Positions 1 through 64,000 of a stretch of DNA of 64,000 nucleotides are shown piece after piece; the first letter of the stretch is position 1, and each line of letters opens with the position of its first letter. The notes under the pieces were generated by a model that was given only the letters and a program-made list of their open reading frames with translations, ran no database searches and was not told the origin of the DNA. The position numbers and the translations under genes were made by a program. The DNA lies in contig DATIBO010000006.1 of the NCBI GenBank assembly GCA_035457485.1, positions 818,659-882,658 on the forward strand. The letters are read 5' to 3'. Origin of the DNA: Candidatus Saccharimonadales bacterium. GTDB taxonomy: Bacteria > Patescibacteriota > Saccharimonadia > Saccharimonadales > EFPC-124.

Positions 1-997
1 AAGATAATGTCATTTCGCTGTATTCACCAGCCCAACCATAGTTATATTGACTAACGTAAATACTGGCGCCTCCATCAAGAACGGCTTCAACATACATTGC
101 GTGGCCGTAAGGACCGCTCATACTTATTGCCACGGCTCCGGCCTTTGGCGTGCTACCAGTTGCAATTCCGTCGGCTGCTGCACTAGATGGCCATTGGTTA
201 GCGTTACCACGACCACCCCAATAAGGCATGTAGCGCCCTGATTGATAGACTTTCCAGGCGGTATAGCTTACGCACTCGCGGTTATACATCCCCCAGCTAT
301 CCACTAAGCTGTCGATCGGAGCATTATGCCAAACCGATGGATATCCACCACGGCCAGGATCCCCGGCAACAATGTTACCACCCACATTTTTACGGTTGGC
401 GGCCGCCTGTTGAGCACGAAGCTCGGCGATCCTAGAGTTACGTTCCTTACTAAGCTCCTGGTATGCTGCCTCTTGGCCTTGAGTTTGGGCCAAAAGCTGT
501 GCTTGTTGCTGTTCCTTCGCGACAAGTGTCTCTTTTTGCTTTTTTTGGTCTTCTAGTTTCTGCTCAACCGCAACTTTTTGGCCGTCTAACTGAGTACGTA
601 GATCCCTAATACTAGAGATATTTTTTTGAACCTGTGCCCTAATTTGTTCGCGATATTCTTGTTTATCAATAAAATCAGAAATACTTTTTGAGGATGCGAC
701 TATTTCGAGTGGCGAAATTGAGCTCTCAAGGTACATCGATCGCAAATTGCCAGCTAAAAGCTTCATCTGATTCTGCAAACGCTGCTCAGTTAAAACTATT
801 TCGTTTTGTAAACGGGCAAGCTCTGCTTCGTTGAGTTCAATCTGTTTTTGAATCGTGTTTCGCTCGGCTTGCAATGCACCGATTTCGTTTTGCAGTGTGT
901 CCGACGTCTCACGCAAACGGCCAGCTTCCGCCTGGTAACCGGAAATTTCATTTTCTAACGCCTTAATCTGCTCATCAAAGCTGTCAGCTGCCACCAT
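1..997 (-). CDS. Secreted coiled-coil + C-terminal CHAP-domain peptidoglycan hydrolase (PcsB-like), 3' end runs off the window
   Basis: My own translation of the minus strand is open from ATG 997 to nt 2; it is not in the ORF track because no stop lies in the window. The N-terminal ~200 aa are heptad-like and Q/E/L/K-rich. The C-terminus has CHAP-like Cys (NRECVSYTAWKV) and His (GHAMYVEAV) motifs. It lies directly downstream of ftsE-ftsX on the same strand. The true start is ambiguous (ATG 997, TTG 1048, or ATG 1059 plus a frameshift; see findings). Confidence 0.7.
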   Translation of the reverse strand, partial: MVAADSFDEQIKALENEISGYQAEAGRLRETSDTLQNEIGALQAERNTIQKQIELNEAELARLQNEIVLTEQRLQNQMKLLAGNLRSMYLESSISPLEIVASSKSISDFIDKQEYREQIRAQVQKNISSIRDLRTQLDGQKVAVEQKLEDQKKQKETLVAKEQQQAQLLAQTQGQEAAYQELSKERNSRIAELRAQQAAANRKNVGGNIVAGDPGRGGYPSVWHNAPIDSLVDSWGMYNRECVSYTAWKVYQSGRYMPYWGGRGNANQWPSSAAADGIATGSTPKAGAVAISMSGPYGHAMYVEAVLDGGASIYVSQYNYGWAGEYSEMTLS

Positions 998-1258
998 TTT
1001 TACTGGTACTACAGTACTTAAGACTAGGGCGAATAAAAACAATGCCCAAATTTTTTGCATAAAAAATCTTCTATTCACAGTTTAAGCATATCCTTTTTAT
1101 CTAAAGAACGTCAAGCCACCCGAACGACTTGAACTATTTAGTGCAATCTGTCGAACTAAAGAAATAAATCAAAACCAGTATTCTGCGGCTTTGAATCGAT
1201 CGCCATCATCGCCCTATCGCGATCGGACATCCCCGTTTCACCACGATATTCACTCATA

Positions 1259-2188
1259 CTAAAGCTTTAAGTACCGTCTTATCGCCAAGAAGGATGATAT
1301 AACGCCAATCATAATGCCCACACCTAACAAGGCCGAGAAAATCACAATTGGCCAGTTAGCAAAAACTGCCAAAGTATGAGATACCTCAATGTCGTAGTTT
1401 GTTAAGTTGGGTCCCACAGTTAGGAGCACACCGTACATTAAAACTATTGTAATTATTGCAGCAAACACGCCATATAGCGATGCCTCTACGATGAACGGAC
1501 CTCGAATAAAGTTTTTGCTCGCACCGATTAATTTCATAATTTCGATCTCGTCACGACGATTGAAGATCGCCATACGGATTGTGTTAAAAATTATCATAAT
1601 TGAAAGCGTAACAAACACAACCAAAGCCACTATTCCGGCAATCTCCGAAAACTTAGCCGCCCGTGCAATTGTATCTATAGCCGCCCGGCGCTCACCCGAA
1701 ATAGAAGCTGGCTCAGACTGAAGTGGTGTATAATCCACACTATTAACTAGTGTGCTAATTTCATCCAGTCGATCTGGATCATTTGTATAAATACGTAAAC
1801 TTGCAGGGAAAGGATTAGTTTCGCCCAGTTCGCCCAGAGCTTCAAGTTGCTCAAAGTAGGCCTTGTTTTGATCTTTAAAAACGTCGCGAGCTTGAGCTTT
1901 GCTTATATAGTCAACGTTTGTGACGATTTCCAGCCCTTTAATAGCAGCAACAAAATTATCACGCTGCTCGTCTGTTATTTCGTCAGACAAATAAACTGAA
2001 ACATCAATTTTTTCCCGAATTTTACTCAAAGTGTCGTTAAAGACCATACGCGCAGTAAAAGTTGTAAGTAAAATCATTAAAGTTACGACCATTACGATTG
2101 TCGCTGCCGTACTCAACCATGCGTTACGTGTAAAGCTACTAAAGCCATACCTGCAAATTCTTAAAAATGTGATCCAGCTTCTTTTCAT
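1259..2188 (-). CDS. ftsX: Cell-division ABC transporter permease-like protein FtsX
   Basis: 309 aa. It has an N-terminal TM, a large extracytoplasmic loop and 3 C-terminal TMs. Its start overlaps the ftsE stop (ATGA at 2188). Confidence 0.85.
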   Translation of the reverse strand: MKRSWITFLRICRYGFSSFTRNAWLSTAATIVMVVTLMILLTTFTARMVFNDTLSKIREKIDVSVYLSDEITDEQRDNFVAAIKGLEIVTNVDYISKAQARDVFKDQNKAYFEQLEALGELGETNPFPASLRIYTNDPDRLDEISTLVNSVDYTPLQSEPASISGERRAAIDTIARAAKFSEIAGIVALVVFVTLSIMIIFNTIRMAIFNRRDEIEIMKLIGASKNFIRGPFIVEASLYGVFAAIITIVLMYGVLLTVGPNLTNYDIEVSHTLAVFANWPIVIFSALLGVGIMIGVISSFLAIRRYLKL

Positions 2189-2880
2189 TATTTACCCTGT
2201 TGGTAAGCGCCTTGAGCGACATCAGCCACAACTTTGCCATAGTCCATTGTAATAACACGGCGCTTTAATTTATTTACTATTTCTTGATTGTGCGTAGTTA
2301 AAATTACAGTAGTCCCGTATCGATTAATTTTCTCTAGTAGTCGAACAATATCCCAGCTGTGCTTAGGGTCAAGATTGCCAGTCGGTTCGTCAGCAAGCAG
2401 GATTTTAGGTTGCCGCACAACCGCGCGTGCAATAGCAACGCGTTGTCGCTCACCACCCGAGAGTTCACCCGGAAATTTATCTTCTTTACCCTTTAGGCCT
2501 ACCAATTCGATCACCTTAGGCACTGTGTTTTTGATTTCACGATTACTCATACCGGCAATTTCTAGCGCAAAAGCAACATTTTCAAAGACAGTGCGTTGGC
2601 TCAGTAGCTTAAAATCCTGAAAAACCACCCCTATTTTGCGACGCAAAAGTGGCACATCGCGATCGCGCAAGGTATCGTAGTCTATTCCCCCAACCACAAT
2701 TTTACCGCTAGTTGGCTTTTCTTCGCGGGTCAAAAGTTTGAGCAAAGTAGACTTGCCGGCGCCACTAGTACCAACTATAATCACGAATTCTTTTGGCTCA
2801 ATATGCAAGCTCACCCTACTTATTGCCGGCTGCTTGCTATCTTTGCCGAATACCTTAGTTACCCTGTCTAACAAAATCAT
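2188..2880 (-). CDS. ftsE: Cell-division ABC transporter ATP-binding protein FtsE
   Basis: Walker A GTSGAGKST, ABC signature LSGGERQRVAIARA, Walker B ILLADEPTGNLD. Translationally coupled to ftsX. Confidence 0.9.
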   Translation of the reverse strand: MILLDRVTKVFGKDSKQPAISRVSLHIEPKEFVIIVGTSGAGKSTLLKLLTREEKPTSGKIVVGGIDYDTLRDRDVPLLRRKIGVVFQDFKLLSQRTVFENVAFALEIAGMSNREIKNTVPKVIELVGLKGKEDKFPGELSGGERQRVAIARAVVRQPKILLADEPTGNLDPKHSWDIVRLLEKINRYGTTVILTTHNQEIVNKLKRRVITMDYGKVVADVAQGAYQQGK

Positions 2881-2920
2881 TAGTAATTATTGTATCACCT
2901 GCTTAGCTTAAGCGTAAACT

Positions 2921-3883
2921 TTATAGCAGCCAAAGCGCCAGTAGCAAATAGACAGTAACGCTAATCGCATCTTGAAAGGCCGTCGCCAAAGGGCCGCTCC
3001 CAAGGGCCGGATCTTTACCGAGCCTCTTAAATATAATAGGAATAATTGTTGCCAAAACTGCAGCAATTGAGCTTGCCAAAAACAAGGCCGTTGCAACAAC
3101 AATACCAACCTGCAATGAGTGCGCGATTAAACTAGCGCCCACTCCGCCCAAGACTCCAACCATCGCACCAAGAACAATTCCTACTGAAAGTTCGCGTAAC
3201 AAGTACATTCTAAAGTCAATTTTTAAAGTGGCTATCGCTCTGATTGCAATGGTTTCAGACTGCGTTCCTACCGAATCAGCGATATATGCTATTACCGGCA
3301 CGAAGAACGCAATAGCAACATTGGTTTTAAGCGACTCTTCGAACAAACTGGTTATAAAACCCAACCCCAAGCCCACCGATAAGCCAAAAAGTAGCCAAGG
3401 AGCTCGCGACTTAACCACTCTGAAAGTTCGCTCTGTCGCGAGCTTGATAATGCCAGAACCTTTACTGCGAATACCTGCCGTGATTAAGGTATCCTCGACA
3501 TGCTCGTCATGCATGACATCGATTATGCTGTGAGCCGTCACGACGCCCATAAGTTGGCCTTGATTATCGACTACTGGGATCGAAATTACATCCTCTTTTA
3601 TCGCGTGGTAGACGGCTTTTTCCTGATCATCTTTAGGGTTTAGAGTATAGCTTGCCGGCAACATGATTTCGCTAGCTTTTGTTGCTGGTCCAGCCCTAAA
3701 AAGCGCCCACATGTGCACAACACCGCGCAATTTATTCTTAGAATCTACAACATAAACGTTGTGAGTACTGTCCCACTTTTTGCCCGAAAGCATTTTTATA
3801 ATATCTGTTCTTGAGTCACCCAAACCACATGTAGGCAATTTTGTGGCCATGATGCTTCCTACTGATTCTGGAGCGTAAGTCAT
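2921..3883 (-). CDS. mgtE: MgtE-family divalent-cation (Mg2+) transporter, short form (CBS pair + TM domain, no N-domain)
   Basis: CBS-like N-terminal half followed by 5 TMs. MgtE-like motifs include IADSVGTQSETIAIRA and GPLATAFQDAISV. Confidence 0.7.
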   Translation of the reverse strand: MTYAPESVGSIMATKLPTCGLGDSRTDIIKMLSGKKWDSTHNVYVVDSKNKLRGVVHMWALFRAGPATKASEIMLPASYTLNPKDDQEKAVYHAIKEDVISIPVVDNQGQLMGVVTAHSIIDVMHDEHVEDTLITAGIRSKGSGIIKLATERTFRVVKSRAPWLLFGLSVGLGLGFITSLFEESLKTNVAIAFFVPVIAYIADSVGTQSETIAIRAIATLKIDFRMYLLRELSVGIVLGAMVGVLGGVGASLIAHSLQVGIVVATALFLASSIAAVLATIIPIIFKRLGKDPALGSGPLATAFQDAISVTVYLLLALWLL

Positions 3884-3948
3884 AAGATATAATTAGTATA
3901 CATTAAAAAACACTAATGTATTACGATTTTAAATTCTCGCCTGACTTA

Positions 3949-5025
3949 CTAACCCAGATTTAAATATGCCTCAATAAACCCGTCGATCTCGCCATCCAAG
4001 ACTTTTTGAGCATCCCGTTCTTCGTGGCCGTTACGAGTGTCTTTCACCAACGTGTACGGATGTAGGACATAATTACGAATCTGCGCCCCCCATTCGGCAG
4101 ATTTTGTCGGACCTTTAAGCTCATTGAGCTTTTTATTATGCTGTTCGATCTGTAGTTGAGCAAGCTTGGAGCGCAGAATTTTAAGTGCAGTGTCTTTGTT
4201 TTGCAACTGGCTGCGCTCGTTTTGGATTGCGACAACAATTCCAGTTGGGATGTGTGTAACTCTCACTGCGCTATCAGTTGTATTAACACTTTGACCACCT
4301 TTGCCGCCAGATCTATAAACATCTATCCTAAGATCGGAATCGTCGATATGGACTTCTTCGGGGGTGTCGATCTGGGGCAAGACCTCAACTAACGCAAAAC
4401 TTGTCTGGCGTAAATTATCAGAGTTAAATGGGCTCAAACGCACTAATCTATGAACGCCGTGTTCGCCTTTTAGTTTTCCGTAAGCATAAGGCCCACTAAC
4501 ACTTATAGTTGCGCTTTTTAAACCAGCCTCTTCGCCGGGCGATTCTTCGATTAGTTCAGTCTTCATACCTGAATGCTCACCCCAACGCAAATACATGCGT
4601 TCGAGCATTTGCGTCCAGTCTTGGGCATCTGTTCCGCCAGCACCGGCACTCAAACGCAAAATTGCATCACGATCATCATATTTGCCTGAAAACTGCAAAG
4701 TGAACTGTAATTTTTTATAGTCTGTTTGTGCAGACACAAGTTGCTGTTTAAGTTCTTGTTTTATCGTTTGGTCATCTTCTTTTGCAAGCTCCACGATTTC
4801 TTGCACGTCGTTTTTAAGCTTGACCCATGGTTCAATTTGATCCTTAATTTTTGCCAATCGCTTAGTAACTTCTTGCGCTTTTAAGTTATCTTGCCAAAAA
4901 TCTGGCTCAGCAATTAGTTCGCGCAGCTCCTCTAACTCGATCTGACGTTCATTTAAATCAAGCTTTTTAAAAGCAATGTCAATATTTTTTAAAAGCTCGG
5001 CGGCCTGTTTTTCGATCTCGTCCAT
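3949..5025 (-). CDS. prfB: Peptide chain release factor 2
   Basis: SPF tripeptide (RLSPFNS) and GGQ motif ([18 protein letters not shown]). It is a single uninterrupted 358-aa ORF with no +1 frameshift site. Confidence 0.9.
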   Translation of the reverse strand: MDEIEKQAAELLKNIDIAFKKLDLNERQIELEELRELIAEPDFWQDNLKAQEVTKRLAKIKDQIEPWVKLKNDVQEIVELAKEDDQTIKQELKQQLVSAQTDYKKLQFTLQFSGKYDDRDAILRLSAGAGGTDAQDWTQMLERMYLRWGEHSGMKTELIEESPGEEAGLKSATISVSGPYAYGKLKGEHGVHRLVRLSPFNSDNLRQTSFALVEVLPQIDTPEEVHIDDSDLRIDVYRSGGKGGQSVNTTDSAVRVTHIPTGIVVAIQNERSQLQNKDTALKILRSKLAQLQIEQHNKKLNELKGPTKSAEWGAQIRNYVLHPYTLVKDTRNGHEERDAQKVLDGEIDGFIEAYLNLG

Positions 5026-5039
5026 AAAATAATTATACG

Positions 5040-6392
5040 CTAATCTATAAAATCAGCGGCAGCGTCAAATTCGGTAGGTACTAGGTGGTTTTTGCTCTTA
5101 GAAAACACATACTCCTGCTGAGACTTTGTCGGTAGAGCTGATTCCGGTATTTCGGCCAACATATTAACTACAACTGGTGTATTCTGCCAATCGGACTTTT
5201 TGGCAGCCAATAGTAACGCCGTGCGTGATTCTTCTATCTCGCCCACACACTCCAGTGGCTTATGGCCTTTTATCCCTAATAATTCCCTAAAACCATCAAG
5301 CTGAGTTTCGTCGTCAAATAAATTCTTTTTAAAAATGCTTTCTAACTGACGATCCGACATATACGGCGCCAGCATTAAAAACACGAATCGGCATTTATCG
5401 CACTCACCACACCAAGTTCGACGTCGCGCAGGATCTAGAAAAAACGCACGATTACAACTTGTAAAAACACTATGGTATTTTAAAAGTTCAGAAAACTTTC
5501 TAACCACGCGTAGTTCCGAAAACGGCCTAAGTAGCGAAAAATATTTAATATTAGGCGAAACAACCTGCCTGATAGTTTCGCTAATTAGCTTTTCGGCTGT
5601 TAAACTTTTTGACCATTGATGGTTAACGTCTATGCCTTCCCAAATAACGTTTCCGACCGACGCCGAACGCTCGTTAGAAAAAACCACACTCGCAGAACCG
5701 TTCAAAATTGCCGATATCAGCGCTGCACAAGAATTTATAGCCGTAACCGGTACGTGGCCGTTAAGACCACCGTCCCTGTTAATCTTGACTAATTCTGAGC
5801 TGATCTTGCGCGTCACAAGCACGTAAGGCAATTGAGCGGTCTCTACCGTTTTAGTTATCGGTTCAAAAGAATTTACTGAAAATAAAGTAGGCTTAAAGCC
5901 TGCCGATTTTAAAGCTTCAAGAGTGACTATAGAATCTTTGCCACCACCCACAGGCACGATTGGTCCATTTTTAAAATCGGATAGCGCTACCGAGTCAAGT
6001 TCGACAATTTTTTTGGCAACAATCTTTGGTTCTAACGAACTTAAAAGTTTATTGACATATGCAAACTCAGTCAAACCATTTTTGATAAGTTTCTTTAAAA
6101 ATATAATCTCTTGCTCGGCTACTGGTGTTAGCACGGTTAAAACTGGCGGAGCTGCTGCTTTATAGTAGCTTAGGCCGGCCGCCAAAAATAATAAACCGGC
6201 AGCTTTTTCTACTGCACGGCGCACTTTAGAGTCTTTTGCATTTTCGATATTCGGAAAGATAAATACTTCGGTAAAATCCCATTTTGCCTGATCAGCGACT
6301 AAACTGTAGTTTAAGTTTAGTTGGCCAGTAACAAAATCAAAATCGTAAGAAGAATAAACACATTCAGTTATATTTTTTGGATCAAAATTCAT
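5040..6392 (-). CDS. PP-loop-like ATP-utilising enzyme, candidate UDP-MurNAc-L-Ala-L-Glu epimerase (MurL-like)
   Basis: 450 aa. It has a PP-loop-like motif PVGGGKDS and the C-terminal motif CGECDKCRF. Its start overlaps the murD stop by 4 nt (6389-6392). The MurL assignment comes from my memory of the MurD2/MurL family and from gene context, not from a search. Confidence 0.5.
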   Translation of the reverse strand: MNFDPKNITECVYSSYDFDFVTGQLNLNYSLVADQAKWDFTEVFIFPNIENAKDSKVRRAVEKAAGLLFLAAGLSYYKAAAPPVLTVLTPVAEQEIIFLKKLIKNGLTEFAYVNKLLSSLEPKIVAKKIVELDSVALSDFKNGPIVPVGGGKDSIVTLEALKSAGFKPTLFSVNSFEPITKTVETAQLPYVLVTRKISSELVKINRDGGLNGHVPVTAINSCAALISAILNGSASVVFSNERSASVGNVIWEGIDVNHQWSKSLTAEKLISETIRQVVSPNIKYFSLLRPFSELRVVRKFSELLKYHSVFTSCNRAFFLDPARRRTWCGECDKCRFVFLMLAPYMSDRQLESIFKKNLFDDETQLDGFRELLGIKGHKPLECVGEIEESRTALLLAAKKSDWQNTPVVVNMLAEIPESALPTKSQQEYVFSKSKNHLVPTEFDAAADFID

Positions 6393-7678
6393 AACAATTC
6401 TACCTCACGCTTAAATTGTTCGCCCCTGTCTGTAAAATCTTTGAACATATCAAAACTCGGCGCGCCGGGCGACAAAATAACCACATCGCCAGGTTGAGCG
6501 CTTTCGCTACATTTTTTTACAATTTGCGCCATTGTAACTTTGTCGCCCAAAACTTCAATTTTGTTGGTCGCGCCTTGGTCGGCAAAAATTTTTTGCAATT
6601 TAGCCGAAGTATGGCCGATCAACAAAGCCTTTTTCAAACCAGATTTTAAAACTCGTTGGGCCATTCCATCTAAGCTAAGGTTTCTGTCGAAACCTCCCAA
6701 CACCATAACTTTTGGCTCGCTAAAAGCTTGAGCAGCTACAACTGCCGCGCCCGGAGCCGACGAAAAACTATCGTCGTAGTATTTAACCCCACCCACTTCG
6801 CGGACCAGCTCTATCCTATGCGGCAGCCCTGTAAAATCTTGAATCGCCTGTTTAAGCGCAGTAGCATTTTGAACAATTTGCCAACTAGCCGTCAGGGCAG
6901 CGCAAATATTTTCTATGTTGTGCTTGCCGGGAACTTTTACGTCGCCCAGCTTGCAAATAAAAGTTTGGCCAACAAAAATATCATCACCCTTCACATGCGC
7001 TGCCTGCATCGATCCGTAAGCAATCTTTTTGCCCGCCGACATATTTGCAATTCGCTCTGAAACATCGTTTTTAGGATTGTAAATAACAACATCATCAGGT
7101 TTTTGCCATTTTGCAATATTGGCTTTGGCGGTCATGTATTCTTCAAAATCTTTGTGAACATCAAGATGCTCAGGCTCTATCATCAAAACAACAGCAATGT
7201 GCGGACTAATATTTAAGTCCCAAAGTTGAAAACTGCTCAGTTCTAAAACTACAACATGATCGCTTTTTATGTCAGGCAACAAATCTAACATTGGCATACC
7301 AATATTGCCCGCCAGGTGAGTTTTTATTCCAGCCTTTTGCAGTAAATCATAAATTAAGGTAGATGTCGTGCCCTTGCCTTTAGTGCCCGTGACGCCAATT
7401 ATTGGCGCCGGGCAAACTTTAAAAAATTCACGAGTTGCCGAAGTTATTTGACCATCGGTTTTTATCTTACTGGGCCGCAAAGCTGGCACTCGCATAATAA
7501 TATCGTAGCCATGAAGTTGGCTTAGTGCACCTTTACCGGCTATCAAAGTTACTCCATCGGGCACAGAAAGCTTTGGGTTGTCGCTTTCGTCGAAAATCGT
7601 AATATCTGCGCCTTTGGCATCCCAATATTTATAAGCGCTCTCGCCTTCTACTCCGTAACCGACGATCGCTACTTTCAT
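6389..7678 (-). CDS. murD: UDP-N-acetylmuramoyl-L-alanine--glutamate ligase (MurD; possibly the L-Glu-adding MurD2 type)
   Basis: Mur-ligase P-loop GVTGTKGKGTT, an N-terminal Rossmann-like MKVAIVGYGVEG, and 429 aa length. Confidence 0.8.
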   Translation of the reverse strand: MKVAIVGYGVEGESAYKYWDAKGADITIFDESDNPKLSVPDGVTLIAGKGALSQLHGYDIIMRVPALRPSKIKTDGQITSATREFFKVCPAPIIGVTGTKGKGTTSTLIYDLLQKAGIKTHLAGNIGMPMLDLLPDIKSDHVVVLELSSFQLWDLNISPHIAVVLMIEPEHLDVHKDFEEYMTAKANIAKWQKPDDVVIYNPKNDVSERIANMSAGKKIAYGSMQAAHVKGDDIFVGQTFICKLGDVKVPGKHNIENICAALTASWQIVQNATALKQAIQDFTGLPHRIELVREVGGVKYYDDSFSSAPGAAVVAAQAFSEPKVMVLGGFDRNLSLDGMAQRVLKSGLKKALLIGHTSAKLQKIFADQGATNKIEVLGDKVTMAQIVKKCSESAQPGDVVILSPGAPSFDMFKDFTDRGEQFKREVELL

Positions 7679-8961
7679 TCAAATAACCCTCCGAGCTGGT
7701 TATGCAAATCTTTAAGTTGGCTTTCAGAAACACTTCCAAGACCGCCAAACGCCCAACGCTTACCACCAATCATATCTTCGGTAGCTTTTATAATTGTCGG
7801 CTTGTCGACTGCGGCAATCGCTTGCGGACGATTACTATAGTCATCAATATAACCATCAAAATAATAGCGACGCGCATACCAACTTGCGATCGAGCTAACT
7901 GTTTGACAACCCATCTGATGTTTGCCTAGCGCAAACTTTTTAGCGGCTTCGATATCCGCCTGAGGAAGGCTTCCGTCTAAAACTTTATTAATTTCTTCTT
8001 TTACAATGTCAAAAAGCTTGGGCGCATTTTTTATGCTGACCTGACCACCAAAGTCCCATTCGCTAGCTGAGTCGCTAACTACAAAATCTGACCACATTGA
8101 ATAAACCAAACCTTTTTCGCGTGCGCGTCCCAAGATCGCTGAGTGCAAAGTCCCAGTTTGCATATGATTTAACGCACTCATGGCATCGAGTTCGTTGTCG
8201 GGCAAGCGCCAGTTCGCCTGAATACTTAGCCCAAACATAATATTTTCTACATCTTTGCGCACAATATGAATTGGTTGCACAGCACCCACAAGCTCTTCAC
8301 GCTTTAATCCGTAACGCTCGCCACGTGGTAAATCCCATTTTTCGAGCAACTTTAAAATCTGTTGTTTGCGGTCTTCTTTTAAGTTTCCCACAATTATAAA
8401 ACGTAAGTTATCGGTTGTGTGAGTTCGTTTGTAATGCTCTTTTATGTCTTTTAATTTAACTTTGGGCATTAGTTTTACGCGTTCTTCATCAGTAAAAAAG
8501 CGTTCGCCACTTTCTTGACCAATCCGCTGCCATAGCACGCGCGAATAGTTATTCAGGTAGCCTGTTAGCTCTTCTTTAACGTTGCCGTACTCGGCGTCGA
8601 ATTCACTTGGCAAAAAAAGTGGCTTTGTAATTGCGAGACGCAGTAAGTTTAAAACGCGGTCCCATTCAAAATCGGCGCAGTCGGCATTATATCGTAGGCT
8701 GGCTGGGCTAGTACTAGCGTTACTGTAGGCGCCGTTTTTTTCGAGTTCGGCGTTAAACTGACGTGAGTTCGGAAAATCCTCGTTTGCGCCTAGAACCATG
8801 TGCTCCATAATGTGCGGAGTTTCGTAGATTTGTTCACTTGTACAATAATCGTAGCCTGCTCTAAATTCAAAATCGAAACTCATTACGGTGGCGTTAGGAA
8901 CGTGAATCAAAAGCCCACGACTACCATTGTTTAAAACTACTTCTTCGGGTGTGTGTTTCAT
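7675..8961 (-). CDS. M16-family (pitrilysin/insulinase-like) zinc peptidase
   Basis: Inverted zinc motif HxxEH (HIMEH). The stop overlaps the murD start (7675-7678). I place the start at ATG 8961 (MKHTPEEVVLNNG...). The track ORF extends to 9099, but only by reading through the GC-rich hairpin of the neighbouring foreign cassette. Confidence 0.75.
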   Translation of the reverse strand: MKHTPEEVVLNNGSRGLLIHVPNATVMSFDFEFRAGYDYCTSEQIYETPHIMEHMVLGANEDFPNSRQFNAELEKNGAYSNASTSPASLRYNADCADFEWDRVLNLLRLAITKPLFLPSEFDAEYGNVKEELTGYLNNYSRVLWQRIGQESGERFFTDEERVKLMPKVKLKDIKEHYKRTHTTDNLRFIIVGNLKEDRKQQILKLLEKWDLPRGERYGLKREELVGAVQPIHIVRKDVENIMFGLSIQANWRLPDNELDAMSALNHMQTGTLHSAILGRAREKGLVYSMWSDFVVSDSASEWDFGGQVSIKNAPKLFDIVKEEINKVLDGSLPQADIEAAKKFALGKHQMGCQTVSSIASWYARRYYFDGYIDDYSNRPQAIAAVDKPTIIKATEDMIGGKRWAFGGLGSVSESQLKDLHNQLGGLFE

Positions 8962-9075
8962 CGGGCGAGTCCAGTTAAATGCTTTTACTATCGTAACATT
9001 TTTATAGCACTTCGCCCATTGATAAGTTCTCTTACATCCATCCTGGAGCGAGATGTCGCCCGGGAACTTTGGGAT

Positions 9076-9110
9076 GCGCCCGGACAGCAAAGTGAACACT
9101 GCCCGGGCGC
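9076..9110 (-). terminator. GC-rich hairpin 28 nt downstream of the island-1 CDS
   Basis: On the minus-strand RNA, GCGCCCGGGCAG (9110..9099) pairs with CUGUCCGGGCGC (9087..9076). That gives 12 bp including one G-U, with an 11-nt loop and no U-tract. Confidence 0.55.
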
Positions 9111-9137
9111 TGTCAGTTTTGACCGACTGACGACGGT

Positions 9138-9962
9138 TTAATCATCGACGAAGGCGCCGCTTTCCTGATCGGGATAGCGAACATCCAGGCCTGAGACGCG
9201 GAAGTCAGAGAAGGCCTCGGACATCCAGACCCGATTCTTGCTCGAGGCGCCTACGACCTCCTCTTGCCAGGCGAGCTCGCCGAAGCGAGCCAGGAACGCC
9301 GTCTTGACGAACTCGTCCTCATCCAACGAACCCGTGCCGAATTCACGGCCGATCGTCCAGATTTTGAGGGCGTCCATCAGGTGTGGAATCGACAGCTGCA
9401 CGCCGAAGTCTGGATGAGCCACCAGAGCCCGAAGCGTGTCGTTGTCTGGGTTGCACGCGGCGATGATGCGGAACAGTGCTTCAGCGATGTCGCTGTGATC
9501 GGGATCGGAGTCTCCCCGGTCGCCGAAGAAAACCGCATCGCCGCGACCAGCCATGAGCACAACCGCCACATGAAGCGAGTTGTTCGTATCGAACCCATCG
9601 CCGCGCGGCACAAGGTGAATGCCGCCAGCGGTCAGGGTTGCGATCCCGAACGGATCACTCTCGTCTGGACCCTCGTACAGGTCCAGTACGACCATGCCGC
9701 GGTAGCCGAACTGAGGGCGGCCGAGCGAAACGGCCTTCCCCACCACATCAGCATAGTCCTCGGCTCTGTACTTGCCGGCGTGAATGAGATCCGCGAGGTC
9801 GCGGTCCATCACGTAAGCGTCCACGGCAGACTCGAAGTCGGTCTTCAAGTCCAATCGCGCCGCCACTGCTGGAATCTCAGGCTCCGGCAATGCCAAAGCC
9901 CCGGTTAGCCGACAAATCACCTCAAATCGGAGGAAATTGTCAGATCTTGCACCCCAGATCAT
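9138..9962 (-). CDS. Hypothetical protein, 274 aa, compositionally foreign (high-GC island 1)
   Basis: ATG 9962 is preceded by GAAGGGAGAGCA. Codons are strongly G/C-ending in this frame. A 214-aa antisense shadow ORF is typical of high-GC coding DNA. The product is acidic and cytoplasmic-looking, with no motif I recognise. Confidence 0.75.
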   Translation of the reverse strand: MIWGARSDNFLRFEVICRLTGALALPEPEIPAVAARLDLKTDFESAVDAYVMDRDLADLIHAGKYRAEDYADVVGKAVSLGRPQFGYRGMVVLDLYEGPDESDPFGIATLTAGGIHLVPRGDGFDTNNSLHVAVVLMAGRGDAVFFGDRGDSDPDHSDIAEALFRIIAACNPDNDTLRALVAHPDFGVQLSIPHLMDALKIWTIGREFGTGSLDEDEFVKTAFLARFGELAWQEEVVGASSKNRVWMSEAFSDFRVSGLDVRYPDQESGAFVDD

Positions 9963-10016
9963 TGCTCTCCCTTCGAGCCGCCGCAGAACTTCTGCAGCAA
10001 GCGGATGATCTGATGA

Positions 10017-10045
10017 ATTATAAAATAATAAGCTATGCTTTACAA
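10017..10045 (-). promoter_or_regulatory. Sigma70-like promoter candidate upstream of the island-1 CDS
   Basis: The minus strand reads TTGTAA (10045..10040), a 17-nt spacer, then TATAAT (10022..10017). It lies in the AT-rich stretch between the secA stop and island 1. Confidence 0.4.
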
Positions 10046-10083
10046 TATAAATTCGTTAGCGCCGCAATGTGCGACGCTATAAA

Positions 10084-12690
10084 CTAATGTTTTTTGTGAC
10101 GATTTTTGCGTTCTTTTTTGCGTTTTTTACGAAGGTCACTCTTTTTCTTTTTAGAATCATCAACCATCTGCTTTGACTCGCTTGCAGTTTCGAACTTAAC
10201 CTCTTTTTGTGGTTTACCAAGTTCATTTACACCCTGCTCGACCGAGTTTTCGGCCGCACGCGTAAGCTCAGTATCAAAACTGTCGTCCTGAACACTCGCG
10301 GTATCACGTTTAGTTAAATGCAGTAGCGCTCGCACCACTTCCTGGCGTTTTGTTCCTTGTAATTCCTCAAACAATCGTTGAGATTCCTGACGATATTCTA
10401 CCAACGGATCGCGCTGGCCGATTCCACGCAAGTGAATTCCTTCGCGTAAATGTTGCATGTTCTCTAGGTGACGCATCCACAAAGTATCCAAAACTTGCAG
10501 GTAAACCTCACGCTCAACTTTACGCATTAATTCTTCGCCCACTTCGGCTTCTTTGTTTTGATAAAGATTTAAGGCCTCCTCTTCGGCTACATCTGTGCGC
10601 TCTTTGTCTTTTTTGGCAGCTTCCATTTTTTTGAGAATTTCATTCGCGACCGGAATTACAGCCTCAAACTCTCCCGCAAAACTTGGGTTTTCTTTTGGTC
10701 CAAACGCCGCCAAAAAGTTAGCTTCATCCCTAACCATCTGCTTAACTTCTTCAGATATATCGCCGCCCAGCAAAATATTGCGCCTGATTGTGTAAACCGC
10801 GCGCCTATGACGATTCATAACATTGTCATATTGCACTACGTTTTTGCGAGCATCAAAGTTAAAGCCTTCAACCTTTTTTTGCGCATTCTCTAAAGTTTTG
10901 CTCACGGCTTTGTTTTGAATTGGCGTTTCCTCATCTACACCTAATCTATCCATCAGTGTGCGGATTCGCTCACCCTGGAAAATTCGCATCAAATCGTCTT
11001 CTGTCGAAACGTAGAATTGAGTCAAACCGGGGTCACCCTGACGACCACAACGTCCACGCAACTGATTGTCAATTCGGCGCGATTCGTGACGCTCTGACCC
11101 GATGACGACCAAACCACCTAGTTCTTTAACTTCCGGCGCAAGCACGATATCCGTTCCGCGGCCGGCAATGTTAGTCGCCAAAGTCACGGCACCTCTTTGA
11201 CCAGCTTTAGCAATGATCGAGGCTTCGCTCTCGTTGTTTTTGGCGTTCAATGTTTGATGTACGACCCCAGCTTTTGTGAGCGCCTTGCTAAGAGCTTCGT
11301 TCTTTTCGATCGAAACAGATCCAATTAACACCGGTCGCCCCAGTTTATTGTACTCTTTTACAGTCTCAACAATCGCCTTAAACTTACCAACTTCGGTTTT
11401 AAAAATCATGTCGGTTTTATCTTCGCGGATCACGGGTTTGTTGGCCGGAATCTGAATCACATCAAGACCATAAATCTGCTGAAATTCTTCAGCCTCGGTG
11501 TAAGCCGTTCCTGTCATTCCCGAAAGTTTGTTGTAAAGTCTAAAGTAGTTCTGGAAGCTGATCGTCGCCAAAGTCATGCTTTCCTGCAAAACTGGCACAC
11601 CTTCTTTAGCCTCGATAGCCTGGTGCAACCCTTCGTTGTACCTACGGCCATGCATTAAACGACCGGTAAATTCATCTACAATTACGACCTCTTTTTCTAC
11701 TGTTACAACGTAGTTTTTGTCGCGCTTAAATAAAGTTTGCGCTCGCAGCGCCTGGTTCATGTGATAAACCGCGCGAACGTTCTCGGGCGCGTAAAAGTTA
11801 GCTATTCCAAGCAATTTCTCTACCTTTTCTACGCCTTCGTCGGTCAGGTTTACTGCGTGGCGCTTTTCGTCCAAAACGTAGTCAGCCGGTACAAGTTTTT
11901 TCGCAATCGCCGCAAAGCTTGCGTAGTTATTGCCACTGTCGCTGGATGGCGCGCTGATAATTAGCGGCGTCCGAGCTTCATCGATTAAAATGCTGTCAAC
12001 CTCATCCACGATCGCAAAGTTTAGTTCGCGCTGACGCAGCTCATCAACTTCGTTAACCATGTTGTCGCGCAGATAATCAAAACCAAACTCGTTATTTGTG
12101 CCGTAGGTAATATCTGCGGCGTAGGCTTCTTTACGAGTGCAAGGGCGAAGTTTTTTCATCCTTGGGTCGTCGTGGGCTTCGTTTTCAAACGTAGGATCGT
12201 AAATAAATGACTGATCTGGTATAACCACCGCTACGCTCATACCCAAAAAATCGTAAACCGGACCCATCCAGCCAGCGTCACGTTGCGCCAAGTAATCGTT
12301 TACGGTTACAACGTGGACACCTTTACCGGTTAGTGCGTTTAAGTAGGTTGGCAAAGTGGCAACTAAAGTCTTACCTTCACCAGTTTTCATTTCTGCGACG
12401 TTGCCCTCGTGCAAGGCCATTCCACCTATTAATTGCACGTCAAAATGGCGCATTTTAAGCGTGCGACTAGAGGCCTCGCGCACTGTAGCGAAGGCGTCTG
12501 GCAAAATGTCTTCTAGGGTTTTATTTTTGGCAAGCTGCTCTTTTAAAACCTTAGTTTGCTTTTTAAGATCGCTGTCGTTAAGCTTTTCGTATTTACTACT
12601 TAACGAATTAATCGTCGCAACCTTCTTACGCAAACGGCGCAAAATTTTAGCTTGTGGGTCTCCAAAAATTTTTGTCAAAAACTGTCGCAT
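10084..12690 (-). CDS. secA: Preprotein translocase ATPase SecA
   Basis: Walker A MKTGEGKTLVATLP and DEAD-like DEVDSILIDEARTPLIIS. Start chosen at ATG 12690 (MRQFLTKIFGD...), which has GGAG 7 nt upstream. The basic K/R-rich C-terminal tail has no Cys zinc motif. Confidence 0.9.
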   Translation of the reverse strand: MRQFLTKIFGDPQAKILRRLRKKVATINSLSSKYEKLNDSDLKKQTKVLKEQLAKNKTLEDILPDAFATVREASSRTLKMRHFDVQLIGGMALHEGNVAEMKTGEGKTLVATLPTYLNALTGKGVHVVTVNDYLAQRDAGWMGPVYDFLGMSVAVVIPDQSFIYDPTFENEAHDDPRMKKLRPCTRKEAYAADITYGTNNEFGFDYLRDNMVNEVDELRQRELNFAIVDEVDSILIDEARTPLIISAPSSDSGNNYASFAAIAKKLVPADYVLDEKRHAVNLTDEGVEKVEKLLGIANFYAPENVRAVYHMNQALRAQTLFKRDKNYVVTVEKEVVIVDEFTGRLMHGRRYNEGLHQAIEAKEGVPVLQESMTLATISFQNYFRLYNKLSGMTGTAYTEAEEFQQIYGLDVIQIPANKPVIREDKTDMIFKTEVGKFKAIVETVKEYNKLGRPVLIGSVSIEKNEALSKALTKAGVVHQTLNAKNNESEASIIAKAGQRGAVTLATNIAGRGTDIVLAPEVKELGGLVVIGSERHESRRIDNQLRGRCGRQGDPGLTQFYVSTEDDLMRIFQGERIRTLMDRLGVDEETPIQNKAVSKTLENAQKKVEGFNFDARKNVVQYDNVMNRHRRAVYTIRRNILLGGDISEEVKQMVRDEANFLAAFGPKENPSFAGEFEAVIPVANEILKKMEAAKKDKERTDVAEEEALNLYQNKEAEVGEELMRKVEREVYLQVLDTLWMRHLENMQHLREGIHLRGIGQRDPLVEYRQESQRLFEELQGTKRQEVVRALLHLTKRDTASVQDDSFDTELTRAAENSVEQGVNELGKPQKEVKFETASESKQMVDDSKKKKSDLRKKRKKERKNRHKKH

Positions 12691-12816
12691 ATTTGTCTCC
12701 AAGTTAAAGGGAAGAATCCTTAATAGTATACCCACATTTAGCACTGAATGGAATGGTCTGCCAACAATAGCCGCCTAATAGATTACGGGGCATAATTGAG
12801 CATTTCTACGCCACAG

Positions 12817-13188
12817 CTACCCCAAAAATCTTGCTCGTAATCTTCGCAAAATATTAGGATGAGTAGTTTTTAAATGAGCCACATGCTCTTGTTTATACTT
12901 TACGAACTGATTTTTTATTTTCTGTTCAACTATATCTACAGCGGCAAACATATTCATTGTCGATTCTTTGGCGGCAATTTGCTTATCGGGAACGGTCACA
13001 ACAATTTCGCATTCGTATTTATTGCCCAAACGATTATTGGTTTGGCGCAATTTAACCTCTGCATGAGCGGTTTTGCGAGCATGTCGCGGCAAATACTTAT
13101 CGAGTGAGCCAATTTTTTTGCGAGCATATTTTTTAATATCCGCGCCCAAATCTAGGTTAACCCCAGTAATTTCGATTTGTGTTAGCAT
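12817..13188 (-). CDS. hpf: Ribosome hibernation factor, short HPF/RaiA (YfiA) family
   Basis: 123 aa, with an N-terminal MLTQIEITGVNLDLGADIKKYARKKIGSLDKYL pattern typical of the sigma-54-modulation/RaiA fold. Confidence 0.75.
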   Translation of the reverse strand: MLTQIEITGVNLDLGADIKKYARKKIGSLDKYLPRHARKTAHAEVKLRQTNNRLGNKYECEIVVTVPDKQIAAKESTMNMFAAVDIVEQKIKNQFVKYKQEHVAHLKTTHPNILRRLRARFLG

Positions 13189-13196
13189 ATTCCCCT

Positions 13197-14492
13197 TTAA
13201 ATTTTAGTTTTGCCGCCCATGTAAGGTCGTAAAACTTCCGGTACGGCTACGTTGCCATCTTTGTCTTGGTTGTTTTCGATTATCGCAATCAGTGGGCGCA
13301 TCGACAAAACTGTAGCATCGTTAGTATGAACAAGCTCGACGTCGCCATTTTTTAGGCGGACGCGAGTTTGCAAGCTTCGAGCCTGAAAATCTGTAATATA
13401 GTCGGCGGTGTGAGTTTCACGATATTTGTTCTGGCCGGGTAGCCAGCAGTCGATATCGACACCTGTCGCGTTCGGTCCACCAATATCGTAGGTGCATTTT
13501 TGCACCACGCGATAAGGCAGCTTCAGTTGCTGTATTAGATACTCCTGGATTGCAACCATGAGCTTATGCTCTTCAAGGCCGGTTTCGGCGGTCGTAAAAC
13601 TTTCGGCTTCTAGCTTATCAAACTGATGTAAGCGGAAGATTCCTTCCATATCTTTGCCATAAGTTCCAGCCTCACGCCTAAAAGAAGTTGAATATGCGAT
13701 ATAACGGATCGGTAACTCGGCCTCAGGCAAGATTTCGTCCATGTACATTGGGCACATGCTGTGCTCGGCGCTAGCGTTCAGCCAAATTTCATCATCGGCA
13801 AGTTTGTAAGTTGTTTCCTCGGCATTTAATCGACCAGTGGCTTCGTATACGTCAGTTTTGATCACCGCCGGTGGCATAACTGGCGTAAACGGTTTGGTCG
13901 AAACTCTTAGGCCATTCTGCTCAACAATTTTTTTAATAACCACCTCGTCAGTCATCACATCAATCGCCCAGTCAACAACTGCGCGCTGAAGCTTAACAAG
14001 GTCACCTTTTACATACGCAAAGCGGCTTCCTGCAACTTTTGCGGCACGTTCTTTGTCGATCCAACCTTTAGCCACGCCAATTTCGTTGTGGTTTTTAGGT
14101 TCAAAATCAAATTTAGTCGGTTCGCCTACGGTTTTTGTAATTACGTTTTCGTCTTCGCTCGCGCCGACCGGAACGTCCGCAAGCGGCATGTTTGGAACTT
14201 TTTTAAGCTCTACCAAAAACTCTTTATCTAAAACTGTAAATTCGTCCTCGAGTTTTGAAAGCTGATTCTTAAGCTCGCGGCCTTCGGTTAATTGCTCCTC
14301 TGTTGGCTTACCTTGTTTTAACGTAGCAGCATGTTCATTACGTTTTTTGCGTAGAGTTTCTATTTTTGCGCTCAATTCGCGACGCGAACTATCTAGCTTA
14401 AGTAAATGTTTAACGTCTACTTTATAGCCTTTTTGTTCAGACTTTTTTTGCACTTCTTCGGCGTGCTCGCGAATATAACGGATGTCTAGCAT
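13197..14492 (-). CDS. serS: Seryl-tRNA synthetase
   Basis: N-terminal coiled-coil arm (MLDIRYIREHAEEV...). Class II motif 2 FRREAGTYGKDMEGIFRLHQFDKLE. Confidence 0.9.
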   Translation of the reverse strand: MLDIRYIREHAEEVQKKSEQKGYKVDVKHLLKLDSSRRELSAKIETLRKKRNEHAATLKQGKPTEEQLTEGRELKNQLSKLEDEFTVLDKEFLVELKKVPNMPLADVPVGASEDENVITKTVGEPTKFDFEPKNHNEIGVAKGWIDKERAAKVAGSRFAYVKGDLVKLQRAVVDWAIDVMTDEVVIKKIVEQNGLRVSTKPFTPVMPPAVIKTDVYEATGRLNAEETTYKLADDEIWLNASAEHSMCPMYMDEILPEAELPIRYIAYSTSFRREAGTYGKDMEGIFRLHQFDKLEAESFTTAETGLEEHKLMVAIQEYLIQQLKLPYRVVQKCTYDIGGPNATGVDIDCWLPGQNKYRETHTADYITDFQARSLQTRVRLKNGDVELVHTNDATVLSMRPLIAIIENNQDKDGNVAVPEVLRPYMGGKTKI

Positions 14493-14532
14493 GGGGTTAA
14501 TTATACTATGATTTAAGGAGTTTAGGAATCAT

Positions 14533-15027
14533 TTACAACCTTGGCAGCTCCGAGTATGGCACGTGACAAGCGCCTAGCCCAGTTTTTTCGGTGTATTTTT
14601 GGTGATATTCTTCGGCTCGATAAAACTCACTAGCTTTTGTAATCTCGGTAGCCAGGGGCACTTTAAAATCTTTTTGAACCATTGCTTTTACTTGTTCTGC
14701 GACATTTTTCTGATCATCATTTATGTAAAATATTGCGCTACGATAATTATCGCCGATGTCTGGGCCCTGACCATCGACTTGCGTTGGATCGTGCATTCTA
14801 AAGAATTGCCGCAAAATATCTTTATAGCTAATCTTGTTAGCGTCAAAGTCAATTTTGACGGCTTCAGCATGTCCAGTATCGTGCTGACAAACTTGATCGT
14901 AGGTTGGATTTTTAGTATGACCGCCAGTGTACCCAACCTCGGTTTCCATTACCCCGGGAACTTGATCAAAATAAGCCTGGACTCCCCAAAAGCAGCCGGC
15001 TGCTAAAATTGCTGTTTGTTTATTCAT
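14533..15027 (-). CDS. msrA: Peptide methionine (S)-S-oxide reductase MsrA
   Basis: Active-site motif GCFWG near the N-terminus; 164 aa. Confidence 0.9.
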   Translation of the reverse strand: MNKQTAILAAGCFWGVQAYFDQVPGVMETEVGYTGGHTKNPTYDQVCQHDTGHAEAVKIDFDANKISYKDILRQFFRMHDPTQVDGQGPDIGDNYRSAIFYINDDQKNVAEQVKAMVQKDFKVPLATEITKASEFYRAEEYHQKYTEKTGLGACHVPYSELPRL

Positions 15028-15039
15028 ATATTAATTAAA

Positions 15040-15636
15040 TCACCGTAATGCTCTTGCTGCTAGTATAACAGCCAGTACGCCGATTATGTTAAGTAGAAAA
15101 CAGATGAACAAGATATAACGGCGCTTAAAACGCGAAATTCCCATCAGACTTAAGCCAACTTCGTCGGGGATTGGCGTAGCAATTATAAAGGCACCGATTA
15201 AAAATAAGATCCACGTAGTAAATCGGTGTCGCATGACTTTAACCAAGCTTGGAACTCGAAACTTTTTGAATAATGGTCGTAGCTCGGCAAAAACTTTTTC
15301 GTCATAAAATTTTAGCGCAATCCAGTCGCCTGCTGTTGACCCAGTGGCGATTACTAATGCCAAAAGGTACGGCTCGTATTTACTGGAAAGATCTATCATC
15401 AAAACTATGGCTGGAGCGGCGGTAAAAAACGACACCGAAAGTAGACCCGCAATAAAGCCTCCAAGATAACCAAAACTTTCTATATAGCTAAAAATACTGC
15501 TTAAGAATACGCTGTCTAGAAGCAGAATAAATAATATAATTACCAGCATGGCTAAAGTTGAATGCTTGTATTCATAGCCGAGCCACCACTTATTGAGCTT
15601 TTTTAGTAATGGTTTTTTGCGCGCTCGTTTGCTCAT
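15040..15636 (-). CDS. Integral membrane protein, possibly VTT/DedA-YqaA-like
   Basis: 198 aa with a basic N-terminus and about 5 TMs. The motif ATPIPDEVGL resembles the PxPxE of VTT-domain proteins. The family call is weak. Confidence 0.4.
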   Translation of the reverse strand: MSKRARKKPLLKKLNKWWLGYEYKHSTLAMLVIILFILLLDSVFLSSIFSYIESFGYLGGFIAGLLSVSFFTAAPAIVLMIDLSSKYEPYLLALVIATGSTAGDWIALKFYDEKVFAELRPLFKKFRVPSLVKVMRHRFTTWILFLIGAFIIATPIPDEVGLSLMGISRFKRRYILFICFLLNIIGVLAVILAARALR

Positions 15637-15732
15637 ACATCTTATTATAAGTAAAAATGCTTGTGTTATAAATGTTTGCTTTTTGCAAATAAAATTATAT
15701 AATTTTTTTTAGGTACTACATCGGGAGGATGA

Positions 15733-16116
15733 ATGACCGAAAAGGCCGAGGGCATCGAGGAGAACGTGAACGTCTTCCGCAAGTTCGTGGGAGATTCGTT
15801 CATGAACTACGTCGAGCTCCACTTTAACCGCGGAGGACTCGATGGACTGCAGCGTGCGCTTGAACCTCAGTCGCGCGAGAAGCTGGCAGCCTACCTGAGC
15901 GCCAACTACAACGCAGTTCGACAGCAAGGCTGGCCGCGGTTCGGCGAGGTCGTACACACGACCATCAACAACCTGACAGTCCACCTGCTGGAGCTGTTGG
16001 ACGACCCATCCAGTAATGCCTACCCCCTGTCCCTCAAAGAACTCGGAGTATCTCCGCTCGCGATCGTCACACACATCATGACGGCGATCCGAAACCCATT
16101 CCCCTTCTACCCGTAA
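15733..16116 (+). CDS. Hypothetical protein, 127 aa, compositionally foreign (high-GC island 2)
   Basis: GGGAGG (15723-15728) lies 4 nt before ATG 15733. Codons mostly end in G/C. A hairpin follows the stop. The overlapping 152-aa minus-strand ORF looks like a shadow ORF. No motif recognised. Confidence 0.7.
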   Translation: MTEKAEGIEENVNVFRKFVGDSFMNYVELHFNRGGLDGLQRALEPQSREKLAAYLSANYNAVRQQGWPRFGEVVHTTINNLTVHLLELLDDPSSNAYPLSLKELGVSPLAIVTHIMTAIRNPFPFYP

Positions 16117-16123
16117 AAACCCT

Positions 16124-16160
16124 GCGAGGGGCGGCCCGAAATCTCGTGGCCACCCCTCGC
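16124..16160 (+). terminator. GC-rich hairpin 8 nt after the island-2 stop
   Basis: GCGAGGGG-C-GGCC (16124-16136) pairs with GGCC-A-CCCCTCGC (16148-16160). That gives 12 bp with one C/A mismatch and an 11-nt loop. It ends 8 nt before the convergent gdh stop. Confidence 0.55.
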
Positions 16161-16167
16161 ACACCAA

Positions 16168-17367
16168 CTAGTCAAGCAATTTTTTTAACGCAATTTCAAA
16201 CGCCGCTTGCTTTAAACTGACATTATTTTTACTGGCGTATCTTATAGTCTTTTGAGTAGCTGCCGAAATGACTTCATCTAATTTTTGGTTAACTGATAGC
16301 TCCGTCCAAGTCTCGCCAGCCAGGTTTTGCTGCCATTCCAAGCAAGACACAGTAACGCCACCAGCATTTGCAATTACATCTGGCAAAATTACCTTTTTAC
16401 GCTCAATTAAGGTGTCCTCAGCCTGCTTGCTAATCGGGCCATTTGCAAGTTCAACGATAAAATCTGCCCTAACTTTATCGACATTCTCTTTTGTAACTGC
16501 ATCCTCAAGCGCGGCCAAAACCAAGATATCGGCTTGCACACCGATAATCTCGCTGCTTGGTAAAATCTTGGCATTTTTTAAATCATCTAAATCTTCTGGC
16601 TGCGGTATGCTTTTTTGACGACCCTCAACATTTATGCCATCGGAATTAACCCATGTGTTTTTACTGTTTGCTATAGCAATAAGTTTTAAATTTGGCGCGA
16701 CTTTCTTGATCGATTCCGCAAAAAAATAGCCCACATTCCCAAAGCCTTGCAAGGCGACCGTTAGCGGCGAGTTTAGCAAATTCTTGCTCTTTAAAAATTC
16801 ACGCAGGCTTATCGCACCACCCAAGCCAGTAGCGGCTTCGCGCCCTTCGCTGCCCCCGTACTTAGTTGATTTACCCGTAAAACTTGCCGCATCTTTTTTG
16901 CCGATGGTTTTCTCAAACTCATCTACCATCCAGTCTATGATTTGCGCATTAGTATTAACATCTGGCGCCGGAACATCTTTGTCCGATCCTATATGTGGCG
17001 CCAAGTGCCGGGCATAAGCTCGCGATAATTCTTCGATTTCATCTGCGCTCAGAGTCTTAGGGTCAACAACAACCCCGCCCTTGCCTCCGCCAAGCGGCAG
17101 TCCAACTGCGGCGGTTTTTAAACTCATTAAAGTTGCGAGTGCGCGAACTTCATCTAAGTTTACCTGTTTATGAAACCTGACTCCGCCCTTGAACGGCCCC
17201 AACTTATTACTATGCTGCACTCTATAGGCTGTAAATTTTTTGCCATTTTTAAGTTCAATTTCAAAAATATGCTCAGCTTCGGCCTCCAGCAACGCCTGAA
17301 TTTTTTGTTCGCTGTACCCCAAGCGAGTCGCGGCCTCACGAATATTTTGCTGAGCGGTTTCTAACAT
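16168..17367 (-). CDS. Glu/Leu/Phe/Val-family amino-acid dehydrogenase (glutamate dehydrogenase-like)
   Basis: FKGGVRFH and the catalytic-Lys region LPLGGGKGGV, followed by a C-terminal Rossmann segment GFGNVG. Substrate cannot be fixed from sequence alone. Confidence 0.8.
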   Translation of the reverse strand: MLETAQQNIREAATRLGYSEQKIQALLEAEAEHIFEIELKNGKKFTAYRVQHSNKLGPFKGGVRFHKQVNLDEVRALATLMSLKTAAVGLPLGGGKGGVVVDPKTLSADEIEELSRAYARHLAPHIGSDKDVPAPDVNTNAQIIDWMVDEFEKTIGKKDAASFTGKSTKYGGSEGREAATGLGGAISLREFLKSKNLLNSPLTVALQGFGNVGYFFAESIKKVAPNLKLIAIANSKNTWVNSDGINVEGRQKSIPQPEDLDDLKNAKILPSSEIIGVQADILVLAALEDAVTKENVDKVRADFIVELANGPISKQAEDTLIERKKVILPDVIANAGGVTVSCLEWQQNLAGETWTELSVNQKLDEVISAATQKTIRYASKNNVSLKQAAFEIALKKLLD

Positions 17368-17420
17368 AACTCTCCTTTTGCTGAACTAATAGTACTCCGA
17401 TTTTGCTGCGAAACAAACAA

Positions 17421-19169
17421 TTACCAGCCCCCTCCGCCGCCACCTCCACCACCGCCGCCCGAGAACCCACCCGAGCCGCCGCTGCCGCCAGAACTCGGAG
17501 GCGCGAAACTCGCAGCGCTCGCCGACTCGAAGCTCGAAAGTGTACTTGCAAAAACCACCGAGTTAAACGTCGTTGATCCACTATACCAGCTCGGCTCCTG
17601 TTCATATAAGTGCGCCAGTTGTTTTGCCCATTCCTTTTCAATCCCAAATAACATTGCGTATGGCAGTAGTCGTTCGTAAAGTTTTACTAATTGCTTTTTA
17701 TCGTCAACGTTTACTTTTTCGGTTAAAGTTCCTTGGGGACTTTGCAAAACTTTAATTCGCTCTGCTTCGGCCAGTTGCATGTACATTTTTAAGCCGAGCA
17801 AATGATCACGTTTTTCAACACCCAACGCAGTGCGTGCCGGCATCGTACCACTAGCAATCATTACAATAAGTCCCGCCAAAATTAATCCGATAGTCCATGG
17901 AACAAACACAAAACCCACGACCATCAGCATAGCTCCGACCACAATATACGGTGTTTTTGCCTTTTCAGGCGCGACCCTAAAGTAGCCTTTTGTCGCCAAG
18001 TTAGAATTTATATCTTTGCCAAGCTTTTGAACTTTAGTCGCCAAAGTTTTACTAATACTACCAAGCTTTACTTTGTCGCCTTTGCGCGGATTCTGACTAC
18101 CAAAAATCAAACTTAAAACCTCGCGCTCCTCTTTTGCGAGCTCACCATCTCTGTTGTATTCAATCTCGTAGTCTGTCTTGTGCCCAATCAGCTTATTCTC
18201 TTTGATTTCGTAGATTTTTATAAAATGGCGAACTGCAAGATCAATAATTTGCGCTGAGATAGCCTTTGATTCAAATCTTTCAGTTAAAAGTGCGTTGGAC
18301 TCCAAAACCGTAATATTCTTTGGCGGCAAATACTCCGGCACAATAATGCCTCTTCCCTTGGGGTCTCGACCGTAACGACGCCAATTGCGTACTACTATAA
18401 TTAGTGCTATAACCGGCGGAAGAACAACCACTGCCGCGATTGCAACCCACCTTAGAACAACTTTGGCACTTGGCTTATAAGCTACAAACGCATCAGAATT
18501 GAACAGCAGCGCAAAGGTTAGAGTTTGGCCAGCATCAAGAGCTGTATCACTCTTTACTGTAATGGTTTTACCACTTAAAGAGTCGTTCGTTGTTATATCG
18601 CAAAACTGATTGGTTTCTCCAAAACTACCAGTAAAACAAAATTTTTGGTCTTGCAGCTTAGCGGCAAGCTCAGGCGTTAAATGAACCCGAGCCTCAACAT
18701 TAGTCATTTGCTGCTGCCATTGATCGCCGTTGACATCCCAATATAACTCATCATGGTCATCTAAGTTTAGGGTAACTCCACGCATTAGATAACTAATTTT
18801 GTAGATCTGCTCTCCATGCACATATGTATCTGCCTCACCGATTTGCAAAACCAAATTACCATTTTCACTGTATGTCTCGTAGGGTACGTTCTGATCTTGC
18901 GCATTTTTAACGCTAATAATGCTAAGCTCTAGCCCATGGCCATCGTACGATTCAGGTATAGCTCGCAAAATTCCGTGATTTTGGTTAAAGTTTGGAAAAA
19001 TCGCCGTGATCCGCTCTTCTACCCTGAGTTCCGACACAGCTTCTTTGTCAGAGCTTAAATAATAGTCGGCCTCGAACCTCGGTATTTTAAAATCTTGAAC
19101 GTTTGCCGCAAAAACCCCTTGTGGCAAAGTTAATAAAATCACAAAGACTAGAGTAACGAGCTTTCTCAT
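17421..19169 (-). CDS. DUF2207-like membrane protein with Gly-rich C-terminal tail
   Basis: Signal/anchor sequence, a large extracytoplasmic N-domain, 3 TMs and a cytoplasmic domain. It ends in SGGSGGSGGFSGGGGGGGGGGGW. The family call comes from remembered architecture. Confidence 0.6.
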   Translation of the reverse strand: MRKLVTLVFVILLTLPQGVFAANVQDFKIPRFEADYYLSSDKEAVSELRVEERITAIFPNFNQNHGILRAIPESYDGHGLELSIISVKNAQDQNVPYETYSENGNLVLQIGEADTYVHGEQIYKISYLMRGVTLNLDDHDELYWDVNGDQWQQQMTNVEARVHLTPELAAKLQDQKFCFTGSFGETNQFCDITTNDSLSGKTITVKSDTALDAGQTLTFALLFNSDAFVAYKPSAKVVLRWVAIAAVVVLPPVIALIIVVRNWRRYGRDPKGRGIIVPEYLPPKNITVLESNALLTERFESKAISAQIIDLAVRHFIKIYEIKENKLIGHKTDYEIEYNRDGELAKEEREVLSLIFGSQNPRKGDKVKLGSISKTLATKVQKLGKDINSNLATKGYFRVAPEKAKTPYIVVGAMLMVVGFVFVPWTIGLILAGLIVMIASGTMPARTALGVEKRDHLLGLKMYMQLAEAERIKVLQSPQGTLTEKVNVDDKKQLVKLYERLLPYAMLFGIEKEWAKQLAHLYEQEPSWYSGSTTFNSVVFASTLSSFESASAASFAPPSSGGSGGSGGFSGGGGGGGGGGGW

Positions 19170-19179
19170 TGATCTAACT

Positions 19180-19314
19180 TTAACTAATTACAATTTTATA
19201 AACCAAGCCGCCTATAACCGCCAGACTTGACGACGCGAGTAAAAAGTAGATCCCCGTACGCCGCAACAAAGATATCCAACCTCGAGAACTATGTTCAGAA
19301 GAATGGTATCTCAT
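19180..19314 (-). CDS. Possible 44-aa small membrane protein
   Basis: My translation: MRYHSSEHSSRGWISLLRRTGIYFLLASSSLAVIGGLVYKIVIS. It has one hydrophobic helix and ends 10 nt before the DUF2207 start. It is below the ORF-track cutoff and has no clear SD. Confidence 0.25.
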   Translation of the reverse strand: MRYHSSEHSSRGWISLLRRTGIYFLLASSSLAVIGGLVYKIVIS

Positions 19315-19329
19315 TCTTCTTTAACTATA

Positions 19330-20610
19330 TCACATATTAACTATGCGATCCTGAATAATCCAAACTATAATTGCCACAGCGAGGCCTGCCATGGCCGGCA
19401 AAGATCCGATTTTTAAATACGTTTTTACATCGAGCTGTTTTAGACTACCCATTGCAACAACGCCAGCCGCGCTAGCAAAAATGAGCAGCGAGCCTCCCGT
19501 ACCAGTTGTAATTGCTATCAAACCCCAAAGTGACGGATCTGTAATCGGAAATACTTGTAAAGAAATTGCCATAAGTGCCGAGTTATCAACTATCCCCGAT
19601 GCCAGTCCAAGCACTGACCCTAAGAACACTATCCATTCGTGGCTTGGATTTGCGCCTACGGCAATACTCGACAAGTAAGATAGCACTCCTATAGACGTCA
19701 GTGCTCCAACGCTCAGCAAAATACCCATGATAAAAGTTAACGACGAAATATCAATCGATTGAATGATTTTTTCGATATTTGCAGACATGTGGCTTTCGCG
19801 TTTTGTAAACTTAGACTTCGCGAGCTCGATCAAGGCCCAAGTTATACCCAGGCCAAATAGTCGCCCAATAAACGCCTGTACCCCGATCGAGTTAAAAGCC
19901 AATGGCAAAATAAAGCTTATTAGCGCTGAGCCAATAATAACTTTCTCACTTAAACCAAGAGTAACTTTTTCATCTTTGTCGTGTTCAATAAAATCGGCAG
20001 GACTAAGCTGGCGATATAGTAAAAATCCGGCCGTTGCCACAAGTGCTGCAGTAGGAATAAATGCAGTAGATATCAGCTGCCATGCGGTAACTTTACCGCT
20101 AATCCACAAAAGTAACGACGTAACATCGCCAATTGGTGACCAGGCTCCACCACCGTTTGCCGCGATTACAACTGCTGCGGCTGCAATAAGTAAGTTTTTG
20201 CCCTGAAAGAACTTACGCGCCACCAGAATCATCGAGATAGTTAAACTAATGTTATCCAAAAAGCCGGACAGGAAAAAGGTCATTGCCATCATTAAAATGA
20301 ACTGACCCTTATCGTCAAGGTGAAGCTTCATTAGCTGCATTCTTATCCAGTCAAAGAATCTGTAGTGCGCTAGTATTTCGATCAACGCCATTGATGCAAG
20401 CGAGAACGCAACTACGCCTAAAACATCGACTGCGTTATGAGTTACAACCTCATCGAAGTGTTCGCCACCTTGAATTGCTGCAAGTAGCCATAAAATACCT
20501 GCCATTATCAGCGCTATGGCTGACTTATGAGTATTAAATCTCTGCTCAAGTGCAATCAAAAAATATCCAGAGCAAAAAACTAAAGCGGCTAGCGCGCCAA
20601 TTAAATCCAT
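19330..20610 (-). CDS. ArsB/NhaD-superfamily ion transporter (NhaD-type Na+/H+ antiporter-like)
   Basis: 426 aa and about 11-12 TMs, with overall similarity of pattern to NhaD/CitMHS-type permeases. The family call is moderate. Confidence 0.55.
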   Translation of the reverse strand: MDLIGALAALVFCSGYFLIALEQRFNTHKSAIALIMAGILWLLAAIQGGEHFDEVVTHNAVDVLGVVAFSLASMALIEILAHYRFFDWIRMQLMKLHLDDKGQFILMMAMTFFLSGFLDNISLTISMILVARKFFQGKNLLIAAAAVVIAANGGGAWSPIGDVTSLLLWISGKVTAWQLISTAFIPTAALVATAGFLLYRQLSPADFIEHDKDEKVTLGLSEKVIIGSALISFILPLAFNSIGVQAFIGRLFGLGITWALIELAKSKFTKRESHMSANIEKIIQSIDISSLTFIMGILLSVGALTSIGVLSYLSSIAVGANPSHEWIVFLGSVLGLASGIVDNSALMAISLQVFPITDPSLWGLIAITTGTGGSLLIFASAAGVVAMGSLKQLDVKTYLKIGSLPAMAGLAVAIIVWIIQDRIVNM

Positions 20611-20680
20611 GAGAGAATTCCTTTAAACTAAAAGTAACAATACTCCTAGTTGGGTACTCATGCAATACGTATTGTAATTA

Positions 20681-22228
20681 TTACCTCATACCGTCAGCAA
20701 CGTCTTTGGTAAAATCAATGTCGCTATAGATCGCTTTTGTAACTTCATCGGTTTCGCGGCGCAACTGAGGAAAAATCACACCTTCACGTGCCGTCACACC
20801 CTCTAACATCCAAAACAAACGTTCACTATTTCCGTACCCGCAGGCTGGCGGCATGGCATATTCAAGCGCCTCAACATAATCTATATCCATCATCATTGCT
20901 TCAGCGTCGCCGGCATCGCGCATCTGTTGTTGCTCTTTAAAGCGATCCAACTGATCGATTGGATCGTTAAGCTCGGTGTATGCCTTGCAAACTTCTGTGC
21001 CACCCAAAATTAAGTTAAACTGCTCAGTAAGCTCGGGGTGTTTAGGCTGGGTCTTAGCCAAAGGCTGCAAAAAGGTTGGGATATCCACCAAAAAAGCTGG
21101 ACCCGGCAAAGTTACGCGAACTTTCTTCCACAGCTTGTCAATTCCACGCGATCGATTTTCGGTCTTTTCAACTTCGATTTTATGTTTTTTAAGCTGTTCT
21201 TTAACTTCATCCAGAGTTGAACTAAATACATCTAGACCGTAATGATCCTTAATGATCTGTACAAAACTAATACGCGGCCAATCCTCGCCATCCAGACCCA
21301 AATCAACCTCCTGGCCGTTTGCAAGCTTAAACTGTCGCTTTCCCCAAGTTTCGTCAGCGACTTTTCGTACCATCGCCTCTGTTAGTTTCATGCCCATCTG
21401 CCAATCGGCGTAGGCCCAATACCACTCCATTGCAATGTGTTCTGGTAAATGTTCGTCGCTATAGTTTTCATTGCGAAAGCGCGGCCCGATATCAAAAACT
21501 TTTTCGTAACCGCCAACCAGTAAACGCTTAAGCGGTAGTTCGTGACTAATGCGTAGATAAAATTCTTGGTCGAGCGCTTGCATATGCGTTACAAACGGAT
21601 TAGCATCAGCACCACCGGTTGTGTTCTCGAGCACGGGAATATTAATTTCTACAAAACCTTCGCTCAACAAAAAGTTACGCGTGGACTGCCAAAAAGCACT
21701 ACGACGCAAAAATCGCTCGTACACATCCTGGTTAACATTAGTATCAACGTAGCGACGTCGCAAGCGTTCTTCTTTGTTAGTAAAACCCTCATTGGCGTTT
21801 GGTAACGGACGCAATGCTTTTGTAAGCAAGCGTAAAGATTCGACTTCTACCGAGATCTCGCCGGTTTTAGTTTTGCCGACATAGCCAGTGGCCTCGATAA
21901 AATCACCAGTGTCCAAAAGTGGCAACTGATCCATACCGAGCTGACTATTTTGGGCATCTAACGGTTTAATTTTAGTGGCACTTAAAAACAGCTGCAATGT
22001 TCCCGAAGCGTCTTTGGCAACTATAAACGCGATTTTGCCAAACTTACGTATATTCAAAATCCTACCCACAACAGTAACTTTTTTACCTTCAAGCTCGGTA
22101 AAATTATCTGTAATCAAGCCAAGCTCATGAGTACGACCGGCATGAGCAGGGTAAGGATTTACGCCGAGCTTTTTTAAGTCTTCAAGTTTGCGTATACGTT
22201 CGTCGCGAAAATCTTTTAGAGTTGCCAT
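20681..22228 (-). CDS. lysS: Lysyl-tRNA synthetase, class II
   Basis: N-terminal OB fold. Motif 2 is GPRFRNENYSDEHLPEHIAMEWY. Start chosen at ATG 22228 (MATLKDFRDE...), preceded by AAAGGTGAAG. Confidence 0.9.
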   Translation of the reverse strand: MATLKDFRDERIRKLEDLKKLGVNPYPAHAGRTHELGLITDNFTELEGKKVTVVGRILNIRKFGKIAFIVAKDASGTLQLFLSATKIKPLDAQNSQLGMDQLPLLDTGDFIEATGYVGKTKTGEISVEVESLRLLTKALRPLPNANEGFTNKEERLRRRYVDTNVNQDVYERFLRRSAFWQSTRNFLLSEGFVEINIPVLENTTGGADANPFVTHMQALDQEFYLRISHELPLKRLLVGGYEKVFDIGPRFRNENYSDEHLPEHIAMEWYWAYADWQMGMKLTEAMVRKVADETWGKRQFKLANGQEVDLGLDGEDWPRISFVQIIKDHYGLDVFSSTLDEVKEQLKKHKIEVEKTENRSRGIDKLWKKVRVTLPGPAFLVDIPTFLQPLAKTQPKHPELTEQFNLILGGTEVCKAYTELNDPIDQLDRFKEQQQMRDAGDAEAMMMDIDYVEALEYAMPPACGYGNSERLFWMLEGVTAREGVIFPQLRRETDEVTKAIYSDIDFTKDVADGMR

Positions 22229-22265
22229 ATTTACTTCACCTTTTTGATTATTATATCTGTTCCAA

Positions 22266-22305
22266 CAAAAAACCGCCACTTGGTTTTAAAGAGTGGCGGT
22301 TTTTT
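22266..22305 (-). terminator. Intrinsic terminator after greA (symmetrical A/T flanks)
   Basis: ACCGCCACT (22272-22280) pairs with AGTGGCGGT (22292-22300), flanked by an A-run on one side and a T-run on the other. Confidence 0.8.
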
Positions 22306-22317
22306 CGGTCGGATAGA

Positions 22318-22776
22318 TTATCCAATAGCTACGATACTATAACTTACCTCGCCACTCGGCGTTTTTATGCTGGCTTTGTCGCCCACTTTTTTACCCAATA
22401 ATGCCTGGCCAATTGGAGATTCGTCGCTAATTTTGCCTGCTAGCGGGTCAGCTTCAACAGATCCAACAACTGTATACTCAACTTTTTTACCGCTATCGTG
22501 TTTAAGCGTAACTTTGCTTCCAACGCCGACAGTGCTGCTTGTACGAGCTTTAATTATGCTTGCGTTTTGCAAAATATCTTCGATTTCAGCAATCCGGCCT
22601 TCTAGTTGACCTTGTTCGTTACGTGCTTCGGCATATTCAGCATTTTCACTCAAATCACCGTAGTCACGTGCATCGGCAATTTTTTGTGCAACTTCACCGC
22701 GACGAGCCTTAAGCTCTTCAAGCTCTTTTTCTAAATCTAACTTACCAGCAGCCGTTATCTGATAGGCTTTCTTCAT
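22318..22776 (-). CDS. greA: Transcription elongation factor GreA
   Basis: Signature GDLSENAEYAEARNEQ. Start chosen at ATG 22776 (MKKAYQITAAG...), preceded by GGAAAGAGAG. Confidence 0.9.
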   Translation of the reverse strand: MKKAYQITAAGKLDLEKELEELKARRGEVAQKIADARDYGDLSENAEYAEARNEQGQLEGRIAEIEDILQNASIIKARTSSTVGVGSKVTLKHDSGKKVEYTVVGSVEADPLAGKISDESPIGQALLGKKVGDKASIKTPSGEVSYSIVAIG

Positions 22777-22911
22777 ATTACTCTCTTTCCTAAATTGTCT
22801 CTTTAAAGATAATTGAAACCGGCTATCCTGGCCTGCGCCGCTTTTCAATCAACTTGACCAGTATAGCAACCTAGTTTTTTTGTTGCAAGTTCTTACCTAC
22901 AGGGTACACAT

Positions 22912-24333
22912 CTAGTAAGATTGCGCAAAAACCCATTTAGTTTTACTCGGTTCGCCTGTGTAAAAGTCGGTTCCCTCGCCTTCGCCGATCATACAGCGAC
23001 TCGACGCCTTGGTTTCTTCTTTGATTTTAGCTTCAATTTCTTTATTGTCGTTCCAATAGACTTCAATAAAGCCTTTGTCTTCTTGAGTCATAAGCTGTTT
23101 GAACTCTTCGTAATTTTTAGCAACTCTAGTTCGTTGCTCTACCAAAGTTTTTGCACCTTTAAGCATATTCTTTTGAATATCGTCTAAGCGGGATTCAACA
23201 GATTGAACGAATTCTTCAACTGTTATCGTCTCTTTTTTGCCGTCCCATCGACGAACAACGGTAACCTGATTGTTTTCAAGTTCGCGCTTGCCGACTTCTA
23301 TACGAATCGGTACACCTTTAACTTCCCATTTATTAATCTTAAACCCTAGGCGCTCGTCGTCGCGATCATCAACTTTTACCCTAAGACCTTTAGATTTAAG
23401 AGATTTCTCAAGGTTCCTGGAAAAATCAACCAGCTCATCATTTGCAATCACAGGCAAAATAACAATCTGGATCGGCGCAAGTTTAGGAGGTAGTCGTAAT
23501 CCGTTGTCGTCTCCATGAGCCAAAATCAAACCACCGATTGATCTAGTGGAAAGCCCCCAGCTAGTCTGCCAAACATATGCCTGTTCGCCGTCTTTGTTCT
23601 GAAAACTAATATCAAAGGCTTTGGCAAAGTTCTGGCCTAAATCATGCGACGTACAGCTTTGGAGTGCTTTACCGCTTGGCATAAGATGCTCAAGAGTTAA
23701 AGTGTCGTCAGCGCCCGCAAACCGCTCTGATGTAGATTTATGACCCTGATATCCGTAAAGTGCAAAATAATCTTCGTAAATTTGTTTATAAACGCCCAGC
23801 GCCCATTTTTGAGTTTCTATTGCCTCGCTGTGAGTCGCATGAGCTGTGTGGCCTTCTTGCCATAAAAACTCGCTAGTGCGCAAAAAGGGCATAGTACGTT
23901 TTTCCCAACGCACCACGTTACACCACTGGTTAAACAGAATCGGCAAATCACGCCAAGACTGCACCCACTTGCTAAATGAATCGTTGATAATTGTTTCGCT
24001 GGTTGGGCGAACCACTAAAGGCTCTTCGAGTTTTTCACCGCCGCCATGCGTTACGACCGCAAGCTCCGGCGAAAAACCTTCAACGTGATTCTTTTCTTTT
24101 TCCAAGAAAGACATTGGAATAAACAATGGAAAATATCCGTTTTCCACGCCGTGCTCCTTGAACTTTTCGTCTAAGGCTTTTTGGGCAAGCTCCCAAATCG
24201 CGTATCCGTAAGGCTTAATGATCATCGATCCCTTACTTGGACCGTAATCAGCTAAGTCGGCTAGTTGAATTAGCGTTGTATACCAGTCCGAAAGATCACC
24301 AGTTTTTTTAGGAAGTAATTTTTTTTCACTCAT
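22912..24333 (-). CDS. proS: Prolyl-tRNA synthetase, archaeal/eukaryote-like short type
   Basis: 473 aa with no bacterial INS editing insertion. It has RPTSET and ends in ...FAQSY (C-terminal Tyr). Confidence 0.85.
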   Translation of the reverse strand: MSEKKLLPKKTGDLSDWYTTLIQLADLADYGPSKGSMIIKPYGYAIWELAQKALDEKFKEHGVENGYFPLFIPMSFLEKEKNHVEGFSPELAVVTHGGGEKLEEPLVVRPTSETIINDSFSKWVQSWRDLPILFNQWCNVVRWEKRTMPFLRTSEFLWQEGHTAHATHSEAIETQKWALGVYKQIYEDYFALYGYQGHKSTSERFAGADDTLTLEHLMPSGKALQSCTSHDLGQNFAKAFDISFQNKDGEQAYVWQTSWGLSTRSIGGLILAHGDDNGLRLPPKLAPIQIVILPVIANDELVDFSRNLEKSLKSKGLRVKVDDRDDERLGFKINKWEVKGVPIRIEVGKRELENNQVTVVRRWDGKKETITVEEFVQSVESRLDDIQKNMLKGAKTLVEQRTRVAKNYEEFKQLMTQEDKGFIEVYWNDNKEIEAKIKEETKASSRCMIGEGEGTDFYTGEPSKTKWVFAQSY

Positions 24334-24446
24334 ATAAGTTCCAAGATTAAGTTGTAAAAGCTAGTTTAAAACAAATTTACCGGCAAGCCGGAATCTGGGG
24401 TTTGTAGCTTAAAACAAATTTCATATCTGTCAACATAATACCACAC

Positions 24447-25172
24447 CTAGCTAACCTTAAAAACAAACAACAGCAAAAAAGCTACTGAGTTTTTAAATAC
24501 ATGCAAAAATATAGATGGCCACAGACTGCCGCTTTTTTCGCGGATGAAACAACTGATCATACTCATTACGAAAACATCTATAGCCACATTTAGTTGCCAG
24601 TGTGCTGCTGCAAAAAAAACACTCACCAAGACGGCAGCAAACCAAAATGGCAGTTTGTTGCGAAAACCCGTAAAAATTAGGCCTCTAAATAAAAACTCTT
24701 CGGCGAATGGCGTTAAAATTACCAATACAAAAAATGTCAGTAGATATTCAGCACCGACCAAATTCGCAAATCCAACATCTTGGGATTCCTCCATGTTGAT
24801 CGGAAAAAGCAAGCTCATCACGCCCAAAAACAAAATCGAAAGCGGCATGTAGGCTAAAAATGCCAAGCCAGCGGTCTTTAGGTATTTGAGGTTAAAATCA
24901 CTAAAACCGATCGCTTTAAAATCTAATTTATAGAACTTTAGAACTGCTGCGACGCCAGCTATAAGCAAGAGTTCATAAATAAGCGCAGCAATGAAGTTTT
25001 TAAAGTTACCGCTAATGTCTAGCTGCGTGACTAAAGGGGCGATAAATGCCAGTACTACGGCTGGGGCCGTAAAAATCAACACTCCCCAAAAAAGTGCACC
25101 GGCAATTCCCAGCTTTCGCTGTTTTGGACTTGACGCAACGTCTTGTGATTTTTTAGAAGAATCGTCTAACAT
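24447..25172 (-). CDS. CPBP-family intramembrane glutamic endopeptidase (CAAX protease/Abi-like)
   Basis: Motif 1 is EEFLFRG, motif 2 is FAAAHW, and there is a later H (FLHVFKN). Multi-TM. Confidence 0.8.
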   Translation of the reverse strand: MLDDSSKKSQDVASSPKQRKLGIAGALFWGVLIFTAPAVVLAFIAPLVTQLDISGNFKNFIAALIYELLLIAGVAAVLKFYKLDFKAIGFSDFNLKYLKTAGLAFLAYMPLSILFLGVMSLLFPINMEESQDVGFANLVGAEYLLTFFVLVILTPFAEEFLFRGLIFTGFRNKLPFWFAAVLVSVFFAAAHWQLNVAIDVFVMSMISCFIREKSGSLWPSIFLHVFKNSVAFLLLFVFKVS

Positions 25173-26235
25173 CTACAACTGTCACAACCACAATTAAAAC
25201 CATCAGGAATATAAATCCGCCTGCCTGAAAAGCTTCTTCTCGCTCTTTGGTAAGTGGTTTATTTAACGCTTTAAAAACTAAAGTCACAAACAACCGACCA
25301 CCGTCTAGTGCAGGTATTGGCAGCGCGTTCATAACAGCAAGTGTTAGCGAAATTACTCCTATTAAGAATAGCACTGGAACTATACCTGACTCGCTACTAT
25401 CTTTTAGGATGCCGAAAATTCCAACCGGGCCCGCCACGCTTGCACCAGCTGTAGCAAAATCGGCTTTAAATAAGCTTTTTACTACATCAAACAAACCCTT
25501 TATTGTTTCGTAGGTAAACTGAACGGTTACCCCTACGCCGACAATTGGCGCCGACCAAGTAGATCGCTGCGCAGTTTGCGTAGTTGGGGCAACACCCAAA
25601 TAACCTTGATCTGTTTTTTCGGCATTAAGTGTGGCTTCCGTTTCATTTATTTGGCCTTTGCGCTCATAAACAATTGGAACGGTTTGGCCAGCGCTAGCCT
25701 TTGTTAAATCTGTAAGCTGAGCTTCGGACGTAACAGTTTGGCCGGCGACACTTTTAATAATGTCACCCGATTGCAGGCCCGCCTTTGCCGCCGGCGAATC
25801 GTCCAATACCGCTACTTTTACATCAGAACTAACTACTACGGTGTCTGACGGGATTGTAAACTGATTTGGAAAAACTTTAGGAAGACCAACCAACGCCAAA
25901 ATAGTGAAGATAAACACTGCAACAAGCCAGTTTATCGCAACTCCGGCAAGCAGAATTTTGGTTTTCGCCCATAGAGTTGCGCCGCCGTACGTGCCATCGC
26001 CACTAGCTGCGTCATGTTCACCTTTTAACTTTACAAAGCCGCCGATCGGCAGCCAGTTAATGCTAAAAAGAACGCCATTTTTAAGCTTTTTAGCGAATGC
26101 TCGGGGTGGAAAACCAATCCCGAATTCTTCTACCTCGACACCGTTACGTTTAGCGGCAATAGCATGGCCAAGCTCGTGTACGATAATAAGCCCCACGAAT
26201 AAAATCAAACCAAAAATAAGTAATGCAATTTCCAT
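25153..26235 (-). CDS. rseP: RIP site-2 metalloprotease RseP (M50)
   Basis: HELGHAIAA (HExxH), an internal PDZ-like segment, and NALPIPALDGG. Confidence 0.85.
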   Translation of the reverse strand: MEIALLIFGLILFVGLIIVHELGHAIAAKRNGVEVEEFGIGFPPRAFAKKLKNGVLFSINWLPIGGFVKLKGEHDAASGDGTYGGATLWAKTKILLAGVAINWLVAVFIFTILALVGLPKVFPNQFTIPSDTVVVSSDVKVAVLDDSPAAKAGLQSGDIIKSVAGQTVTSEAQLTDLTKASAGQTVPIVYERKGQINETEATLNAEKTDQGYLGVAPTTQTAQRSTWSAPIVGVGVTVQFTYETIKGLFDVVKSLFKADFATAGASVAGPVGIFGILKDSSESGIVPVLFLIGVISLTLAVMNALPIPALDGGRLFVTLVFKALNKPLTKEREEAFQAGGFIFLMVLIVVVTVVDVRRFF

Positions 26236-26311
26236 TACAGCAATTATAACTGCTGGGAGCCAAAAACAAAACAGTTAGCAAGGTTGTCCTGGCGGCCGGC
26301 TTTTAACCGTC

Positions 26312-26866
26312 CTAAATTGTCATAATTTCTTGCTCTTTGGCCTTCGCAAGAGTATCTAACTTAGTTTGCGCGCTAGCCATGGCTGCGTCGAGGGATTTTT
26401 CCGCTCGTTTGACATCATCTTCGGACATTGCTTTGGCGTCTTTTTGTGCTTTCGCGTCTTTTAGCGCATCATGACGAACGTTGCGCATAGCCACGCGGCA
26501 ATCTTCGACTTTTTCGCCAAGCTGTTTAACAATTTGCTGGCGACGCTCGGTGGTAAGCGGCGGCACGTTTACACGCACTACTCGCCCGTCATCCGACGGA
26601 TTAAAGCCAAGACTCTGGTCGTCGCGAATGGCTTTAACGACAGCTTGTAAATTCGCCATGTCAAATGGCGAGATCTGCAAAAGTTGTGGTTCTGGCACTG
26701 TTATGGTCGCCACCTGGATGAGCGGCATTTTTGCGCCGTAGGCTTCTACCATGATGCCATCAAGCATTCCAGGGTTAGCGCGGCCAGTGCGGATTTTTTT
26801 AATCTCGTCTTCAAAATGCAACAAAGCTAGTTGCAAGCGTTCTTCGTATTTTTTAGTATCAAACAT
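26312..26866 (-). CDS. frr: Ribosome recycling factor
   Basis: MFDTKKYEERLQLALLHFEDEIKKIRTGRANPGMLD... is typical of RRF. I start it at ATG 26866. The track ORF start at 26950 lies inside the GC-rich foreign segment. Confidence 0.9.
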   Translation of the reverse strand: MFDTKKYEERLQLALLHFEDEIKKIRTGRANPGMLDGIMVEAYGAKMPLIQVATITVPEPQLLQISPFDMANLQAVVKAIRDDQSLGFNPSDDGRVVRVNVPPLTTERRQQIVKQLGEKVEDCRVAMRNVRHDALKDAKAQKDAKAMSEDDVKRAEKSLDAAMASAQTKLDTLAKAKEQEIMTI

Positions 26867-26973
26867 AATTTTATAATAACAGAAGTAAAACTTTTTGGCA
26901 TGCGAAACCCCCTGAGGGGCTCCTGCATCTCGTGAATTCAGGCCCATCATGGGGGTTTGTGTTGGTACTTTGT

Positions 26974-27357
26974 TCAGATCTTCTTCGGGTTGGCGGTTGC
27001 GACCCAGGCGATCATCGCCAGCAGGCTGTGCACGATGGCGTAGCCGGTGGTGATGCTCACGACCTGCGCCACGTTGAGGTAGCCGTCGATCGTGAACGCG
27101 AAGGCCAGGATGTTGATACCGACCGTTGCGAAGAAAAGGTTGATCACGTTGATCAGGAAGTCGTCTCGGGTGAAGACCCGCTTGGACGTGCTTCCGATGA
27201 GCTCCTGGGGCAGAGCGCGCATAGTAGCGCGGTACGCAAAGAAGCCGGCGCTGAGAATCCCGAAGACGGCCAGCAGGAACGCCATGCCACTCATCTGAGG
27301 AGCATCGACGCCGAATGCCGGGTCGTTACCGAAGGGGTTCGTCGCGAGAACGTTCAT
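26974..27357 (-). CDS. Hypothetical 3-TM membrane protein, ~127 aa, compositionally foreign (high-GC island 3)
   Basis: GGAG (27366..27363) lies 5 nt before ATG 27357; the track start at 27363 is a GTG. Three hydrophobic helices: GMAFLLAVFGILSAGFFAY, FLINVINLFFATVGINILAFAFTI and VVSITTGYAIVHSLLAMIAWVA. A 165-aa antisense shadow ORF is present. Confidence 0.7.
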   Translation of the reverse strand: MNVLATNPFGNDPAFGVDAPQMSGMAFLLAVFGILSAGFFAYRATMRALPQELIGSTSKRVFTRDDFLINVINLFFATVGINILAFAFTIDGYLNVAQVVSITTGYAIVHSLLAMIAWVATANPKKI

Positions 27358-27417
27358 GATCACTCCAAAGTACGTGGTTCTGCCGATTGGCAGGCCGTCT
27401 TTTTGGACGGTAATGTA

Positions 27418-27446
27418 ATAATAACATAAGTAGTTTAAAAAGTCAA
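27418..27446 (-). promoter_or_regulatory. Sigma70-like promoter candidate just downstream of the tsf terminator
   Basis: The minus strand reads TTGACT (27446..27441), a 17-nt spacer, then TATTAT (27423..27418). It lies in AT-rich DNA immediately before the GC-rich island-3 segment. Confidence 0.45.
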
Positions 27447-27470
27447 TGTTAGAGCTTATGCTTAAATATA

Positions 27471-27499
27471 GAAATAACCCCTGTTAGGGGGGTTATTTC
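27471..27499 (-). terminator. Intrinsic terminator after tsf
   Basis: GAAATAACCCC (27471-27481) pairs with GGGGTTATTTC (27489-27499) around a 7-nt loop. It lies 20 nt past the tsf stop. Confidence 0.75.
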
Positions 27500-27518
27500 T
27501 TAGGTATTTTTAAGCGTC

Positions 27519-28118
27519 TTATTCGCTTACACCAAGTTCAAATCGCGCCATGCGGCGCACAACGATATTTTCACCTAATTTCGAGATATGACTTTTTACT
27601 AAGTCGCCAACTTTTTCGTCTGGGTTTTTGATGAATGGTTGTTCCATTAAGCAAAGTTCGCCAAAGTGTTTGGTGATCATGCCTTCAACAATTTTTGGAA
27701 CCATTGCCTCTGGCTTGCCTTCGTTTTTCACTTTTTCAGTAAATTCAGCAGCTTTTGCTTCGCGAACGTCGGCCGGAACGTCTTCGATGTTAACGTAAAG
27801 TGGCGCGCTTGCCGCAATATGCATTGCAAGGTCGTGCACCAAGTTTTTAAAGTCGTCAGTGCGAGCCACAAAGTCGGTTTCGCAGTTAACTTCTACTAAA
27901 ACGCCAATTCGGCCACTGTGAACATAGCTTTCTACCAAACCTTGGCTAGCTTCACGTTCGCCGCGCTTTTCGGCTTTGGTCAAGCCTTTTTTGCGCATTT
28001 CGCTCAATGCCTTGTCAAAGTCGCCATCAGCGTCGACCAAAGCTTGTTTTGCATCGGTTAAACCAACGCCGGTTAAATCTTTAAGTCGTTTTACTTCATC
28101 TAAAGATACGTTTGCCAT
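27519..28118 (-). CDS. tsf: Elongation factor Ts (short form)
   Basis: N-terminal UBA-like segment VKRLKDLTGVGLTDAKQALVDADGDFDKALSEMRKKG. Start chosen at ATG 28118, 1 nt after the rpsB stop. Confidence 0.9.
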   Translation of the reverse strand: MANVSLDEVKRLKDLTGVGLTDAKQALVDADGDFDKALSEMRKKGLTKAEKRGEREASQGLVESYVHSGRIGVLVEVNCETDFVARTDDFKNLVHDLAMHIAASAPLYVNIEDVPADVREAKAAEFTEKVKNEGKPEAMVPKIVEGMITKHFGELCLMEQPFIKNPDEKVGDLVKSHISKLGENIVVRRMARFELGVSE

Positions 28119-28119
28119 T

Positions 28120-28836
28120 TTATTCACCCTTCTTATCAGAGCTCTTGCGCCCGGCGATGCCTTCTTCAACAGCTTGTTTTACGTAGTCAACAATTAACTG
28201 AATACCTTTAATTGCATCGTCGTTTGCAGGAATAACGTAGTCAATCAAGTCTGGGTTTGCATTACTGTCAACAATAGCAACAACAGGGATATCTAGACGA
28301 CGAGCTTCTTTGATCGCGTTTTCTTCGACGACAACATCTACAACAAACATTGCACCTGGGCGACCATTAAGCTCTTTAATACCGCCGTACTTAAAGTTTA
28401 AACTGTCAATTTCCTCTTGGAAGCGCTGAACTTCTAGCTTGTTATAACGACCAGCAAGTTCGCCCGCCGCCATTTTGGTTTCAAGCTGCTTCAAATGCTT
28501 GATGCGTTCGTTAACAGTTTTAGTGTTAGTAAGCATTCCGCCCATCCAACGCTCGGTGATGTAAGGCATCTTGGTTTCAAGCGCAGCTTGTTTAACAATA
28601 TCGCGAGCTTGGCGCTTTGTGCTTACAAATAAAATTTGCTTGCCTTCGGCTGCTGTTTTGGTCAAAAACGGAAGAGCTTTTTCTAGACCTTCAACAGTTT
28701 TTGTTAAATCAATAATGTGGCTTCCAGCTCGTTTGCTGTGAATGTATTTGGCCATTTTTGGGTGCCAACGGCTTGTTTTGTGACCAAAATGCGCGCCAGA
28801 CGCGAGCAAGGCCTTAATATCTACTGATACTGCCAT
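28120..28836 (-). CDS. rpsB: 30S ribosomal protein S2
   Basis: GAHFGHKTSRWHPKM near the N-terminus; 238 aa; followed by tsf. Confidence 0.95.
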   Translation of the reverse strand: MAVSVDIKALLASGAHFGHKTSRWHPKMAKYIHSKRAGSHIIDLTKTVEGLEKALPFLTKTAAEGKQILFVSTKRQARDIVKQAALETKMPYITERWMGGMLTNTKTVNERIKHLKQLETKMAAGELAGRYNKLEVQRFQEEIDSLNFKYGGIKELNGRPGAMFVVDVVVEENAIKEARRLDIPVVAIVDSNANPDLIDYVIPANDDAIKGIQLIVDYVKQAVEEGIAGRKSSDKKGE

Positions 28837-28920
28837 GATTAATCCTTTATCTTTGTTTGTGCGCTGCCCTTATGGGAGGATTTTTACACAAACTGTTTCA
28901 TTAAAATTTGTTACAGATGT

Positions 28921-28949
28921 ATTCTATCAAACTTAATCTGTTGTGTCCA
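28921..28949 (-). promoter_or_regulatory. Promoter candidate for rpsB-tsf
   Basis: The minus strand reads TGGACA (28949..28944), a 17-nt spacer, then TAGAAT (28926..28921), about 85 nt upstream of the rpsB ATG. Confidence 0.45.
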
Positions 28950-28962
28950 GTATACGCATGTA

Positions 28963-28991
28963 TTGTGTAGTTAACCAAGTTGTGGTATAAA
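28963..28991 (+). promoter_or_regulatory. Promoter candidate, divergent from rpsB, now facing the island-4 CDS
   Basis: TTGTGT (28963-28968), a 17-nt spacer ending in TGG (extended -10 TGn), then TATAAA (28986-28991). Confidence 0.4.
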
Positions 28992-29020
28992 TTTGTAGCC
29001 TACAACGGAAGGAGAAGATC

Positions 29021-29551
29021 GTGACTGAGACCGACCCACAGTCCGACTCGGCGATCTACCGAAGGCAAGGAAGCCTCGTCGCCGGTCTGCTGATGGACAC
29101 CCTGAGGCGAGAACTCAGTGGACTGTCCAGAAGGAACGGCACTCACGAACTTCTGAGCTCAGTACTGGACCATCGTCGAATCGGCGACATGGTTCGCGAA
29201 CTGTCTCAGACCATCCCCCCGGATCTCGGTGCAATCGTTCGCGAAACCTCGCTGGGGCTCGACGAAGAGTCCCCGATTCCGAGGATCGTGGACGCCGATC
29301 AGGCACTCTCCAACATCAGCACCAAGCTCGAAGTCACGCAGCAACTCGTTCGGATCTTCCGAATCCTTCGGACGATCTACGCGGCAACACTCGTGCAGGA
29401 TCACTCGGTCGAGGGCTGTGCTGCTCTCGCCTGCGTGACCTATGGTCGCATCCTGGAGGTCGTCGACCTGAGGGAGGCAACCTTCGAGAGCGCACTCACG
29501 CTGCGCAAGGACGTGATCCGAGCACTTCAGGTCACAACGCTTGAGAGCTGA
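29021..29551 (+). CDS. Hypothetical protein, 176 aa, compositionally foreign (high-GC island 4)
   Basis: GTG start at 29021 with GGAAGGAG (29007-29014) 6 nt upstream. Composition looks helical with R/L/E/D-rich content. A strong terminator follows. No motif recognised. Confidence 0.7.
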   Translation: MTETDPQSDSAIYRRQGSLVAGLLMDTLRRELSGLSRRNGTHELLSSVLDHRRIGDMVRELSQTIPPDLGAIVRETSLGLDEESPIPRIVDADQALSNISTKLEVTQQLVRIFRILRTIYAATLVQDHSVEGCAALACVTYGRILEVVDLREATFESALTLRKDVIRALQVTTLES

Positions 29552-29560
29552 CAGCCCGCG

Positions 29561-29620
29561 AAAAAGCCCACGGAAGCCAAGATAACATCTGGCTCCGGCC
29601 GCGGCTTCCGCGGGCTTTTT
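29561..29620 (+). terminator. Intrinsic terminator after the island-4 CDS
   Basis: AAAAAGCCC-A-CGGAAGCC pairs with GGCTTCCG-C-GGGCTTTTT. That gives 12 GC-rich bp with one A/C mismatch plus an A5/T5 extension and a 24-nt loop. Confidence 0.8.
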
Positions 29621-29653
29621 CTATGGCCGCAAACTGGTATATAGTATTAGCCT

Positions 29654-30703
29654 ATGAACATAAAAGAACTCTTAAAAATCTACTGGTTTGCAATAACCGC
29701 AACTGCAGTAATCTGGATACTATCTTTCGCGTTTGGAGGCTGGCAAGCGCTTTTTACTGTAATAGTGCTAACTTTACTCGAAACCACATTTAGCGCCGAC
29801 AACGCCGTTGTTAACAGCAAAATTATCGTCACGCTATCGCCGTTTTGGCAAAAACTTTTTATGACGGTTGGTATTTTTATCGCCGTGTTTGTGGTGCGAT
29901 TCTTTGCGCCAATTTTAATAGTTATGGCAACTGCCGGCTTAGGTTTGACCGAAGTTATAAACTTAGCAATCAACGACACTCATGCCTATGAAATCGAGTT
30001 AGCAAAAGCCGAACCAATGATCAGCGCCTTCGGCGGTACGTTCTTAATTATGATCGCACTAAGCTACTTTATTGATTACGAAAAAAAGACCCACTGGTTA
30101 GGCTTTTTGGAAAAGCTCCTGGGTCGCCTGGGCCGCTTCGACAACATCACTACTTTTGTAATGCTACTTTCTGCTATAGCAATTTACTTTACAGTTGGTG
30201 CCGAACATCAGGCGGCGGTTTTAATCGCATCTGTAATGGCGATTGCCCTACATATTGGGCTGGAACTTTTGAGCGCTACGTTCGAAAACACTCGTAAAAA
30301 ATCACTCGACATCAAGCATAAAGTCGGTGCCGCAGCATTTGCAACTTTCTTGTATCTCGAAGTCTTAGACGCTTCGTTTTCATTAGATGGCGTAATCGGC
30401 GCATTTGCCCTAACAAGCAGTATTCTATTGATCATGCTAGGCCTGGGCGCTGGCGCAGTTTGGGTGCGCGCAATGACCATACATTTGGTAAAAGCGAAAA
30501 CCCTCAGCAAATACATATTTCTTGAGCACGGTGCACACTGGGCAATCGCTTTCTTGGGCCTAATTATGCTGCTAAAGCTCTATCATATTGAACTTTCGGA
30601 GTGGTTTGTTGGAAGCTTAGGCTTAGCGTTCATCGCTATAGCGATTTGGTGGAGCAAACGACACAGCAAACGTGTTGCGAGCAATTTAAAACCAAACCTT
30701 TGA
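29654..30703 (+). CDS. TerC/DUF475-like integral membrane protein
   Basis: 349 aa and about 9 TMs. [13 protein letters not shown] resembles the TerC-family SxDN motif. Confidence 0.55.
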
Positions 30704-30728
30704 CATTTACAGATCAAACAGATATAAT
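30700..30728 (+). promoter_or_regulatory. Perfect-consensus sigma70 promoter for rpmE-prfA-prmC
   Basis: TTGACA (30700-30705), exactly 17 nt, then TATAAT (30723-30728). The -35 box overlaps the stop of the upstream gene. The ATG of rpmE is only 10 nt past the -10 box. Confidence 0.7.
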
Positions 30729-30738
30729 ACTGGTAATT

Positions 30739-31071
30739 ATGAAAAAAGAACTACACCCTAACGACTACCGTCCTGTTGTTGTGCAGGACCCAAGCGCAAA
30801 TTTTGCGTTTTTAACTAAATCTACCGCTAAAACCGATAAAACCATCAAATGGGAAGACGGCAACGAATACCCATTGCTAGAAGTCTACATCAGTAGCGCT
30901 TCTCACCCGTTCTTTACCGGCAAAGAATCTTTGATCGACACCGAGGGTCGTGTTGACCGCTTTAAGGCTCGTGCCGAAGCTGCTGCTGCTCGCCGCGAGG
31001 CTCTTGCAAGCAAAGCTAAAAAAACTGTTGCACGCGCAGCTAAAAAAGCCGAAGAATCCGAAACTAAGTAA
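30739..31071 (+). CDS. rpmE: 50S ribosomal protein L31, type B (no CxxC), with Ala/Lys-rich C-terminal extension
   Basis: [29 protein letters not shown] matches the L31 N-terminus without zinc-binding Cys. The start is taken at the internal ATG 30739 of the track ORF. Confidence 0.85.
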
Positions 31072-31103
31072 CTTCAGGCTGACAACAATTTGGGGGTGAG
31101 TTA

Positions 31104-32177
31104 ATGGGAAAAATAAATCTTAATTTAGATCATTTACAAGCCGAAAAGACTCAACTTACGGATTTTTTGTCGCGTCCTGACGCATTTAGCGATCCCGAGT
31201 ACGCCAAAAAAACTCGTCGTTTAAACGAACTCGACGAAATCATTGAGCTTGGCTTGCGGCAAGAGCAAGTTAGCAAACAACTTGCCGAAGCAATTGAACT
31301 AGCGCGCGGCGATGACGAGTTAGCAGAGCTTGCAAAAGAAGAAGTTCCGGCACTAGAAAAAGAATACGAAGACCTAGACAATAAACTTTTTGAGCGCCTA
31401 ACTCCCAAAGATCCAAATGATGAAAAGAACGTAATTGTAGAAATTCGGGCTGGCGCAGGTGGCGACGAAGCCAGTTTATTTGCGGCCGAAGTTTTTAGAA
31501 TGTATCAACGCTTTGCAGAGCGACGAGGCCTTAAAACCGAACTCATAAACGAAAGTTCATCAGAAGCCGGTGGCTTTAAAGAGGTAACTTTTGCGGTTAA
31601 GGGCGCCGACGTTTACAGTACACTTAAATTCGAGTCTGGCGTTCACCGCGTGCAGCGCGTGCCGGCAACCGAAAGTCAAGGTCGGATCCACACTAGCACA
31701 ATCACTGTAGCTGTATTGCCCGAAGCCGAAGAAGCCGACGTACAGATCAATCCTAACGACTTGCGTATTGATGTATTCCGATCGGGCGGTAATGGTGGTC
31801 AAAGTGTTAACACAACTGATAGTGCCGTGCGCATCACACACTTGCCTACTGGTTTAGTTGTAATTTGCCAAGACGAAAAATCGCAGCTTAAAAACAAAGA
31901 TAAAGCGATGAACGTTTTGCGAAGTCGTTTGCTTGCCAAAAAAATCGAAGAAGAACAAGCCAAACTAACAGCAGAACGCCGCAGCTTAATCGGTTCTGGC
32001 GATCGATCAGAGAAAATCCGCACCTATAACTTCCCTCAAGATCGTATTACCGACCACCGAATTGGTTTTAGCCGCAGTAATATTCCCGGCGCCTTAAACG
32101 GCGATATCGACGATTTAATCGAGAATCTACAAGCTTATGAGCGAGAACTCAAAGCCCACGCTGCTGAACAAGCTTAA
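31104..32177 (+). CDS. prfA: Peptide chain release factor 1
   Basis: PxT tripeptide (RVPATESQ) and GGQ ([18 protein letters not shown]). Confidence 0.9.
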
Positions 32178-32976
32178 ACAAGCTCAGTCTAAGCTTGAAC
32201 AGGCGAACATTGCAACTGCTCGCCTAGATACTTTGGTTTTGGCAGAGTTTATTTTGAATAAAAATCGCGCCTGGATCTTAGCAAACCCTAATTTTGAGGT
32301 CAATGCGAAAATGTCGCAAAAATTCGATGAGCTCATAAAACTGCGCTCGCACAACATTCCGATTGCCTATTTAACAGGTAAAAAGGAGTTTTATGGCCGA
32401 GATTTTATTGTTACACCAGATGTGTTGATCCCTCGTCCCGAAACCGAAATGCTAATTGAAATCGCCAAAAAAACACTCAAAACTGGCATCCTTTTAGACG
32501 TAGGTACTGGCAGTGGCGCCATCGCTGTGACTTTGGCGTGCGAAACAGCCTTACGAATTGAAGCCTGCGACATTAGTGAGGCCGCCCTTGAGATTGCTCA
32601 GAAAAACAGCAAATTAATTAGTGAGCAGACTGATCAAGAAAATACTCACCAGCATGAGATCAAATTTTTCAAATCTGATCTACTTTCGAACACAAATCGA
32701 ACTTACGATATGATAATTGCCAATTTACCTTATGTCGACAAGTCTTGGCAGACTTCGCCCGAAACCGATTTTGAACCACAGTCAGCACTTTTTGCCGACG
32801 ATTTCGGCTTGAAATTGATAAAAAAACTACTAGATCAAGCACCGACGCGGCTTAGTAAAAGCGGCTACGTCTTGCTCGAAGCTGATCCGAGACAGCACAA
32901 ACTTATTAGCAAATATTCAGACAAATTTAGAACACTAGAGCAGAAAGATTTTGCGCTTCTTTTGCAAAAAATTTAA
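32137..32976 (+). CDS. prmC: Release-factor glutamine N5-methyltransferase PrmC/HemK
   Basis: SAM motif [11 protein letters not shown] and the NPPY-variant IANLPYV. It overlaps the prfA end by 41 nt. Confidence 0.85.
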
Positions 32977-33554
32977 ACTTTATTATCAACAAATTCTGGT
33001 AGTTCTAACAGGCCTTTAACCGAGCCAGCGCGCTCGAGCAATTGTTTAAAGTCGCTTCTTGCCTTAGGGTCTTCGCCTAATTTGAGGGCTTCGTCAAAAT
33101 CGCACTGTTTTATTACGATCTTTTCGCCGGCATGGACTTCTGGACTGCCTTGGGTCTCAACTTCCCAAGCCACGAATGTATAAACAAACCAATCTATTTT
33201 TGATTGCGGCTGCACAACATCTACAAGCTTCCAGTTTTTTAAAACCAAACCCGTCTCCTCACGAACTTCACGCTGAGCAGATTGTAACTCGGTTTCGGAA
33301 TCAACATCGTGCCTCCCGCCTGGTAAATCAAAAAACTCGTGGCCACCGGGCTGTTCTTCTTGCAAAACTATGACTTTTTCATTCTGCACAACAAAAACTT
33401 TGGTTGTATCGGGGCGCTTTAAGCGTTCGAAAACCTGAGTTGAACCATCGAACATCTCTTGATCCCACTGATACACATCAAAAATCTTACCTTTAAAAAC
33501 TAATTTGGCTTTATCAGGGATTATCTGCGCATTTTGCGGAATCACAGTTCTCAT
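32973..33554 (-). CDS. NUDIX hydrolase
   Basis: Nudix box GGRHDVDSETELQSAQREVREETGL. Confidence 0.8.
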   Translation of the reverse strand: MRTVIPQNAQIIPDKAKLVFKGKIFDVYQWDQEMFDGSTQVFERLKRPDTTKVFVVQNEKVIVLQEEQPGGHEFFDLPGGRHDVDSETELQSAQREVREETGLVLKNWKLVDVVQPQSKIDWFVYTFVAWEVETQGSPEVHAGEKIVIKQCDFDEALKLGEDPKARSDFKQLLERAGSVKGLLELPEFVDNKV

Positions 33555-34699
33555 CTTGGATACTCCTCTAAAACCACGGTCATTTTTTGCGCCACATTAT
33601 CTCGGATTACTGTTAACTCAACCGAGGCACCCGCGGAAAATTGCGAAAGCAAACTAGCCAGCCCACGATCTTCTCTCACCTGCTGTCCGCTCACGTCTGT
33701 AATAATATCGCCAGTTTTAAGCCCGGCTTTTTCTGCTGGACTCCCAACCACAACCGAGGGCTCACCGTTACCGCCATCTATCAAAATAGCACCTTTTGTA
33801 ATGTTTACACCAAATTCCCGGGCATTGTCGGAGTTCAAAGCGACATAACGAACCCCTAGGTACGGTTTAATAATTCGGCCCTGCTCAAGCATAGATTTTA
33901 TAATAGCCTTAGCATCGTTAATTGGAATTGCAAAACCCATACCTTCGGCACCTTCGGATATGGCCGTATTAACTCCAATAACTTCACCTTTTAAGTTAAC
34001 CAGCGGGCCACCGGAATTTCCAGGATTAATAGCTGCATCCGTCTGAATTAAATTTTCCAGTTTTTCCGCCGAACCAAGTTCACCTACAGCCTCGATCGGC
34101 CTACCGATACCCGAAATAATTCCGCTAGTGACAGTGTTGCGGAATTCACCCAATGCATTTCCAACCGCAATCGCCTTTTGGCCTGGTTGTACGTCGCCCG
34201 AATCTCCTAACTCAGCCGGCGATAAGTTATCTACGCCAGCAATCTTCAAAAATGCCAAATCATTCAATGGATCACGACCAACAACCTGAGCATCGTACTG
34301 AGTTCCGTCATCCATTACGATCTTAGCAGTATCGGTCCCCTCTGGAACAACGTGTTTATTAGTTAAAATATAACCGTCTTTACTAATTACAATTCCGCTG
34401 CCCGCACCCTCACTCACATAAGGTTCGTAAAAACCATCGGCGCTTACTTGCTGCGTTATTATAGCCACGGTACTTGGACTTACCTTTTTAAAAATCTCGG
34501 CAACAACTTCACCTTCTTGTAAAACAATAGTTTCGCGGTTGCTCTCTATTGAGCGCGAAGCATCAAAATTAACTAGACCCGTTGCGCTAAAAGCCCAAGC
34601 ACCCAAAAAGCTTGCCACGAAACAAAGTGTGACAATGCCGACAACATGCCAGCGCTTTTTATTTAGATCATTCTTAACAGGCTTTTGCTGTTCTGTCAT
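33551..34699 (-). CDS. htrA: HtrA/DegP-family serine protease with one PDZ domain
   Basis: N-terminal TM. Catalytic triad context is TNKHVV, DLAFLK and GNSGGPLV. C-terminal PDZ domain. Confidence 0.85.
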   Translation of the reverse strand: MTEQQKPVKNDLNKKRWHVVGIVTLCFVASFLGAWAFSATGLVNFDASRSIESNRETIVLQEGEVVAEIFKKVSPSTVAIITQQVSADGFYEPYVSEGAGSGIVISKDGYILTNKHVVPEGTDTAKIVMDDGTQYDAQVVGRDPLNDLAFLKIAGVDNLSPAELGDSGDVQPGQKAIAVGNALGEFRNTVTSGIISGIGRPIEAVGELGSAEKLENLIQTDAAINPGNSGGPLVNLKGEVIGVNTAISEGAEGMGFAIPINDAKAIIKSMLEQGRIIKPYLGVRYVALNSDNAREFGVNITKGAILIDGGNGEPSVVVGSPAEKAGLKTGDIITDVSGQQVREDRGLASLLSQFSAGASVELTVIRDNVAQKMTVVLEEYPR

Positions 34700-34700
34700 A

Positions 34701-35489
34701 CTACAGGCTTGCGTCCCAAGGTGTAAAAATTAAAATTATCGCTAAAAGTGCGGTGGTGAATAAAATGGTGCCGCGCAAAAGGCCTTTATTTAAGGTTTCG
34801 TGTTTATGCATATGATAAATACGCGCACCCGAAAAACCTAAAACGAGCATAATGATCGCGATTTGTGGAATCTGGATCGCCACGATTCCTATTCCATACG
34901 CAACGGTCCAGTAAAAAAGTAACCAACCGAGTTGAGCCGTAACCAATCCCCAAATTGAGGACCAAAGCTCTAGATAAGGCTCTTCGTAATTGCTTATTAC
35001 ATGGCGCGCTACAACGTAGCCGACGATCCAACAGCCTAGAATTATCACGATTTCTGGCATTACCGTAGAAAAGCTAAACAGCACAACCAAGCCAACAAAC
35101 TGAGCTATGCCCGCCTGCAACATGTTACCGTGCGTCGATGAAAGCGGCTTAACAATAAGCTGCCACAGCATATAAAGTGCAGTAATAAATAATTGCAGTG
35201 CTAAATTATCGCCGGCCAGGTAAATTAAACCAACCGCGCCCACGCCAACAATAATGTCTACCATGTTTGACTTTAAGTTAGCCCACCAAAAACGCGGGCG
35301 CAAAGCCAAAATTCGCCATTTGCTAAGCAGAACTACAACAAGAGCAAGATACGGTGGATCAAACGCCCGAACCAAAAGTAACACAACAACGGGCAACAGG
35401 GCGTTAAACGTTGCGTATACAATTTCGCTCAACTGGGTGCGCGAAGCTTTTGTGCGTAGAAAATCCATCACAATACCCCTATTATACAC
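34701..35489 (-). CDS. Polytopic membrane protein of unknown function
   Basis: About 8 hydrophobic helices and no recognisable motif. The start may be the internal MDFLRTK (35468). Confidence 0.5.
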   Translation of the reverse strand: MYNRGIVMDFLRTKASRTQLSEIVYATFNALLPVVVLLLVRAFDPPYLALVVVLLSKWRILALRPRFWWANLKSNMVDIIVGVGAVGLIYLAGDNLALQLFITALYMLWQLIVKPLSSTHGNMLQAGIAQFVGLVVLFSFSTVMPEIVIILGCWIVGYVVARHVISNYEEPYLELWSSIWGLVTAQLGWLLFYWTVAYGIGIVAIQIPQIAIIMLVLGFSGARIYHMHKHETLNKGLLRGTILFTTALLAIILIFTPWDASL

Positions 35490-35506
35490 ATTTTACACGC
35501 CGCATA

Positions 35507-37162
35507 CTATTGGGCTGGCTCAGGTTGAGTACCAACTACAACCACAAAGTCGGCGTATGATGTAACTCCAGCTGGAGCACCATCTTTGACGGTTACACCA
35601 AATATGGATTCAAGTTTTTTGCGAGTACCTGGCATTTTGCCGCCGCTTAAATCATAGACCTGAATAGACTCGGTATTTAGTGCCGCTGGAGCATTACCGA
35701 TAACATTAACAAGCAAATTGTTTGCCTTAATGTCGTTGGCCTTAACTTGAGCTACACCAGCTTGCTCAGATGCATTCAAAACATCAATTGCAGCTTTTTC
35801 TAAGCTAGCAAAGTCTCCAGTAGCATACGCCATTATCGCTGCATGGAATCCGCTGTAGTTATAGAGACCTGCAGCCGGCTGAACGATGCTTTGTCCATCT
35901 GCATTACCGGTTATAACGAGTGGGCCATCTGGGTTATTTAACACTAACGACAAGATATTAGACGGGTTAGTTTCTTGGCCAAGTTTTACCAAGGTCTTAA
36001 TCTCTTCAGCATCAAAGTTCGTGCGAACATTGTTACCCAGTGTTTCTAACAATTGACCAACTGCAACTGGGTTCGATAAAGTTCCTGCGCTCACTGCTTT
36101 CTCAAGTAGTGCAACTAGGATCTTGCGCTGATAACCTTCGCGATCAAAGTTGGCTTGCGGTAAACCATAAGTGTCGCCGCTTGCCCCACGTGCGCGCGCC
36201 AAATAAAGTGCTTGTTTACCGTTCAAGTTTGCCGGACCGTTAGGATATTTTACGTTATAGCATGTATATAATCCGTTTGGACAATCCCAGTCAAAGTTGC
36301 GATCCATAATTCCGCGTGAATCTTTGCTGTCGATTTGTACAGTAACTCCCCCAACCGCGTCGACAGCTTCACGCAAAACTGTGTAGTTAATGTGAGCAGC
36401 ATACTGAACGTCCAACCCAAATACTTCGCCAATTTTTGCGCGCACCGCTTCTTGCGCAACAGCTTCGTCACCGGTTTCACCGTAAACACAACTGTAGAGA
36501 GCGTTAATTTTGCCTCGGTAGCCTGCTGGACAAGCACGGCCATACTCTACATACAAGTCACGTGGAATACTAACCAAAAAAGCTTCTTTCTTTTTCTGGT
36601 CTGCGCTAATTAGCATCATCGAATCTGTTAAATCGGCACCGTCATGACCGGGATCGTCCTCTGACGTACCAAACACGATAACGTTTGTTCGGCCATTTTG
36701 GTCCATTTTAAGCTCTTTTGGTGGTGCAAAAACTGCATTGACCAAGTTACCTTGGAATACTTTACTGCCGGTAGCAAAAAATTTATAAGCAAAGTAACCG
36801 CCAATTAACAAAGCAATAATCAATAAGCCTAGCAAGGTCCACTTAATTGTTTTTTTAACTGGCCACTTACGCTTGCTCTTAACTTTTTTATCTTTGCCTT
36901 TTTTGGCATCTTTTGAATCTTCAATGTTAAGTTCGTTCAAATTCAAGTTACCTTTATGATCAACGTCGCCGGCAGAGATAATAGACCGACTTTCGTCGCC
37001 CACTGTATCAACTTTTTTGTTTACTCTTGAAGGATCAATTAAAAACTGATCAGGCAGTCGCTGACTATCAAGAGTAGGTCGCCCTGGTTGGCTGCCAGCA
37101 GCCCTAGGACGAATTACAAAACCATCTGTATTTGGAACTTTCGAATTATGTTTCATGGACAC
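35507..37162 (-). CDS. LytR-CpsA-Psr (LCP) family cell-wall glycopolymer ligase with C-terminal LytR_C-like domain
   Basis: Cytoplasmic N-terminus and one TM. The LCP core is VIVFGTSEDD...ADLTDSMMLISADQKKKEAFLVSIPRDLYV. Confidence 0.8.
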   Translation of the reverse strand: MSMKHNSKVPNTDGFVIRPRAAGSQPGRPTLDSQRLPDQFLIDPSRVNKKVDTVGDESRSIISAGDVDHKGNLNLNELNIEDSKDAKKGKDKKVKSKRKWPVKKTIKWTLLGLLIIALLIGGYFAYKFFATGSKVFQGNLVNAVFAPPKELKMDQNGRTNVIVFGTSEDDPGHDGADLTDSMMLISADQKKKEAFLVSIPRDLYVEYGRACPAGYRGKINALYSCVYGETGDEAVAQEAVRAKIGEVFGLDVQYAAHINYTVLREAVDAVGGVTVQIDSKDSRGIMDRNFDWDCPNGLYTCYNVKYPNGPANLNGKQALYLARARGASGDTYGLPQANFDREGYQRKILVALLEKAVSAGTLSNPVAVGQLLETLGNNVRTNFDAEEIKTLVKLGQETNPSNILSLVLNNPDGPLVITGNADGQSIVQPAAGLYNYSGFHAAIMAYATGDFASLEKAAIDVLNASEQAGVAQVKANDIKANNLLVNVIGNAPAALNTESIQVYDLSGGKMPGTRKKLESIFGVTVKDGAPAGVTSYADFVVVVGTQPEPAQ

Positions 37163-37292
37163 TCCGCAAGCAATCGCCCAAGCGCGATCTCACCCTTTCT
37201 AGACATGCTAGAATTTTGCTGCGTTAGTAAAAACTATAGCGTTTTTATCCACGCAAGTAAAGTGCGATAGACTTTTAATCCCCGCTTAAGTT

Positions 37293-37958
37293 ATGATTAG
37301 TTTCATGGATCCAAACAGACATAGCGAATATCACCACATGAATTCCAGTGATATTAAAAAAAATATTGCCAGCAAAAACAAAACCGAGCGCCTAAAAAGC
37401 ATTATTTCTTCTTTGCTTTTTATTTTTGGCGTAATCGCAACGGCTTTTATAATTAATCAAACAATTTTTCATTCTTACTACGTAGTTGGAACGAGCATGG
37501 TGCCGACTCTACAGAACAACGATTGGCTAATTATCGAAAAGGTTGATAGAAGTTTGAGCTTTTTACAAGGTAAGCCATATATTCCGGAGCGCGGTCAAAT
37601 CGTAGTGCTCGACAGTTCAATCGTAGGATCTAACGGCAAAGAAGAGCAGCTGATCAAGCGTGCAATTGGCTTACCAGGTGACACAGTTATAGTGGAAAAC
37701 GGCACCGTTACAATTAAGAACGCTCAAAATCCGCAAGGTTTTAATGTAGACGAAAAACTCGGTCTTAATCTAGATCCGACCTACAGCGAAGGTACAATTA
37801 TAGCCGAGGTTGGCGAAAACGAAGTTTTTGTACTTGGTGATAATAGAGGTAGAAACGGATCTTATGATTCTAGAGCCTTTGGGCCAATAAAATCTAACAA
37901 TCTGCAAGGCCGTCTATGGGCACGACTCTTGCCGATTAACAAATCTGGTATTTTTTAG
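37293..37958 (+). CDS. lepB: Signal peptidase I
   Basis: Catalytic Ser box GTSMVPTL, Lys box KRAIGLPGD, and GDNRGRNGSYDSR. Confidence 0.85.
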   Translation: MISFMDPNRHSEYHHMNSSDIKKNIASKNKTERLKSIISSLLFIFGVIATAFIINQTIFHSYYVVGTSMVPTLQNNDWLIIEKVDRSLSFLQGKPYIPERGQIVVLDSSIVGSNGKEEQLIKRAIGLPGDTVIVENGTVTIKNAQNPQGFNVDEKLGLNLDPTYSEGTIIAEVGENEVFVLGDNRGRNGSYDSRAFGPIKSNNLQGRLWARLLPINKSGIF

Positions 37959-38836
37959 TTAAGCAGTAAACCGGTAATCCGATTCAGGTCATCGTCGTTT
38001 TTAAACTGAATTATAAGACGGCCGCCTTTTGCCATATGTTTAACAGAAACGTCGGCGCTGATTCGCTGGCTCAAACGCTGAGTTTCAACCGTCTCTGTTT
38101 TAACTTTTTCGCGCGCGGTCTGACGATCTTTGGCGCCTTCTTTGTAGCCAATTACAAACTGCTCAGCCTTACGAACCGACCAACCATTGCGTAAAATTAG
38201 ATCAAGCAACTCTTTTTGAACCTCGGGCTCTTTTATGGCTAAAATCTGGCGGGCGTGCCCCTCACTAATTTCACCTTCAATCAGAGCCTTTTTAGCCTCT
38301 TTGGGTAACGCCAGCAAACGCATAATATTACTAATCGTACTAACAGCCTTACCACCTACGTGCTGGCCGATTTCCTCGTAGCTCATGTTAAACTGCTGGT
38401 GAAGTTTTAGATATGCTGTTGCAGTTTCAAGCGGATTAAGATCTTGGCGCTGCAAGTTTTCAATCAAAGCTAGCTCGAGCTTTTGCTGATCATTCATGTC
38501 GCGCACAATTGCAGGAATTTCTTCTAGTCCAGCCATTTGGCTAGCCCGCCACCTGCGCTCACCCGCCACCAACTCGTATCCGCCACCTTTTGGCGTAACT
38601 ACAATCGGCTGCATCACGCCGTGCTGCTGGATTGAATTCGATAATTCCTCGAGAGCGACTGGGTCAAAGTGCCTTCGCGGCTGCAGTTTATTAGGCTCGA
38701 TATCCAAAATTCTTAACGTTCTTAAATCGCTAATCTTTTCGTCTTGCTCTGACGTTGGGTCAAATTCATCATCTAAAAGTTGAGTTGGAATAAGTGAATC
38801 AAACCCTCTACCTAATCCTTTTTTACTTCGCGACAC
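37955..38836 (-). CDS. parB: Chromosome partitioning protein ParB/Spo0J
   Basis: KGLGRGFDSLIP, the ParB box GERRWRAS, and an HTH region. Confidence 0.9.
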   Translation of the reverse strand: MSRSKKGLGRGFDSLIPTQLLDDEFDPTSEQDEKISDLRTLRILDIEPNKLQPRRHFDPVALEELSNSIQQHGVMQPIVVTPKGGGYELVAGERRWRASQMAGLEEIPAIVRDMNDQQKLELALIENLQRQDLNPLETATAYLKLHQQFNMSYEEIGQHVGGKAVSTISNIMRLLALPKEAKKALIEGEISEGHARQILAIKEPEVQKELLDLILRNGWSVRKAEQFVIGYKEGAKDRQTAREKVKTETVETQRLSQRISADVSVKHMAKGGRLIIQFKNDDDLNRITGLLLN

Positions 38837-39587
38837 GACTTACAACCTCCTTTGCCAACGCCTTGTATGCACGCGCACCCTTGCTCCAGCGATCGTAAGC
38901 GCCAACTGGCAAGCCATGGCTCGGAGCTTCAGCTAAGCGCACATTGCGCGGAATAACTGTGTTAAATACTTTCCCTGGGAAATGCTTCATTACCTCAGCG
39001 TGAACCTGAGTGGAAAGTGTCGTTCGACTATTCATCATTGTTACGACAACACCTAAAAGCTCTAGGTCTTTGTTCATTCCTTTGCGTACGAGCTGCATAG
39101 TTTCAAGCAGCTGGCCTAAACCTTCGAGCGCATAAAATTCCGCCTGAACCGGTAACAGAATATAGTTTGCAGCAATTAACGCATTAACTGTCAGTAAGCT
39201 TAGGCTTGGTGGGCAATCAATAATTACAAAATCGTAAGAGTTATGTTCGAGTGCAGCCTTTAGACGACTAAATTTATGCTCACTTTTTGCAAGTTCGACC
39301 TCGGCATTAGCGAGTTGGGGCATGGTTGGTAGCAAGTGCAGTCGCTTGTGGCGCGTGGGCACAATACATTCGGTGATGTTACGATTATTTAAGATCGAAT
39401 CTATAACAGTGTACTTAAGTTCCCGCTTTTCAATCCCGAGCCCACTTGTGGCGTTACCCTGAGGATCAAAATCCACTAGCAAAACATTGTGCCCAGCCTT
39501 AGCCATATAATAAGCAACGTTAACAGCGGTAGTTGTTTTGCCAACCCCACCTTTTTGATTTGTAACGGCAATAATTTTACCTGGCAT
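38823..39587 (-). CDS. parA: Chromosome partitioning ATPase ParA/Soj
   Basis: Deviant Walker A KGGVGKTTTAVN. Overlaps parB by 14 nt. Confidence 0.9.
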   Translation of the reverse strand: MPGKIIAVTNQKGGVGKTTTAVNVAYYMAKAGHNVLLVDFDPQGNATSGLGIEKRELKYTVIDSILNNRNITECIVPTRHKRLHLLPTMPQLANAEVELAKSEHKFSRLKAALEHNSYDFVIIDCPPSLSLLTVNALIAANYILLPVQAEFYALEGLGQLLETMQLVRKGMNKDLELLGVVVTMMNSRTTLSTQVHAEVMKHFPGKVFNTVIPRNVRLAEAPSHGLPVGAYDRWSKGARAYKALAKEVVSRVAK

Positions 39588-39668
39588 TGTTTGCTATAAC
39601 CCTCTCTCGAACTAGAAACAATTGTACCAGTTTTTGGTCACTTTGTGAAAATAAAAAATTACCGCTCT

Positions 39669-39974
39669 TTAGGCGGTAATTTTTGTGATTTCGATTTTGG
39701 TGTGCTTTTGGCGGTGACCAGTGATAGTCTTAACGCGTTTTTTAGCTTTAAATTTCGCAACTTGTAGCTTTTCGCCTTTAACTTCTTGTTCGGCAACTTT
39801 AGCTTTTACGCTAGCGCCTGCAACTGTTGGTTTGCCAACTTTAGCTGTTTTTTCATCAAAAACCATCAAAGGTTCTAGACTCAAATCTTTTTCTGAATCT
39901 AGTTTGTCAACCAATAAGGTCTGACCTTCGGAAACAATATATTGTTTACCGCCAACTTTAATAACTGCTTTCAT
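39669..39974 (-). CDS. rplU: 50S ribosomal protein L21
   Basis: MKAVIKVGGKQYIVSEGQTLLVDKL; 101 aa. A hairpin ATTACCGC/GCGGTAAT plus a T-run overlaps its stop (about 39650-39682). Confidence 0.9.
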   Translation of the reverse strand: MKAVIKVGGKQYIVSEGQTLLVDKLDSEKDLSLEPLMVFDEKTAKVGKPTVAGASVKAKVAEQEVKGEKLQVAKFKAKKRVKTITGHRQKHTKIEITKITA

Positions 39975-40027
39975 GTTTCTCTACTCATTAGTTAGATTTG
40001 CTTTAAACAATTCTAACAGATGTACCT

Positions 40028-40243
40028 TTACTTGTAAAGATTCTCAGGCACTTCGGGTCCAATCTCTTGAAGTGCCTCGTTCAAAAAACGATTTAATTTA
40101 ACCGCGTCGACCTCTTCGTGGAGGTTCCAGTTATCATCGTGAGTTGTAGGATCGTCTGTTATGGAACGACTAAGTTCGTCACCGTCATCGTTAGGAATTG
40201 GTGCGAACTGCATTTGTTTTTGTGTTGGTAGTGCGAGTTTCAT
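40028..40243 (-). CDS. Hypothetical small acidic protein (71 aa)
   Basis: ORF only, with no motif. Divergent from the ECF sigma gene. Confidence 0.35.
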   Translation of the reverse strand: MKLALPTQKQMQFAPIPNDDGDELSRSITDDPTTHDDNWNLHEEVDAVKLNRFLNEALQEIGPEVPENLYK

Positions 40244-40363
40244 ATTTTATTTTTTGCGTTAATTAATTTTGTTTACATTTAAACATTAGCACTTTGGTGA
40301 TCATTTGTCAAGTTTGTGGTTTTATACTTGTGCAACCTTTGCTATAGTTTTGCGTTGTATAAC

Positions 40364-40942
40364 ATGAACAATATGCAAAAAGATAAAGAGCAAAAAATTG
40401 TTGAGCTTGCCAAAACTGATGCAACTGCATTTGGCGAGCTCTTTGACCACTATTATCCTAAAATCTTTAACTATGTCTTTAGGCGAACTGCTGATTTTGA
40501 ATCAGCGCAAGACATAACGGCAGAGACTTTTATAAAGTCGCTAGATAAAATTAAAACCTTTGAATGGCGAGGAATCCCCTTTTCGGCCTGGCTTTACCGA
40601 ATTGCCAGTAACGAAATTGCCAATCACTTTAGAGATAAACATTCAAAAAACTCTTCGCTCGAGGCCTTGTTGGAGGAGCAAGGTTTTGAGCCAATAGACG
40701 AAACCGACATTCAGGCCGAACTTGAGGCTGCCGAAGAAGAAGTTTCACGTCATGTAAAATTTTTACAAGTTCAAAAACAGATTTTAAAGCTGCCGATAAA
40801 ATATCAAGAAGTTTTGTCTCTTAGATATTTTGAAAATAAAACTATAGATGAAATTAGCCAAATAACCAACAAAAAACCTGGAACCGTTAAGTCACTTCTG
40901 TCGCGCGGCATCAAAAAACTACGCGAAAGTGCAACCAATTAA
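40364..40942 (+). CDS. ECF-type RNA polymerase sigma-70 family factor
   Basis: Region 2 is FSAWLYRIASNEIANHFR. Region 4 HTH is IDEISQITNKKPGTVKSLLSRGIKKLR. The start is taken at ATG 40364 or 40373. Confidence 0.8.
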   Translation: MNNMQKDKEQKIVELAKTDATAFGELFDHYYPKIFNYVFRRTADFESAQDITAETFIKSLDKIKTFEWRGIPFSAWLYRIASNEIANHFRDKHSKNSSLEALLEEQGFEPIDETDIQAELEAAEEEVSRHVKFLQVQKQILKLPIKYQEVLSLRYFENKTIDEISQITNKKPGTVKSLLSRGIKKLRESATN

Positions 40943-40975
40943 ATAAGGTGCCGTTATATTTACAGGCAAGAAACC

Positions 40976-41629
40976 ATGAAACAGATTTTAAACGATAACC
41001 AGCTACAAAATATGACAGTTCCAACTGTCGAGCTCAGCCATCACCAGGCTCAACTGCGTCATGTACTTGTTTCGCGTGCCGCGACAAAGGCGAACAAAAT
41101 AACAATTTTAGGAGTTATAAAGTATATGAATAAGCGATTTTTAATTGGCGCAAGTGCAGTTGGAGTTTTCGCGCTCGCAGTTGTAATGATGACGGCCGTA
41201 AATCAGTCGCCAGCTAGCGCAATGCAGCTAGCGCGCGACAGCTCCGCGGCCCTGCAGTCAATCGGTTTTAGCGACAAAGACGTAGAGGGTTTGAGCGAGC
41301 AAGAAATTACGTATAAAAAATATATTCCGCAGTTTTTGAGCTGGTTAGGATCGGCGCAAAAAGCAAGCGATCTTAAATTACTTAGCTATGATGAAGTTTT
41401 AAGTAAGTATCCCGACGTCTTGAACGCAGATTCTACTGAGTTGCTTAGGGTTATTGATAATCCGCAGGACGGTGAATCACCTAAATTAGAGCAACTTAGG
41501 TATCTAGAATTCACCCTGCACGAAGGCGAAGCCGAGTACAAGATCGTCGTAGGTGTGAACCAAAACGATGTACCAGAGGCAGCGATGATGAAAGTCGTCA
41601 CTCCTGGCAAATCAACCGTAAATGAATAA
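40976..41629 (+). CDS. Putative single-pass anti-sigma factor / membrane-anchored protein
   Basis: It lies immediately downstream of the ECF sigma gene. One TM (FLIGASAVGVFALAVVMMTAV) separates a short N-terminal segment from an extracytoplasmic C-domain. The function is inferred from context only. Confidence 0.45.
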   Translation: MKQILNDNQLQNMTVPTVELSHHQAQLRHVLVSRAATKANKITILGVIKYMNKRFLIGASAVGVFALAVVMMTAVNQSPASAMQLARDSSAALQSIGFSDKDVEGLSEQEITYKKYIPQFLSWLGSAQKASDLKLLSYDEVLSKYPDVLNADSTELLRVIDNPQDGESPKLEQLRYLEFTLHEGEAEYKIVVGVNQNDVPEAAMMKVVTPGKSTVNE

Positions 41630-41633
41630 ATCT

Positions 41634-41663
41634 AAAAGCGCGCCTGTATAAGGCGCGCTTTTT
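41634..41663. terminator. Bidirectional intrinsic terminator between convergent genes
   Basis: GCGCGCC (41638-41644) pairs with GGCGCGC (41652-41658), with an A4 run upstream and a T5 run downstream. Confidence 0.8.
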
Positions 41664-41669
41664 ATTTGG

Positions 41670-44528
41670 CTAGTTTTTTTCGAGCGAAATTTCTAGCTCT
41701 ACCCCATCAACCTTACATTTTGCCTCAAACTTGTACGTTTTATCCGATATTTCTTCGGCTAGGGTTTCGGCTGCTATTGTCGCGCTATGTTCTTCAATCG
41801 CTTTTTTAAGCTCCTCGTCATTCGTTACAAGACTTAACTTTATGCGATCATCAACTTGTAGATCGGCTTGTTTGCGCGCGTTTTGCACATTGCGAACAAC
41901 TTCGCGCATTTGTCCTTCGCGCTTTAACTCGGGAGTGATTTTAACGTCGAGTTCAACTTTTTTACCCCACTCAACTTGCTTAACATTTACTTCGTCGGCA
42001 ATCACCTCTTTGTAAATATCGTCGAGTTTCGGTACAGCAACTTTTTGCAAAGGCTGACGAACTTTGACTTTGGCGGCAGCGCGCTGGCTCAACCCTTCGT
42101 TAATGTATTCGCGCGTTTTTGCCATTTGGTCCAATAGACTCTGATCAACTTCACTCGCTTTTGGCCAATCACTCAAGTGAACAGACTCGCCCCCATTTAA
42201 GTCACGGTAAACTTTATCACTAATAAATGGAGCCCACGGCGCAAGCAACTGACAAGTCTTCACTAAAACGTAGTGCAAGGTTTCGTATGCGTGGTTTTTG
42301 TCGCTGTCGTCTTCACTCTTCCAAAAACGGCGACGGCTGCGCCGAATAAACCAATTAGACAGATCGTCGACCAGTTCAAAAACTGGATTAATCGCGTGCG
42401 CTAACTTGTAATCGTCGGCCTGCTTTGTAACTTCGACGATTGTTTGATTCAAGCGCGCTAAAATCCACTTATCTAGAACGTTTTCGCTATTTAACCGGCC
42501 AACTGGCTTAAAGTTGTCGATGTCGGCGTACATTTTGTAAAAACGATACGAGTTCATGAGCGTCCCTAAAACATTGCGATTTAGGTCTTTCATGCCGTCG
42601 CGGTTAAAGCGCATATAGTCGGCGCTCACAGCTTGGTTGTTGCTAAGCAAATATAAGCGCAAGCTGTCGGCGCCCTCGTTGTTAAATACGTCGTCTAGTG
42701 GCGGATAGTTTTTTAGGCGTTTGCTTAATTTTTGACCATCGGCGGCCATGATCATGCCGTTAACCAGCACGTTTTTGTAGGCCGGGCGATCAAACAGGAT
42801 TGTCGAAATTACATGCTGGACATAAAACCAAAGCCGCGTTTGGTCCAAACCTTCGCCTATGTAGTCAGCTGGGAAAGATTTTTTAAACTTCTCCACGTTT
42901 TCGAACGGATAGTGCTGCTGCGCAACGGGCATCGACCCACTCTCGAACCAGCAGTCGATGACCTCTTCTACACGCCTGTAGGTTTTGCCGTCTTTTGTGA
43001 AAGTAATTTTATCGATAAACGGACGGTGTAAGTCGTCTACATCGATGTCGTTTCCGGCGAGTTTTTTAAGCTCGGCAATGCTTTCTACTACAATGTAATC
43101 ATCTTGGTTGGCCTCGTTTACCCAAACTGGCATCGGCGCACCCCAATAACGATTGCGGCTAATCGCCCAGTCGCGCGCACCGGCAAGCCACTTTCCAAAA
43201 CGACCATCTTTGATGTGGTTCGGGCTCCAATTAATGCTTTCGGCAGTTTTTAGCATCTGGTCTTTGATTTCAGAAACTTTTATAAACCAGGTGTCGATTG
43301 CGTAATACAAAAGTGGACTATCACAGCGATAACAAAACGGGTACGTGTGTTCTTTTGTTTCGGCAGCGAATACCATTCCGCGATCTGTTAAATGCGCGAT
43401 GATAGCTTTATCGGCACCTTTAAAAAATTTGCCTTCAACTTCGTCAAAGCCAATGCCGCCGACAATTTTACCGGCGGTATCTACCGTATGCAAGACATCT
43501 AAGACCTTCTCTGTTCCTAAACTTAGGTCATCTTCGCCGAAAGCTGGCGCAACGTGCAAAACACCGGTACCATCTTCGACACTTACAAAACTAGCTGGCC
43601 AAACTTTGTACATAAAGTCTGGGATTCCGGCCGCATACTTGTCGAGTTTAAATAATGGTTCATAGTTTTTGCCGATTAGCTCGTCGGCCTCGACTTCTTT
43701 TAAGATTTCAAAATCGTGCTCATCTTTAAAAACCTCATTTAGGCGTTTTTTAGCGACAATTAAAATCTCGCTGCCAGATTCTGTTTTTAGATCTACATAA
43801 ACATAAGTTTCGTTGGGGTTTACAGCGATCGCAGCGTTACCTGGTAAGCTCCAAGGGGTCGTTGTCCAGCCGAGCAAAGAGGCATCCTCACCTACTAATT
43901 TGAATTTTACAAACAAACTTGGATCTGGCACGTTATCACGATAGCCTTCGTTTACCTCAAAGTTGCTTAGAGGAGTTTCACATCGTGGACAATACGGCAT
44001 GCTTTTGTAGCCTTTATATAGCAAACCTTTGTCGTGAATTTGCTTCATTACCCACCAAACGCTTTCGGTGTAGTCGCGATCTACTGTTGCGTAGGCATTT
44101 TTAACATCAGTCCAACGGCCTATGCGGCCAAAAAAGTCCTCCCATTCACCTTTGTACATAAAGATAGATTCGCGGCAAGCGGCGTTAAACTTCTCAAGCC
44201 CGAGCTCTAAAATTTGCTTTTTACCGCTAACACCGAATTGTTTTTCGATTGCAAATTCAACAGGCAGTCCATGGCAGTCCCATCCGTTGCGACGCTCAAC
44301 ATAATAACCTTGCATGGTCTTATAGCGACCCAAGCTGTCTTTAATTGCAGTTACTAGGCTGTGGCCAAAGTGCGGCAAGCCATTTGCGAATGGCGGGCCA
44401 TCGTAAAAGCTAAAAACTTCAGAACCTTTGCGCTGCTGTAACGACTTTTCGAATGTGTTTTCTTTCTGCCAAGTTGCGAGCATTTCTTCTTCGATGTTCG
44501 CGAGATTGGATTTTTTTGGCTCTTCCAT
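41670..44528 (-). CDS. ileS: Isoleucyl-tRNA synthetase, type 2 (eukaryote-like) architecture
   Basis: HIGH region is YDGPPFANGLPHFGH and the KMSKS variant is GQKLSKRL. 952 aa. AAGGAG lies 4 nt before the ATG. Confidence 0.9.
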   Translation of the reverse strand: MEEPKKSNLANIEEEMLATWQKENTFEKSLQQRKGSEVFSFYDGPPFANGLPHFGHSLVTAIKDSLGRYKTMQGYYVERRNGWDCHGLPVEFAIEKQFGVSGKKQILELGLEKFNAACRESIFMYKGEWEDFFGRIGRWTDVKNAYATVDRDYTESVWWVMKQIHDKGLLYKGYKSMPYCPRCETPLSNFEVNEGYRDNVPDPSLFVKFKLVGEDASLLGWTTTPWSLPGNAAIAVNPNETYVYVDLKTESGSEILIVAKKRLNEVFKDEHDFEILKEVEADELIGKNYEPLFKLDKYAAGIPDFMYKVWPASFVSVEDGTGVLHVAPAFGEDDLSLGTEKVLDVLHTVDTAGKIVGGIGFDEVEGKFFKGADKAIIAHLTDRGMVFAAETKEHTYPFCYRCDSPLLYYAIDTWFIKVSEIKDQMLKTAESINWSPNHIKDGRFGKWLAGARDWAISRNRYWGAPMPVWVNEANQDDYIVVESIAELKKLAGNDIDVDDLHRPFIDKITFTKDGKTYRRVEEVIDCWFESGSMPVAQQHYPFENVEKFKKSFPADYIGEGLDQTRLWFYVQHVISTILFDRPAYKNVLVNGMIMAADGQKLSKRLKNYPPLDDVFNNEGADSLRLYLLSNNQAVSADYMRFNRDGMKDLNRNVLGTLMNSYRFYKMYADIDNFKPVGRLNSENVLDKWILARLNQTIVEVTKQADDYKLAHAINPVFELVDDLSNWFIRRSRRRFWKSEDDSDKNHAYETLHYVLVKTCQLLAPWAPFISDKVYRDLNGGESVHLSDWPKASEVDQSLLDQMAKTREYINEGLSQRAAAKVKVRQPLQKVAVPKLDDIYKEVIADEVNVKQVEWGKKVELDVKITPELKREGQMREVVRNVQNARKQADLQVDDRIKLSLVTNDEELKKAIEEHSATIAAETLAEEISDKTYKFEAKCKVDGVELEISLEKN

Positions 44529-44731
44529 ATTTCTCCTTTATAAATAAAAATCACTTCTTTTAGAAGTGTTGGAATCCTGGTTCAGGACGGTACCATCCAA
44601 CTTCCAAAAGAAGTGATTCTTGTGGCGCTTGTTTACTGGACTTACGAGCCAGGCCGGCGAGTTCTACTAAATTCTTCTCGCTACTTTCGCGGGTGATAGC
44701 CGCTAATCTGCCTTTAGGGCAAAGTGTATTT
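44529..44731 (-). promoter_or_regulatory. T-box-like tRNA-sensing leader of ileS
   Basis: The minus-strand RNA contains UUGGAUGGUACCGUCC (44601..44585), compared with the canonical core GGGUGGUACCGCG. An antiterminator-like GUUGG...CCAAC stem has a UGGUACC bulge. A CACUUCU-AAA-AGAAGUG hairpin plus AUUUUUAUUU (44568..44541) lies just before the SD. The upstream element GAGAAGAAUUUAGUAGAA is K-turn/S-turn-like. There are two AUC-A (Ile codon) candidates at 44697..44694 and 44617..44614. Confidence 0.6.
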
Positions 44732-44737
44732 AACTTT

Positions 44738-44765
44738 ATTTTACGGTATTAGCAAAAAAATTCAA
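44738..44765 (-). promoter_or_regulatory. Promoter candidate for the ileS leader
   Basis: The minus strand reads TTGAAT (44765..44760), a 16-nt spacer, then TAAAAT (44743..44738). Confidence 0.4.
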
Positions 44766-44840
44766 GATGGACAACGCTAGAAACATTTTAGATTCAGCAA
44801 CCAGATTATGCGTATCGTTTCTAGTCAATGAGTATAACTC

Positions 44841-45032
44841 TCATGATGTGGCAGATTCTAACCTAGTAATTCTTAGTTCATGATCAACAACCTTCTCGAG
44901 GGTTGGCGACATTCCTTCGATAATCGCCTCAATTTTACCATCTGTTTCCTCATGCAAAACTTCTAAACGCCGAATATCTGACTGCATTTGATCTAATTTT
45001 TCTAAAACTTTTTCTTCAAATTCTTTTGCCAT
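44841..45032 (-). CDS. Hypothetical small coiled-coil protein (63 aa)
   Basis: ORF with heptad-like E/K/L-rich sequence and no motif. Confidence 0.35.
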   Translation of the reverse strand: MAKEFEEKVLEKLDQMQSDIRRLEVLHEETDGKIEAIIEGMSPTLEKVVDHELRITRLESATS

Positions 45033-45055
45033 AAGCGGAGTTTACAGCTAGTTGC

Positions 45056-45658
45056 CTAGCCCCACAAGCTTTTACCAAATTTCACAACAACCAGTACAAC
45101 CATTAATACCAGCCAGCTAGCAACAATCAGTTTATCGTAATCCTTTTTAAGAAGTTTTATGATTTTTGCGTGTGTATTTTTAGACAAATTAAATGTGTTC
45201 TCTAACAAGTTAAACCGCAAAAATGCGTCGAAGATTATTGTTGTTACTACAGTCACGAACAAGCACCACGGACACAAAACCTCAATAACATACACACTCT
45301 GAAAAAACAGCCAGTAGGCAAAAATCAGCCCGAGCAAAGCACCAATTTGGGCGCCAACCATAAACCAAGGTTTATAACGCGCGCCCGCCAAGTAACCGAT
45401 CGCCAAAGTTATAACTACTGGGTAGGCCATTAATCCAATAAACGGATTTGGAAATCCAAACAAGCTGGACTGCCAAGTTTTCATAACCGTTGCGCAGTTT
45501 AAAACTAAATTAACGGTGCAGCTTAAAATTGCGTCAGGCTGCATCAGTAAGTGGATCTTTTCTATCGATAAAACAAATGCCGCCGCCAATCCCACAAAAG
45601 CTGCTACGGCTATAGTTGTAAAAAGTGCATTATAATTGTTTGTTTGGTTCTGCGCCAT
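45056..45658 (-). CDS. Vitamin K epoxide reductase (VKOR) family membrane oxidoreductase
   Basis: Loop cysteine pair (SCTVNLVLNC) and CxxC in a TM helix (LCPWCLF). About 5 TMs. Start chosen at ATG 45658 (MAQNQTNNY...). Confidence 0.7.
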   Translation of the reverse strand: MAQNQTNNYNALFTTIAVAAFVGLAAAFVLSIEKIHLLMQPDAILSCTVNLVLNCATVMKTWQSSLFGFPNPFIGLMAYPVVITLAIGYLAGARYKPWFMVGAQIGALLGLIFAYWLFFQSVYVIEVLCPWCLFVTVVTTIIFDAFLRFNLLENTFNLSKNTHAKIIKLLKKDYDKLIVASWLVLMVVLVVVKFGKSLWG

Positions 45659-45932
45659 AAAGTTGCCTTTCATCTGTAACATAGTAACTAAGTTCGCTAA
45701 TTAACGGAAAATGTCCGCCGCGCCAACTGTTTTGCAGTCGGCCCTGATCGTCCATAACAATTATTGCCGGATATTCCATAATTTCGTAAAGCCGACACAA
45801 ATCAGCACCTTCGCGCGAATCTACATCTAAGATTGGCAGGTCATGCCCTGTTTGACTTTTAAAATCACGTAGAAAACTTTCTACCGCTGTGGCATGTTCG
45901 GAGTTAGGACGATACAAAACAAGCGTCTTCAT
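45630..45932 (-). CDS. Thioredoxin/glutaredoxin-fold-like small protein lacking the CxxC motif
   Basis: 100 aa. MKTLVLYRPNSEHA... has NSEH where a CxxC would sit after beta-1. It overlaps the VKOR start by 29 nt. The fold call comes from the sequence pattern only. Confidence 0.4.
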   Translation of the reverse strand: MKTLVLYRPNSEHATAVESFLRDFKSQTGHDLPILDVDSREGADLCRLYEIMEYPAIIVMDDQGRLQNSWRGGHFPLISELSYYVTDERQLYGAEPNKQL

Positions 45933-45966
45933 GCTTATACTTTATCTTTATTTGGGGTAAATAAAC

Positions 45967-45991
45967 AAGAGGCCGCACTTGGCGACCTCTT
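45967..45991 (-). terminator. Hairpin terminator after nrdJ
   Basis: On the minus strand, AAGAGGUCGC-CAAGU-GCGGCCUCUU is followed by GUUUAUUU. It lies 20 nt after the nrdJ stop. Confidence 0.6.
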
Positions 45992-46011
45992 TAGTTTACT
46001 TGTAGCCAATC

Positions 46012-48726
46012 TTAGCTACAACCGCTCGTACTACCGCAGACAGTGCATACGTAACAGCTGCCCGCACGCTGCGTGGTATTGCCGCAACTTGTGCATAAAG
46101 GTGATGTTTGTACACTTTTGCGATTTGCCGTAAGAGCTTCAGCCTTTACTTTTTTGGGCTCCTCGGGTAAAAAGCTAGTTTGCTCAGTCTCTACTTGTTT
46201 GTCCAACTCGTCAAAACTGGCAAGCCCAAGTTCTAGGCGATCGTCGAAGCTTAGGTAGTCTAGGGCTAAGCGCCTAAAGATATAGTCGATCAAACTTGTT
46301 GCAGTCTTAACTTCTGGGTCGTCGGTCATACCCGATGGCGCGAAGCTCATACTGCTCAGAGTTTTAACGTAGCTCTTTAGTGGTACGCCGTACTGCAAAC
46401 CATGGCTAACGCTAATTGCAAAGCTATCCATTAAACCACTTAGGGTTGAGCCTTGTTTGGAGACACGCACGAAAAGTTCTCCCGGAGTTCCGTCTTCATA
46501 TTCACCTACAGTTACAAAGCCCTTCATGTCAGAAACATGGAACTCATAAGTGCGGCTAGTGCGACGACTTGGAAGTTCGCGTTTTACGGCGCCAGCCTTT
46601 ACAACTAGCTGAGGTGAAGTTGGAGTTTCGACGGCTTTTTCTTCCTTCTTTTTGCCGCTTAATGGCTGAGCGACTTTGCAGTTATCTCGGTAAATTGCGA
46701 TCGCTTTGATGCCCAATTTCCAAGCGTCAGTGTGGAGTTGTTCAACTTCCTCGACCGTTACGCTTTCTGGCATGTTTACAGTTTTACTAATTGCACCACT
46801 AATAAACGGCTGAACGGCGCCCATCATTTTTACGTGACCTAAGTAGTGAATTGCATTGTCGCCAACTGCACAAGCAAAGGCGTCATAGTGTTCTTTTTTA
46901 AGATGTGGAGCGTCAAGAACGGATCCGTGTTCGTTGATATAGTCAACAATTTCGTCGCTTTGAGATTGGTTGTAGCCCAAAGTTTTTAGCGCGCGTGGAA
47001 TTGTTTGGTTAACAATTTTCATTGATCCGCCACCTACCAAAACTTTGTGCTTAACTAGGCTAAAATCTGGTTCAACGCCGGTGGTGTCGCAGTCCATCAT
47101 AAAACCAATAGTTCCCGTTGGAGCAAGCACGCTGGCCTGCGCGTTTCGTACGCCATATTCTTGGCCCAAGGCCACAGCTTCGTCCCAGGTGTCGGCGGCG
47201 GCGCTTAGTAGTTCTTCGCTAACCATGCCAGCATCAATTTTATTAACAGCGTCGCGGTGCTTGCGCAAAACGCGGTTCATACCAAGACTGTCCTTTGCAT
47301 ATCCGGCGAAAGGACCAACACGCTTAGCGATCTTTGCGCTAGTTGCGTAAGCATGTCCGGTCATTATGGCGGTAACGGCTGCGGCTTGAGCGCGGCCCTC
47401 GTCGCTGTCGTAGGCTAAACCTTGGGCCATTAACATTGCGCCCAAGTTCGCGTAGCCCATTCCAATTTGACGGAATGCGCGAGTGTTTTTATCGATACTC
47501 TCAGTTGGATATTCCGAGTAACCACACAAAATTTCTTGCGCCAAAAAGACCACTTCAACACTGTGCTTGTAAGCTGGAATGTCAAAAGTGCCGTCTTCTT
47601 TTAAGAATTTAAGCAAGTTTAGGCTGGCCAAGTTACACGCTGAGTTGTCTAGGTGCATGTATTCGGAACATGGGTTGCTACCGTTAATTCGGCCAGCTTT
47701 TGGTGTTGTGTGCCAGTCGTTAATCGTACCATCGTACTGCACACCAGGGTCGGCACACTCCCAAGAAGCTTGGGCGATCTGTCGCCACAAGTCGCGAGCT
47801 TTAAGAGTTTTGTAGACTTTTTTATCTTTTACACCAATTAAGTCCCAGTCTTGGTCGTTTTCTACAGCCTTCATAAACGCGTCTGTTACCCGAACTGAGT
47901 TGTTGGCATTTTGGTACTGGATCGAAACAGCATCTTCGCCGTTTAGGCTCATATCGAAACCGTTGTCTCGTAGTACTCGGATCTTACGTTCTTCGCGTGC
48001 TTTACACCAAATGAATTTTTCTACATCTGGATGGTCAATGTTTAAAATCACCATCTTTGCAGCACGGCGAGTTTTACCACCGCTTGCAATTGTGCCGGCG
48101 CTGGAGTCAGCGCCACGCATAAAGCTAACTGGACCGCTGGCCTTGCCATTACTGCCGCTTAGACGTTCGTAGCTCGAACGCAAGTTGCTTAGGTTTAAGC
48201 CGGCGCCAGAACCGCCTTTAAAAATCATACCTTCTTCACGGTACCAGTTTAAAATCGAAGGCAGAGTGTCTTCAACTTTTAAGATAAAACAAGCACTAGC
48301 CTGCTGCCTCCGACCAGTCGCACCAATGTTAAACCAAACCGGGCTGTTAAAAGCTGCTCGCTGAGTAGCTAAAATGTATTTTAGCTCATCGTTAAATGTG
48401 TCGGCCTCGGCCTCATCAATAAAATAGCCTTGCTCGTAGCCATATTTGGTAATCGTATCGGCAACACGATCAACTAATTGGCGCAAAGATTTTTCCCGTT
48501 CTTCAGTGCCGGGTGTGCCCCAAAAATATTTTTGAGCAACAATGTTAATTGCGTTTAAGGACCAACTCTCGGGGAATTCTACGCCTTTTTGTTCAAAGAC
48601 AACTTTTCCGGTCGCTGGGTTTATAATTTGCGCATCACGTTTTACCCAATTTAACGCGTCGTAAGGGCTCGTGCCCTCATCTGTAAAATAGCGACCTAGC
48701 GCCAATGTGGCAGTTACATCCGCCAT
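46012..48726 (-). CDS. nrdJ: Class II (adenosylcobalamin-dependent) ribonucleotide reductase
   Basis: 904 aa. The active-site region is SNPCSEYMHLDNSACNLASLNL. The Cys-rich C-terminal tail is CTSCGNTTQRAGSCYVCTVCGSTSGCS. AAGGAGGGG SD. Confidence 0.85.
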   Translation of the reverse strand: MADVTATLALGRYFTDEGTSPYDALNWVKRDAQIINPATGKVVFEQKGVEFPESWSLNAINIVAQKYFWGTPGTEEREKSLRQLVDRVADTITKYGYEQGYFIDEAEADTFNDELKYILATQRAAFNSPVWFNIGATGRRQQASACFILKVEDTLPSILNWYREEGMIFKGGSGAGLNLSNLRSSYERLSGSNGKASGPVSFMRGADSSAGTIASGGKTRRAAKMVILNIDHPDVEKFIWCKAREERKIRVLRDNGFDMSLNGEDAVSIQYQNANNSVRVTDAFMKAVENDQDWDLIGVKDKKVYKTLKARDLWRQIAQASWECADPGVQYDGTINDWHTTPKAGRINGSNPCSEYMHLDNSACNLASLNLLKFLKEDGTFDIPAYKHSVEVVFLAQEILCGYSEYPTESIDKNTRAFRQIGMGYANLGAMLMAQGLAYDSDEGRAQAAAVTAIMTGHAYATSAKIAKRVGPFAGYAKDSLGMNRVLRKHRDAVNKIDAGMVSEELLSAAADTWDEAVALGQEYGVRNAQASVLAPTGTIGFMMDCDTTGVEPDFSLVKHKVLVGGGSMKIVNQTIPRALKTLGYNQSQSDEIVDYINEHGSVLDAPHLKKEHYDAFACAVGDNAIHYLGHVKMMGAVQPFISGAISKTVNMPESVTVEEVEQLHTDAWKLGIKAIAIYRDNCKVAQPLSGKKKEEKAVETPTSPQLVVKAGAVKRELPSRRTSRTYEFHVSDMKGFVTVGEYEDGTPGELFVRVSKQGSTLSGLMDSFAISVSHGLQYGVPLKSYVKTLSSMSFAPSGMTDDPEVKTATSLIDYIFRRLALDYLSFDDRLELGLASFDELDKQVETEQTSFLPEEPKKVKAEALTANRKSVQTSPLCTSCGNTTQRAGSCYVCTVCGSTSGCS

Positions 48727-48839
48727 AGTTTTAATCCCCTCCTTAGTTTTTGAATGATTTTAGTTTTAAAGTCCCGAAAGCCTCCCAAAGCCACGGTGCT
48801 TATTTTTATTTTTGCACCACACGCCAGTTCGTGCAAGAC

Positions 48840-49301
48840 CTATTTTTGGCTAGCGGACTTTATGATTTTAAGCTCTCGCTCAAAACTGTCGACATCGGTA
48901 AAACAGCGGTACACACTTGCGAAACGGACATACGCCACCTGGCTAAATTTCGCCAGGATACTCATAGCGATTTCGCCGATTTTGTGTGTTGTAATTTCTG
49001 TGTCTGCCTTGTCGTAGATCGCTTTTTCGATTTGGCTAACTAGATCCTCGAATTGTTCACCATCGATCGTGGTTTTTTCGCACGCTCGTTGCAGTCCTGA
49101 AACTAGTTTCGCTCTATCGTAAAGCTGCCTGGTACCGTCTTTTTTGACAACCACCAAGCTTGGCCTTTCTAACCGTTCGTAAGTTGTGTAGCGATGCTTA
49201 CACGCTAAGCATTCACGACGTCTGCGAATACTTTCCCCAGATACAACATCTCGCGATTCTACAACTTTACTCTCGGCGTTCTGACAATTTGGACACTTCA
49301 T
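48840..49301 (-). CDS. nrdR: Transcriptional repressor NrdR
   Basis: Zinc ribbon MKCPNC...CLACKHRYTTYE followed by an ATP-cone domain. Start chosen at ATG 49301. Confidence 0.9.
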   Translation of the reverse strand: MKCPNCQNAESKVVESRDVVSGESIRRRRECLACKHRYTTYERLERPSLVVVKKDGTRQLYDRAKLVSGLQRACEKTTIDGEQFEDLVSQIEKAIYDKADTEITTHKIGEIAMSILAKFSQVAYVRFASVYRCFTDVDSFERELKIIKSASQK

Positions 49302-49441
49302 TTTTAACCCCCGTCCCAAAATTTGGGCTACCGACCTCTACGCTACAACCCTCCAGGCAGCGTAGCTAAGTACTAGAATAACCCTATATATGGCACGCGC
49401 GCAATGGTGATAAACACAACATGCAGCGTACTGTGCAAAAC

Positions 49442-50644
49442 TTAAGCTTCTTCTTCAGCCTGTTTCTTTTTTCGTCGCAAAAACGCAGGAGTATCACCAT
49501 CGTCGTATTGCCAGATGCTTTTTGGTTCTTCATCTTTAGTAAAGTCCGCGGCAACTTCCTGGCTTTTATCTAAATCCATATCCAGGCTGCCCATCTCTTC
49601 TTCGGCGACTTCCGGAGTTTCGTCTTTAACTTCTTCTTCGGCCTGCCTCTCGAAGCCCGGCAAGGCGTTCGCTTTCTGCCTAAAGTAGGCGGAATCAAAA
49701 CCTGTAGCTATCACTGTAATAATTAACTCGTCTTCAAGCTCCGGCTTTAATGTAGCACCGAAAATTATGTTGGCATCTGGAGCTACAGCGTTTGTAATAA
49801 CTTCGGCGGCTTCATTGATTTCATGCATCGACATGTCATAGCCACCAGCAATACTAAACAGAACACCTCGAGCACCATCAATTGATACCTCAAGTAGTGG
49901 CGACTCGATCGCTTGTTGAGCTGCCATGACCGCACGGTTCTCGCCGCTAGCACGACCAATACCCATAAGCGCTGAACCAGCGTTTTGCATGATGGTTTTT
50001 ACGTCTGCGAAGTCTAGGTTAATTAAACCGTGCTCGGTAATAAGCTCTGAAATCCCCTGGACACCTTGGCGCAAAACATCGTCAGCGATCTTGAAGGTTT
50101 CAAGTAAAGGGGTTCTCTTATCAATAGTTTGAAGCAGTCGATCGTTAGGAATAGTAATCAGAGTGTCAACGTGCTGACCAAGCTGACTAATTGCCCATTC
50201 AGCGTTTTGACGACGTTTTTCGCCTTCAAAACTAAAGGGCTTAGTTACTACGCCAACCGTTAAGATACCCATCTCGCGAGCAATTTGCGCAACAACATGA
50301 CCCGCGCCACTACCTGTTCCACCGCCAGCGCCTAGGGTGATAAACAGCAGATCTGTCCCCTGTAAAGATTTTTTAAGGTCTTCTAAGCTTTCTTCGGCCG
50401 CTCTTTGACCAACAGTCGGATCGGCGCCTGCCCCCAAACCCCTAGTAGTACCTTTGCCGATATGTATTTTTGTTGAGGCTTTTGAATTATGCAAAGCCTG
50501 TGCGTCAGTGTTTGCGGCAATAAATTGCACGCTCTGCATACCTGCGTCGGCCATGCGATTAACAGCTGAGCCGCCTGCCCCACCCACACCTATTACTTTG
50601 ATTGTTGCGAATGTTTGTATGTCTGCTGGTTTTACTTCTGGCAT
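49442..50644 (-). CDS. ftsZ: Cell division GTPase FtsZ
   Basis: Tubulin signature GGGTGSGAG. Acidic linker and a C-terminal [10 protein letters not shown] peptide. Confidence 0.95.
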
Positions 50645-50747
50645 CTAAAATGTCCCCTGTGTTCACATTTAGTATACACATGTTTGTCGGCCAAACCAAA
50701 TGTTTATTCGCAATTTTTTCCCAAAATTTTTGGCTTATTTTTGCAGA

Positions 50748-52013
50748 CTAGGGCTTGAACCGCCTCATAAAATCACCCGCGGAATTGAACAATTTTCCGA
50801 ACATTTTGCTACCAGCGTCAAAAGAATTTTTACCTTTTGGTGATTTGTGGCGAGGCTTCGAGCTTTCCAAGTCAATCAACATTAGCCCGAGCGCAGTTGC
50901 AAAATCGGGTTTTGCAACTTTGTCACTCATACCATTTATACTGCTGATGTGTGCGACCCGAGCCGGCAAGCGTAGGCGATCTTTTGCATAATCAGCTATA
51001 TGCGTTAAATTAGCACCCGCACCTGTAAGCACGACGCCGCCTGGTAGCTTACCGGACTTATCTATACTTCGCAGCTCTTTGTCGATCATCTCAAAAATCT
51101 CATCAAGGCGTGCCTCGACGATCATCTTAATATCTTTGGCACTAAATTCTACTTTTTTATCACCTTGAACATATTCAATGTTTTTGATCCTATCTTTACT
51201 TACTGTTAGGACTTTTGAAACGTGCTGCAGTTTTAGATCTTCCGCAATATCAAGGTCAGTTCTTAAACCTATCGCCAAGTCGTTGGTAATATTTACGCTA
51301 CCGACCGGTAAAATCGATAGATGCTGTAGGTCGCCTTCTTCGTAAACTACGATTTGAGTCGTCGTCCCACCAAAATCAACAATAGCAACACCGTTCTCCA
51401 TTTGCTGATTAGTCACCACCGCTTTTGCAGCCGCGAGTCCAGCGACCACCACATTATTTACGGCAGTTTGAGTCATCTCCAAACTCTTTAATAAGTTCTT
51501 AATATTAGGACCTAGTGCCGTTACAACATGCGCATCAACTTCTAAACGAACGCCGCTCATTCCAATTGGATCTTTTATATTAGTCTGATCATCCAGAGTA
51601 TAGCTACGCGGAGTAACTTGCAAAATTTCACGATTAGCTGGCAGCTGAACAACGGTGGCAGCTTCGCCTACTCGAGCGATATCTTCATCAGTAATCTCAT
51701 TATTTTGCGAATTAACAGCCACAACACCTTTTGAGCTCATAGCCATTATGTGAGAACCGTTCACACTCACCGAGGCTGATCCAACTTGATGTCCAGACAT
51801 TCGTTCGGCTTCTTCAAGCGCTTTGTCGATTGCGTGGGCAGTGTCAACTATGTTAACAACGGAGCCTTTACGCATTCCGTTATTTGGCGCTACGCCAACT
51901 CCAATAATTGTTGCCCCGGATTTAGAATCGTCTAAATGTCCGATGACACATCTTACGTGCGTGGTCCCTACATCTATACCCACGCCATAACGCGTTATTT
52001 CTTGCATGAGCAT
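50748..52013 (-). CDS. ftsA: Cell division protein FtsA
   Basis: Actin-fold phosphate motifs GIDVGTTHVRCV and DFGGTTTQ. It lies upstream of ftsZ. The start may be 52007. Confidence 0.85.
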   Translation of the reverse strand: MLMQEITRYGVGIDVGTTHVRCVIGHLDDSKSGATIIGVGVAPNNGMRKGSVVNIVDTAHAIDKALEEAERMSGHQVGSASVSVNGSHIMAMSSKGVVAVNSQNNEITDEDIARVGEAATVVQLPANREILQVTPRSYTLDDQTNIKDPIGMSGVRLEVDAHVVTALGPNIKNLLKSLEMTQTAVNNVVVAGLAAAKAVVTNQQMENGVAIVDFGGTTTQIVVYEEGDLQHLSILPVGSVNITNDLAIGLRTDLDIAEDLKLQHVSKVLTVSKDRIKNIEYVQGDKKVEFSAKDIKMIVEARLDEIFEMIDKELRSIDKSGKLPGGVVLTGAGANLTHIADYAKDRLRLPARVAHISSINGMSDKVAKPDFATALGLMLIDLESSKPRHKSPKGKNSFDAGSKMFGKLFNSAGDFMRRFKP

Positions 52014-52052
52014 TAGTATAACGTTTATGCTCTACTTCGCGCAATCTTTTTG

Positions 52053-52805
52053 TTAGCGTTCAGTTAAAATTTCAAATCCATCGTCGGTAATTAAAACCGT
52101 GTGTTCAAAGTGCGCAGCTAAGGTTTCGTCTAAGGTCCTTACCGTCCAGCCATCCTGGTCTATAACAACACGGCTTCCACCCAGCGTAGCCATTGGCTCA
52201 ATAGCAATTGTCATACCTGTTTTTAGCACTGGACCAACACCTGAAGATCCATAGTTCGGAATGTTTGGGTCCTCATGAACTTCATGACCAACTCCGTGAC
52301 CAACTAAATCTTTAACAATTCCGAGACTCGCTGCGTCCAGAACTTTTTGGATAGCCAAACCAATGTCACCAGTTCGAACGCCGTTTTTGACTTGTTCGAT
52401 TCCCGCATACATTGCGCGCTCAGTTTGTTTTAATAATTTTTCGGTTTGTGGAGTTGTTTTGCCGCCAATTGCTAGGCTTAACGCACTGTCGGTAATCATT
52501 CCTTTATATGTAACACCAAAATCAAAACCAACAATGTCCCCATCTTTAAATGTTTTATCGTCTGGAATTCCGTGAACTACCGCATCGTTCACCGATATAC
52601 AAATAACATCCGGGAAGCCCATATATCCATAAAAGCTAGCTGTGCCACCCATAGCCTTTAATTCACGCTTGGCAATCTGCGAGACTTCTTTACCTGTCAT
52701 GCCTGAACCCACCGATTGTTCGATGGTTTTTAGCACGTGAGCTAAGATTCTTCCGCTTTCGCGCATAGCCACGATTTCTGACTCTGTCTTTACACGAGTG
52801 AACAC
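52053..52805 (-). CDS. map: Methionine aminopeptidase, type I
   Basis: Metal ligand context is GDIVGFDFG...TDSA, HGVGHEVHE and IEP. Confidence 0.9.
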   Translation of the reverse strand: MFTRVKTESEIVAMRESGRILAHVLKTIEQSVGSGMTGKEVSQIAKRELKAMGGTASFYGYMGFPDVICISVNDAVVHGIPDDKTFKDGDIVGFDFGVTYKGMITDSALSLAIGGKTTPQTEKLLKQTERAMYAGIEQVKNGVRTGDIGLAIQKVLDAASLGIVKDLVGHGVGHEVHEDPNIPNYGSSGVGPVLKTGMTIAIEPMATLGGSRVVIDQDGWTVRTLDETLAAHFEHTVLITDDGFEILTER

Positions 52806-53335
52806 AATTTTAACTCCGATTCGATTCTATCATGCACTTGGCCAACGGTACCTGTACCATTTATGTGAACAATCGGTATATGTAGCTCATTAAAGTAAGC
52901 TAGTATTGGATAGATCTCTTTACGATAAATTTGCAATCGTTGATTTATAATTTCTGCCGTATCGTCGCTGCGCCCACGAATTTCCAAACGGTGCAAAAGC
53001 TCCTCACGTGGCACTTCAAGAACAACAACCAGCCCAATCGATCGTTGATGTTCCGGCTGCGTTTCAATCAACCATTTTGCCTGGCCAAGCTCGCGGGGGT
53101 AGCCGTCCAAAATAACATGCGGAATGTCTTTAGCTTTGATTAATGCTTCTCTAACAATTTCATTCACTTTATCAAATTTAACTAGCCCGCCCGTGCTCAT
53201 CTGTTGATGCACCTCTACATCATGCGAGTCACGCAAAAGCTGACCAGCCGAAAGCCATCGCCACCCAAATCTAGCCGCTAAAATCTGGCCCTGCACACTT
53301 TTACCTGCACCAGCCGGACCAAAAAATATTACCAC
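52790..53335 (-). CDS. adk: Adenylate kinase (short, lid-less form)
   Basis: P-loop GPAGAGKS. 181 aa with no Cys4 lid. Overlaps map by 16 nt. Confidence 0.8.
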   Translation of the reverse strand: MVIFFGPAGAGKSVQGQILAARFGWRWLSAGQLLRDSHDVEVHQQMSTGGLVKFDKVNEIVREALIKAKDIPHVILDGYPRELGQAKWLIETQPEHQRSIGLVVVLEVPREELLHRLEIRGRSDDTAEIINQRLQIYRKEIYPILAYFNELHIPIVHINGTGTVGQVHDRIESELKLCSLV

Positions 53336-53339
53336 CTAC

Positions 53340-53786
53340 CTACCCCAGTCTAGATTTTACAATTGCCGCAACACGACTACCGTCAGCGGATGTGCCAACT
53401 TTAGATTTAACCGCACCAATAACCTGACCCATTTGCGCATTATCACCAAAACCTGTTATAACTTCGTCAACCACGGCGCCGAGTTCTTCATCGCTAAGTT
53501 GCTTAGGTAGGTATTCTTCGATAATTTGTTTTTCTTTTAGTTCAGTCGCGGCGCGCTCTTCTTCGCCGGCCTTTTTGTAAAGCTCGGCACTCTCGCCCCG
53601 TTTTTTGGCTTCGCGAGCTAAAACAACCTCAATTTTGTCTTCAGACAAGCCTTCTTCGCGGACTTTTTGTGCAACTTCTTCGTATAAAATTGCACTTTTG
53701 ATACTTTTAAGAACTTCTGCTTTTGTTTTATCGCCAGCAAGAAGTGCGGTTTTAATGTCTGCGTTGAGCTTGTCCTTTAGTGACAT
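53340..53786 (-). CDS. GatB/YqeY domain protein
   Basis: MSLKDKLNADIKTALLAGDKTKAEVLKSIKSAI... is typical of YqeY. It lies downstream of rpsU. Confidence 0.8.
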   Translation of the reverse strand: MSLKDKLNADIKTALLAGDKTKAEVLKSIKSAILYEEVAQKVREEGLSEDKIEVVLAREAKKRGESAELYKKAGEEERAATELKEKQIIEEYLPKQLSDEELGAVVDEVITGFGDNAQMGQVIGAVKSKVGTSADGSRVAAIVKSRLG

Positions 53787-54001
53787 TAGCGGACGCCCAA
53801 ACGAATTCGTTTAAGCTTATCTGCTTTGCGGGCTTTACGAACGATCGCACGAGCGCGGCGTTCGCGTTTGCTGAGAGGCTTTTCGAAATATTGAAGCTCT
53901 TTAACTTGAGCTAAAATACCAGATTGCTGCACCTTACGAGTAAAGCGGCGAATTAGGTTCTCATTTGCTTCTTGTGTGTCTTTACGAGTTACTTGAATCA
54001 T
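53786..54001 (-). CDS. rpsU: 30S ribosomal protein S21
   Basis: 71 aa and basic, with ...LIRRFTRKVQQSGIL...KPLSKRERRARA. Confidence 0.85.
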   Translation of the reverse strand: MIQVTRKDTQEANENLIRRFTRKVQQSGILAQVKELQYFEKPLSKRERRARAIVRKARKADKLKRIRLGVR

Positions 54002-54044
54002 ACGTGATTACTTTATCAGATCAGGGGAGAACATGCAATAGATT

Positions 54045-57000
54045 TTACCTACTTGCGGCTAACAATCCAAGAACTTCAATGTAATCAACGTCGGCAAATC
54101 TTGCGGTCGTACCTGCTGATTTAAGTATCATACTCCCGTAGCCAGTTCCGCGACCCGCGCCAGTAGGAATATTTGTCGTAACTTGACAGCGGCTTGTTCC
54201 GTCCGTTTGGAAGTCGGCTGAGTCACCTGCCGCATTTACAGTTACATTTAGCCTATACCAAGTGTCAGCTCCAACAGTAATCGTTGTATCGCAAGTACTT
54301 TCCACTCCGTTAGACCGACAAACTCCCTGCCATCTTCCGCTTAGCGTGCCGTCGGTGTACCTGAAGAAACATCCGTCGGTTGATTCAGCGTTGTTATTAT
54401 CGATAAAGCCAGTACGATATGTGTAGGTTTCTGTTCCGGTCGATAAAGTTGGAATTTTTACTGACGCTTCGTAGCGCCATTCGTTGCTATTACCAAGCAA
54501 AATTCCTTCTTCGGCGTCGGCAGCAACAGATGCTCGACCACCAGCCGTTGTTCCTGTGCTGTGCCTCAGTACGCCTGGATGGTTCGCAATCGAGCCAACA
54601 GCGTCGTTGTCGTTGGATGTGCCGGCCAATGCATTAGTACCAAAAATAAAATAGCTGTCTGTTCCAATAGAAGTAAAATCGGAATAAACCTTCATCTGAG
54701 TTCGGCCGCTCTGGATGCAATCTCGCCAAAAACCATATTCGTAGCAGCGCATTTTATTAGTTACGCTGTTGTAGTACATACCTCCGGCGACCCCAGTCGG
54801 ATCACCCGAAGTATTTTTTGTATCTAAAACCAACAAAGCGCCCGTTGCGTCAGCCGATGTGTTGCCAATATACACTCGTGAACTGCTGCTGTCTACAACA
54901 AACTGAGGCACCGCACTAGCATTCAAAACTCGAAAAGCTGTTGCCGAACTAAAGTTATTTACAGTTACGTCGGCATGAAATTCGGATAATCCGGTAACAA
55001 ACAACTGGTCATTTACCGTTAAATCCTGGCCGACATCTGCATTTAAAGTTACTGACAAGTTTCCGTTAGTATACAGGGTGTTAGTCGAGTTATTCACTCC
55101 CAGAAGTGGGGTTGTTCCATCGGTATCGTAAACGACGAACGCAGAGGCTGACGACGTTTGCGGAGTAAACGAAATTGAGCTAGCATTTAGCGTTGCTAGC
55201 GTAGCTAAGCTGTTAAGCGAAGTTCCCGAAACGCCACCAACGCTCGCCTGCAAAAGGATACTTCCGCCGGCCGCACTACCAGTGCCCTGACCGCTGGCAA
55301 TTCTTATATTTGCTCCCGTGACATCAGTTCCAGAGCCACTAGTCCCCTGAAGCGTAAATGCTCCAGGGGTAGCGTTTGTAACTCCATTGCCTACGACTAC
55401 TTGGTTAATTGCAGATGAGCTACTGCCCACAACAAGTTGGTTAGAGGCCGTAGTTGTAGCACCAGTACCTAAGGCAATGCTGTCCGCCGCACCGGTTGTC
55501 GCACTTGTGCCCACCGCAATTGATGAGTTAGTATTAGCGACCGCAGAGTTTCCAAGGGATACGCTCTGGAATGCCGACTGAGCCGTGTAGCCAATGGCGG
55601 TACACGCATTGCCTGTACAATTCGAAGCGGTGCCAATCGCTATAGAGTTATCCAGAGCACTGGCGTTGTAACCGATAGCTACGGAATCACTATTACCCGT
55701 AATGTTTGCACCATTACCTACGACTACGTTGCGAACATCGTTTGTGCTCGCCCCATTCCCAAAAACCTCACTGTTTGCCGTACCTTGCGGATTACTAATA
55801 TACGCCGTCGCTCCCTGTAAAAGTAGATCAGTATTGCTAGATAAAGTTACATCAGCGCCGTCGGCGGCTATCGTCAGACGTGTTACTCCACCCGTTTCAA
55901 ACTGCAAGGCGTTGGCATCATTTGTGCCCAAGGTTGCTGTCGCTCCAAAGCTATTACCACCTTGGATAAATGCCGTCGCGCCACCACCCGGAACCAAGCA
56001 ATCAACCCATGTGCTATTTTCGAAGCAACGGAATTTACCAGTGTTGCTATTGTAGTACATGCCGCCGTCTACACCAGTTGGGTCGCCCGCGCTGGTTTTA
56101 GTATCAAGCACTAAAAGGGTCCCGGTGATATCTGCAGCCCCAATTGTTACGTTGGCAGTTGGTTGTAAGGCAATTCCAGCACCGCTCGTTACGGTCATAC
56201 CTGCCCCACCTTGCAACAAGGTTGCGGAACTACCGTTAGTCGAGCCGATTGTTGTTGTGTGTGCAGTGCTGGATGATCCAAAGCTACACGCGCCCGTTCC
56301 ACACTGAATTTGAGTTGCACTAGTTAAAGTCGAGCTTCCGATTGTTACGTTTTGAGCTGCAGATCCCGTCGCTATGTTTACGGTTCGAGCCTGAGCCCCT
56401 GCCCCAATATTTATGGCACCTGTACCCGAATCGATTGTAACTGGACTGTTAGTGGTTGCGTTACCAACTGTGATTGAAGTTGCAGTTGTTCCACCGATAG
56501 TCAAGCCTGCGGCAGTGGCTGTATCAAGCGAAGGTGTCAATAATGACGTATTGGCTCTACCTGTACCCGAGATCCTAAAGTCGGCAGACTGATCAGACCC
56601 TGACTGATTCTGAATATAATTTGCTGATCCGCTTGCCGCTGCAAAACCACAAGCTGTACTACCCTGCAAACAAACTGTACCGTCTGCGTCAGGTAAGGTA
56701 TAGGTTCGGCTCGCGGTGAGTGCACCCTGTAAAATCGAGCCCAGAAATCCAGAACCGATGTGAGCCAGGTTAATTGTTCCCGTCTGAGAGCTGGAAACCC
56801 CGACCGTTACATCACCGCCGTTCACCGCTAAATCGCCAGTTAAGGTTTGGTTAGTAAATGTGGGTGAAGCCGAAGTAGATATATTTTGTATTGTATTAAT
56901 AGTCCCAGACCCGTTATCTGTAAAGTTTGAACTATTAAATTGTGCAATACCTTTCTGGCTCGTACTTGCGTTGTCTATGGTTATCGTTGATCCGGCTCCA

Positions 57001-58247
57001 CTGGAATTAGCAACTGTTAACGCCCCATTAAGACCGTTAACAGATGTCACTCCTCCACTTCCTGGGCAAGCGGCGAACGCTGGGGCTCCAGCAGTAGAAA
57101 CTAAACAAAGACCAGGGCCGCCCGCTACAACCGCCGTCAACGGACTAGCTCCGTTGCCCAGAACTACGCCGTTAGACGAAAGAGAAGTTGCTCCGGTTCC
57201 CCCGTTGCCCACAGTAAGTGCGTTAGATAACGACACACTACCAGTTACTGATAAGTCTCCATTAACAGTGATAACCGTGCCGCTTTCAGACAGTAAAGAG
57301 TTCTCTATGTTTTGTACGCCGGTAAATTTCGCGATCCTACCAGCAGTTCCGCCTCCACTTGTTACCGTGCCAGCTCCACCAACATTACTGATCGTCAAAT
57401 TGCCCGCACCGTCGTTGGTAATGGTTAAATTTATTGTTCCGGCGGTGAGGCTGTTAACACCAGTGTTGCTAATTGTTCCATTTGCTACAGCCAAGCCATT
57501 CCCGACACTTAGCGCGCCACTTGCCCCACCTAACGAAATAACGCCCGTGTTAGTTAAAGTAGTGCCATCTATTGCAATCCCGCCGCCACTTGTTAGAGTC
57601 ACATTTCCGGTTTGGCCTTGAACCGCGAGTACTCCTGTGTTGCTCAATTGACCATTTGCGTTACTAATTCCAGAGCCTACAGGAATGTCGCCAGGAAGTT
57701 GAATAAAATCTGTGCCGTTATAATAGCCTAATTGATTAGAGGTCTGGTCGTAATAAATTTGACCAGCCGTAGCGTTACTTGGCTGTGCCGATGGGGAGAT
57801 TATAAATGAATCGTTAACCTGAAGCTTTCCATTAATAGTTAGACTTCGAGTTGCGACCAAGTTGAGTCCGTCGCCGGCAAGAAAATCATCCAAAGGAATC
57901 TCTACCGTATCAAACTGACTAGTTGAAATCTGTTCGCTCCGTGGGCTGAACAAATTAAATGCAACCCATCCAGATAGGCCTAACAGCCCAGCAACCGCTA
58001 CCGTAACGCCAACAATTATTAGCCGCTTTTTATTGGATTTGGTTTTAGGCACCTGCACCGGTGGCGGAGGCGGCGTAAAACTTTCTGAACTATTTTGAAC
58101 ACTACTAAAAGACGTGGGCTCACTAGGAACCTGTTGTCCTTGGACTGTATTTGAATAGGGTGTCTGCTGTAAAGACGGATTGTTTGATATGTTTTTGTCT
58201 TTTGAGGTACCCAATCCAAAATTTATATCTTGGATTTTGTTTTCCAC
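54045..58247 (-). CDS. Giant (1400 aa) N-terminally anchored surface protein with tail-fibre-like G/T/S/N/A repeats and a C-terminal ConA/LamG-like domain
   Basis: The N-terminus is Q/S/P-rich, followed by one TM (LIIVGVTVAVAGLLGLSGWVAFNLF) and more than 1000 aa of low-complexity beta-repeat sequence. A ~40-aa module recurs (LLVLDTK.S.GDPTGV.GGMYYNS.T.K.RC.E...W.DC twice, plus GQIYYDQTSNQLGYYNGTDF). The last ~230 aa have a jelly-roll-like pattern. Domain calls come from pattern recognition only. Confidence 0.75.
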   Translation of the reverse strand: MENKIQDINFGLGTSKDKNISNNPSLQQTPYSNTVQGQQVPSEPTSFSSVQNSSESFTPPPPPVQVPKTKSNKKRLIIVGVTVAVAGLLGLSGWVAFNLFSPRSEQISTSQFDTVEIPLDDFLAGDGLNLVATRSLTINGKLQVNDSFIISPSAQPSNATAGQIYYDQTSNQLGYYNGTDFIQLPGDIPVGSGISNANGQLSNTGVLAVQGQTGNVTLTSGGGIAIDGTTLTNTGVISLGGASGALSVGNGLAVANGTISNTGVNSLTAGTINLTITNDGAGNLTISNVGGAGTVTSGGGTAGRIAKFTGVQNIENSLLSESGTVITVNGDLSVTGSVSLSNALTVGNGGTGATSLSSNGVVLGNGASPLTAVVAGGPGLCLVSTAGAPAFAACPGSGGVTSVNGLNGALTVANSSGAGSTITIDNASTSQKGIAQFNSSNFTDNGSGTINTIQNISTSASPTFTNQTLTGDLAVNGGDVTVGVSSSQTGTINLAHIGSGFLGSILQGALTASRTYTLPDADGTVCLQGSTACGFAAASGSANYIQNQSGSDQSADFRISGTGRANTSLLTPSLDTATAAGLTIGGTTATSITVGNATTNSPVTIDSGTGAINIGAGAQARTVNIATGSAAQNVTIGSSTLTSATQIQCGTGACSFGSSSTAHTTTIGSTNGSSATLLQGGAGMTVTSGAGIALQPTANVTIGAADITGTLLVLDTKTSAGDPTGVDGGMYYNSNTGKFRCFENSTWVDCLVPGGGATAFIQGGNSFGATATLGTNDANALQFETGGVTRLTIAADGADVTLSSNTDLLLQGATAYISNPQGTANSEVFGNGASTNDVRNVVVGNGANITGNSDSVAIGYNASALDNSIAIGTASNCTGNACTAIGYTAQSAFQSVSLGNSAVANTNSSIAVGTSATTGAADSIALGTGATTTASNQLVVGSSSSAINQVVVGNGVTNATPGAFTLQGTSGSGTDVTGANIRIASGQGTGSAAGGSILLQASVGGVSGTSLNSLATLATLNASSISFTPQTSSASAFVVYDTDGTTPLLGVNNSTNTLYTNGNLSVTLNADVGQDLTVNDQLFVTGLSEFHADVTVNNFSSATAFRVLNASAVPQFVVDSSSSRVYIGNTSADATGALLVLDTKNTSGDPTGVAGGMYYNSVTNKMRCYEYGFWRDCIQSGRTQMKVYSDFTSIGTDSYFIFGTNALAGTSNDNDAVGSIANHPGVLRHSTGTTAGGRASVAADAEEGILLGNSNEWRYEASVKIPTLSTGTETYTYRTGFIDNNNAESTDGCFFRYTDGTLSGRWQGVCRSNGVESTCDTTITVGADTWYRLNVTVNAAGDSADFQTDGTSRCQVTTNIPTGAGRGTGYGSMILKSAGTTARFADVDYIEVLGLLAASR

Positions 58248-58315
58248 CTTTTTTGTCTCTTTTTTTAAAAGTCCAATTTAATTATACCACTTACGCTTAT
58301 GTCTACAATACTAAA

Positions 58316-59944
58316 TTACATCAATTTAATTAGCTGACCTTCAAGTTTAACAGTTCCGCGCCATTCGTTTTCAACGATTTTAAAAATTACATCTATAGTT
58401 TCACCGACATCATTGTCGTATTTACTAACCATCCCAAATCCAATTAAATCCCAAGTGTTGCCCTTTTTATCACAGACCGTAAGTTTAAGATGGTTTTGAT
58501 CTTTACCTAGGTGCCGTCGATTCTGAACTATTACGTCAGTAAGCTTGAATAACGGCTCAGGGTTGCCATGACCAAAGGGTTCTAGAGATTTAATAACATT
58601 GCTAAGCTCAAAGTCTAACTCAGTTACATTATCGATGATTGCGTCAATTTTTGGTTCTAAATGTCTAAGCTGATCTTGTATTCCCTTACTTCTGTAAAAT
58701 TCGTTTAGCGACTTGCGAAAATTATGAATTTTATCAGTCTTTAAGGTGATGCCGGCCGCCAACTTATGACCCCCACCCTTAATTAACCACTGGTCGGCGT
58801 TTCTGATTGCCTCAACGGCGCTAAAATCGCCAAAGCTACGTGCCGAGCCTTTGGATTCCTCGCCCATTTCTTCTAACACAAAAGTTGGTTTTTGATAATG
58901 TTCCAAAATTTTTGCGGCCACAATCCCAATAATTCCATGCGACCAGCCTGCACCGCTTAAAACAAGTACAGGATCGTTGGCAAATTGCTCTGCCTGAATT
59001 TTGGCTTCGGCGAAAATTCTATCTTGTTCAGCTCGCCTAGCGATGTTCATTTCTCGCAACTTGTACGCGATCTCTAAACCTTTCATTGCATCATCAGCGG
59101 TTATCAAATCTAAGCTATGCTGAGCAGTTTCGAGTCGACCAGCTGCATTTAAATGGGGGCCTATGACAAAACCGAGTGATCGCGAGTTTAGCTTAGACAT
59201 CTCGAGACCTGTGACTTGTGCAATCGACCTTAGTCCGGGCCGCCTAGTCTTTTGTAGAACTTTTAGTCCCCACAAAACGTTCGCACGATTTTCATCCACC
59301 AACTGAACAACATCACAAACAGTTCCAAGCGCCACTAAGTCAAGTAGCCATTTTTCCTGGCCCTCAGCCAGGCCTTCCATTTTTTGTTGCATTGCTTGCA
59401 CTAGCTTAAATGCAACCCCAACACCAGCTAGATCGATAAAAGGATAGTTGTGATCGTTTCGCTTAGGGTTGATGGTCGCGATGGCGTTCGGCATAACATC
59501 AGCCACGCTGTGGTGATCAGTTACTATCACATCCATTCCCAGTCCGTTGGCTAAATCTATCTCTTTATGACTCAAGCTACCGCAGTCCACCGTAACAATC
59601 AAGTTTGCGCCTTTTGCAGCAATCTCCTTGATAGCACCTTTGCTCAGCCCGTAGCCATCGACGAATCGGTTAGGAATAAAAGCCTCGCACCGCAACCCAA
59701 AACTTTTGAACGCATCCAGTAAAAGCGAGGTTGCAGTTAACCCATCAATATCGTAGTCGCCATAAATAAAAATAAGTTCGTTTTTTTGTTTTGCTTGCTG
59801 CAGGCGCTCTACCGCTTTTTGCATATCCGGCAACAAAAAGGGATCATGTTTAAAATCTTCAAAGTCTGGCGCCAAAAAAGCCTGGCGCTTATCTTTTTCG
59901 TAGATTCCCCGTGTTTTAAAAAGCTGTTCAATTACCCCAGACAT
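58316..59944 (-). CDS. recJ: Single-stranded-DNA-specific exonuclease RecJ
   Basis: DHH family motifs DYDIDG, VTVDCG, VTDHH, plus DHHA1 GGGHKLAAG. Confidence 0.85.
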   Translation of the reverse strand: MSGVIEQLFKTRGIYEKDKRQAFLAPDFEDFKHDPFLLPDMQKAVERLQQAKQKNELIFIYGDYDIDGLTATSLLLDAFKSFGLRCEAFIPNRFVDGYGLSKGAIKEIAAKGANLIVTVDCGSLSHKEIDLANGLGMDVIVTDHHSVADVMPNAIATINPKRNDHNYPFIDLAGVGVAFKLVQAMQQKMEGLAEGQEKWLLDLVALGTVCDVVQLVDENRANVLWGLKVLQKTRRPGLRSIAQVTGLEMSKLNSRSLGFVIGPHLNAAGRLETAQHSLDLITADDAMKGLEIAYKLREMNIARRAEQDRIFAEAKIQAEQFANDPVLVLSGAGWSHGIIGIVAAKILEHYQKPTFVLEEMGEESKGSARSFGDFSAVEAIRNADQWLIKGGGHKLAAGITLKTDKIHNFRKSLNEFYRSKGIQDQLRHLEPKIDAIIDNVTELDFELSNVIKSLEPFGHGNPEPLFKLTDVIVQNRRHLGKDQNHLKLTVCDKKGNTWDLIGFGMVSKYDNDVGETIDVIFKIVENEWRGTVKLEGQLIKLM

Positions 59945-59989
59945 AGGCTACATTGTAGCGTTAGCTTGGGATATATGCCAAATTTATTT

Positions 59990-60280
59990 TTAGGCTTCGC
60001 GCTTGGCTTTGTGAGTTTGACGCTGAGATTTTAAAACGATACTTTGCAACTCTTTAAAGATTACAAAATGCTTGTTGGTAAAATAAATCTTGGTGTTACT
60101 TTGCTTTTCAGATTGCAAAAAACCAACTTTTTCAAGACGTTTGAGTTCTCGTTGAATGTTTCCCGGATCTTCTTTTATTAACTTAGCAAGACCCCTCACA
60201 TGAGTGCGAAAATCTGGATATTTGGCGTAAACCACTATGATTTTCCGCCGCACCCTCGATGTTATGAACACATCCAGCAT
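59990..60280 (-). CDS. Small winged-helix transcriptional regulator
   Basis: 96 aa. HVRGLAKLIKEDPGNIQRELKRLEKVGFLQSEKQSNTKIY fits an HTH plus wing pattern. Confidence 0.55.
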   Translation of the reverse strand: MLDVFITSRVRRKIIVVYAKYPDFRTHVRGLAKLIKEDPGNIQRELKRLEKVGFLQSEKQSNTKIYFTNKHFVIFKELQSIVLKSQRQTHKAKREA

Positions 60281-60362
60281 TTTTATTCCCTAACAATTAT
60301 CTTACTTTAGCATCTGTTGTTGTTAGTAATTTTACACGCGTTTTAAGGAAAAAACAACCTAA

Positions 60363-61016
60363 CTAACACCAACTAAGCACTATATTTTTAACTTTTTCTA
60401 CAGCCTGTTCATGAGTAATCTTTTCGTTTACATCGTAATAATGGCTTGCGTTGAAGTAGTTTTCGGTTACAGCTAAGCAGTGGATCTCATCAGCGACGAT
60501 GTGCATTCTATCGACGGCAGTAACAGATGCAATTGGTGTGGCTATTATTAATCTCTTAACTTTTATTGGCTTTAGGAATTCGCTCACAGCATCCAATTTT
60601 TGACCATCTTTTAGTCCGTCGGCAACTACGATAACTACATGTTCACGCAAAACTGCCGGCTCGATCATTCCTCCGCTTGCTAAAAGTCGGTTGATTTTGG
60701 CATAGCTTTCGCGCTTCTGCTCTTCGATAAACCCATGGTATTCGCCGTAATAATCATCTCGCTCGCCCTCGGACATCGAGCGATTGTAGCTAAAACCACC
60801 AGTCTGATCAACAGTTCCGTAAGTTAAGCCTTCCCCTGGCACACCAATTTTCTCGGTTATAAAAAGACCAAGCAAAGCATGCAGCTGCGCAGCAATAGGC
60901 TCAGCCACCAAAACCGAACTGTACCCTAAAGCAATAACAGCACAGTTCTCGAACCTATACTGTTGGAGTTTGCTCGCTATCAACTGTCCTGCAGCGCTAC
61001 GTGACTGGAAATACAT
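60363..61016 (-). CDS. Putative phosphoribosyltransferase-fold protein
   Basis: The PRPP-loop-like VVIVVADGLKDGQK is preceded by a hydrophobic strand. 217 aa. The call is weak. Confidence 0.4.
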   Translation of the reverse strand: MYFQSRSAAGQLIASKLQQYRFENCAVIALGYSSVLVAEPIAAQLHALLGLFITEKIGVPGEGLTYGTVDQTGGFSYNRSMSEGERDDYYGEYHGFIEEQKRESYAKINRLLASGGMIEPAVLREHVVIVVADGLKDGQKLDAVSEFLKPIKVKRLIIATPIASVTAVDRMHIVADEIHCLAVTENYFNASHYYDVNEKITHEQAVEKVKNIVLSWC

Positions 61017-61058
61017 ATAGCTTAAGTTTATCAGAGCATCGTGTCGTATAGTAGTATC

Positions 61059-62987
61059 ATGACCTATTATTACCTAATTGCTCCAGCGGCCGTAGTTCGA
61101 GAAAACAGTCCGGCTTTTACCTATGAGAGTACTATCGAACTTGCCGAAGGCACAGTTTTGCAGGTACCGGTCGGCAAAAAAACTTTTACCGCAGTCGTTA
61201 TAGAACAGATTAAAAAACCACAATTTGCTACAAAACCAGTTGGTAAAATTTTAACGAATCAACCGGTGCCTGCGCCTTTAATAAGGCTCGCATTTTGGCT
61301 AAGCGAATACTATTGCACGCATTTGGGTATAGTTTTGCAAGCTATTCTTCCAACCGGGCTACAAAAGCAAAGAAAACTGCCTAAATCTACCACTCACCCC
61401 AGTAGAGACAGGATAAAAATTGTACTCAATCCAACCCAAAAAGCTGCACTTGAAGTCATAAAATCATCCAAAAACCAGACTATTCTATTGCATGGCGTTA
61501 CTGGGTCCGGCAAGACTCAAGTGTACATAGAGTCAGTTCGAGAACAGCTTACCAAGGGTAAGTCAGCAATTGTTTTAGTACCCGAAATTTCCCTAACGCC
61601 CCAGCTAGTGGCAGAATTCTCGAACCACTTTAAAAACCTAATAGTAACTCACTCAGCGATGACAGAAGCCGCAAGGCACTTAGCATGGGTCGAAGCCCTA
61701 CAGTCAATAGAACCAACCGTTGTAATTGGTCCGAGATCAGCTCTTTTTTTGCCTCTAAAAAACGTTGGCATAATTGTGATCGACGAATGCCACGAACCAA
61801 GCTACAAACAAGACATGTCGCCAAAATACTCCAGCTTACGTGCTGCAAGCGTTCTGGCTAAGGAGCATGGCGCAAACTTGGTTTTAGGCAGCGCCACCCC
61901 AAGCGTAGCCGACTTTTACCTTGCAGACGAACAAAACAAACCCATTGTCATACTCCCTAAGCCAATCTCAGGTGATTTTAAAGTTGAGGTTGTAAGCGTA
62001 GACCTAAAAAAGAAAGAAAACTTTAAAAAACATCGTTTCGTGTCTGATGAATTAGTTAACTCAATAAACGAGACTCTTCAGCAAAAAAAGCAAGTTTTAT
62101 TATTTCACAACCGGCGTGGCACCGCCCCCACCACAATTTGCAGCGAGTGTGGCTGGATAGCAAACTGCCCCGAATGTTTTTTACCGCTAACTCTACACGC
62201 TGACAAACATATTTTAATGTGCCACCTGTGCGGCCATTCTCAAAAAATATCAACCAACTGCCCAACCTGCTCCGAGCCAACCATTATCTTTAAGGGTATT
62301 GGCACGAAAATGATCGAAACTGAGGTGGCTAGATTATTTCCGAAGGCTAGGATCGCGCGTTTTGATGCGGATACAAAAAAAGAAGATGCACTGCACAACA
62401 GATATCAGCAGCTCTACGATGGCGAGGTAGACATAATTATTGGGACCCAAATACTTGCAAAGGGCTTGGACTTGCCTAAGCTCGATCTGGTTGGAGTAAT
62501 TCAGGCCGACAGTGGATTAATGCTCCCGGACTACACGGCGAATGAACGAGTTTTTCAGTTGCTCTACCAGGTAATGGGACGCGTGGGACGTGTCAGCCAA
62601 TCAGGAAAGGTGGTAGTTCAGAGCTTTCAGCCGGAGCATCCAATAATCGTCCAAGGAACAAAACGTGATTTCGCGGAGTTCTACAAACAAGAGCTAGCCC
62701 TTAGGCAAAAAAACGCACTCCCTCCTTACAGCTATTTGCTTAAACTAACTTGCAGTTACAAAACCGAAACATCAGCGATTACGGCAAGCCAAAAATTAGC
62801 AAATAGCTTGCGATCTATAAAATACGTTAAAGTTTTAGGCCCTACCCCCTCATTTTACGAACGACTTGGCGGCAATTACAGATGGCAAATCGTAGTTAAA
62901 TCTAGAAAACGTGATTTACTCACGAAAATCGTTAAAGATCTATCGCCAAAATGGCAATTCGACCTGGATCCAATTAGCTTGCTCTGA
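61059..62987 (+). CDS. priA: Primosomal replication-restart helicase PriA
   Basis: Walker A GVTGSGKTQVY and Walker B IDECHE. Cys-rich zinc insert CSECGWIANCPEC...CHLCGH...CPTC. I prefer ATG 61059 over the GTG at 61041 used in the track. Confidence 0.85.
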   Translation: MTYYYLIAPAAVVRENSPAFTYESTIELAEGTVLQVPVGKKTFTAVVIEQIKKPQFATKPVGKILTNQPVPAPLIRLAFWLSEYYCTHLGIVLQAILPTGLQKQRKLPKSTTHPSRDRIKIVLNPTQKAALEVIKSSKNQTILLHGVTGSGKTQVYIESVREQLTKGKSAIVLVPEISLTPQLVAEFSNHFKNLIVTHSAMTEAARHLAWVEALQSIEPTVVIGPRSALFLPLKNVGIIVIDECHEPSYKQDMSPKYSSLRAASVLAKEHGANLVLGSATPSVADFYLADEQNKPIVILPKPISGDFKVEVVSVDLKKKENFKKHRFVSDELVNSINETLQQKKQVLLFHNRRGTAPTTICSECGWIANCPECFLPLTLHADKHILMCHLCGHSQKISTNCPTCSEPTIIFKGIGTKMIETEVARLFPKARIARFDADTKKEDALHNRYQQLYDGEVDIIIGTQILAKGLDLPKLDLVGVIQADSGLMLPDYTANERVFQLLYQVMGRVGRVSQSGKVVVQSFQPEHPIIVQGTKRDFAEFYKQELALRQKNALPPYSYLLKLTCSYKTETSAITASQKLANSLRSIKYVKVLGPTPSFYERLGGNYRWQIVVKSRKRDLLTKIVKDLSPKWQFDLDPISLL

Positions 62988-63014
62988 TCTGTTAAATCGG
63001 TTATAGTTAGCTTA

Positions 63015-63584
63015 ATGACTACACGACACGACATAATCACCTTGCCTAATAAGCATTTGAGGCAAAAATCTAAACGCGTGCACGTAATTACCGACGAAAC
63101 ACGTGAATTAATTACCGACATGCAAACCTCAACCTTAGATTGGGAAGACCATCGCCCACATGAATTGGGTGTGGCTTTGGCTGCAGTTCAAATAGATCGA
63201 CTTGAGCGTGTAGTAATAGTTAGAAGCGACTTTGAAAACAAAGCCGATCGTAATTTTTTAACATTAATAAACCCAGAGGTCACAAAACTCGAAGGCGAAA
63301 TTGTATACGATCACGAAGGCTGCTTAAGTGTCCCCGATGTTTATGGTCTAGTTCCACGCCACACAAAAGTCCGCGTAAAAGCGCTCGACGAAAACGGCAA
63401 TGAAGTCCGCATTAAAGCCAGTGGTTTTTTAGCTCGAGTTTTGCAGCACGAAATCGACCACACCAATGGTATAGTTTTTGTTGACCATATTAAAAACGAT
63501 GATTCTTTCTTTAAATTAACAGATCAAGGTGAACTTAAAAAGGTTCCACACAATGAAGTCTTGCAAAATAGTATTCTTTGGTAA
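63015..63584 (+). CDS. def: Peptide deformylase
   Basis: Motifs GVALAAVQ, EGCLS and QHEIDH. Confidence 0.9.
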   Translation: MTTRHDIITLPNKHLRQKSKRVHVITDETRELITDMQTSTLDWEDHRPHELGVALAAVQIDRLERVVIVRSDFENKADRNFLTLINPEVTKLEGEIVYDHEGCLSVPDVYGLVPRHTKVRVKALDENGNEVRIKASGFLARVLQHEIDHTNGIVFVDHIKNDDSFFKLTDQGELKKVPHNEVLQNSILW

Positions 63585-64000
63585 CGAACGTCTTAGTACA
63601 GGCTACAAACCAAGCGGCGCTCCGACTTTGCAGCGCTTGATAGATGCTGGTTTTAGCGTGGCTGCAGTTGTCGCTAGCCATGAGATGGCTGTTTCGCGTA
63701 AAAAACGCGAGCTGGAGGTTGAGCACATCGCAAAGCAAAACAACATACCGGTTCTACTGCCCAATAAAGTTAAAGACATTGAGCAGCAGCTAAAAGATTT
63801 TGCTGCAGATATTGGTATTTTGGTGGCTTTTGGTCAGATGATTCCAGAATCTATAATTAATATTTTTCCGCACGGGATAATAAACATTCACCCGTCGCTC
63901 TTACCGAGATACCGCGGACCGATTCCAATCGAGCAAGCAATTCTGGATGGAGCAAACGAAACTGGAGTCTCCATAATGGGACTAGTTAAAAAAATGGACG
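63553..64000 (+). CDS. fmt: Methionyl-tRNA formyltransferase (5' part; runs off the window)
   Basis: My translation from ATG 63553 is MKSCKIVFFGNERLS...NIHPSLLPRYRGPIPIEQAIL. It overlaps the def end by 32 nt. It is not in the ORF track because no stop lies in the window. Confidence 0.85.
   Translation, partial: MKSCKIVFFGNERLSTGYKPSGAPTLQRLIDAGFSVAAVVASHEMAVSRKKRELEVEHIAKQNNIPVLLPNKVKDIEQQLKDFAADIGILVAFGQMIPESIINIFPHGIINIHPSLLPRYRGPIPIEQAILDGANETGVSIMGLVKKMD

What the first reader, a model, noticed from the sequence alone, without database searches (positions are those of the whole stretch)
9041..29630. Four sharply bounded high-GC single-gene cassettes scattered through 20 kb of low-GC housekeeping genes
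**Seen in sequence**
- Four segments stand out compositionally: about 9041-10010, 15709-16165, 26900-27415 and 29000-29630.
- My hand counts of single 60-nt lines gave 37/60, 35-38/60, 39/60 and 34/60 G+C inside the four segments. Neighbouring backbone lines gave 19/60 (intergenic) and 28/60 (coding).
- Each segment carries exactly one ORF (274, 127, ~127 and 176 aa) with G/C-ending codons.
- Each has a GGAG/GGGAGG-type SD 4-6 nt from the start.
- Each has a GC-rich imperfect hairpin shortly after the stop.
- Three of the four carry a long antisense shadow ORF of 150-215 aa (214, 152 and 165 aa); island 4 has only short out-of-frame ORFs of about 63-81 aa.
- None disrupts a neighbouring gene.
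- I found no integrase, transposase, tRNA, flanking direct repeat or inverted repeat.
- Islands 1, 3 and 4 each sit between an AT-rich sigma70-like promoter (10017-10045, 27418-27446, 28963-28991) and a native same-strand gene (M16-murD operon, frr, TerC-like gene). It looks as if an RBS-CDS-terminator unit had been dropped into a native 5' UTR.
- All four lie in the first 30 kb of the window and none in the remaining 34 kb.

**Inference**
- These are recent, un-ameliorated acquisitions from a high-GC donor. For a Saccharibacteria-like epibiont, an actinobacterial host is the obvious candidate.
- The four motif-less products may form a dispersed accessory set, for example orphan immunity, anti-toxin or host-interaction factors.
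- Alternatives are a chimeric assembly or a deliberately engineered construct.
Basis: partly seen in the sequence, partly recalled or inferred. Interest (0 to 1): 0.85.

Follow-up and report, generated by a model that had tools for sequence, protein, structure and literature searches.

The report
GC-rich orphan gene islets in Saccharimonadales
Four small GC-rich genes with no relatives in any database sit between housekeeping genes of a soil Saccharimonadales genome; they look like foreign genes picked up some time ago that now evolve fast, which is an ordinary kind of event in an unusually clean form.

Summary
Four segments (9042-10004, 15744-16165, 26897-27397, 29020-29615) have 59-61% G+C against a 44% backbone (z 4.6-6.4). 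Their GC3 is 0.71-0.85 against 0.33-0.48. Tetranucleotide and codon usage match each other but not the backbone. Each carries one gene with an SD, and three of the four have a very stable 3' hairpin.

They are not assembly artefacts. A second assembler gives the same junctions for islands 3 and 4. A contig from a different sample carries island 4 at the same junction.

They are insertions relative to relatives, where the sites are empty or hold other cargo. The products are orphans: no family, phage, plasmid or structure match. Island 4 has one homologue, in a sister strain. That pair gives dN/dS 0.24, so it is a real gene that predates the strain split.

In related species, GC-rich islets at the same slots stay GC-rich but keep only 38-49% identity, while flanking genes keep 90-95%. 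"Foreign origin" is therefore supported. "Recent, un-ameliorated" and "from the actinobacterial host" are not shown.

Islands 3 and 4 are flanked by 20-22-nt imperfect direct repeats that duplicate the promoter of the downstream leaderless gene.

Verdict: a new member of a known kind, of moderate interest.

The parts
9042..10004 (-). Island 1: GC-rich segment (0.606) between secA and the M16 peptidase gene
   Evidence: boundaries from a maximum-scoring GC segment
10017..10045 (-). AT-rich sigma70-like promoter (TTGTAA-17-TATAAT) upstream of the island 1 gene
9138..9962 (-). ISL1 CDS: 274 aa, acidic, orphan. SD GGGAG at 9967-9971.
   Evidence: No homologue. No family hit.
9076..9110 (-). Stable 3' hairpin of island 1 (stem of 12-14 bp, no U-tract)
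   Evidence: -36.2 kcal/mol, z -5.7
15744..16165 (+). Island 2: GC-rich segment (0.595) between the hyp198 gene and the stop of the convergent GDH gene
   Evidence: The site is empty in L140 and L146.
15733..16116 (+). ISL2 CDS: 127 aa, orphan. SD GGGAGG at 15723-15728.
16123..16161 (.). 14-bp-stem hairpin. The T-tract is on the minus strand only, so it probably also terminates the convergent GDH gene.
   Evidence: -32.1 kcal/mol, z -6.4
26897..27397 (-). Island 3: GC-rich segment (0.593) in the tsf|frr slot
   Evidence: The slot is empty in most relatives.
27418..27446 (-). Promoter TTGACT-17-TATTAT with TG, driving the island 3 gene. It overlaps the upstream repeat copy.
27411..27432 (-). 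Upstream copy of the 22-nt direct repeat (86% identical). It spans roughly -21 to +1 of the promoter.
26974..27357 (-). ISL3 CDS: 127 aa from ATG 27357 (129 aa from GTG 27363), three predicted TM helices. SD GGAG at 27363-27366. Public annotation calls the opposite strand.
26908..26961 (-). Imperfect 3' hairpin of island 3
   Evidence: -26.7 kcal/mol, z -2.2
26866..26887 (-). Downstream copy of the 22-nt repeat. It is the extended -10 promoter of leaderless frr and ends at the A of the frr ATG (26866).
28983..29002 (+). Upstream copy of the 20-nt direct repeat (80% identical). It contains the extended -10 TGGTATAAA that drives ISL4.
29020..29615 (+). Island 4: GC-rich segment (0.607) in the rpsB|TerC slot
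29021..29551 (+). ISL4 CDS: 176 aa, predicted all-helical. SD AAGGAG at 29009-29014. Its only homologue is the sister-strain orthologue P0006.
   Evidence: (dN/dS 0.24)
29560..29621 (+). 19-bp-stem terminator with A-tract and U-tract (bidirectional type)
   Evidence: -42.7 kcal/mol, z -5.7
29635..29654 (+). Downstream copy of the 20-nt repeat. It is the promoter of the (near-)leaderless TerC-like gene and ends at the A of its ATG (29654).

Best explanation
**What they are**
- The four segments are small accessory genes ('genomic islets') of foreign, high-GC origin.
- They were integrated into intergenic slots of a plastic stretch of a soil/rhizosphere-type Saccharimonadales chromosome.

**How each is built**
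- Each is a monocistronic unit: a native-style AT-rich promoter, a short leader with an SD, a GC-rich ORF and a strong hairpin.
- The hairpin insulates the next housekeeping gene, which keeps its own promoter.
- For islands 3 and 4 that promoter is a duplicated copy of the one now driving the islet.

**Age and rate of change**
- They are not fresh arrivals. At least island 4 predates a strain split.
- They evolve several-fold faster than their flanks under weak purifying selection, and they are partly ameliorated.
- Fast divergence explains why no donor homologue can be recognised.

**Route of entry and function (inferred, not shown)**
- Entry was probably uptake of foreign DNA by natural competence, followed by illegitimate or homology-assisted integration. 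Deletion then trimmed the inserts to gene-sized units.
- The products are one 3-TM membrane protein and three soluble proteins: one acidic, one predicted helical, one uncharacterised.
- They are most likely strain-specific factors of the cell envelope or of host interaction. Their function is unknown.
For: - **Composition.** z is 4.6-6.4, and GC3 is 0.71-0.85 against 0.33-0.48. Tetranucleotide and RSCU profiles are shared among the islands and unlike the backbone. K/(K+R) is 0.24 against 0.62.
- **Real junctions.** The same junctions appear in the NCBI MAG and the Logan assembly, and in another sample.
- **Insertions relative to relatives**.
- **Recurrence.** The same slots hold unrelated GC-rich cargo in other species. 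tsf|frr does so in L028, L044 and L039. SecA|M16 does so in L140 and L146.
- **Coding.** The codon-position GC pattern fits a coding frame. ISL3 has three TM helices. ISL4 against its orthologue gives dN/dS 0.24.
- **Age and fast evolution.** ISL4 is 74% nt identical to its orthologue, against 87-88% for the flanks. L140/L146 islet pairs are 38-49% aa identical, against 90-95% for SecA, M16 and GDH, with backbone dS 1.1-1.4. They are still at GC 0.59-0.62 against 0.50.
- **Expression signals**.
- **Entry route.** Saccharibacteria are naturally competent, and cultivated ones grow as epibionts on Actinobacteria (PMC10633639).
Against: - No donor homologue was found for any island in very large protein collections. 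Foreign origin therefore rests on composition and on presence/absence alone.
- The 5' edge of GC-richness lies within about 20-55 nt of each start codon. That is neater than random DNA capture predicts without later trimming.
- ISL4 diverges about twice as fast as the adjacent non-coding DNA. Vertical descent with relaxed constraint does not fully explain this.
- The flanking promoter repeats of islands 3 and 4 are not explained by simple illegitimate recombination.
Confidence: 0.6

Rival explanations
1. One reading: these are very recent, un-ameliorated transfers taken directly from the current actinobacterial host. They form a dispersed immunity, antitoxin or host-interaction set.
For: - Island GC is 0.59-0.61 and GC3 reaches 0.85.
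- Three of the four hairpins lack a U-tract. From my own knowledge this is common in high-GC Actinobacteria; it was not tested here.
- Cultivated Saccharibacteria live on Actinobacteria and are competent (PMC10633639).
Against: - Island 4 is shared with a sister strain at only 69% aa identity.
- The direct repeats have already diverged by 14-20%.
- There is no actinobacterial, or any other, homologue.
- There is no immunity, toxin or defence family hit.
Confidence: 0.12
2. These are slot-specific hypervariable native genes. The slots hold old lineage-specific genes under diversifying selection. Their high GC is kept up locally, either by GC-biased gene conversion at recombination hotspots or by repeated allelic replacement from a shared pool. 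It is not inherited from a foreign donor.
For: - The same slots are occupied in several species by GC-rich ORFs that are unrelated or barely related.
- Islet orthologues stay GC-rich after backbone dS exceeds 1.
- ISL4 has dS 0.85, while rpsB differs at only about 0.24 of third positions.
Against: - A rough two-state amelioration estimate (my inference) shows that a donor GC3 of 0.9 or more would still leave the observed excess. No special process is therefore needed.
- Many relatives have truly empty slots.
- L003 has a backbone-GC ORF at the rpsB|TerC slot.
- GC3 of 0.85 in a genome with GC3 of 0.41 is far beyond reported gBGC effects (own knowledge).
Confidence: 0.13
3. A dedicated cassette-insertion mechanism acts at the transcription start of leaderless genes. 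It makes a target duplication of about 20-22 bp and captures transcript-shaped units (leader, ORF, terminator), perhaps through an RNA or other mobile intermediate.
For: - Islands 3 and 4 are bracketed by 22-nt and 20-nt repeats.
- Each repeat ends exactly at the A of the downstream ATG and spans the core promoter.
- Matches this good are seen in about 0-2 of 992 control intergenic pairs.
- The inserts are gene-shaped.
Against: - Islands 1 and 2, and about 35 islets in relatives, show no such repeats.
- No recombinase, reverse transcriptase, TIR or attC was found.
- 11-17 extra nt lie between the hairpin and the repeat.
- Promoter duplication could have been selected after insertion.
Confidence: 0.07
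4. The islands are an artefact: an assembly or binning chimera, contamination, an engineered construct, or non-coding GC-rich DNA with spurious ORFs.
For: - The genome is a MAG.
- GC-rich DNA gives long ORFs on both strands.
- The ISL1 and ISL4 structure models have low confidence.
Against: - Two assemblies agree, and a second sample reproduces the island 4 junction.
- The inserts sit exactly in intergenic DNA with intact flanking genes.
- Codon-position GC is periodic, dN/dS is 0.24, and ISL3 has TM helices.
- There is no marker or vector gene.
Confidence: 0.03

Closest known systems
Horizontally acquired genomic islets and ORFans in bacterial chromosomes, under the compositional-anomaly and amelioration framework (Lawrence & Ochman; Daubin & Ochman; own knowledge)
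   Same: - The composition is atypical, and the pattern across relatives is presence/absence.
- The genes are short orphans that evolve faster than core genes.
- They sit in intergenic hotspots between conserved core genes.
   Different: - Bacterial ORFans and islands are usually AT-rich relative to the host genome; these are strongly GC-rich.
- Each islet is a single gene with its own promoter, SD and terminator.
- No mobility gene or tRNA lies nearby.
- No donor is detectable.
Integron gene cassettes, including cassettes inserted outside integrons
   Same: - Each is a single-ORF unit followed by an imperfect hairpin.
- They are scattered, with no neighbouring mobility gene.
- The cargo is diverse and orphan.
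   Different: - There are no attC R''/R' cores.
- The window has no integrase or attI.
- The hairpins look like terminators.
- The units have their own upstream promoter.
- Two of them have 20-22-nt flanking repeats, which attC x attI recombination does not produce.
Core-genome HGT hotspots in naturally transformable bacteria, where accessory genes are exchanged by recombination in flanking core genes (own knowledge)
   Same: - The same slots (tsf|frr, SecA|M16, rpsB|TerC) hold different cargo in different species.
- The host phylum is naturally competent.
   Different: - Exchange between strains was not demonstrated here.
- The cargo is one small gene per slot, not a multi-gene island.
Insertion sequences, MITEs and casposon-type elements with target-site duplications
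   Same: Islands 3 and 4 are flanked by short direct repeats of similar length.
   Different: - There are no terminal inverted repeats and no transposase or Cas1.
- The repeats are longer than typical TSDs and coincide with a promoter.
- Islands 1 and 2 have none.

Membership tests
Horizontally acquired genomic islet | Composition significantly unlike the host genome (GC, GC3, oligonucleotides, codon usage) | tested here: met
Horizontally acquired genomic islet | Absent from the same site in related genomes (empty site) | tested here: met
   - Island 2 site: 42-60 bp in L140 and L146.
- tsf|frr: 19-160 bp in about 35 relatives.
- SecA|M16: adjacent in L031 and L077.
- No close sister genome was available for islands 1-3.
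Horizontally acquired genomic islet | Homologue in a plausible donor lineage that groups phylogenetically with the donor | tested here: not met
   - No homologue outside the lineage for ISL1, ISL2 or ISL4.
- ISL3 was checked only against phages, plasmids and IMG/VR.
Horizontally acquired genomic islet | Associated mobility functions (integrase, transposase, tRNA target) | tested here: not met
Integron gene cassette | attC site with RYYYAAC ... GTTRRRY cores bracketing an imperfect hairpin | tested here: not met
   neither core is present on either strand at any of the four 3' ends
Integron gene cassette | Integron integrase and attI, or a cassette array, in the neighbourhood | tested here: not met
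   No such domain in the 64-kb window. The rest of the 889-kb genome was not available.
IS / MITE / transposon | Terminal inverted repeats | tested here: not met
   best match 9-11 of 14-16 nt
IS / MITE / transposon | Target-site duplication | tested here: inconclusive
   Repeats of 20-22 nt flank islands 3 and 4 only. Islands 1 and 2 and the relatives' islets have none.
Toxin-antitoxin / polymorphic-toxin immunity / anti-phage defence gene | Match to a known toxin, immunity or defence family, or an adjacent cognate partner | tested here: not met
   - Pfam, NCBIfam and PHROGs gave no significant hit (one NCBIfam match for ISL3, E 0.016, 14.7 bits against a 284-bit cut-off).
- PADLOC gave only E of about 0.004 or weaker, at 12-15 bits.
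- The neighbours are housekeeping genes.
Assembly chimera | Junctions not reproducible in independent assemblies or samples | tested here: not met
   - Same junctions in the NCBI MAG and the Logan contig.
- Island 4 junction also found in sample SRR17477670.

The most novel reading that the evidence does not exclude
Soil Saccharimonadales may have a previously undescribed way of acquiring genes. Gene-sized, transcript-shaped units of high-GC (host-derived) origin would be inserted exactly at the transcription start of leaderless housekeeping genes, with a duplication of about 20-22 bp of the core promoter. Both the new gene and the essential downstream gene would then be expressed. On this reading the recurrently occupied slots (tsf|frr, rpsB|TerC, SecA|M16) are preferred landing pads.
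Probability: 0.07. Interest if true: 0.8.

Novelty: new member of a known kind. Interest (0 to 1): 0.38.

Why it matters
- **If the main reading holds.** The window is a clean example of how an ultra-small, naturally competent epibiont gains lineage-specific genes without mobile-element machinery. The genes settle into a few intergenic slots, and they diverge fast enough to become orphans. This bears on the origin of the large 'hypothetical' fraction of Patescibacteria genomes. It also marks candidate host-interaction genes.
- **What is less ordinary.** GC-rich orphans in an AT-richer genome are the reverse of the usual pattern. The promoter duplications next to leaderless genes are unexplained. 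Both could be tested genome-wide.

Tried and rejected
**Searches that found nothing useful**
- Homologues for ISL1, ISL2 and ISL4 in 5.8 billion clusters: only self, plus one sister-strain orthologue of ISL4.
- Full HMMER search of ISL1 against 1.84 billion representatives: only a marginal 52-aa repeat match in a 1661-aa BACON-repeat protein (E 2e-5, inflated by five repeats). I treated it as not informative.
- Pfam, NCBIfam, PHROGs and PADLOC, including the antisense ORFs (Pfam only): nothing significant.
- tblastn against phages (all four) and plasmids (ISL1, ISL3), and IMG/VR scans (all four): nothing.
- PDB sequence search: nothing.
- AlphaFold2 of ISL1 (pLDDT 34) and ISL4 (pLDDT 39): too poor for a fold search, so none was run.
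- Exact-protein look-ups of rpsB and tsf to find sister strains: only the same sample.
- Metagenome scan with GDH: no sister strain, but three useful syntenic relatives.
- Rfam and tRNA scans of the window: nothing.
- Two literature searches for GC-rich islands or HGT in Saccharibacteria: nothing relevant.

**Ideas tested and dropped**
- All-vs-all BLASTP of 244 GC-rich ORFs from about 110 related loci: no link to the window's four proteins.
- Profile comparison of the L140/L146 islet with ISL1, ISL2 and ISL4: no relation.
- Flanking repeats at about 35 islets in relatives: none above the null.
- Integron cassettes: rejected because there are no attC cores.
- IS or MITE elements: rejected because there are no TIRs or transposase.
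- A GC-rich edge at 1-600: it is part of an ordinary gene that runs off the window.
Full report
**Source of the window.** Exact look-ups place the island proteins in an NCBI third-party MAG named "Candidatus Saccharimonadales bacterium". The accessions are HSE29864.1, HSE29870.1, HSE29880.1 and HSE29883.1, on a contig of 889,392 bp. They also occur in the Logan assembly of run SRR25158331, on a contig of 129,987 bp. The backbone consists of housekeeping genes:
- ftsEX, mgtE, prfB, a Mur ligase, an M16 peptidase, secA, hpf, serS, msrA and GDH;
- a DUF2207 gene, a CitMHS transporter, a class II aaRS, greA, proS, rseP, frr, tsf and rpsB;
- a TerC-like gene, rpmE, prfA, prmC, htrA, parAB, ileS, RNR and ftsZ.

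No integrase, transposase, tRNA or Rfam family was found.

**Observation.**
- A 300-nt sliding profile shows four peaks near 0.6 G+C on a 0.44 background. They lie at 9.0-10.0, 15.75-16.15, 26.9-27.4 and 29.0-29.6 kb.
- Maximum-scoring segments are 9042-10004, 15744-16165, 26897-27397 and 29020-29615. Their G+C is 0.606, 0.595, 0.593 and 0.607. That gives z = 4.6-6.4 against same-length background windows, and each value exceeds the background maximum.
- G+C jumps by 0.2-0.3 within 100 nt at each edge.
- GC3 of the four ORFs is 0.71-0.85. Every backbone ORF lies at 0.33-0.48.
- Tetranucleotide distance to the backbone is 6-9 sd above that of backbone chunks.
- RSCU correlates at about 0 with the backbone and 0.66-0.86 among the islands.
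- Arginine replaces lysine: K/(K+R) is 0.24 against 0.62.

**Anatomy.** Each island has one convincing ORF with an SD 4-6 nt upstream.
- *ISL1* (9138-9962, minus strand) is 274 aa and acidic.
- *ISL2* (15733-16116, plus strand) is 127 aa.
- *ISL3* is best read on the minus strand from ATG 27357, giving 127 aa. It has GC3 0.85, three predicted TM helices and an SD. The public gene calls (165 and 155 aa) lie on the plus strand, whose frame has GC3 0.51 and GC1 0.78, and they look like the shadow ORF.
- *ISL4* (29021-29551, plus strand) is 176 aa and predicted helical.
- *Promoters.* Upstream promoters are AT-rich and native in style: TTGTAA-17-TATAAT at 10045-10017 and TTGACT-17-TATTAT at 27446-27418. 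Island 4 has an extended -10, TGGTATAAA, at about 28983.
- *Hairpins.* The 3' hairpins are very stable for islands 1, 2 and 4 (z -5.7 to -6.4) and weaker for island 3 (z -2.2). Only island 4 has a canonical U-tract. The island 2 hairpin carries its T-tract on the other strand, so it probably also terminates the convergent GDH gene.

- Island 3 is bracketed by a 22-nt direct repeat (27411-27432 and 26866-26887, 19 of 22 matches).
- Island 4 is bracketed by a 20-nt repeat (28983-29002 and 29635-29654, 16 of 20 matches).
- In 992 comparisons of other intergenic segments of the window, 19/22 or better and 16/20 or better occurred only 2 and 4 times. That count includes the 2 perfect (22/22 and 20/20) matches, which I take to come from the overlapping test segments rather than from true repeats.
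- In both cases the repeat is the core promoter, running from the extended -10 to +1. The downstream copy ends exactly at the A of the start codon of frr (26866) or of the TerC-like gene (29654).
- Those two genes therefore look leaderless. frr also looks leaderless in many relatives.
- So the native genes have not lost their promoter. A copy of the same promoter drives the islet.
- Islands 1 and 2, and about 35 islets in related genomes, show no such repeats.

**Artefact?** No.
- The Logan assembly gives the same arrangement for islands 3 and 4.
- A 969-bp contig from a different run, SRR17477670 (L082), carries the 5' end of rpsB, the same intergenic region, the same SD and an ISL4 orthologue at the identical junction.

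**Comparison with relatives.** A genome scan around the aaRS gene returned 80 Saccharimonadales loci, with 62-82% aa identity for that gene. The order rpsB-tsf-frr-rseP-...-aaRS-...-serS-hpf-secA is conserved across them.
- *tsf|frr.* The gap is 19-160 bp in about 35 relatives. It is 330-2370 bp in about 14 others, where it holds unrelated ORFs. Several of these are GC-rich: L028 has a 242-aa putative lipoprotein, L044 a 182-aa basic protein, and L039 two ORFs.
- *Syntenic relatives.* A metagenome scan with GDH added three syntenic relatives, L105, L140 and L146.
- *Island 2 site.* The GDH|hyp198 gap is 42 and 60 bp in L140 and L146, so the site is empty there.
- *SecA|M16.* This gap is 7-34 bp in distant relatives. 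In L140 and L146 it holds a GC-rich minus-strand ORF.
- *L146.* This locus carries about nine GC-rich small ORFs in 21 kb.
- *Cargo.* Across all loci, GC-rich ORFs are rare and concentrated in the window's nearest clade. Their few Pfam hits are heterogeneous: HTH_17, GDSL lipase, AMIN-like and a phage baseplate domain. None is related to the window's four proteins.
- *rpsB|TerC.* In L003 this slot holds an unrelated ORF of about 115 aa with backbone composition.

**Orphan status.**
- ISL1, ISL2 and ISL4 have no homologue in 5.8 billion protein clusters, apart from the ISL4 sister-strain orthologue.
- A word-index-free HMMER search of ISL1 over 1.84 billion representatives gave only a marginal repeat match.
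- Pfam, NCBIfam, PHROGs, PADLOC, PDB sequences, phage and plasmid tblastn and IMG/VR gave nothing significant.
- Structure prediction failed, with pLDDT of 34 and 39.

**Age and rate.**
- ISL4 against its orthologue gives dN 0.20, dS 0.85 and dN/dS 0.24. It is therefore a real gene under purifying selection.
- Its DNA is 73.9% identical to the orthologue. The adjacent rpsB coding DNA is 88.5% identical and the intergenic region 87.3%.
- In the L140/L146 pair, SecA, M16 and GDH are 90-95% identical, with dN 0.03-0.07 and dS 1.1-1.4. The two orthologous islets are 38% and 49% identical, with dN 0.43-0.63. They still have G+C of 0.59-0.62 against 0.50.
- Islets therefore persist over long periods, evolve roughly ten times faster in protein sequence than their neighbours, and remain GC-rich.
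- A rough two-state estimate (my inference, not a tool result) suggests that about 0.6 synonymous substitutions per site would leave just under half of an initial GC3 excess. A donor GC3 of 0.9 or more would then account for the present values. Persistence does not by itself demand a special GC-maintaining process.
- The 14-20% divergence between the two copies of each flanking repeat also fits an insertion older than the strain split.

**Interpretation.**
- The best-supported reading is horizontally acquired, partly ameliorated, fast-evolving accessory genes. They lie in a plasticity zone of the chromosome and are expressed from native-type promoters.
- Natural competence is documented for Saccharibacteria, which grow on Actinobacteria (PMC10633639). 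It is the most plausible entry route, but this is an inference.
- The donor is unknown. An actinobacterial host remains a reasonable guess, but no homology supports it.
- Rival readings cannot be excluded. One is a local GC-raising or allele-replacement process at hypervariable slots. Another is a dedicated insertion mechanism with promoter-length target duplication.
- Artefact and engineering are effectively excluded.

**Novelty and score.**
- Compositional islets and fast-evolving ORFans are well known. This is a clear new instance in a little-studied phylum.
- Two aspects are less usual. The orphans are GC-rich rather than AT-rich. Two of them have duplicated promoters of leaderless genes at their flanks.
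- Interest is 0.38.

Noticed in passing
window 26932-27429: The public gene calls for island 3 (NCBI HSE29880.1, 165 aa; Logan, 155 aa) are on the plus strand. Codon-position GC (GC3 0.85 against 0.51), an SD plus ATG at 27357, and three TM helices favour the minus-strand 127-aa ORF. The deposited protein is probably a shadow ORF.
   Followed up: yes
window 26866-26901 and 29635-29656: frr and the TerC-like gene appear leaderless or nearly so: an extended -10 ends 6-10 nt before the ATG, and there is no SD. frr shows the same layout in many related Saccharimonadales.
   Followed up: partly
window 26950-27518; loci L002-L081: There is no pyrH between tsf and frr in this clade. In about 14 of 50 relatives the tsf|frr gap is enlarged (330-2370 bp) by unrelated ORFs, so it is a recurrent accessory-gene slot.
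   Followed up: partly
L146 1-21188 (Ga0247766_1000012); L140: L146 carries about nine GC-rich small ORFs in 21 kb of the syntenic region. Islets shared with L140 are only 38-49% identical, while flanking housekeeping proteins are 90-95% identical.
   Followed up: partly
window 15040-15636: hyp198 is a four-TM orphan of normal backbone composition with no Pfam family. It has homologues only in L105, L140 and L146 (45-53% identity). It sits next to island 2 in a slot that is closed in L009 (GDH and msrA 12 bp apart).
   Followed up: partly
window 54045-58247: A 1400-aa ORF has no Pfam domain and an unusual codon-position composition (GC2 0.55, higher than its GC3 of 0.40). It may be a low-complexity surface protein.
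   Followed up: no
window 16123-16161: The island 2 hairpin has its T-tract on the minus strand. It probably serves as the terminator of the convergent GDH gene, so part of 'island 2' may be functionally native.
   Followed up: partly
window 7675-9099 and 26312-26950: The longest-ORF starts overshoot into the islands. Alignment with relatives puts the M16 start at ATG 8961 (MKHTPEEVV...) and the frr start at ATG 26866 (MFDTK...).
   Followed up: yes
L003 250-870: The closest relative with a TerC-like gene next to rpsB has an unrelated ORF of about 115 aa, of backbone G+C, at the slot that island 4 occupies in the window.
   Followed up: no
window 9540-9700 (ISL1 residues 87-141): This stretch shows marginal similarity (about 30% over 52 aa) to a unit repeated six times in a 1661-aa BACON-domain protein (P0007). 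The significance is probably inflated by the repeats.
   Followed up: partly

Follow-up and report, generated by a model that had tools for sequence, protein, structure and literature searches.

We consider the 274-aa orphan protein encoded between secA and the M16-murD-murL operon to be, with fair probability, the product of a lineage-restricted accessory gene that was probably acquired horizontally and that lies in a permissive, high-turnover hotspot, the secA-M16 gap. Throughout, the window denotes the whole 64-kb stretch of DNA that was analyzed, WIN denotes the window's own secA-M16 locus, and L-numbers denote related secA-M16 loci.

The secA-M16 gap and its edges

The neighboring genes are secA, hpf, and serS upstream, and M16, murD, murL, and prfB downstream. 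The following features delimit the gap.

10084-12744, minus strand: secA, the upstream flanking core gene, from the ORF list; its true start may be internal
10057-10079, minus strand: 10-bp hairpin (TAGCGTCGCA-cat-TGCGGCGCTA) from the hairpin scan, 5 nt past the secA stop
8990-8998, minus strand: conserved extended -10 box of the M16 operon, TGTTACGAT, from the alignment of upstream regions; downstream edge of the hotspot
7675-8961, minus strand: M16-family peptidase gene, start ATG 8961, the downstream core gene
6389-7678, minus strand: murD, following M16
5040-6392, minus strand: murL, following murD

In a tblastn search, 78 of 80 related loci had SecA as the immediate upstream neighbor of M16, and in relatives the syntenic genes are annotated with the Pfam domains of SecA as well as with Peptidase_M16, Mur_ligase, and MurL. 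The hairpin at 10057-10079 likely terminates secA and bounds the hotspot on its upstream side; L009, L011, L012, and L018 have a hairpin at the equivalent place after secA. At the opposite edge, WIN and 15 clade relatives have in common AAAATGGTAYGAT, about 40-50 nt before the M16 ATG, plus a AACCTGGA-like leader element. The box, which reads TGGTAYGAT in the relatives, is the only DNA common to the regions of the inserts. The listed M16 ORF begins at GTG 9099, a 46-codon extension that the preliminary description had called artificial. It is spurious, because the conserved promoter box falls inside it, and the true start is ATG 8961, given that the alignments of all 80 relatives with the 428-aa form start at its first residue.

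Variability of the gap across Saccharimonadales

In 62 more distant Saccharibacteria loci, secA and M16 mostly abut (spacing of 0) and the gap is at most 101 bp. Within the window's clade, five loci have an empty gap (-4 to 141 bp), whereas in eleven it spans 360-2738 bp, and its occupancy differs between sister genomes. The clade inserts have a GC content of 0.43-0.59, mostly on the GC-rich side, and carry different orphan ORFs on either strand; with the exception of the L011/L012/L018 group, they are unrelated in both DNA and protein. They always sit upstream of the conserved M16 promoter box. None of the 8 insert ORFs that were scanned contains a Pfam family above cutoff, the cargo of L006 is a singleton too, and L004 also carries GC-rich orphan ORFs upstream of M16. 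These comparisons show that the 274-aa gene is an insertion relative to an ancestral adjacency of secA and M16-murD-murL, as had been proposed, and that the gap is a variable, high-turnover accessory-gene hotspot common to the whole clade.

One cargo, a 103-aa protein family, provides a measure of how these genes evolve. It always lies within the secA-M16 gap, and its relatives occur only on contigs with Saccharimonadales-type synteny. Its members are 50-86% identical where M16 is 94-97% identical, i.e. they diverge about ten times faster than M16, with dN/dS values of 0.27-0.48; the family is inherited in place, and purifying selection maintains it in at least 8 genomes. The singleton status of the 274-aa gene is expected, since cargo evolves at this rate and even the nearest sampled relatives share only 73-80% M16 identity with WIN. 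The GC3 of the family cargo remains high despite saturated divergence, which means that GC-richness might belong to the locus itself and need not indicate that the DNA arrived recently.

These rates also bear on the idea that no recent insertion took place, and that the cargos WIN-274, L010-259, and L006-260 are orthologues of one ancient resident gene diverged beyond recognition. The three genes have the same site and orientation, similar lengths (259-274 aa), and a 3' hairpin each; at about ten times the M16 rate, orthologues at 73-80% M16 identity would be undetectable, and the persistently high GC3 of the 103-aa family would fit a long residence. Nevertheless, we found no local, global, or hydropathy similarity among them (z <= 2.8; r <= 0.26), and their pI values differ widely (4.5, 8.6, and 7.0, respectively). 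Other clade members have opposite-strand cargo, two-gene cargo, or empty sites, making turnover certain, and the GC contrast in WIN is too large for long residence unless a locus-specific GC-biased process operates. We therefore judge a single ancient gene to be decidedly improbable.

The 274-aa ORF and its signals

The gene and the elements around it are listed below.

~9037-10010, no strand: GC-rich island from composition profiles, with sharp edges inside the intergenic gap
9138-9962, minus strand: CDS of the 274-aa acidic orphan protein, from the ORF list; NCBI locus tag VLA77_04745, hypothetical protein
9967-9973, minus strand: Shine-Dalgarno sequence AAGGGAG, read from the sequence, 4 nt ahead of the ATG
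10017-10045, minus strand: candidate sigma-70-like promoter TTGTAA-17-TATAAT from the promoter scan, located 55 nt before the ATG within an AT-rich stretch that is unique
9076-9110, minus strand: GC-rich 14-bp hairpin found by folding, 27 nt past the stop codon and without a U-tract
9056-9063, minus strand: third CGCCCGGG copy, from motif positions, downstream of the hairpin

The coding sequence and its Shine-Dalgarno-ATG context are present as first described. The ATG, preceded by GAAGGGAGAGCA, is the earliest possible start past an in-frame stop, and the AAGGGAG resembles the Shine-Dalgarno sequences of the native gdh (AAAGGAGAG) and murD (GGAGGG) genes. The ORF is probably a genuine protein-coding gene: its position-specific composition (GC1/2/3 of 0.67/0.42/0.72, G1 of 0.46, C2 exceeding G2, A3 of 0.09) and its codon periodicity are gene-like, a 274-codon open frame would arise by chance at 60% GC with a frequency of about 1e-4 per start (calculated from base composition), and the NCBI pipeline annotates the same minus-strand ORF. 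The gene is presumably expressed. A reading of the region as a structured RNA was rejected, as strong 3-base periodicity argues for coding and no Rfam covariance model matched at E <= 1 in 8700-10400 or at the gathering score in the whole window.

The preliminary description had allowed that a plus-strand ORF of 214 aa (9264-9908) might be the real gene instead. This ORF is long, and it shares the low GC2 of the 274-aa ORF because it is its exact antisense frame. Its position-specific pattern is, however, inverted relative to the minus-strand ORF (G2 of 0.25 above C2 of 0.18, T1 of 0.08, GC1 above GC3), and its product is rich in Arg, His, and Val. It has neither Shine-Dalgarno nor terminator context, matches nothing in Pfam or PHROGs, and lies wholly inside the longer minus-strand ORF annotated by NCBI; we find it scarcely credible as a gene, and the minus-strand frame is the coding one.

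The promoter-like element had been reported correctly. It matches the consensus at 10 of 12 positions and is well placed, yet it lacks statistical significance because the count equals chance expectation: shuffles of the region also yield one such site (1.0 ± 1.0). No copy of the AT-rich segment that bears it was found elsewhere in the window or in related loci.

The 3' hairpin is better supported. It folds as 14 bp with a 7-nt loop at -28.4 kcal/mol (z = -5.1), a stability reached by 0 of 200 shuffles. Twelve of its pairs, one of them G.U, are those originally given, and two further G.U pairs lengthen the stem. The G.U pair inside the 12 bp forms only in minus-strand RNA, since the plus strand has an A/C mismatch there (92% complementarity), and we count it as support for the minus-strand gene. 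Regarding canonical intrinsic terminators, the stem is present and the U-tract is absent, the tail being AUCCCAAAGUUC, which is why the terminator scan does not call the element. Native terminators in the window and in relatives have U-tracts, unlike this hairpin, and other hotspot cargos carry their own 3' hairpins without a U-tract. Terminator hairpins lacking a U-tract ("I-shaped") have been described in high-GC Actinobacteria, and the present element resembles them as a long GC-rich stem right after the stop; the resemblance identifies no donor. We predict that the hairpin is a terminator-like or RNA-stabilizing 3' element belonging to the cargo gene.

GCCCGG occurs, as noted earlier, three times in the 3' UTR (at 9058, 9078, and 9101), compared with 8 copies on the plus strand of all 64 kb. 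Since the hairpin arms account for two of these three, the third alone adds to what the hairpin already shows. This third CGCCCGGG copy could pair with the 5' arm of the hairpin in a weaker, 8-bp alternative, and it falls within a smaller stem of the 146-nt fold. We also considered whether shared GCCCGGGC hairpins might mark a common recombination site, and rejected this because the hairpin sequences differ between inserts. The GCGCCCGGGC arm is common to WIN and L010 only, and CCCGGG is expected about once per kb at 60% GC (calculated).

Properties and relatives of the 274-aa protein

The protein contains 47 D+E and 24 K+R residues, with a net charge of -23 and a pI of 4.46; at 17% D+E, its acidity is moderate. 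Its maximal 19-residue Kyte-Doolittle hydropathy is only 1.27, excluding a transmembrane segment, and we saw no signal-like N-terminus. The predicted properties thus agree with the D/E-rich protein lacking transmembrane segment and signal peptide that had been described, and support an acidic, cytoplasmic protein.

Searches for relatives returned almost nothing. Profile searches of Pfam, NCBIfam, and PADLOC gave 0 families at E <= 1, Pfam gave 0 families even at E <= 10 for the whole protein and its two halves, PHROGs gave no match, and PDB sequences gave 0 matches at E <= 10. In a word-indexed search of about 15 billion proteins, the sole match was the protein itself (P0001, identical), annotated as "hypothetical protein" in a MAG of Candidatus Saccharimonadales; a look-up of contigs by the exact sequence of this entry returned no record. 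An exhaustive phmmer search added one match, P0002 (E = 2.4e-5), which we rejected as a homologue: a 52-residue, ~30%-identical match is repeated over six tandem repeats of a BACON-domain protein, and this repetition inflates the summed score. Six-frame searches of viral contigs, JGI metagenome contigs, phage genomes, and plasmids found no match, a scan of the JGI metagenomes with the M16 N-terminus pattern found no closer relative, and the 64-kb window holds no paralogue. The search for clear homologues that had been suggested as a check therefore came back empty, in proteins and in six-frame DNA alike, and the protein is supported as an orphan by all these databases. AlphaFold2 run on the single sequence, without an alignment, gave an unusable model (pLDDT 34, pTM 0.21), and Foldseek against PDB with this model was, as expected, meaningless (best E = 0.67, probability 0.06, TM ~0.1). 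Neither Pfam nor PHROGs matched ArdA/Ocr-type anti-restriction families, and the protein is only moderately acidic.

The preliminary description had likened the protein to immunity-type proteins common in Actinobacteria. We considered this idea in the form of an orphan immunity protein or antitoxin against a polymorphic toxin, received from an actinobacterial host. Cultivated Saccharibacteria do live on Actinobacteria (PMC10633639). Like SUKH/SMI1-KNR4 and Imm immunity proteins, the protein is small, acidic (pI 4.46), cytoplasmic, and without a transmembrane segment, although this trait is not specific, and it is encoded at a fast-evolving, variable single-gene locus typical of conflict genes. 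Unlike them, the 274-aa protein lacks a toxin partner and a paralogue array, and Pfam, NCBIfam, and PADLOC return neither an Imm or SUKH family nor any other for it, even at E <= 10. Its neighbors within 5 kb are housekeeping genes, and neither a toxin gene nor an immunity array was found among them. The ~15 billion proteins contained no homologue from Actinobacteria or elsewhere, the remaining hotspot cargos, at pI 5.3-8.8, are not acidic, and the GC3 of 0.72 is below that typical of high-GC Actinobacteria. An immunity function of actinobacterial origin is consequently improbable. Of the earlier interpretation as a whole, the orphan status, the insertion, the acidic cytoplasmic nature, and the strand were retained, whereas the immunity and Actinobacteria ideas were not. 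Our own best guess is a dispensable soluble acidic cytoplasmic protein engaged in a fast-evolving interaction, e.g. binding a basic partner such as a toxin or a nucleic-acid-binding protein.

Composition and origin of the island

No other segment of the window equals the ~1-kb island in length or GC-richness: its GC content is 0.59-0.60 vs. a window mean of 0.445, and its edges are sharp to within ~60 nt. The GC3 of the 274-aa ORF is 0.72 vs. ~0.41-0.46 for native genes, and its RSCU values do not correlate with theirs (r = -0.05); the composition of the island is foreign. Its codon usage correlates with that of high-GC sister lineages (r up to 0.72), but codon usage fails to discriminate donors because GC3 drives the correlation. 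By composition, high-GC sister lineages of the clade would be as plausible a source as Actinobacteria. No related locus showed DNA similarity to the island. A homologous-replacement tract was rejected, since the flanking gene ends have no donor-like tract: the adjacent ends of secA and M16 have native GC3 (0.33-0.35). As to marks of mobility, we found no tRNA in the window, no target-site duplication, no flanking direct or inverted repeats beyond chance size, and no integrase or transposase among neighboring ORFs. At least three more islets of the same character lie in the window; the preliminary description had overlooked both these and the clade-wide variable hotspot.

An abrupt GC jump in a short-read MAG assembly could also betray a chimeric join or a contaminant fragment, and the JGI metagenome contigs contained neither the 274-aa protein in six frames nor a close relative bearing this M16 N-terminus. 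Against such an artefact, both flanks are colinear with conserved synteny, and the insert is bounded precisely by the secA hairpin on one side and the M16 promoter box on the other. At least 11 related genomes, assembled independently, also contain inserts at this site, and three more islets of identical character are present in the window. We regard it as very improbable.

The island might instead be passenger DNA without function, a foreign, GC-rich piece the size of a complete gene that a competent cell took up recently at a neutral site, in which case the ORF would owe its intactness only to its youth and to the scarcity of stop codons in GC-rich DNA. The lack of any homologue, the entirely unameliorated composition, the chance-level promoter match, the neutral location with a terminator on one side and a promoter on the other, and the loss or lack of inserts in sister genomes are all in line with this. 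On the other hand, the unit is neatly complete (Shine-Dalgarno, first ATG, stop, own hairpin), it follows the operon orientation and brings no truncated fragments of neighboring genes, another cargo at the same site is under purifying selection in at least 8 genomes, and reduced genomes of ~0.9 Mb are under strong deletion pressure. We consider functionless DNA unlikely, though worth keeping in mind.

An accessory gene acquired by transfer would fit these data as follows. The gap between the secA terminator and the promoter of M16-murD-murL would be a permissive site: an insertion disturbs neither neighbor because the downstream operon keeps its own conserved promoter, and DNA probably accumulates there for this reason. 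The unit looks self-contained, with a candidate sigma-70-type promoter, Shine-Dalgarno sequence and ATG, CDS, and its own strong 3' hairpin. The entry of ~60% GC DNA into a 44.5% GC genome would most likely be due to horizontal transfer, and the donor, at ~60% GC, could be a higher-GC Saccharimonadales or an unrelated bacterium. As background to a presumed transfer route, Saccharibacteria are naturally competent and integrate cassettes at intergenic neutral sites (PMC10633639), and islands acquired by horizontal transfer are abundant in Patescibacteria, mostly from within the phylum (PMC12455944).

A variant of the hotspot, which we regard as doubtful, is that the gap is one of many terminator-promoter "cradles" with clade-restricted, ultra-fast-evolving, GC3-rich single genes, whose GC-richness is kept locally and not inherited from a donor. 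Local maintenance could proceed e.g. via recombination-associated GC-biased gene conversion or selection. With at least four such genes in the 64-kb window, equal density would imply dozens per genome and, if true, GC-richness would mark a distinct gene compartment for host or competitor interaction.

Comparison with known systems

Chromosomal hotspots of horizontal transfer between conserved core genes are a general concept in bacterial pangenomes. The secA-M16 gap resembles them in that one core-gene pair encloses variable, unrelated content of deviant composition and sister genomes differ, but its inserts are tiny, mostly single genes of 0.4-1.3 kb, the site is without mobility genes, tRNA, or repeats, the cargo is almost all orphan, and the host is an epibiont with a 0.9-Mb genome.

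Integron cassettes likewise consist of a single, mostly orphan ORF with an imperfect inverted repeat behind it, and one site receives cargos that are unrelated to each other. However, attC sites are longer than 35 nt, namely bulged palindromes of 55-140 nt, whereas the hairpin at 9076-9110 is a near-perfect 35-nt stem-loop. The attC cores R'' (RYYYAAC) and R' (GTTRRRY) had no match on either strand of the 3' region, no intI or attI was found nearby, where the ORFs within ~5 kb are all housekeeping, and the secA-M16 cargo lies on both strands with hairpin sequences unrelated between inserts.

The genomic islands and singly transferred genes of Patescibacteria (Gios et al. 2025, PMC12455944) are similar as acquired regions in streamlined CPR genomes, exchanged mostly within the phylum, much as the 103-aa cargo family is confined to contigs with Saccharimonadales-type synteny, but the islands are larger and have annotated metabolic or informational functions, whereas the secA-M16 cargo has no recognizable function and recurs at one intergenic site. 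Engineered insertion at a neutral site (Wang et al. 2023, PMC10633639), where a promoter-gene-terminator cassette is tolerated in an intergenic site, is a further parallel, and demonstrates competence plus recombination as a DNA entry route in Saccharibacteria. In that work ~1-kb homology arms and convergent genes were used, in contrast to the co-oriented genes and missing donor tract at secA-M16.

Significance

Taken alone, the 274-aa gene is one more hypothetical MAG protein, to which the context adds modest value. The analysis also corrected the start of the M16 peptidase, located the conserved promoter of its operon, and provided a calibration: hotspot cargo diverges at about ten times the rate of a core gene, which explains the singleton appearance of such genes. 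The secA-M16 gap would be a natural neutral site and could serve the engineering of soil Saccharimonadales. More generally, the locus shows that an epibiont genome of 0.9 Mb maintains particular intergenic sites at which single genes, foreign or fast-evolving, are gained and lost.

A GC-rich island and its gene

Composition profiles place the window's longest and most GC-rich segment (GC 0.59-0.60 vs a window mean of 0.445), with edges sharp to ~60 nt, between secA (10084-12744) and the M16-family peptidase gene (7675-8961) that heads the minus-strand M16-murD-murL operon.

Features of the island and its edges
10057-10079, hairpin 3' of the secA stop, also found in several relatives
10045-10017, promoter-like TTGTAA-17-TATAAT, 10/12 positions matched
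~9037-10010, GC-rich island
9138-9962, minus strand, 274-codon ORF; its ATG, with GAAGGGAGAGCA upstream, is the first start codon past an in-frame stop
plus strand, 214-aa ORF, exact antisense frame of the 274-aa ORF
9076-9110, hairpin of the minus-strand RNA, 14 bp with a 7-nt loop
8990-8998, M16 promoter box AAAATGGTAYGAT, an extended -10 motif 40-50 nt 5' of the M16 ATG

The ORF, its upstream element and its ATG are present as set out in the preliminary description. The minus-strand frame (GC1/2/3 = 0.67/0.42/0.72; G1 = 0.46; C2 > G2; A3 = 0.09) has the composition of real genes, native genes here included. The plus-strand ORF, last-ranked of the alternatives as the true gene, shows the mirror pattern (G2 > C2, T1 = 0.08); its product is Arg-, His- and Val-rich and has no match in Pfam or PHROGs. 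By our calculation, the chance of a 274-codon open frame at 60% GC is ~1e-4 per start. In the NCBI annotation the 274-aa ORF is a hypothetical protein encoded on an 889-kb contig of a Candidatus Saccharimonadales MAG.

The 3' hairpin, first described with 12 bp, folds even as 14 bp (-28.4 kcal/mol, z = -5.1 vs dinucleotide shuffles). Those 12 bp include a G.U pair formed in the minus-strand RNA only, the other strand having an A/C mismatch. No U-tract lies downstream, whereas native terminators have one (e.g. 41634-41662), and the hairpin may attenuate read-through. The terminator at 41634-41662, AAAAGCGCGCC-tgtataa-GGCGCGCTTTT, is canonical and bidirectional, and is the window's only other long GC-rich perfect hairpin. 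GCCCGG does recur three times (9058, 9078 and 9101; 8 copies in the whole 64-kb plus strand), but two of these copies are simply the hairpin's arms. The promoter-like site is likewise present and well placed, but not significant, as shuffles also yield one such site.

The 274-aa protein is an orphan

The protein is acidic (D+E 47, K+R 24, pI 4.46), with neither a TM segment nor a signal-like N-terminus in sequence analysis. Searches against Pfam, NCBIfam, PADLOC, PHROGs and PDB sequences returned nothing, also at a cut-off relaxed to E <= 10 and with half-length fragments as queries, and among 5.8 billion protein clusters a word-indexed search found only the protein itself. Viral contigs, JGI metagenome contigs, phage genomes and plasmids likewise gave nothing when searched in six frames. 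Exhaustive phmmer against 1.84 billion representatives added one match, the database protein P0002 (E = 2.4e-5), which we discounted as a homologue: it consists of a single 52-residue, ~30%-identical stretch that aligns six times, to the tandem repeats in a BACON-domain protein. AlphaFold2 without an alignment gave a pLDDT of 34, and Foldseek on this model returned noise only. The orphan claim thus holds, but the proposed immunity-type function, drawn from acidity and size, lacks both of its checkable hallmarks, as neither a matching family nor a partner toxin was found.

The secA-M16 gap is an integration hotspot

We fetched 80 loci encoding M16 relatives and measured how far the M16 start lies from the secA stop.

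Occupancy of the secA-M16 gap
More distant loci (L019-L080; 62; M16 <= 51% identical): gap -4 to 101 bp, mostly 0
Clade, empty (L001, L007, L013, L014, L016; M16 66-80% identical): gap -4 to 141 bp
Clade, occupied (L002, L003, L006, L008-L012, L015, L017, L018; M16 66-80% identical): gap 360-2738 bp, GC 0.43-0.59

This comparison supports the insertion between secA and the operon; an assembly chimera, which would make the junction artefactual, ranks third among the alternatives. GC-rich orphan ORFs lie upstream of M16 in L004 as well. In the M16 tree occupancy differs between sisters (L001 empty vs 1.3 kb in L002; L007 empty vs >1.6 kb in L004), indicating that the site turns over. The inserts have no DNA in common with each other or the window, except those of L011, L012 and L018; the sole common element is the 3'-edge box AAAATGGTAYGAT. 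With the secA hairpin at one edge and this box at the other, the hotspot is therefore the space from the secA terminator to the M16 promoter. Three contigs titled Magnetospirillaceae, Woesebacteria and Acidoferrum (L008, L014, L015) have the Saccharimonadales secA-M16 arrangement, with M16 69-74% identical to that of the window; their MAG bin or label is probably wrong.

As listed, the M16 ORF begins at GTG 9099 and is 46 codons too long, an artificial extension already recognised in the preliminary description: the alignments of all 80 relatives begin at the first residue of a 428-aa protein whose start is ATG 8961, and the conserved promoter box falls inside the supposed extension. The box and a AACCTGGA-like leader element are kept across the clade, window included. 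This element lies ~10-15 nt before the ATG in the clade M16 leader (window 8962-9005; 75 nt upstream of M16 in L001-L018), which more distant Saccharibacteria lack because secA and M16 abut or overlap there. Elsewhere in the window, TATAAT boxes within 5026-5050 (prfB ATG 5025) and 14493-14517 (serS ATG 14492) stand only 7-9 nt before the ATG with no SD, which suggests leaderless transcripts of these two native genes.

Cargo genes

Coding periodicity marks one frame in each insert.

Cargo of the inserts
Operon orientation: 274 aa (window), 260 aa (L006), 259 aa (L010)
Opposite strand: 240 aa (L003), 164 aa (L009), 103-aa family (101-125 aa, MEITNRFPTD...WTKPQFSN...; L011 2847-3158, L012 5582-5893, L018 5519-5890, and L081-L086)
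L002: two membrane proteins
L017, 3515-5965: 816-aa protein of native GC

The L017 protein, with Gly, Ser, Thr and Asn repeats and an N-terminal TM segment, is surface-protein-like rather than a GC-rich orphan. Pairwise Smith-Waterman, semi-global and hydropathy comparisons revealed no relationship between cargos, whose pI ranges from 4.5 to 8.8, and the L006 cargo, too, matches only itself among the 5.8 billion clusters. A GC-rich hairpin lacking a U-tract accompanies most cargos, generally on the 3' side of the ORF, and its sequence differs from insert to insert. None of the eight insert ORFs scanned exceeded a Pfam family cutoff. For the 274-aa ORF, passenger DNA of no function is the first-ranked alternative. 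In the 103-aa family dN/dS is 0.27-0.48.

That family comprises 11 database clusters, and every member with an examined contig sits in the secA-M16 gap with Saccharimonadales-type synteny. Its proteins are 50-86% identical where M16 is 94-97% identical, a divergence ~10x faster. Since the nearest sampled relatives of the window have M16 73-80% identical, any orthologue of the 274-aa protein would lie beyond sequence detection. Hidden orthology ranks second among the alternatives; singleton status would be expected at this rate and is no proof of unique acquisition.

Origin of the island DNA

Codon usage of the 274-aa ORF is uncorrelated with native genes (r = -0.05) and correlates with higher-GC sister lineages at r up to 0.72, a value driven by GC3. 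Codon-position GC contents vary with genomic GC, and the values of this frame suggest a donor of ~60% GC. Clade background GC spans 0.425-0.58 (locus medians) with the window at the low end, so a high-GC member of Saccharimonadales is as plausible a donor as Actinobacteria, and we found no evidence for the actinobacterial origin first proposed. The compositional spread is very large also in clade M16 genes, from GC3 0.41 (window) to 0.71 (L012) at 73-80% aa identity. In the 103-aa family divergence is saturated, yet cargo GC3 (0.75-0.89) remains higher than that of core genes (0.63-0.71); high GC may belong in part to the locus itself.

Neither a tRNA gene nor flanking repeats nor neighbouring mobility genes point to how the DNA entered. 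The secA and M16 ends adjoining the island have native GC3 (0.33-0.35), and hence show no tract of homologous replacement. Saccharibacteria show natural competence, with cassettes integrating at neutral sites between genes (PMC10633639), and HGT islands are common in Patescibacteria, their source being mostly within the phylum (PMC12455944).

Three further islets lie between or beside housekeeping genes.

GC-rich islets
15733-16116, plus strand, 127-aa ORF, upstream of gdh
26974-27363, minus strand, 129-aa ORF, frr/tsf
29021-29551, plus strand, 176-aa ORF, rpsB/membrane protein gene

Each holds one ORF with coding periodicity, GC3 0.71-0.85 and no Pfam family; we class these islets with the 274-aa island. 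Another GC-rich patch occupies 61-492.

Interpretation

The 274-aa ORF is best read as a genuine accessory gene confined to this lineage, in an intergenic site that tolerates insertions and turns over rapidly. A candidate promoter, an SD and a 3' hairpin come with it, and the separate promoter of the M16-murD-murL operon remains directly downstream of the insert. The preliminary description was right in its sequence observations, the orphan and the insertion; the protein's proposed role and source find no support. As an orphan carried by an integration hotspot, the protein is of a known kind. Most noteworthy are the secA-M16 hotspot with its fast clock and the other GC3-rich orphan islets, at least three, in the window.

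Follow-up and report, generated by a model that had tools for sequence, protein, structure and literature searches.

The window analysed here, a 64-kb stretch (44.5% GC) from a Candidatus Saccharimonadales bacterium, carries on its minus strand the genes rpsB, tsf, a small ORF, frr, rseP, a CAAX protease and proS, in that order; the order from rpsB to rseP, with an islet between tsf and frr, had been read in a preliminary description of the sequence and was confirmed by Pfam. The GC-rich islet (26905-27411) has ~60% GC, and elevated GC of ~0.60 spans 26900-27400, against 0.445 window-wide. The tsf terminator, the islet promoter, the 5′ UTR hairpins, the GGAG, the ORF and the 3′ hairpin all lie where the preliminary description had placed them. 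The features of the locus are as follows; L082 is a metagenome contig from the closest relative found.

28120-28836, minus strand: rpsB (Pfam)
27519-28118, minus strand: tsf, encoding EF-Ts of 199 aa (Pfam)
27470-27500, minus strand: intrinsic terminator of tsf, a 12-13 bp stem followed by UAUAUU (-17.2 kcal/mol, z -4.8)
27418-27446, minus strand: putative cassette promoter, TTGACT-17-TATTAT with a TG extended -10 (10/12 matches)
27411-27432, minus strand: direct-repeat copy A, TACTTATGTTATTATTACATTA, a duplicate of the frr core promoter
27358-27410, minus strand: predicted structured 5′ UTR with two hairpins and the Shine-Dalgarno sequence (SD) GGAG
27395-27410, minus strand: predicted leader hairpin CCGUC/GACGG
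27380-27393, minus strand: predicted leader hairpin CUGCC/GGCAG
27363-27366, minus strand: SD GGAG, 5 nt before the ATG
26974-27357, minus strand: membrane-protein ORF (127 aa)
26932-27429, plus strand: antisense ORF (155-165 aa) of the public gene calls
26900-26958, minus strand: 3′ imperfect hairpin(s), kept in L082 (z -3.65)
26905-26958, minus strand: long form of the 3′ hairpin, AAACCCCC...GGGGGUUU
26900-26928, minus strand: conserved 12-bp form of the 3′ hairpin, AUGCAGGAGCCCC/GGGGUUUCGCAU
26873-26901, minus strand: putative frr promoter, ATGCCA-17-TATTAT with a TG extension, its -10 ending 6 nt before the ATG
26866-26887, minus strand: direct-repeat copy B, TACTTCTGTTATTATAAAATTA, ending on the A of the frr ATG (21/22 against L082)
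26312-26866, minus strand: frr, encoding ribosome recycling factor of 184 aa (Pfam)
25153-26235, minus strand: rseP (Pfam)

The small ORF and its product

Public gene callers place a 155-aa ORF on the plus strand at this site and lengthen frr to 211 aa. GC by codon position is 0.54/0.41/0.85 in the minus-strand ORF and 0.78/0.42/0.51 in the antisense ORF, the mirror image of a GC3-rich gene. This pattern, together with the spacing of the GGAG, the hydrophobic helices and a syntenic homologue in L082, argues that the 127-aa membrane protein is the product of a real, unannotated gene on the minus strand. Its start is the ATG at 27357, whose spacing from the GGAG is identical in L082; a dual-start, holin-like MIM motif was rejected because the alternative GTG at 27363 overlaps the SD and has no counterpart in L082. 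Exact look-up in protein collections found neither the 127-aa nor a 129-aa product on record. The true start of frr is 26866; the 26950 start implied by the public 211-aa call lies within the 3′ hairpin.

Hydropathy and an AlphaFold2 (AF2) model bear out the three transmembrane (TM) helices of the preliminary description; the model (pLDDT 71) is a three-helix bundle with helices at residues 24-48, 64-90 and 96-122. The positive-inside count places the N-terminus outside and the C-terminus inside, as it does for the L082 homologue (P0004), and the two proteins share an acidic N-tail, a basic first loop, a basic C-tail and the motifs FTRxD, TVG, AFAxTID and GYAxxH. No family match for the ORF was found in Pfam, NCBIfam, PHROGs, PADLOC or by PDB sequence profile; there is no PHROG match at E ≤ 0.1, and the sole PADLOC match (E 0.0097, over 31 TM residues) is to CARF_TM, in a neighbourhood of housekeeping genes. 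A Foldseek comparison of the model with the PDB, one of the checks proposed earlier, returned only generic three-helix small membrane subunits at E ≥ 1, and tblastn within the window found no paralogues of the ORF. Phage, lysin, toxin and recombinase genes are absent among the neighbours (tsf, frr, rpsB and rseP), and the ±10 kb around the islet hold no integrase, transposase or other mobility gene. A diversity-generating (DGR) or other retroelement was dismissed, there being no reverse transcriptase nearby.

Class I holins (lambda S type) are small proteins with three TM helices and an N-out/C-in topology. The islet protein resembles them in size (~100-130 aa), helix number and topology, but it lies in a housekeeping context without endolysin, spanin or prophage genes, has no PHROG match and carries a C-tail that is short and weakly charged; the earlier label "holin-like or immunity-like" describes the topology and finds no counterpart in family or context. 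The furthest we would go is to call it an accessory protein of the inner membrane that is non-essential and diversifies rapidly. That it is an accessory envelope protein engaged in conflict or contact (phage or toxin exclusion, immunity, host interaction) is a tentative suggestion, and we would sooner bet against it; in the account of structure and evolution we place moderate to high confidence.

A homologue in a shared regulatory frame

A phmmer search of 1.84 billion representative proteins gave one genuine match, P0004 (113 aa, E 3e-6, 33% identity), which is collinear with the islet protein over the full length; a second match, to a repeat-rich 736-aa protein, was spurious. The gene for P0004 sits immediately between tsf and frr on L082, a JGI contig of 1.8 kb, and since this is the same slot it is no chance match. 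The tsf and frr proteins of L082 are 93% and 92% identical to those of the window, and a metagenome scan with frr gave no closer relative. A word-index search of a 5.8-billion-cluster protein collection found no match to the ORF, and one with the two-sequence alignment found P0004 only; scans of viral contigs (with the islet ORF and with islets 1 and 4 of the window, described below) found no match, and tblastn and a profile HMM found no family member in 160 related loci. This is a new ORFan family of two members in a conserved regulatory frame, and the evidence on conservation and structure is a single comparison.

In both genomes the CDS is preceded by the terminator, an extended -10 promoter and a leader of the form CGUCCAAAA...CUGCC/GGCAG...ACGUACUUUGGAG, and its stop codon is followed by CAAAGUACCA, a CCCCC...GGGGGUUUCGCAU hairpin and the frr promoter. 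Identity between window and L082 is 73% over the promoter and UTR and 68% over the 3′ region, against 67% and 53% at third codon positions of tsf and frr, so the non-coding frame appears to be under constraint. The cassette predates the split of the two lineages, because L082 holds a homologue in the same slot with conserved promoter, UTR and hairpin.

Transcription of the cassette is predicted to start near 27411. In the leader, UCCAAA (27402-27407) can pair with UUUGGA (27364-27369), masking three of the four SD bases. RNAalifold on the islet and L082 leaders gave a single common fold in which UCC/AAA pairs with UUU/GGA of the SD, ACG with CGU and CUGCC with GGCAG; all 14 pairs are invariant, which would count neither as covariation support nor as contradiction, and no base pair in the two-sequence consensus folds of leader or 3′ hairpin shows compensatory changes. 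The cassette mRNA would thus carry a leader of ~54 nt with its SD paired, in a fold common with the relative, and given the UCCAAA/UUUGGA pairing its translation is probably throttled or conditional. Coverage of three of four SD bases by a stem likens the leader to SD-sequestering leaders (ROSE and fourU RNA thermometers, translational riboregulators), from which it differs in having no covariation and no significant Rfam match; Rfam matches in the region reach E 0.6 at best (15-24 bits, against gathering thresholds of 43-56 bits), and that to ROSE_3 lies on the wrong strand.

The 3′ hairpin is not followed by a U-tract, so it may act as a leaky terminator or a stabiliser, with read-through into frr likely. 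Integron attC sites have R″/R′ cores of the form RYYYAAC ... GTTRRRY. An integron gene cassette was considered on account of the hairpin and rejected: of its arms, AAACCCCC and GGGGGTTTCGC, the GTTTCGC does not by inspection fit GTTRRRY, and L082 has kept the hairpin along with the backbone.

Probable insertion at the frr promoter and proposed origin of the allele

A 22-nt direct repeat (copies A and B, agreeing at 19/22 positions) flanks a unit of 545 bp. The copies are the sole two matches in the 64 kb even with 3 mismatches allowed, where chance would give none, and, set against AT-rich segment pairs from the window, their alignment scores at the 99.9th percentile or higher. Each copy contains an extended -10, and a promoter scanner calls both; the repeat, though unique in the window, overlaps -10 consensus positions.

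The -10 of frr, TATTAT, lies at 26878-26873, and TGtTATTAT ends 6 nt before the ATG at 26866, which stands 39 nt past the 3′ hairpin and has no SD. Genes with leaderless mRNAs typically lack an SD, and their -10 box precedes the start codon by some 6-7 nt. This is the layout of frr here, as had been suggested earlier, with a spacing inside the 5-9 nt taken as the criterion; the islet ORF, with its 54-nt leader and GGAG, differs. Half of the non-redundant Saccharibacteria frr loci (46/92) likewise lack an SD and have a -10-like hexamer that ends 5-10 nt short of their start, so the predicted leaderless state of frr would be a common one in the phylum and not a by-product of the insertion. The insertion, as read from the repeat, would have duplicated ~22 nt of the frr core promoter. 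The upstream copy, which keeps a good -35, would now drive the cassette; the downstream copy would remain 6 nt from the frr ATG, leaving frr leaderless, and frr may in addition receive transcripts reading through the hairpin that lacks a U-tract. This comes close to an alternative in the preliminary description, in which the cassette landed in the frr 5′ region.

The composition of the CDS is a strong outlier, as first described: GC3 is 0.85, against 0.406±0.039 in native genes (n=51; z 11.4). The L082 allele has a GC3 of 0.55, and both backbones are at 0.44-0.45 GC. Compared with L082, tsf has a dS of 0.86 and a dN of 0.036, and frr a dS of 1.86 and a dN of 0.052; the dN of the membrane-protein ORF is 0.72 (15-20x faster). 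The dN/dS of the ORF is roughly 0.4-0.8, with saturated dS, a rate that a protein under weak constraint could reach while diverging in situ. Relative-rate testing against six outgroups shows two more or less symmetric branches (3-8 unique changes in the window, 6-11 in L082). A two-state amelioration model, a back-of-envelope calculation applied to saturated dS values, fits L082 with an ancestral GC3 of ~0.8-0.9 and would need a value >1 for the window. Because a GC3 of 0.85 appears too high to have survived a dS of ~0.9-1.9 since the split, we infer that the window allele most likely replaced an earlier one at a later time, its source being a GC-rich carrier of this cassette. Mechanistically, a swap whose limits are almost exactly those of the CDS is not easy to explain if the donor did not have the same UTRs. 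A GC3 of 0.85 would be expected in a genome with ~62-65% GC; in the Saccharibacteria sampled, GC3 goes no higher than 0.76, and no donor or GC-rich homologue was found among the 1.8 billion representative or 5.8 billion clustered proteins.

By the usual marks of a horizontally acquired islet, the unit has deviant composition and flanking direct repeats, and neither mobility genes nor a donor was found; the homologous site in the closest relative is occupied, and the gene is missing in more distant relatives. Horizontal transfer is well documented in Patescibacteria, with hundreds of islands and transferred genes (PMC12455944). The islet is like the single-gene islets and ORFans of that group in being a compositional outlier in an intergenic slot of a streamlined CPR genome; it differs from them in that the non-coding frame is kept with the relative, the CDS alone being aberrant, and in that the insert is flanked by a duplicated host promoter with no mobility gene.

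We favor, with a probability of about 55%, a cassette of one gene, specific to the clade and transcribed on its own, that entered at the frr promoter in an ancestor of this soil Saccharimonadales lineage and whose allele was later swapped. Three other self-contained ORFan islets in the window, each with its own SD and a GC-rich hairpin, have a GC3 of 0.71-0.76:

9040-10010: ORFan islet
15715-16165: ORFan islet, with its ORF on the plus strand
29010-29625: ORFan islet, flanked by a weaker promoter-containing repeat

A further candidate at 17301-17650 was discarded as just the Gly/Ser-rich tail of a DUF2207 protein.

A purely vertical history, in which the gene has occupied the slot since before the split and diverged near-neutrally, its GC3 kept up by a local force such as biased gene conversion or mRNA selection, is the strongest competitor, though an unlikely one. 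With dS saturated, a dN/dS of roughly 0.4-0.8 suffices to yield 33% identity, constraint on the UTRs without constraint on the protein would produce sharp CDS edges, and a donor has not turned up; but the alleles stand at GC3 0.85 and 0.55 although their backbones have the same GC, the two branches are of more or less similar length, and the three islets with the same GC3 signature favor import over a force specific to this locus.

Less probable still is that the 545-bp unit in its entirety, from promoter copy through UTR and CDS to hairpin, is a mobile cassette that moves among Saccharibacteria, phages or plasmids and targets leaderless promoters, with the UTRs belonging to the element. The flanking repeat, UTRs more conserved than synonymous sites and the weaker repeat around the 29010-29625 islet would suit such an element; against it, the unit is present in a single copy in the window and in none of the 160 related loci (profile search included), it has no recombinase within ±10 kb and no match in viral contigs, and repeats flanking the other islets are not significant (islets 1 and 2 lack them, and that of islet 4 stands only at the 95th percentile of background). 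We hold equally little confidence in a Saccharibacteria-wide process whereby GC-rich ORFans (four in 64 kb) would be drawn from high-GC partners by promoter-duplicating insertion before leaderless housekeeping promoters, the CDS then being exchanged among strains and the regulatory frame kept.

pyrH and the variable tsf-frr spacer

The gene string rpsB-tsf-pyrH-frr is conserved in most bacteria, and rpsB, tsf, frr and rseP have their canonical order and orientation here. We retrieved 80 genome loci and 80 metagenome loci around frr. Saccharibacteria loci with both genes always read rpsB-tsf-[spacer]-frr-rseP, and pyrH lies between tsf and frr in none of ~147 of them and in 10 outgroup loci; the Saccharibacteria string thus departs from the canonical one in lacking pyrH and in carrying unrelated ORFs in the spacer. 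The outgroup loci served as a positive control: with frr 39-45% identical, they have a bona fide pyrH in the tsf-frr interval (TIGR02075, E down to 1e-100). Three such PyrH proteins, used as tblastn queries, matched only the 10 outgroup loci and nothing in the 64-kb window, in line with the absence of pyrH noted in the preliminary description. The islet ORF has no Pfam or NCBIfam (TIGR02075) match that would make it a pyrH of the amino-acid-kinase fold, and a recognizable pyrH homologue in the segment, which had been raised as a way to overturn the first interpretation, was not found by Pfam, NCBIfam or tblastn. A literature search returned nothing relevant on pyrH, UMP kinase or leaderless transcripts for Saccharibacteria.

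The absence of pyrH at this site is old, common to all sampled Saccharibacteria loci and unrelated to the islet, as the count of 0 in ~147 against 10 outgroup loci indicates; to call the site the slot where pyrH normally sits, as was first done, does not hold for these bacteria. The tsf-frr spacer is a variable slot: it ranges from 8 to 3044 bp across Saccharibacteria, and the ORFs within it are mostly unrelated and lineage-specific. Pfam found an amino-acid-kinase domain in only 2 of 20 spacer ORFs, and these were rejected as pyrH, NCBIfam identifying them as proB-like glutamate 5-kinases. The rpsB-DUF475 spacer is likewise variable, as is the frr-rseP spacer, judging from L082 and gene distances.

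The first interpretation of the locus, that pyrH was lost and the gap recently captured a foreign small membrane-protein gene from another organism, is accordingly improbable. It would account for a GC of 0.60 and a GC3 of 0.85 in a 44% GC genome, for the ORFan status of the gene and for a window without pyrH, but pyrH is missing at the site throughout the ~147 loci and present in outgroups, a relative at a dS of ~1-2 has a homologue in the slot with conserved promoter, UTRs and hairpin, and there is no PHROG or PADLOC family match and no lysin or toxin neighbor. The occurrence of the same protein in relatives at backbone-like composition had been named as evidence that would tell against foreign capture; this is borne out in part, the homologue occupying the same slot and the L082 copy (GC3 0.55) falling short of a backbone-like composition, being still mildly GC-enriched. 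The reading is largely refuted by L082.

Least probable by far is that there is no membrane-protein gene at all, either because the antisense ORF (plus strand, 26932-27429) is real or because the segment is an assembly chimera: although public gene callers chose that ORF and the 127-aa protein is missing from protein collections, the 0.78/0.42/0.51 pattern mirrors the GC3-rich sense frame, a syntenic homologue of the sense protein keeps its TM topology, the islet edges are short AT-rich UTRs homologous to L082, and 20.6 kb of the window, islet included, recur at 100% identity in a Logan assembly contig (run SRR25158331), while the other islet ORFs are on record on an 889-kb NCBI MAG contig (Candidatus Saccharimonadales bacterium, locus tags VLA77_), so that the islet is not an artefact of the window and a chimera was dropped from consideration.

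On present evidence the gene is a lineage-specific accessory ORFan with unusual base composition. Its recognition recovers a real gene replaced by an antisense ORF in public annotation and corrects the start of frr, and the comparison of loci corrects a tempting but wrong inference from synteny, as the sampled Saccharibacteria have no pyrH between tsf and frr; it also supplies comparative evidence that frr is commonly leaderless in Saccharibacteria. In this phylum of tiny genomes, the gaps along the rpsB-tsf-frr-rseP string are hot spots of strain-specific gene content. Should the replacement of the CDS alone prove real, this short natural locus would illustrate how an epibiotic bacterium can exchange an allele while the regulatory frame around it is conserved; and if the phylum-wide exchange of ORFans outlined above, improbable as we consider it, were true, it would amount to a cassette-exchange system for the envelope or interaction proteins of an epibiont.

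The tsf-frr slot and its gene calls in relatives

The slot between tsf and frr, which in this genome holds the islet (a short GC-rich segment with a single ORFan gene) encoding the 127-aa three-TM membrane protein, is filled differently in two other Saccharibacteria. There the place that holds pyrH in other bacteria is occupied by proB-like glutamate 5-kinase domain proteins (TIGR01027), relatives of which were also found by tblastn in three further loci (L039, L075, and L147):

L052, 5175-5930: proB-like protein, E 1e-54
L062, 5167-5946: proB-like protein, E 6e-49

The frr-rseP spacer is variable too, since L082, the 1.8-kb contig of the nearest relative, has a different ORF (MMCRTQKLGLGKRARIRAE..., 1528-1772) after frr in place of rseP; in other relatives frr and rseP lie between roughly 80 bp and roughly 2 kb apart.

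Public annotation of this genome (locus L081) includes two calls at the islet:

26932-27429 (L081 10690-11157), + strand: ORF of 155 aa, lying antisense to the true gene for the membrane protein
26312-26950 (L081 11172-11807), - strand: 211-aa frr

The start implied by the latter (~26950) falls within the 3′ hairpin, and both calls look wrong.

Further single-ORF islets

Three more segments of this kind lie in the window. All have about 60% GC and a GC3 of 0.71-0.76, and a GC-rich hairpin and an SD of the GGAG type are present in every one:

9040-10010, - strand: ORF of 274 aa
15715-16165, + strand: ORF of 127 aa, antisense to its neighbours
29010-29625, + strand: ORF of 176 aa

The three ORFs gave no family matches, and each is the sole member of its own 90%-identity cluster; a homology search with the 274-aa product returned only itself. 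A further GC-rich patch (17301-17650) was rejected as an island; it codes for the Gly/Ser-rich C-terminal tail of a DUF2207 membrane protein (17421-19169).

The islet at 29010-29625, upstream of a DUF475/TerC gene, is bracketed by a 20-nt repeat (28983-29002 and 29635-29654; 16/20 identical, reaching only the 95th percentile of background) that takes in the -10 of the downstream gene and its leaderless-type start region, an arrangement reminiscent of the frr case.

Base composition and ProRS type

The window and L082 (44-45% GC, GC3 0.42) are markedly GC-poorer than the nearest GTDB relatives (L001, L002, L003, and L015; 50-58% GC, GC3 0.51-0.64); a drift towards AT may have taken place in this lineage. 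The proS of the window (22912-24333) is of the archaeal/eukaryote-like type, with a ProRS-C_1 domain. Where tblastn detected a ProRS downstream of the CAAX protease in relatives, most of these enzymes share only 20-30% identity with that of the window; L069 alone has a closer one (66%). The ProRS type may have switched within the clade.

Probable leaderless frr in Saccharibacteria

The region upstream of frr was surveyed in L001-L162, 92 non-redundant Saccharibacteria loci being counted. Half of these (46/92) have no SD and carry a TATAAT-like box whose end is separated from the start codon by 5-10 nt, usually by 6-7; an SD is present in 34/92. Leaderless frr seems to occur widely across the phylum.
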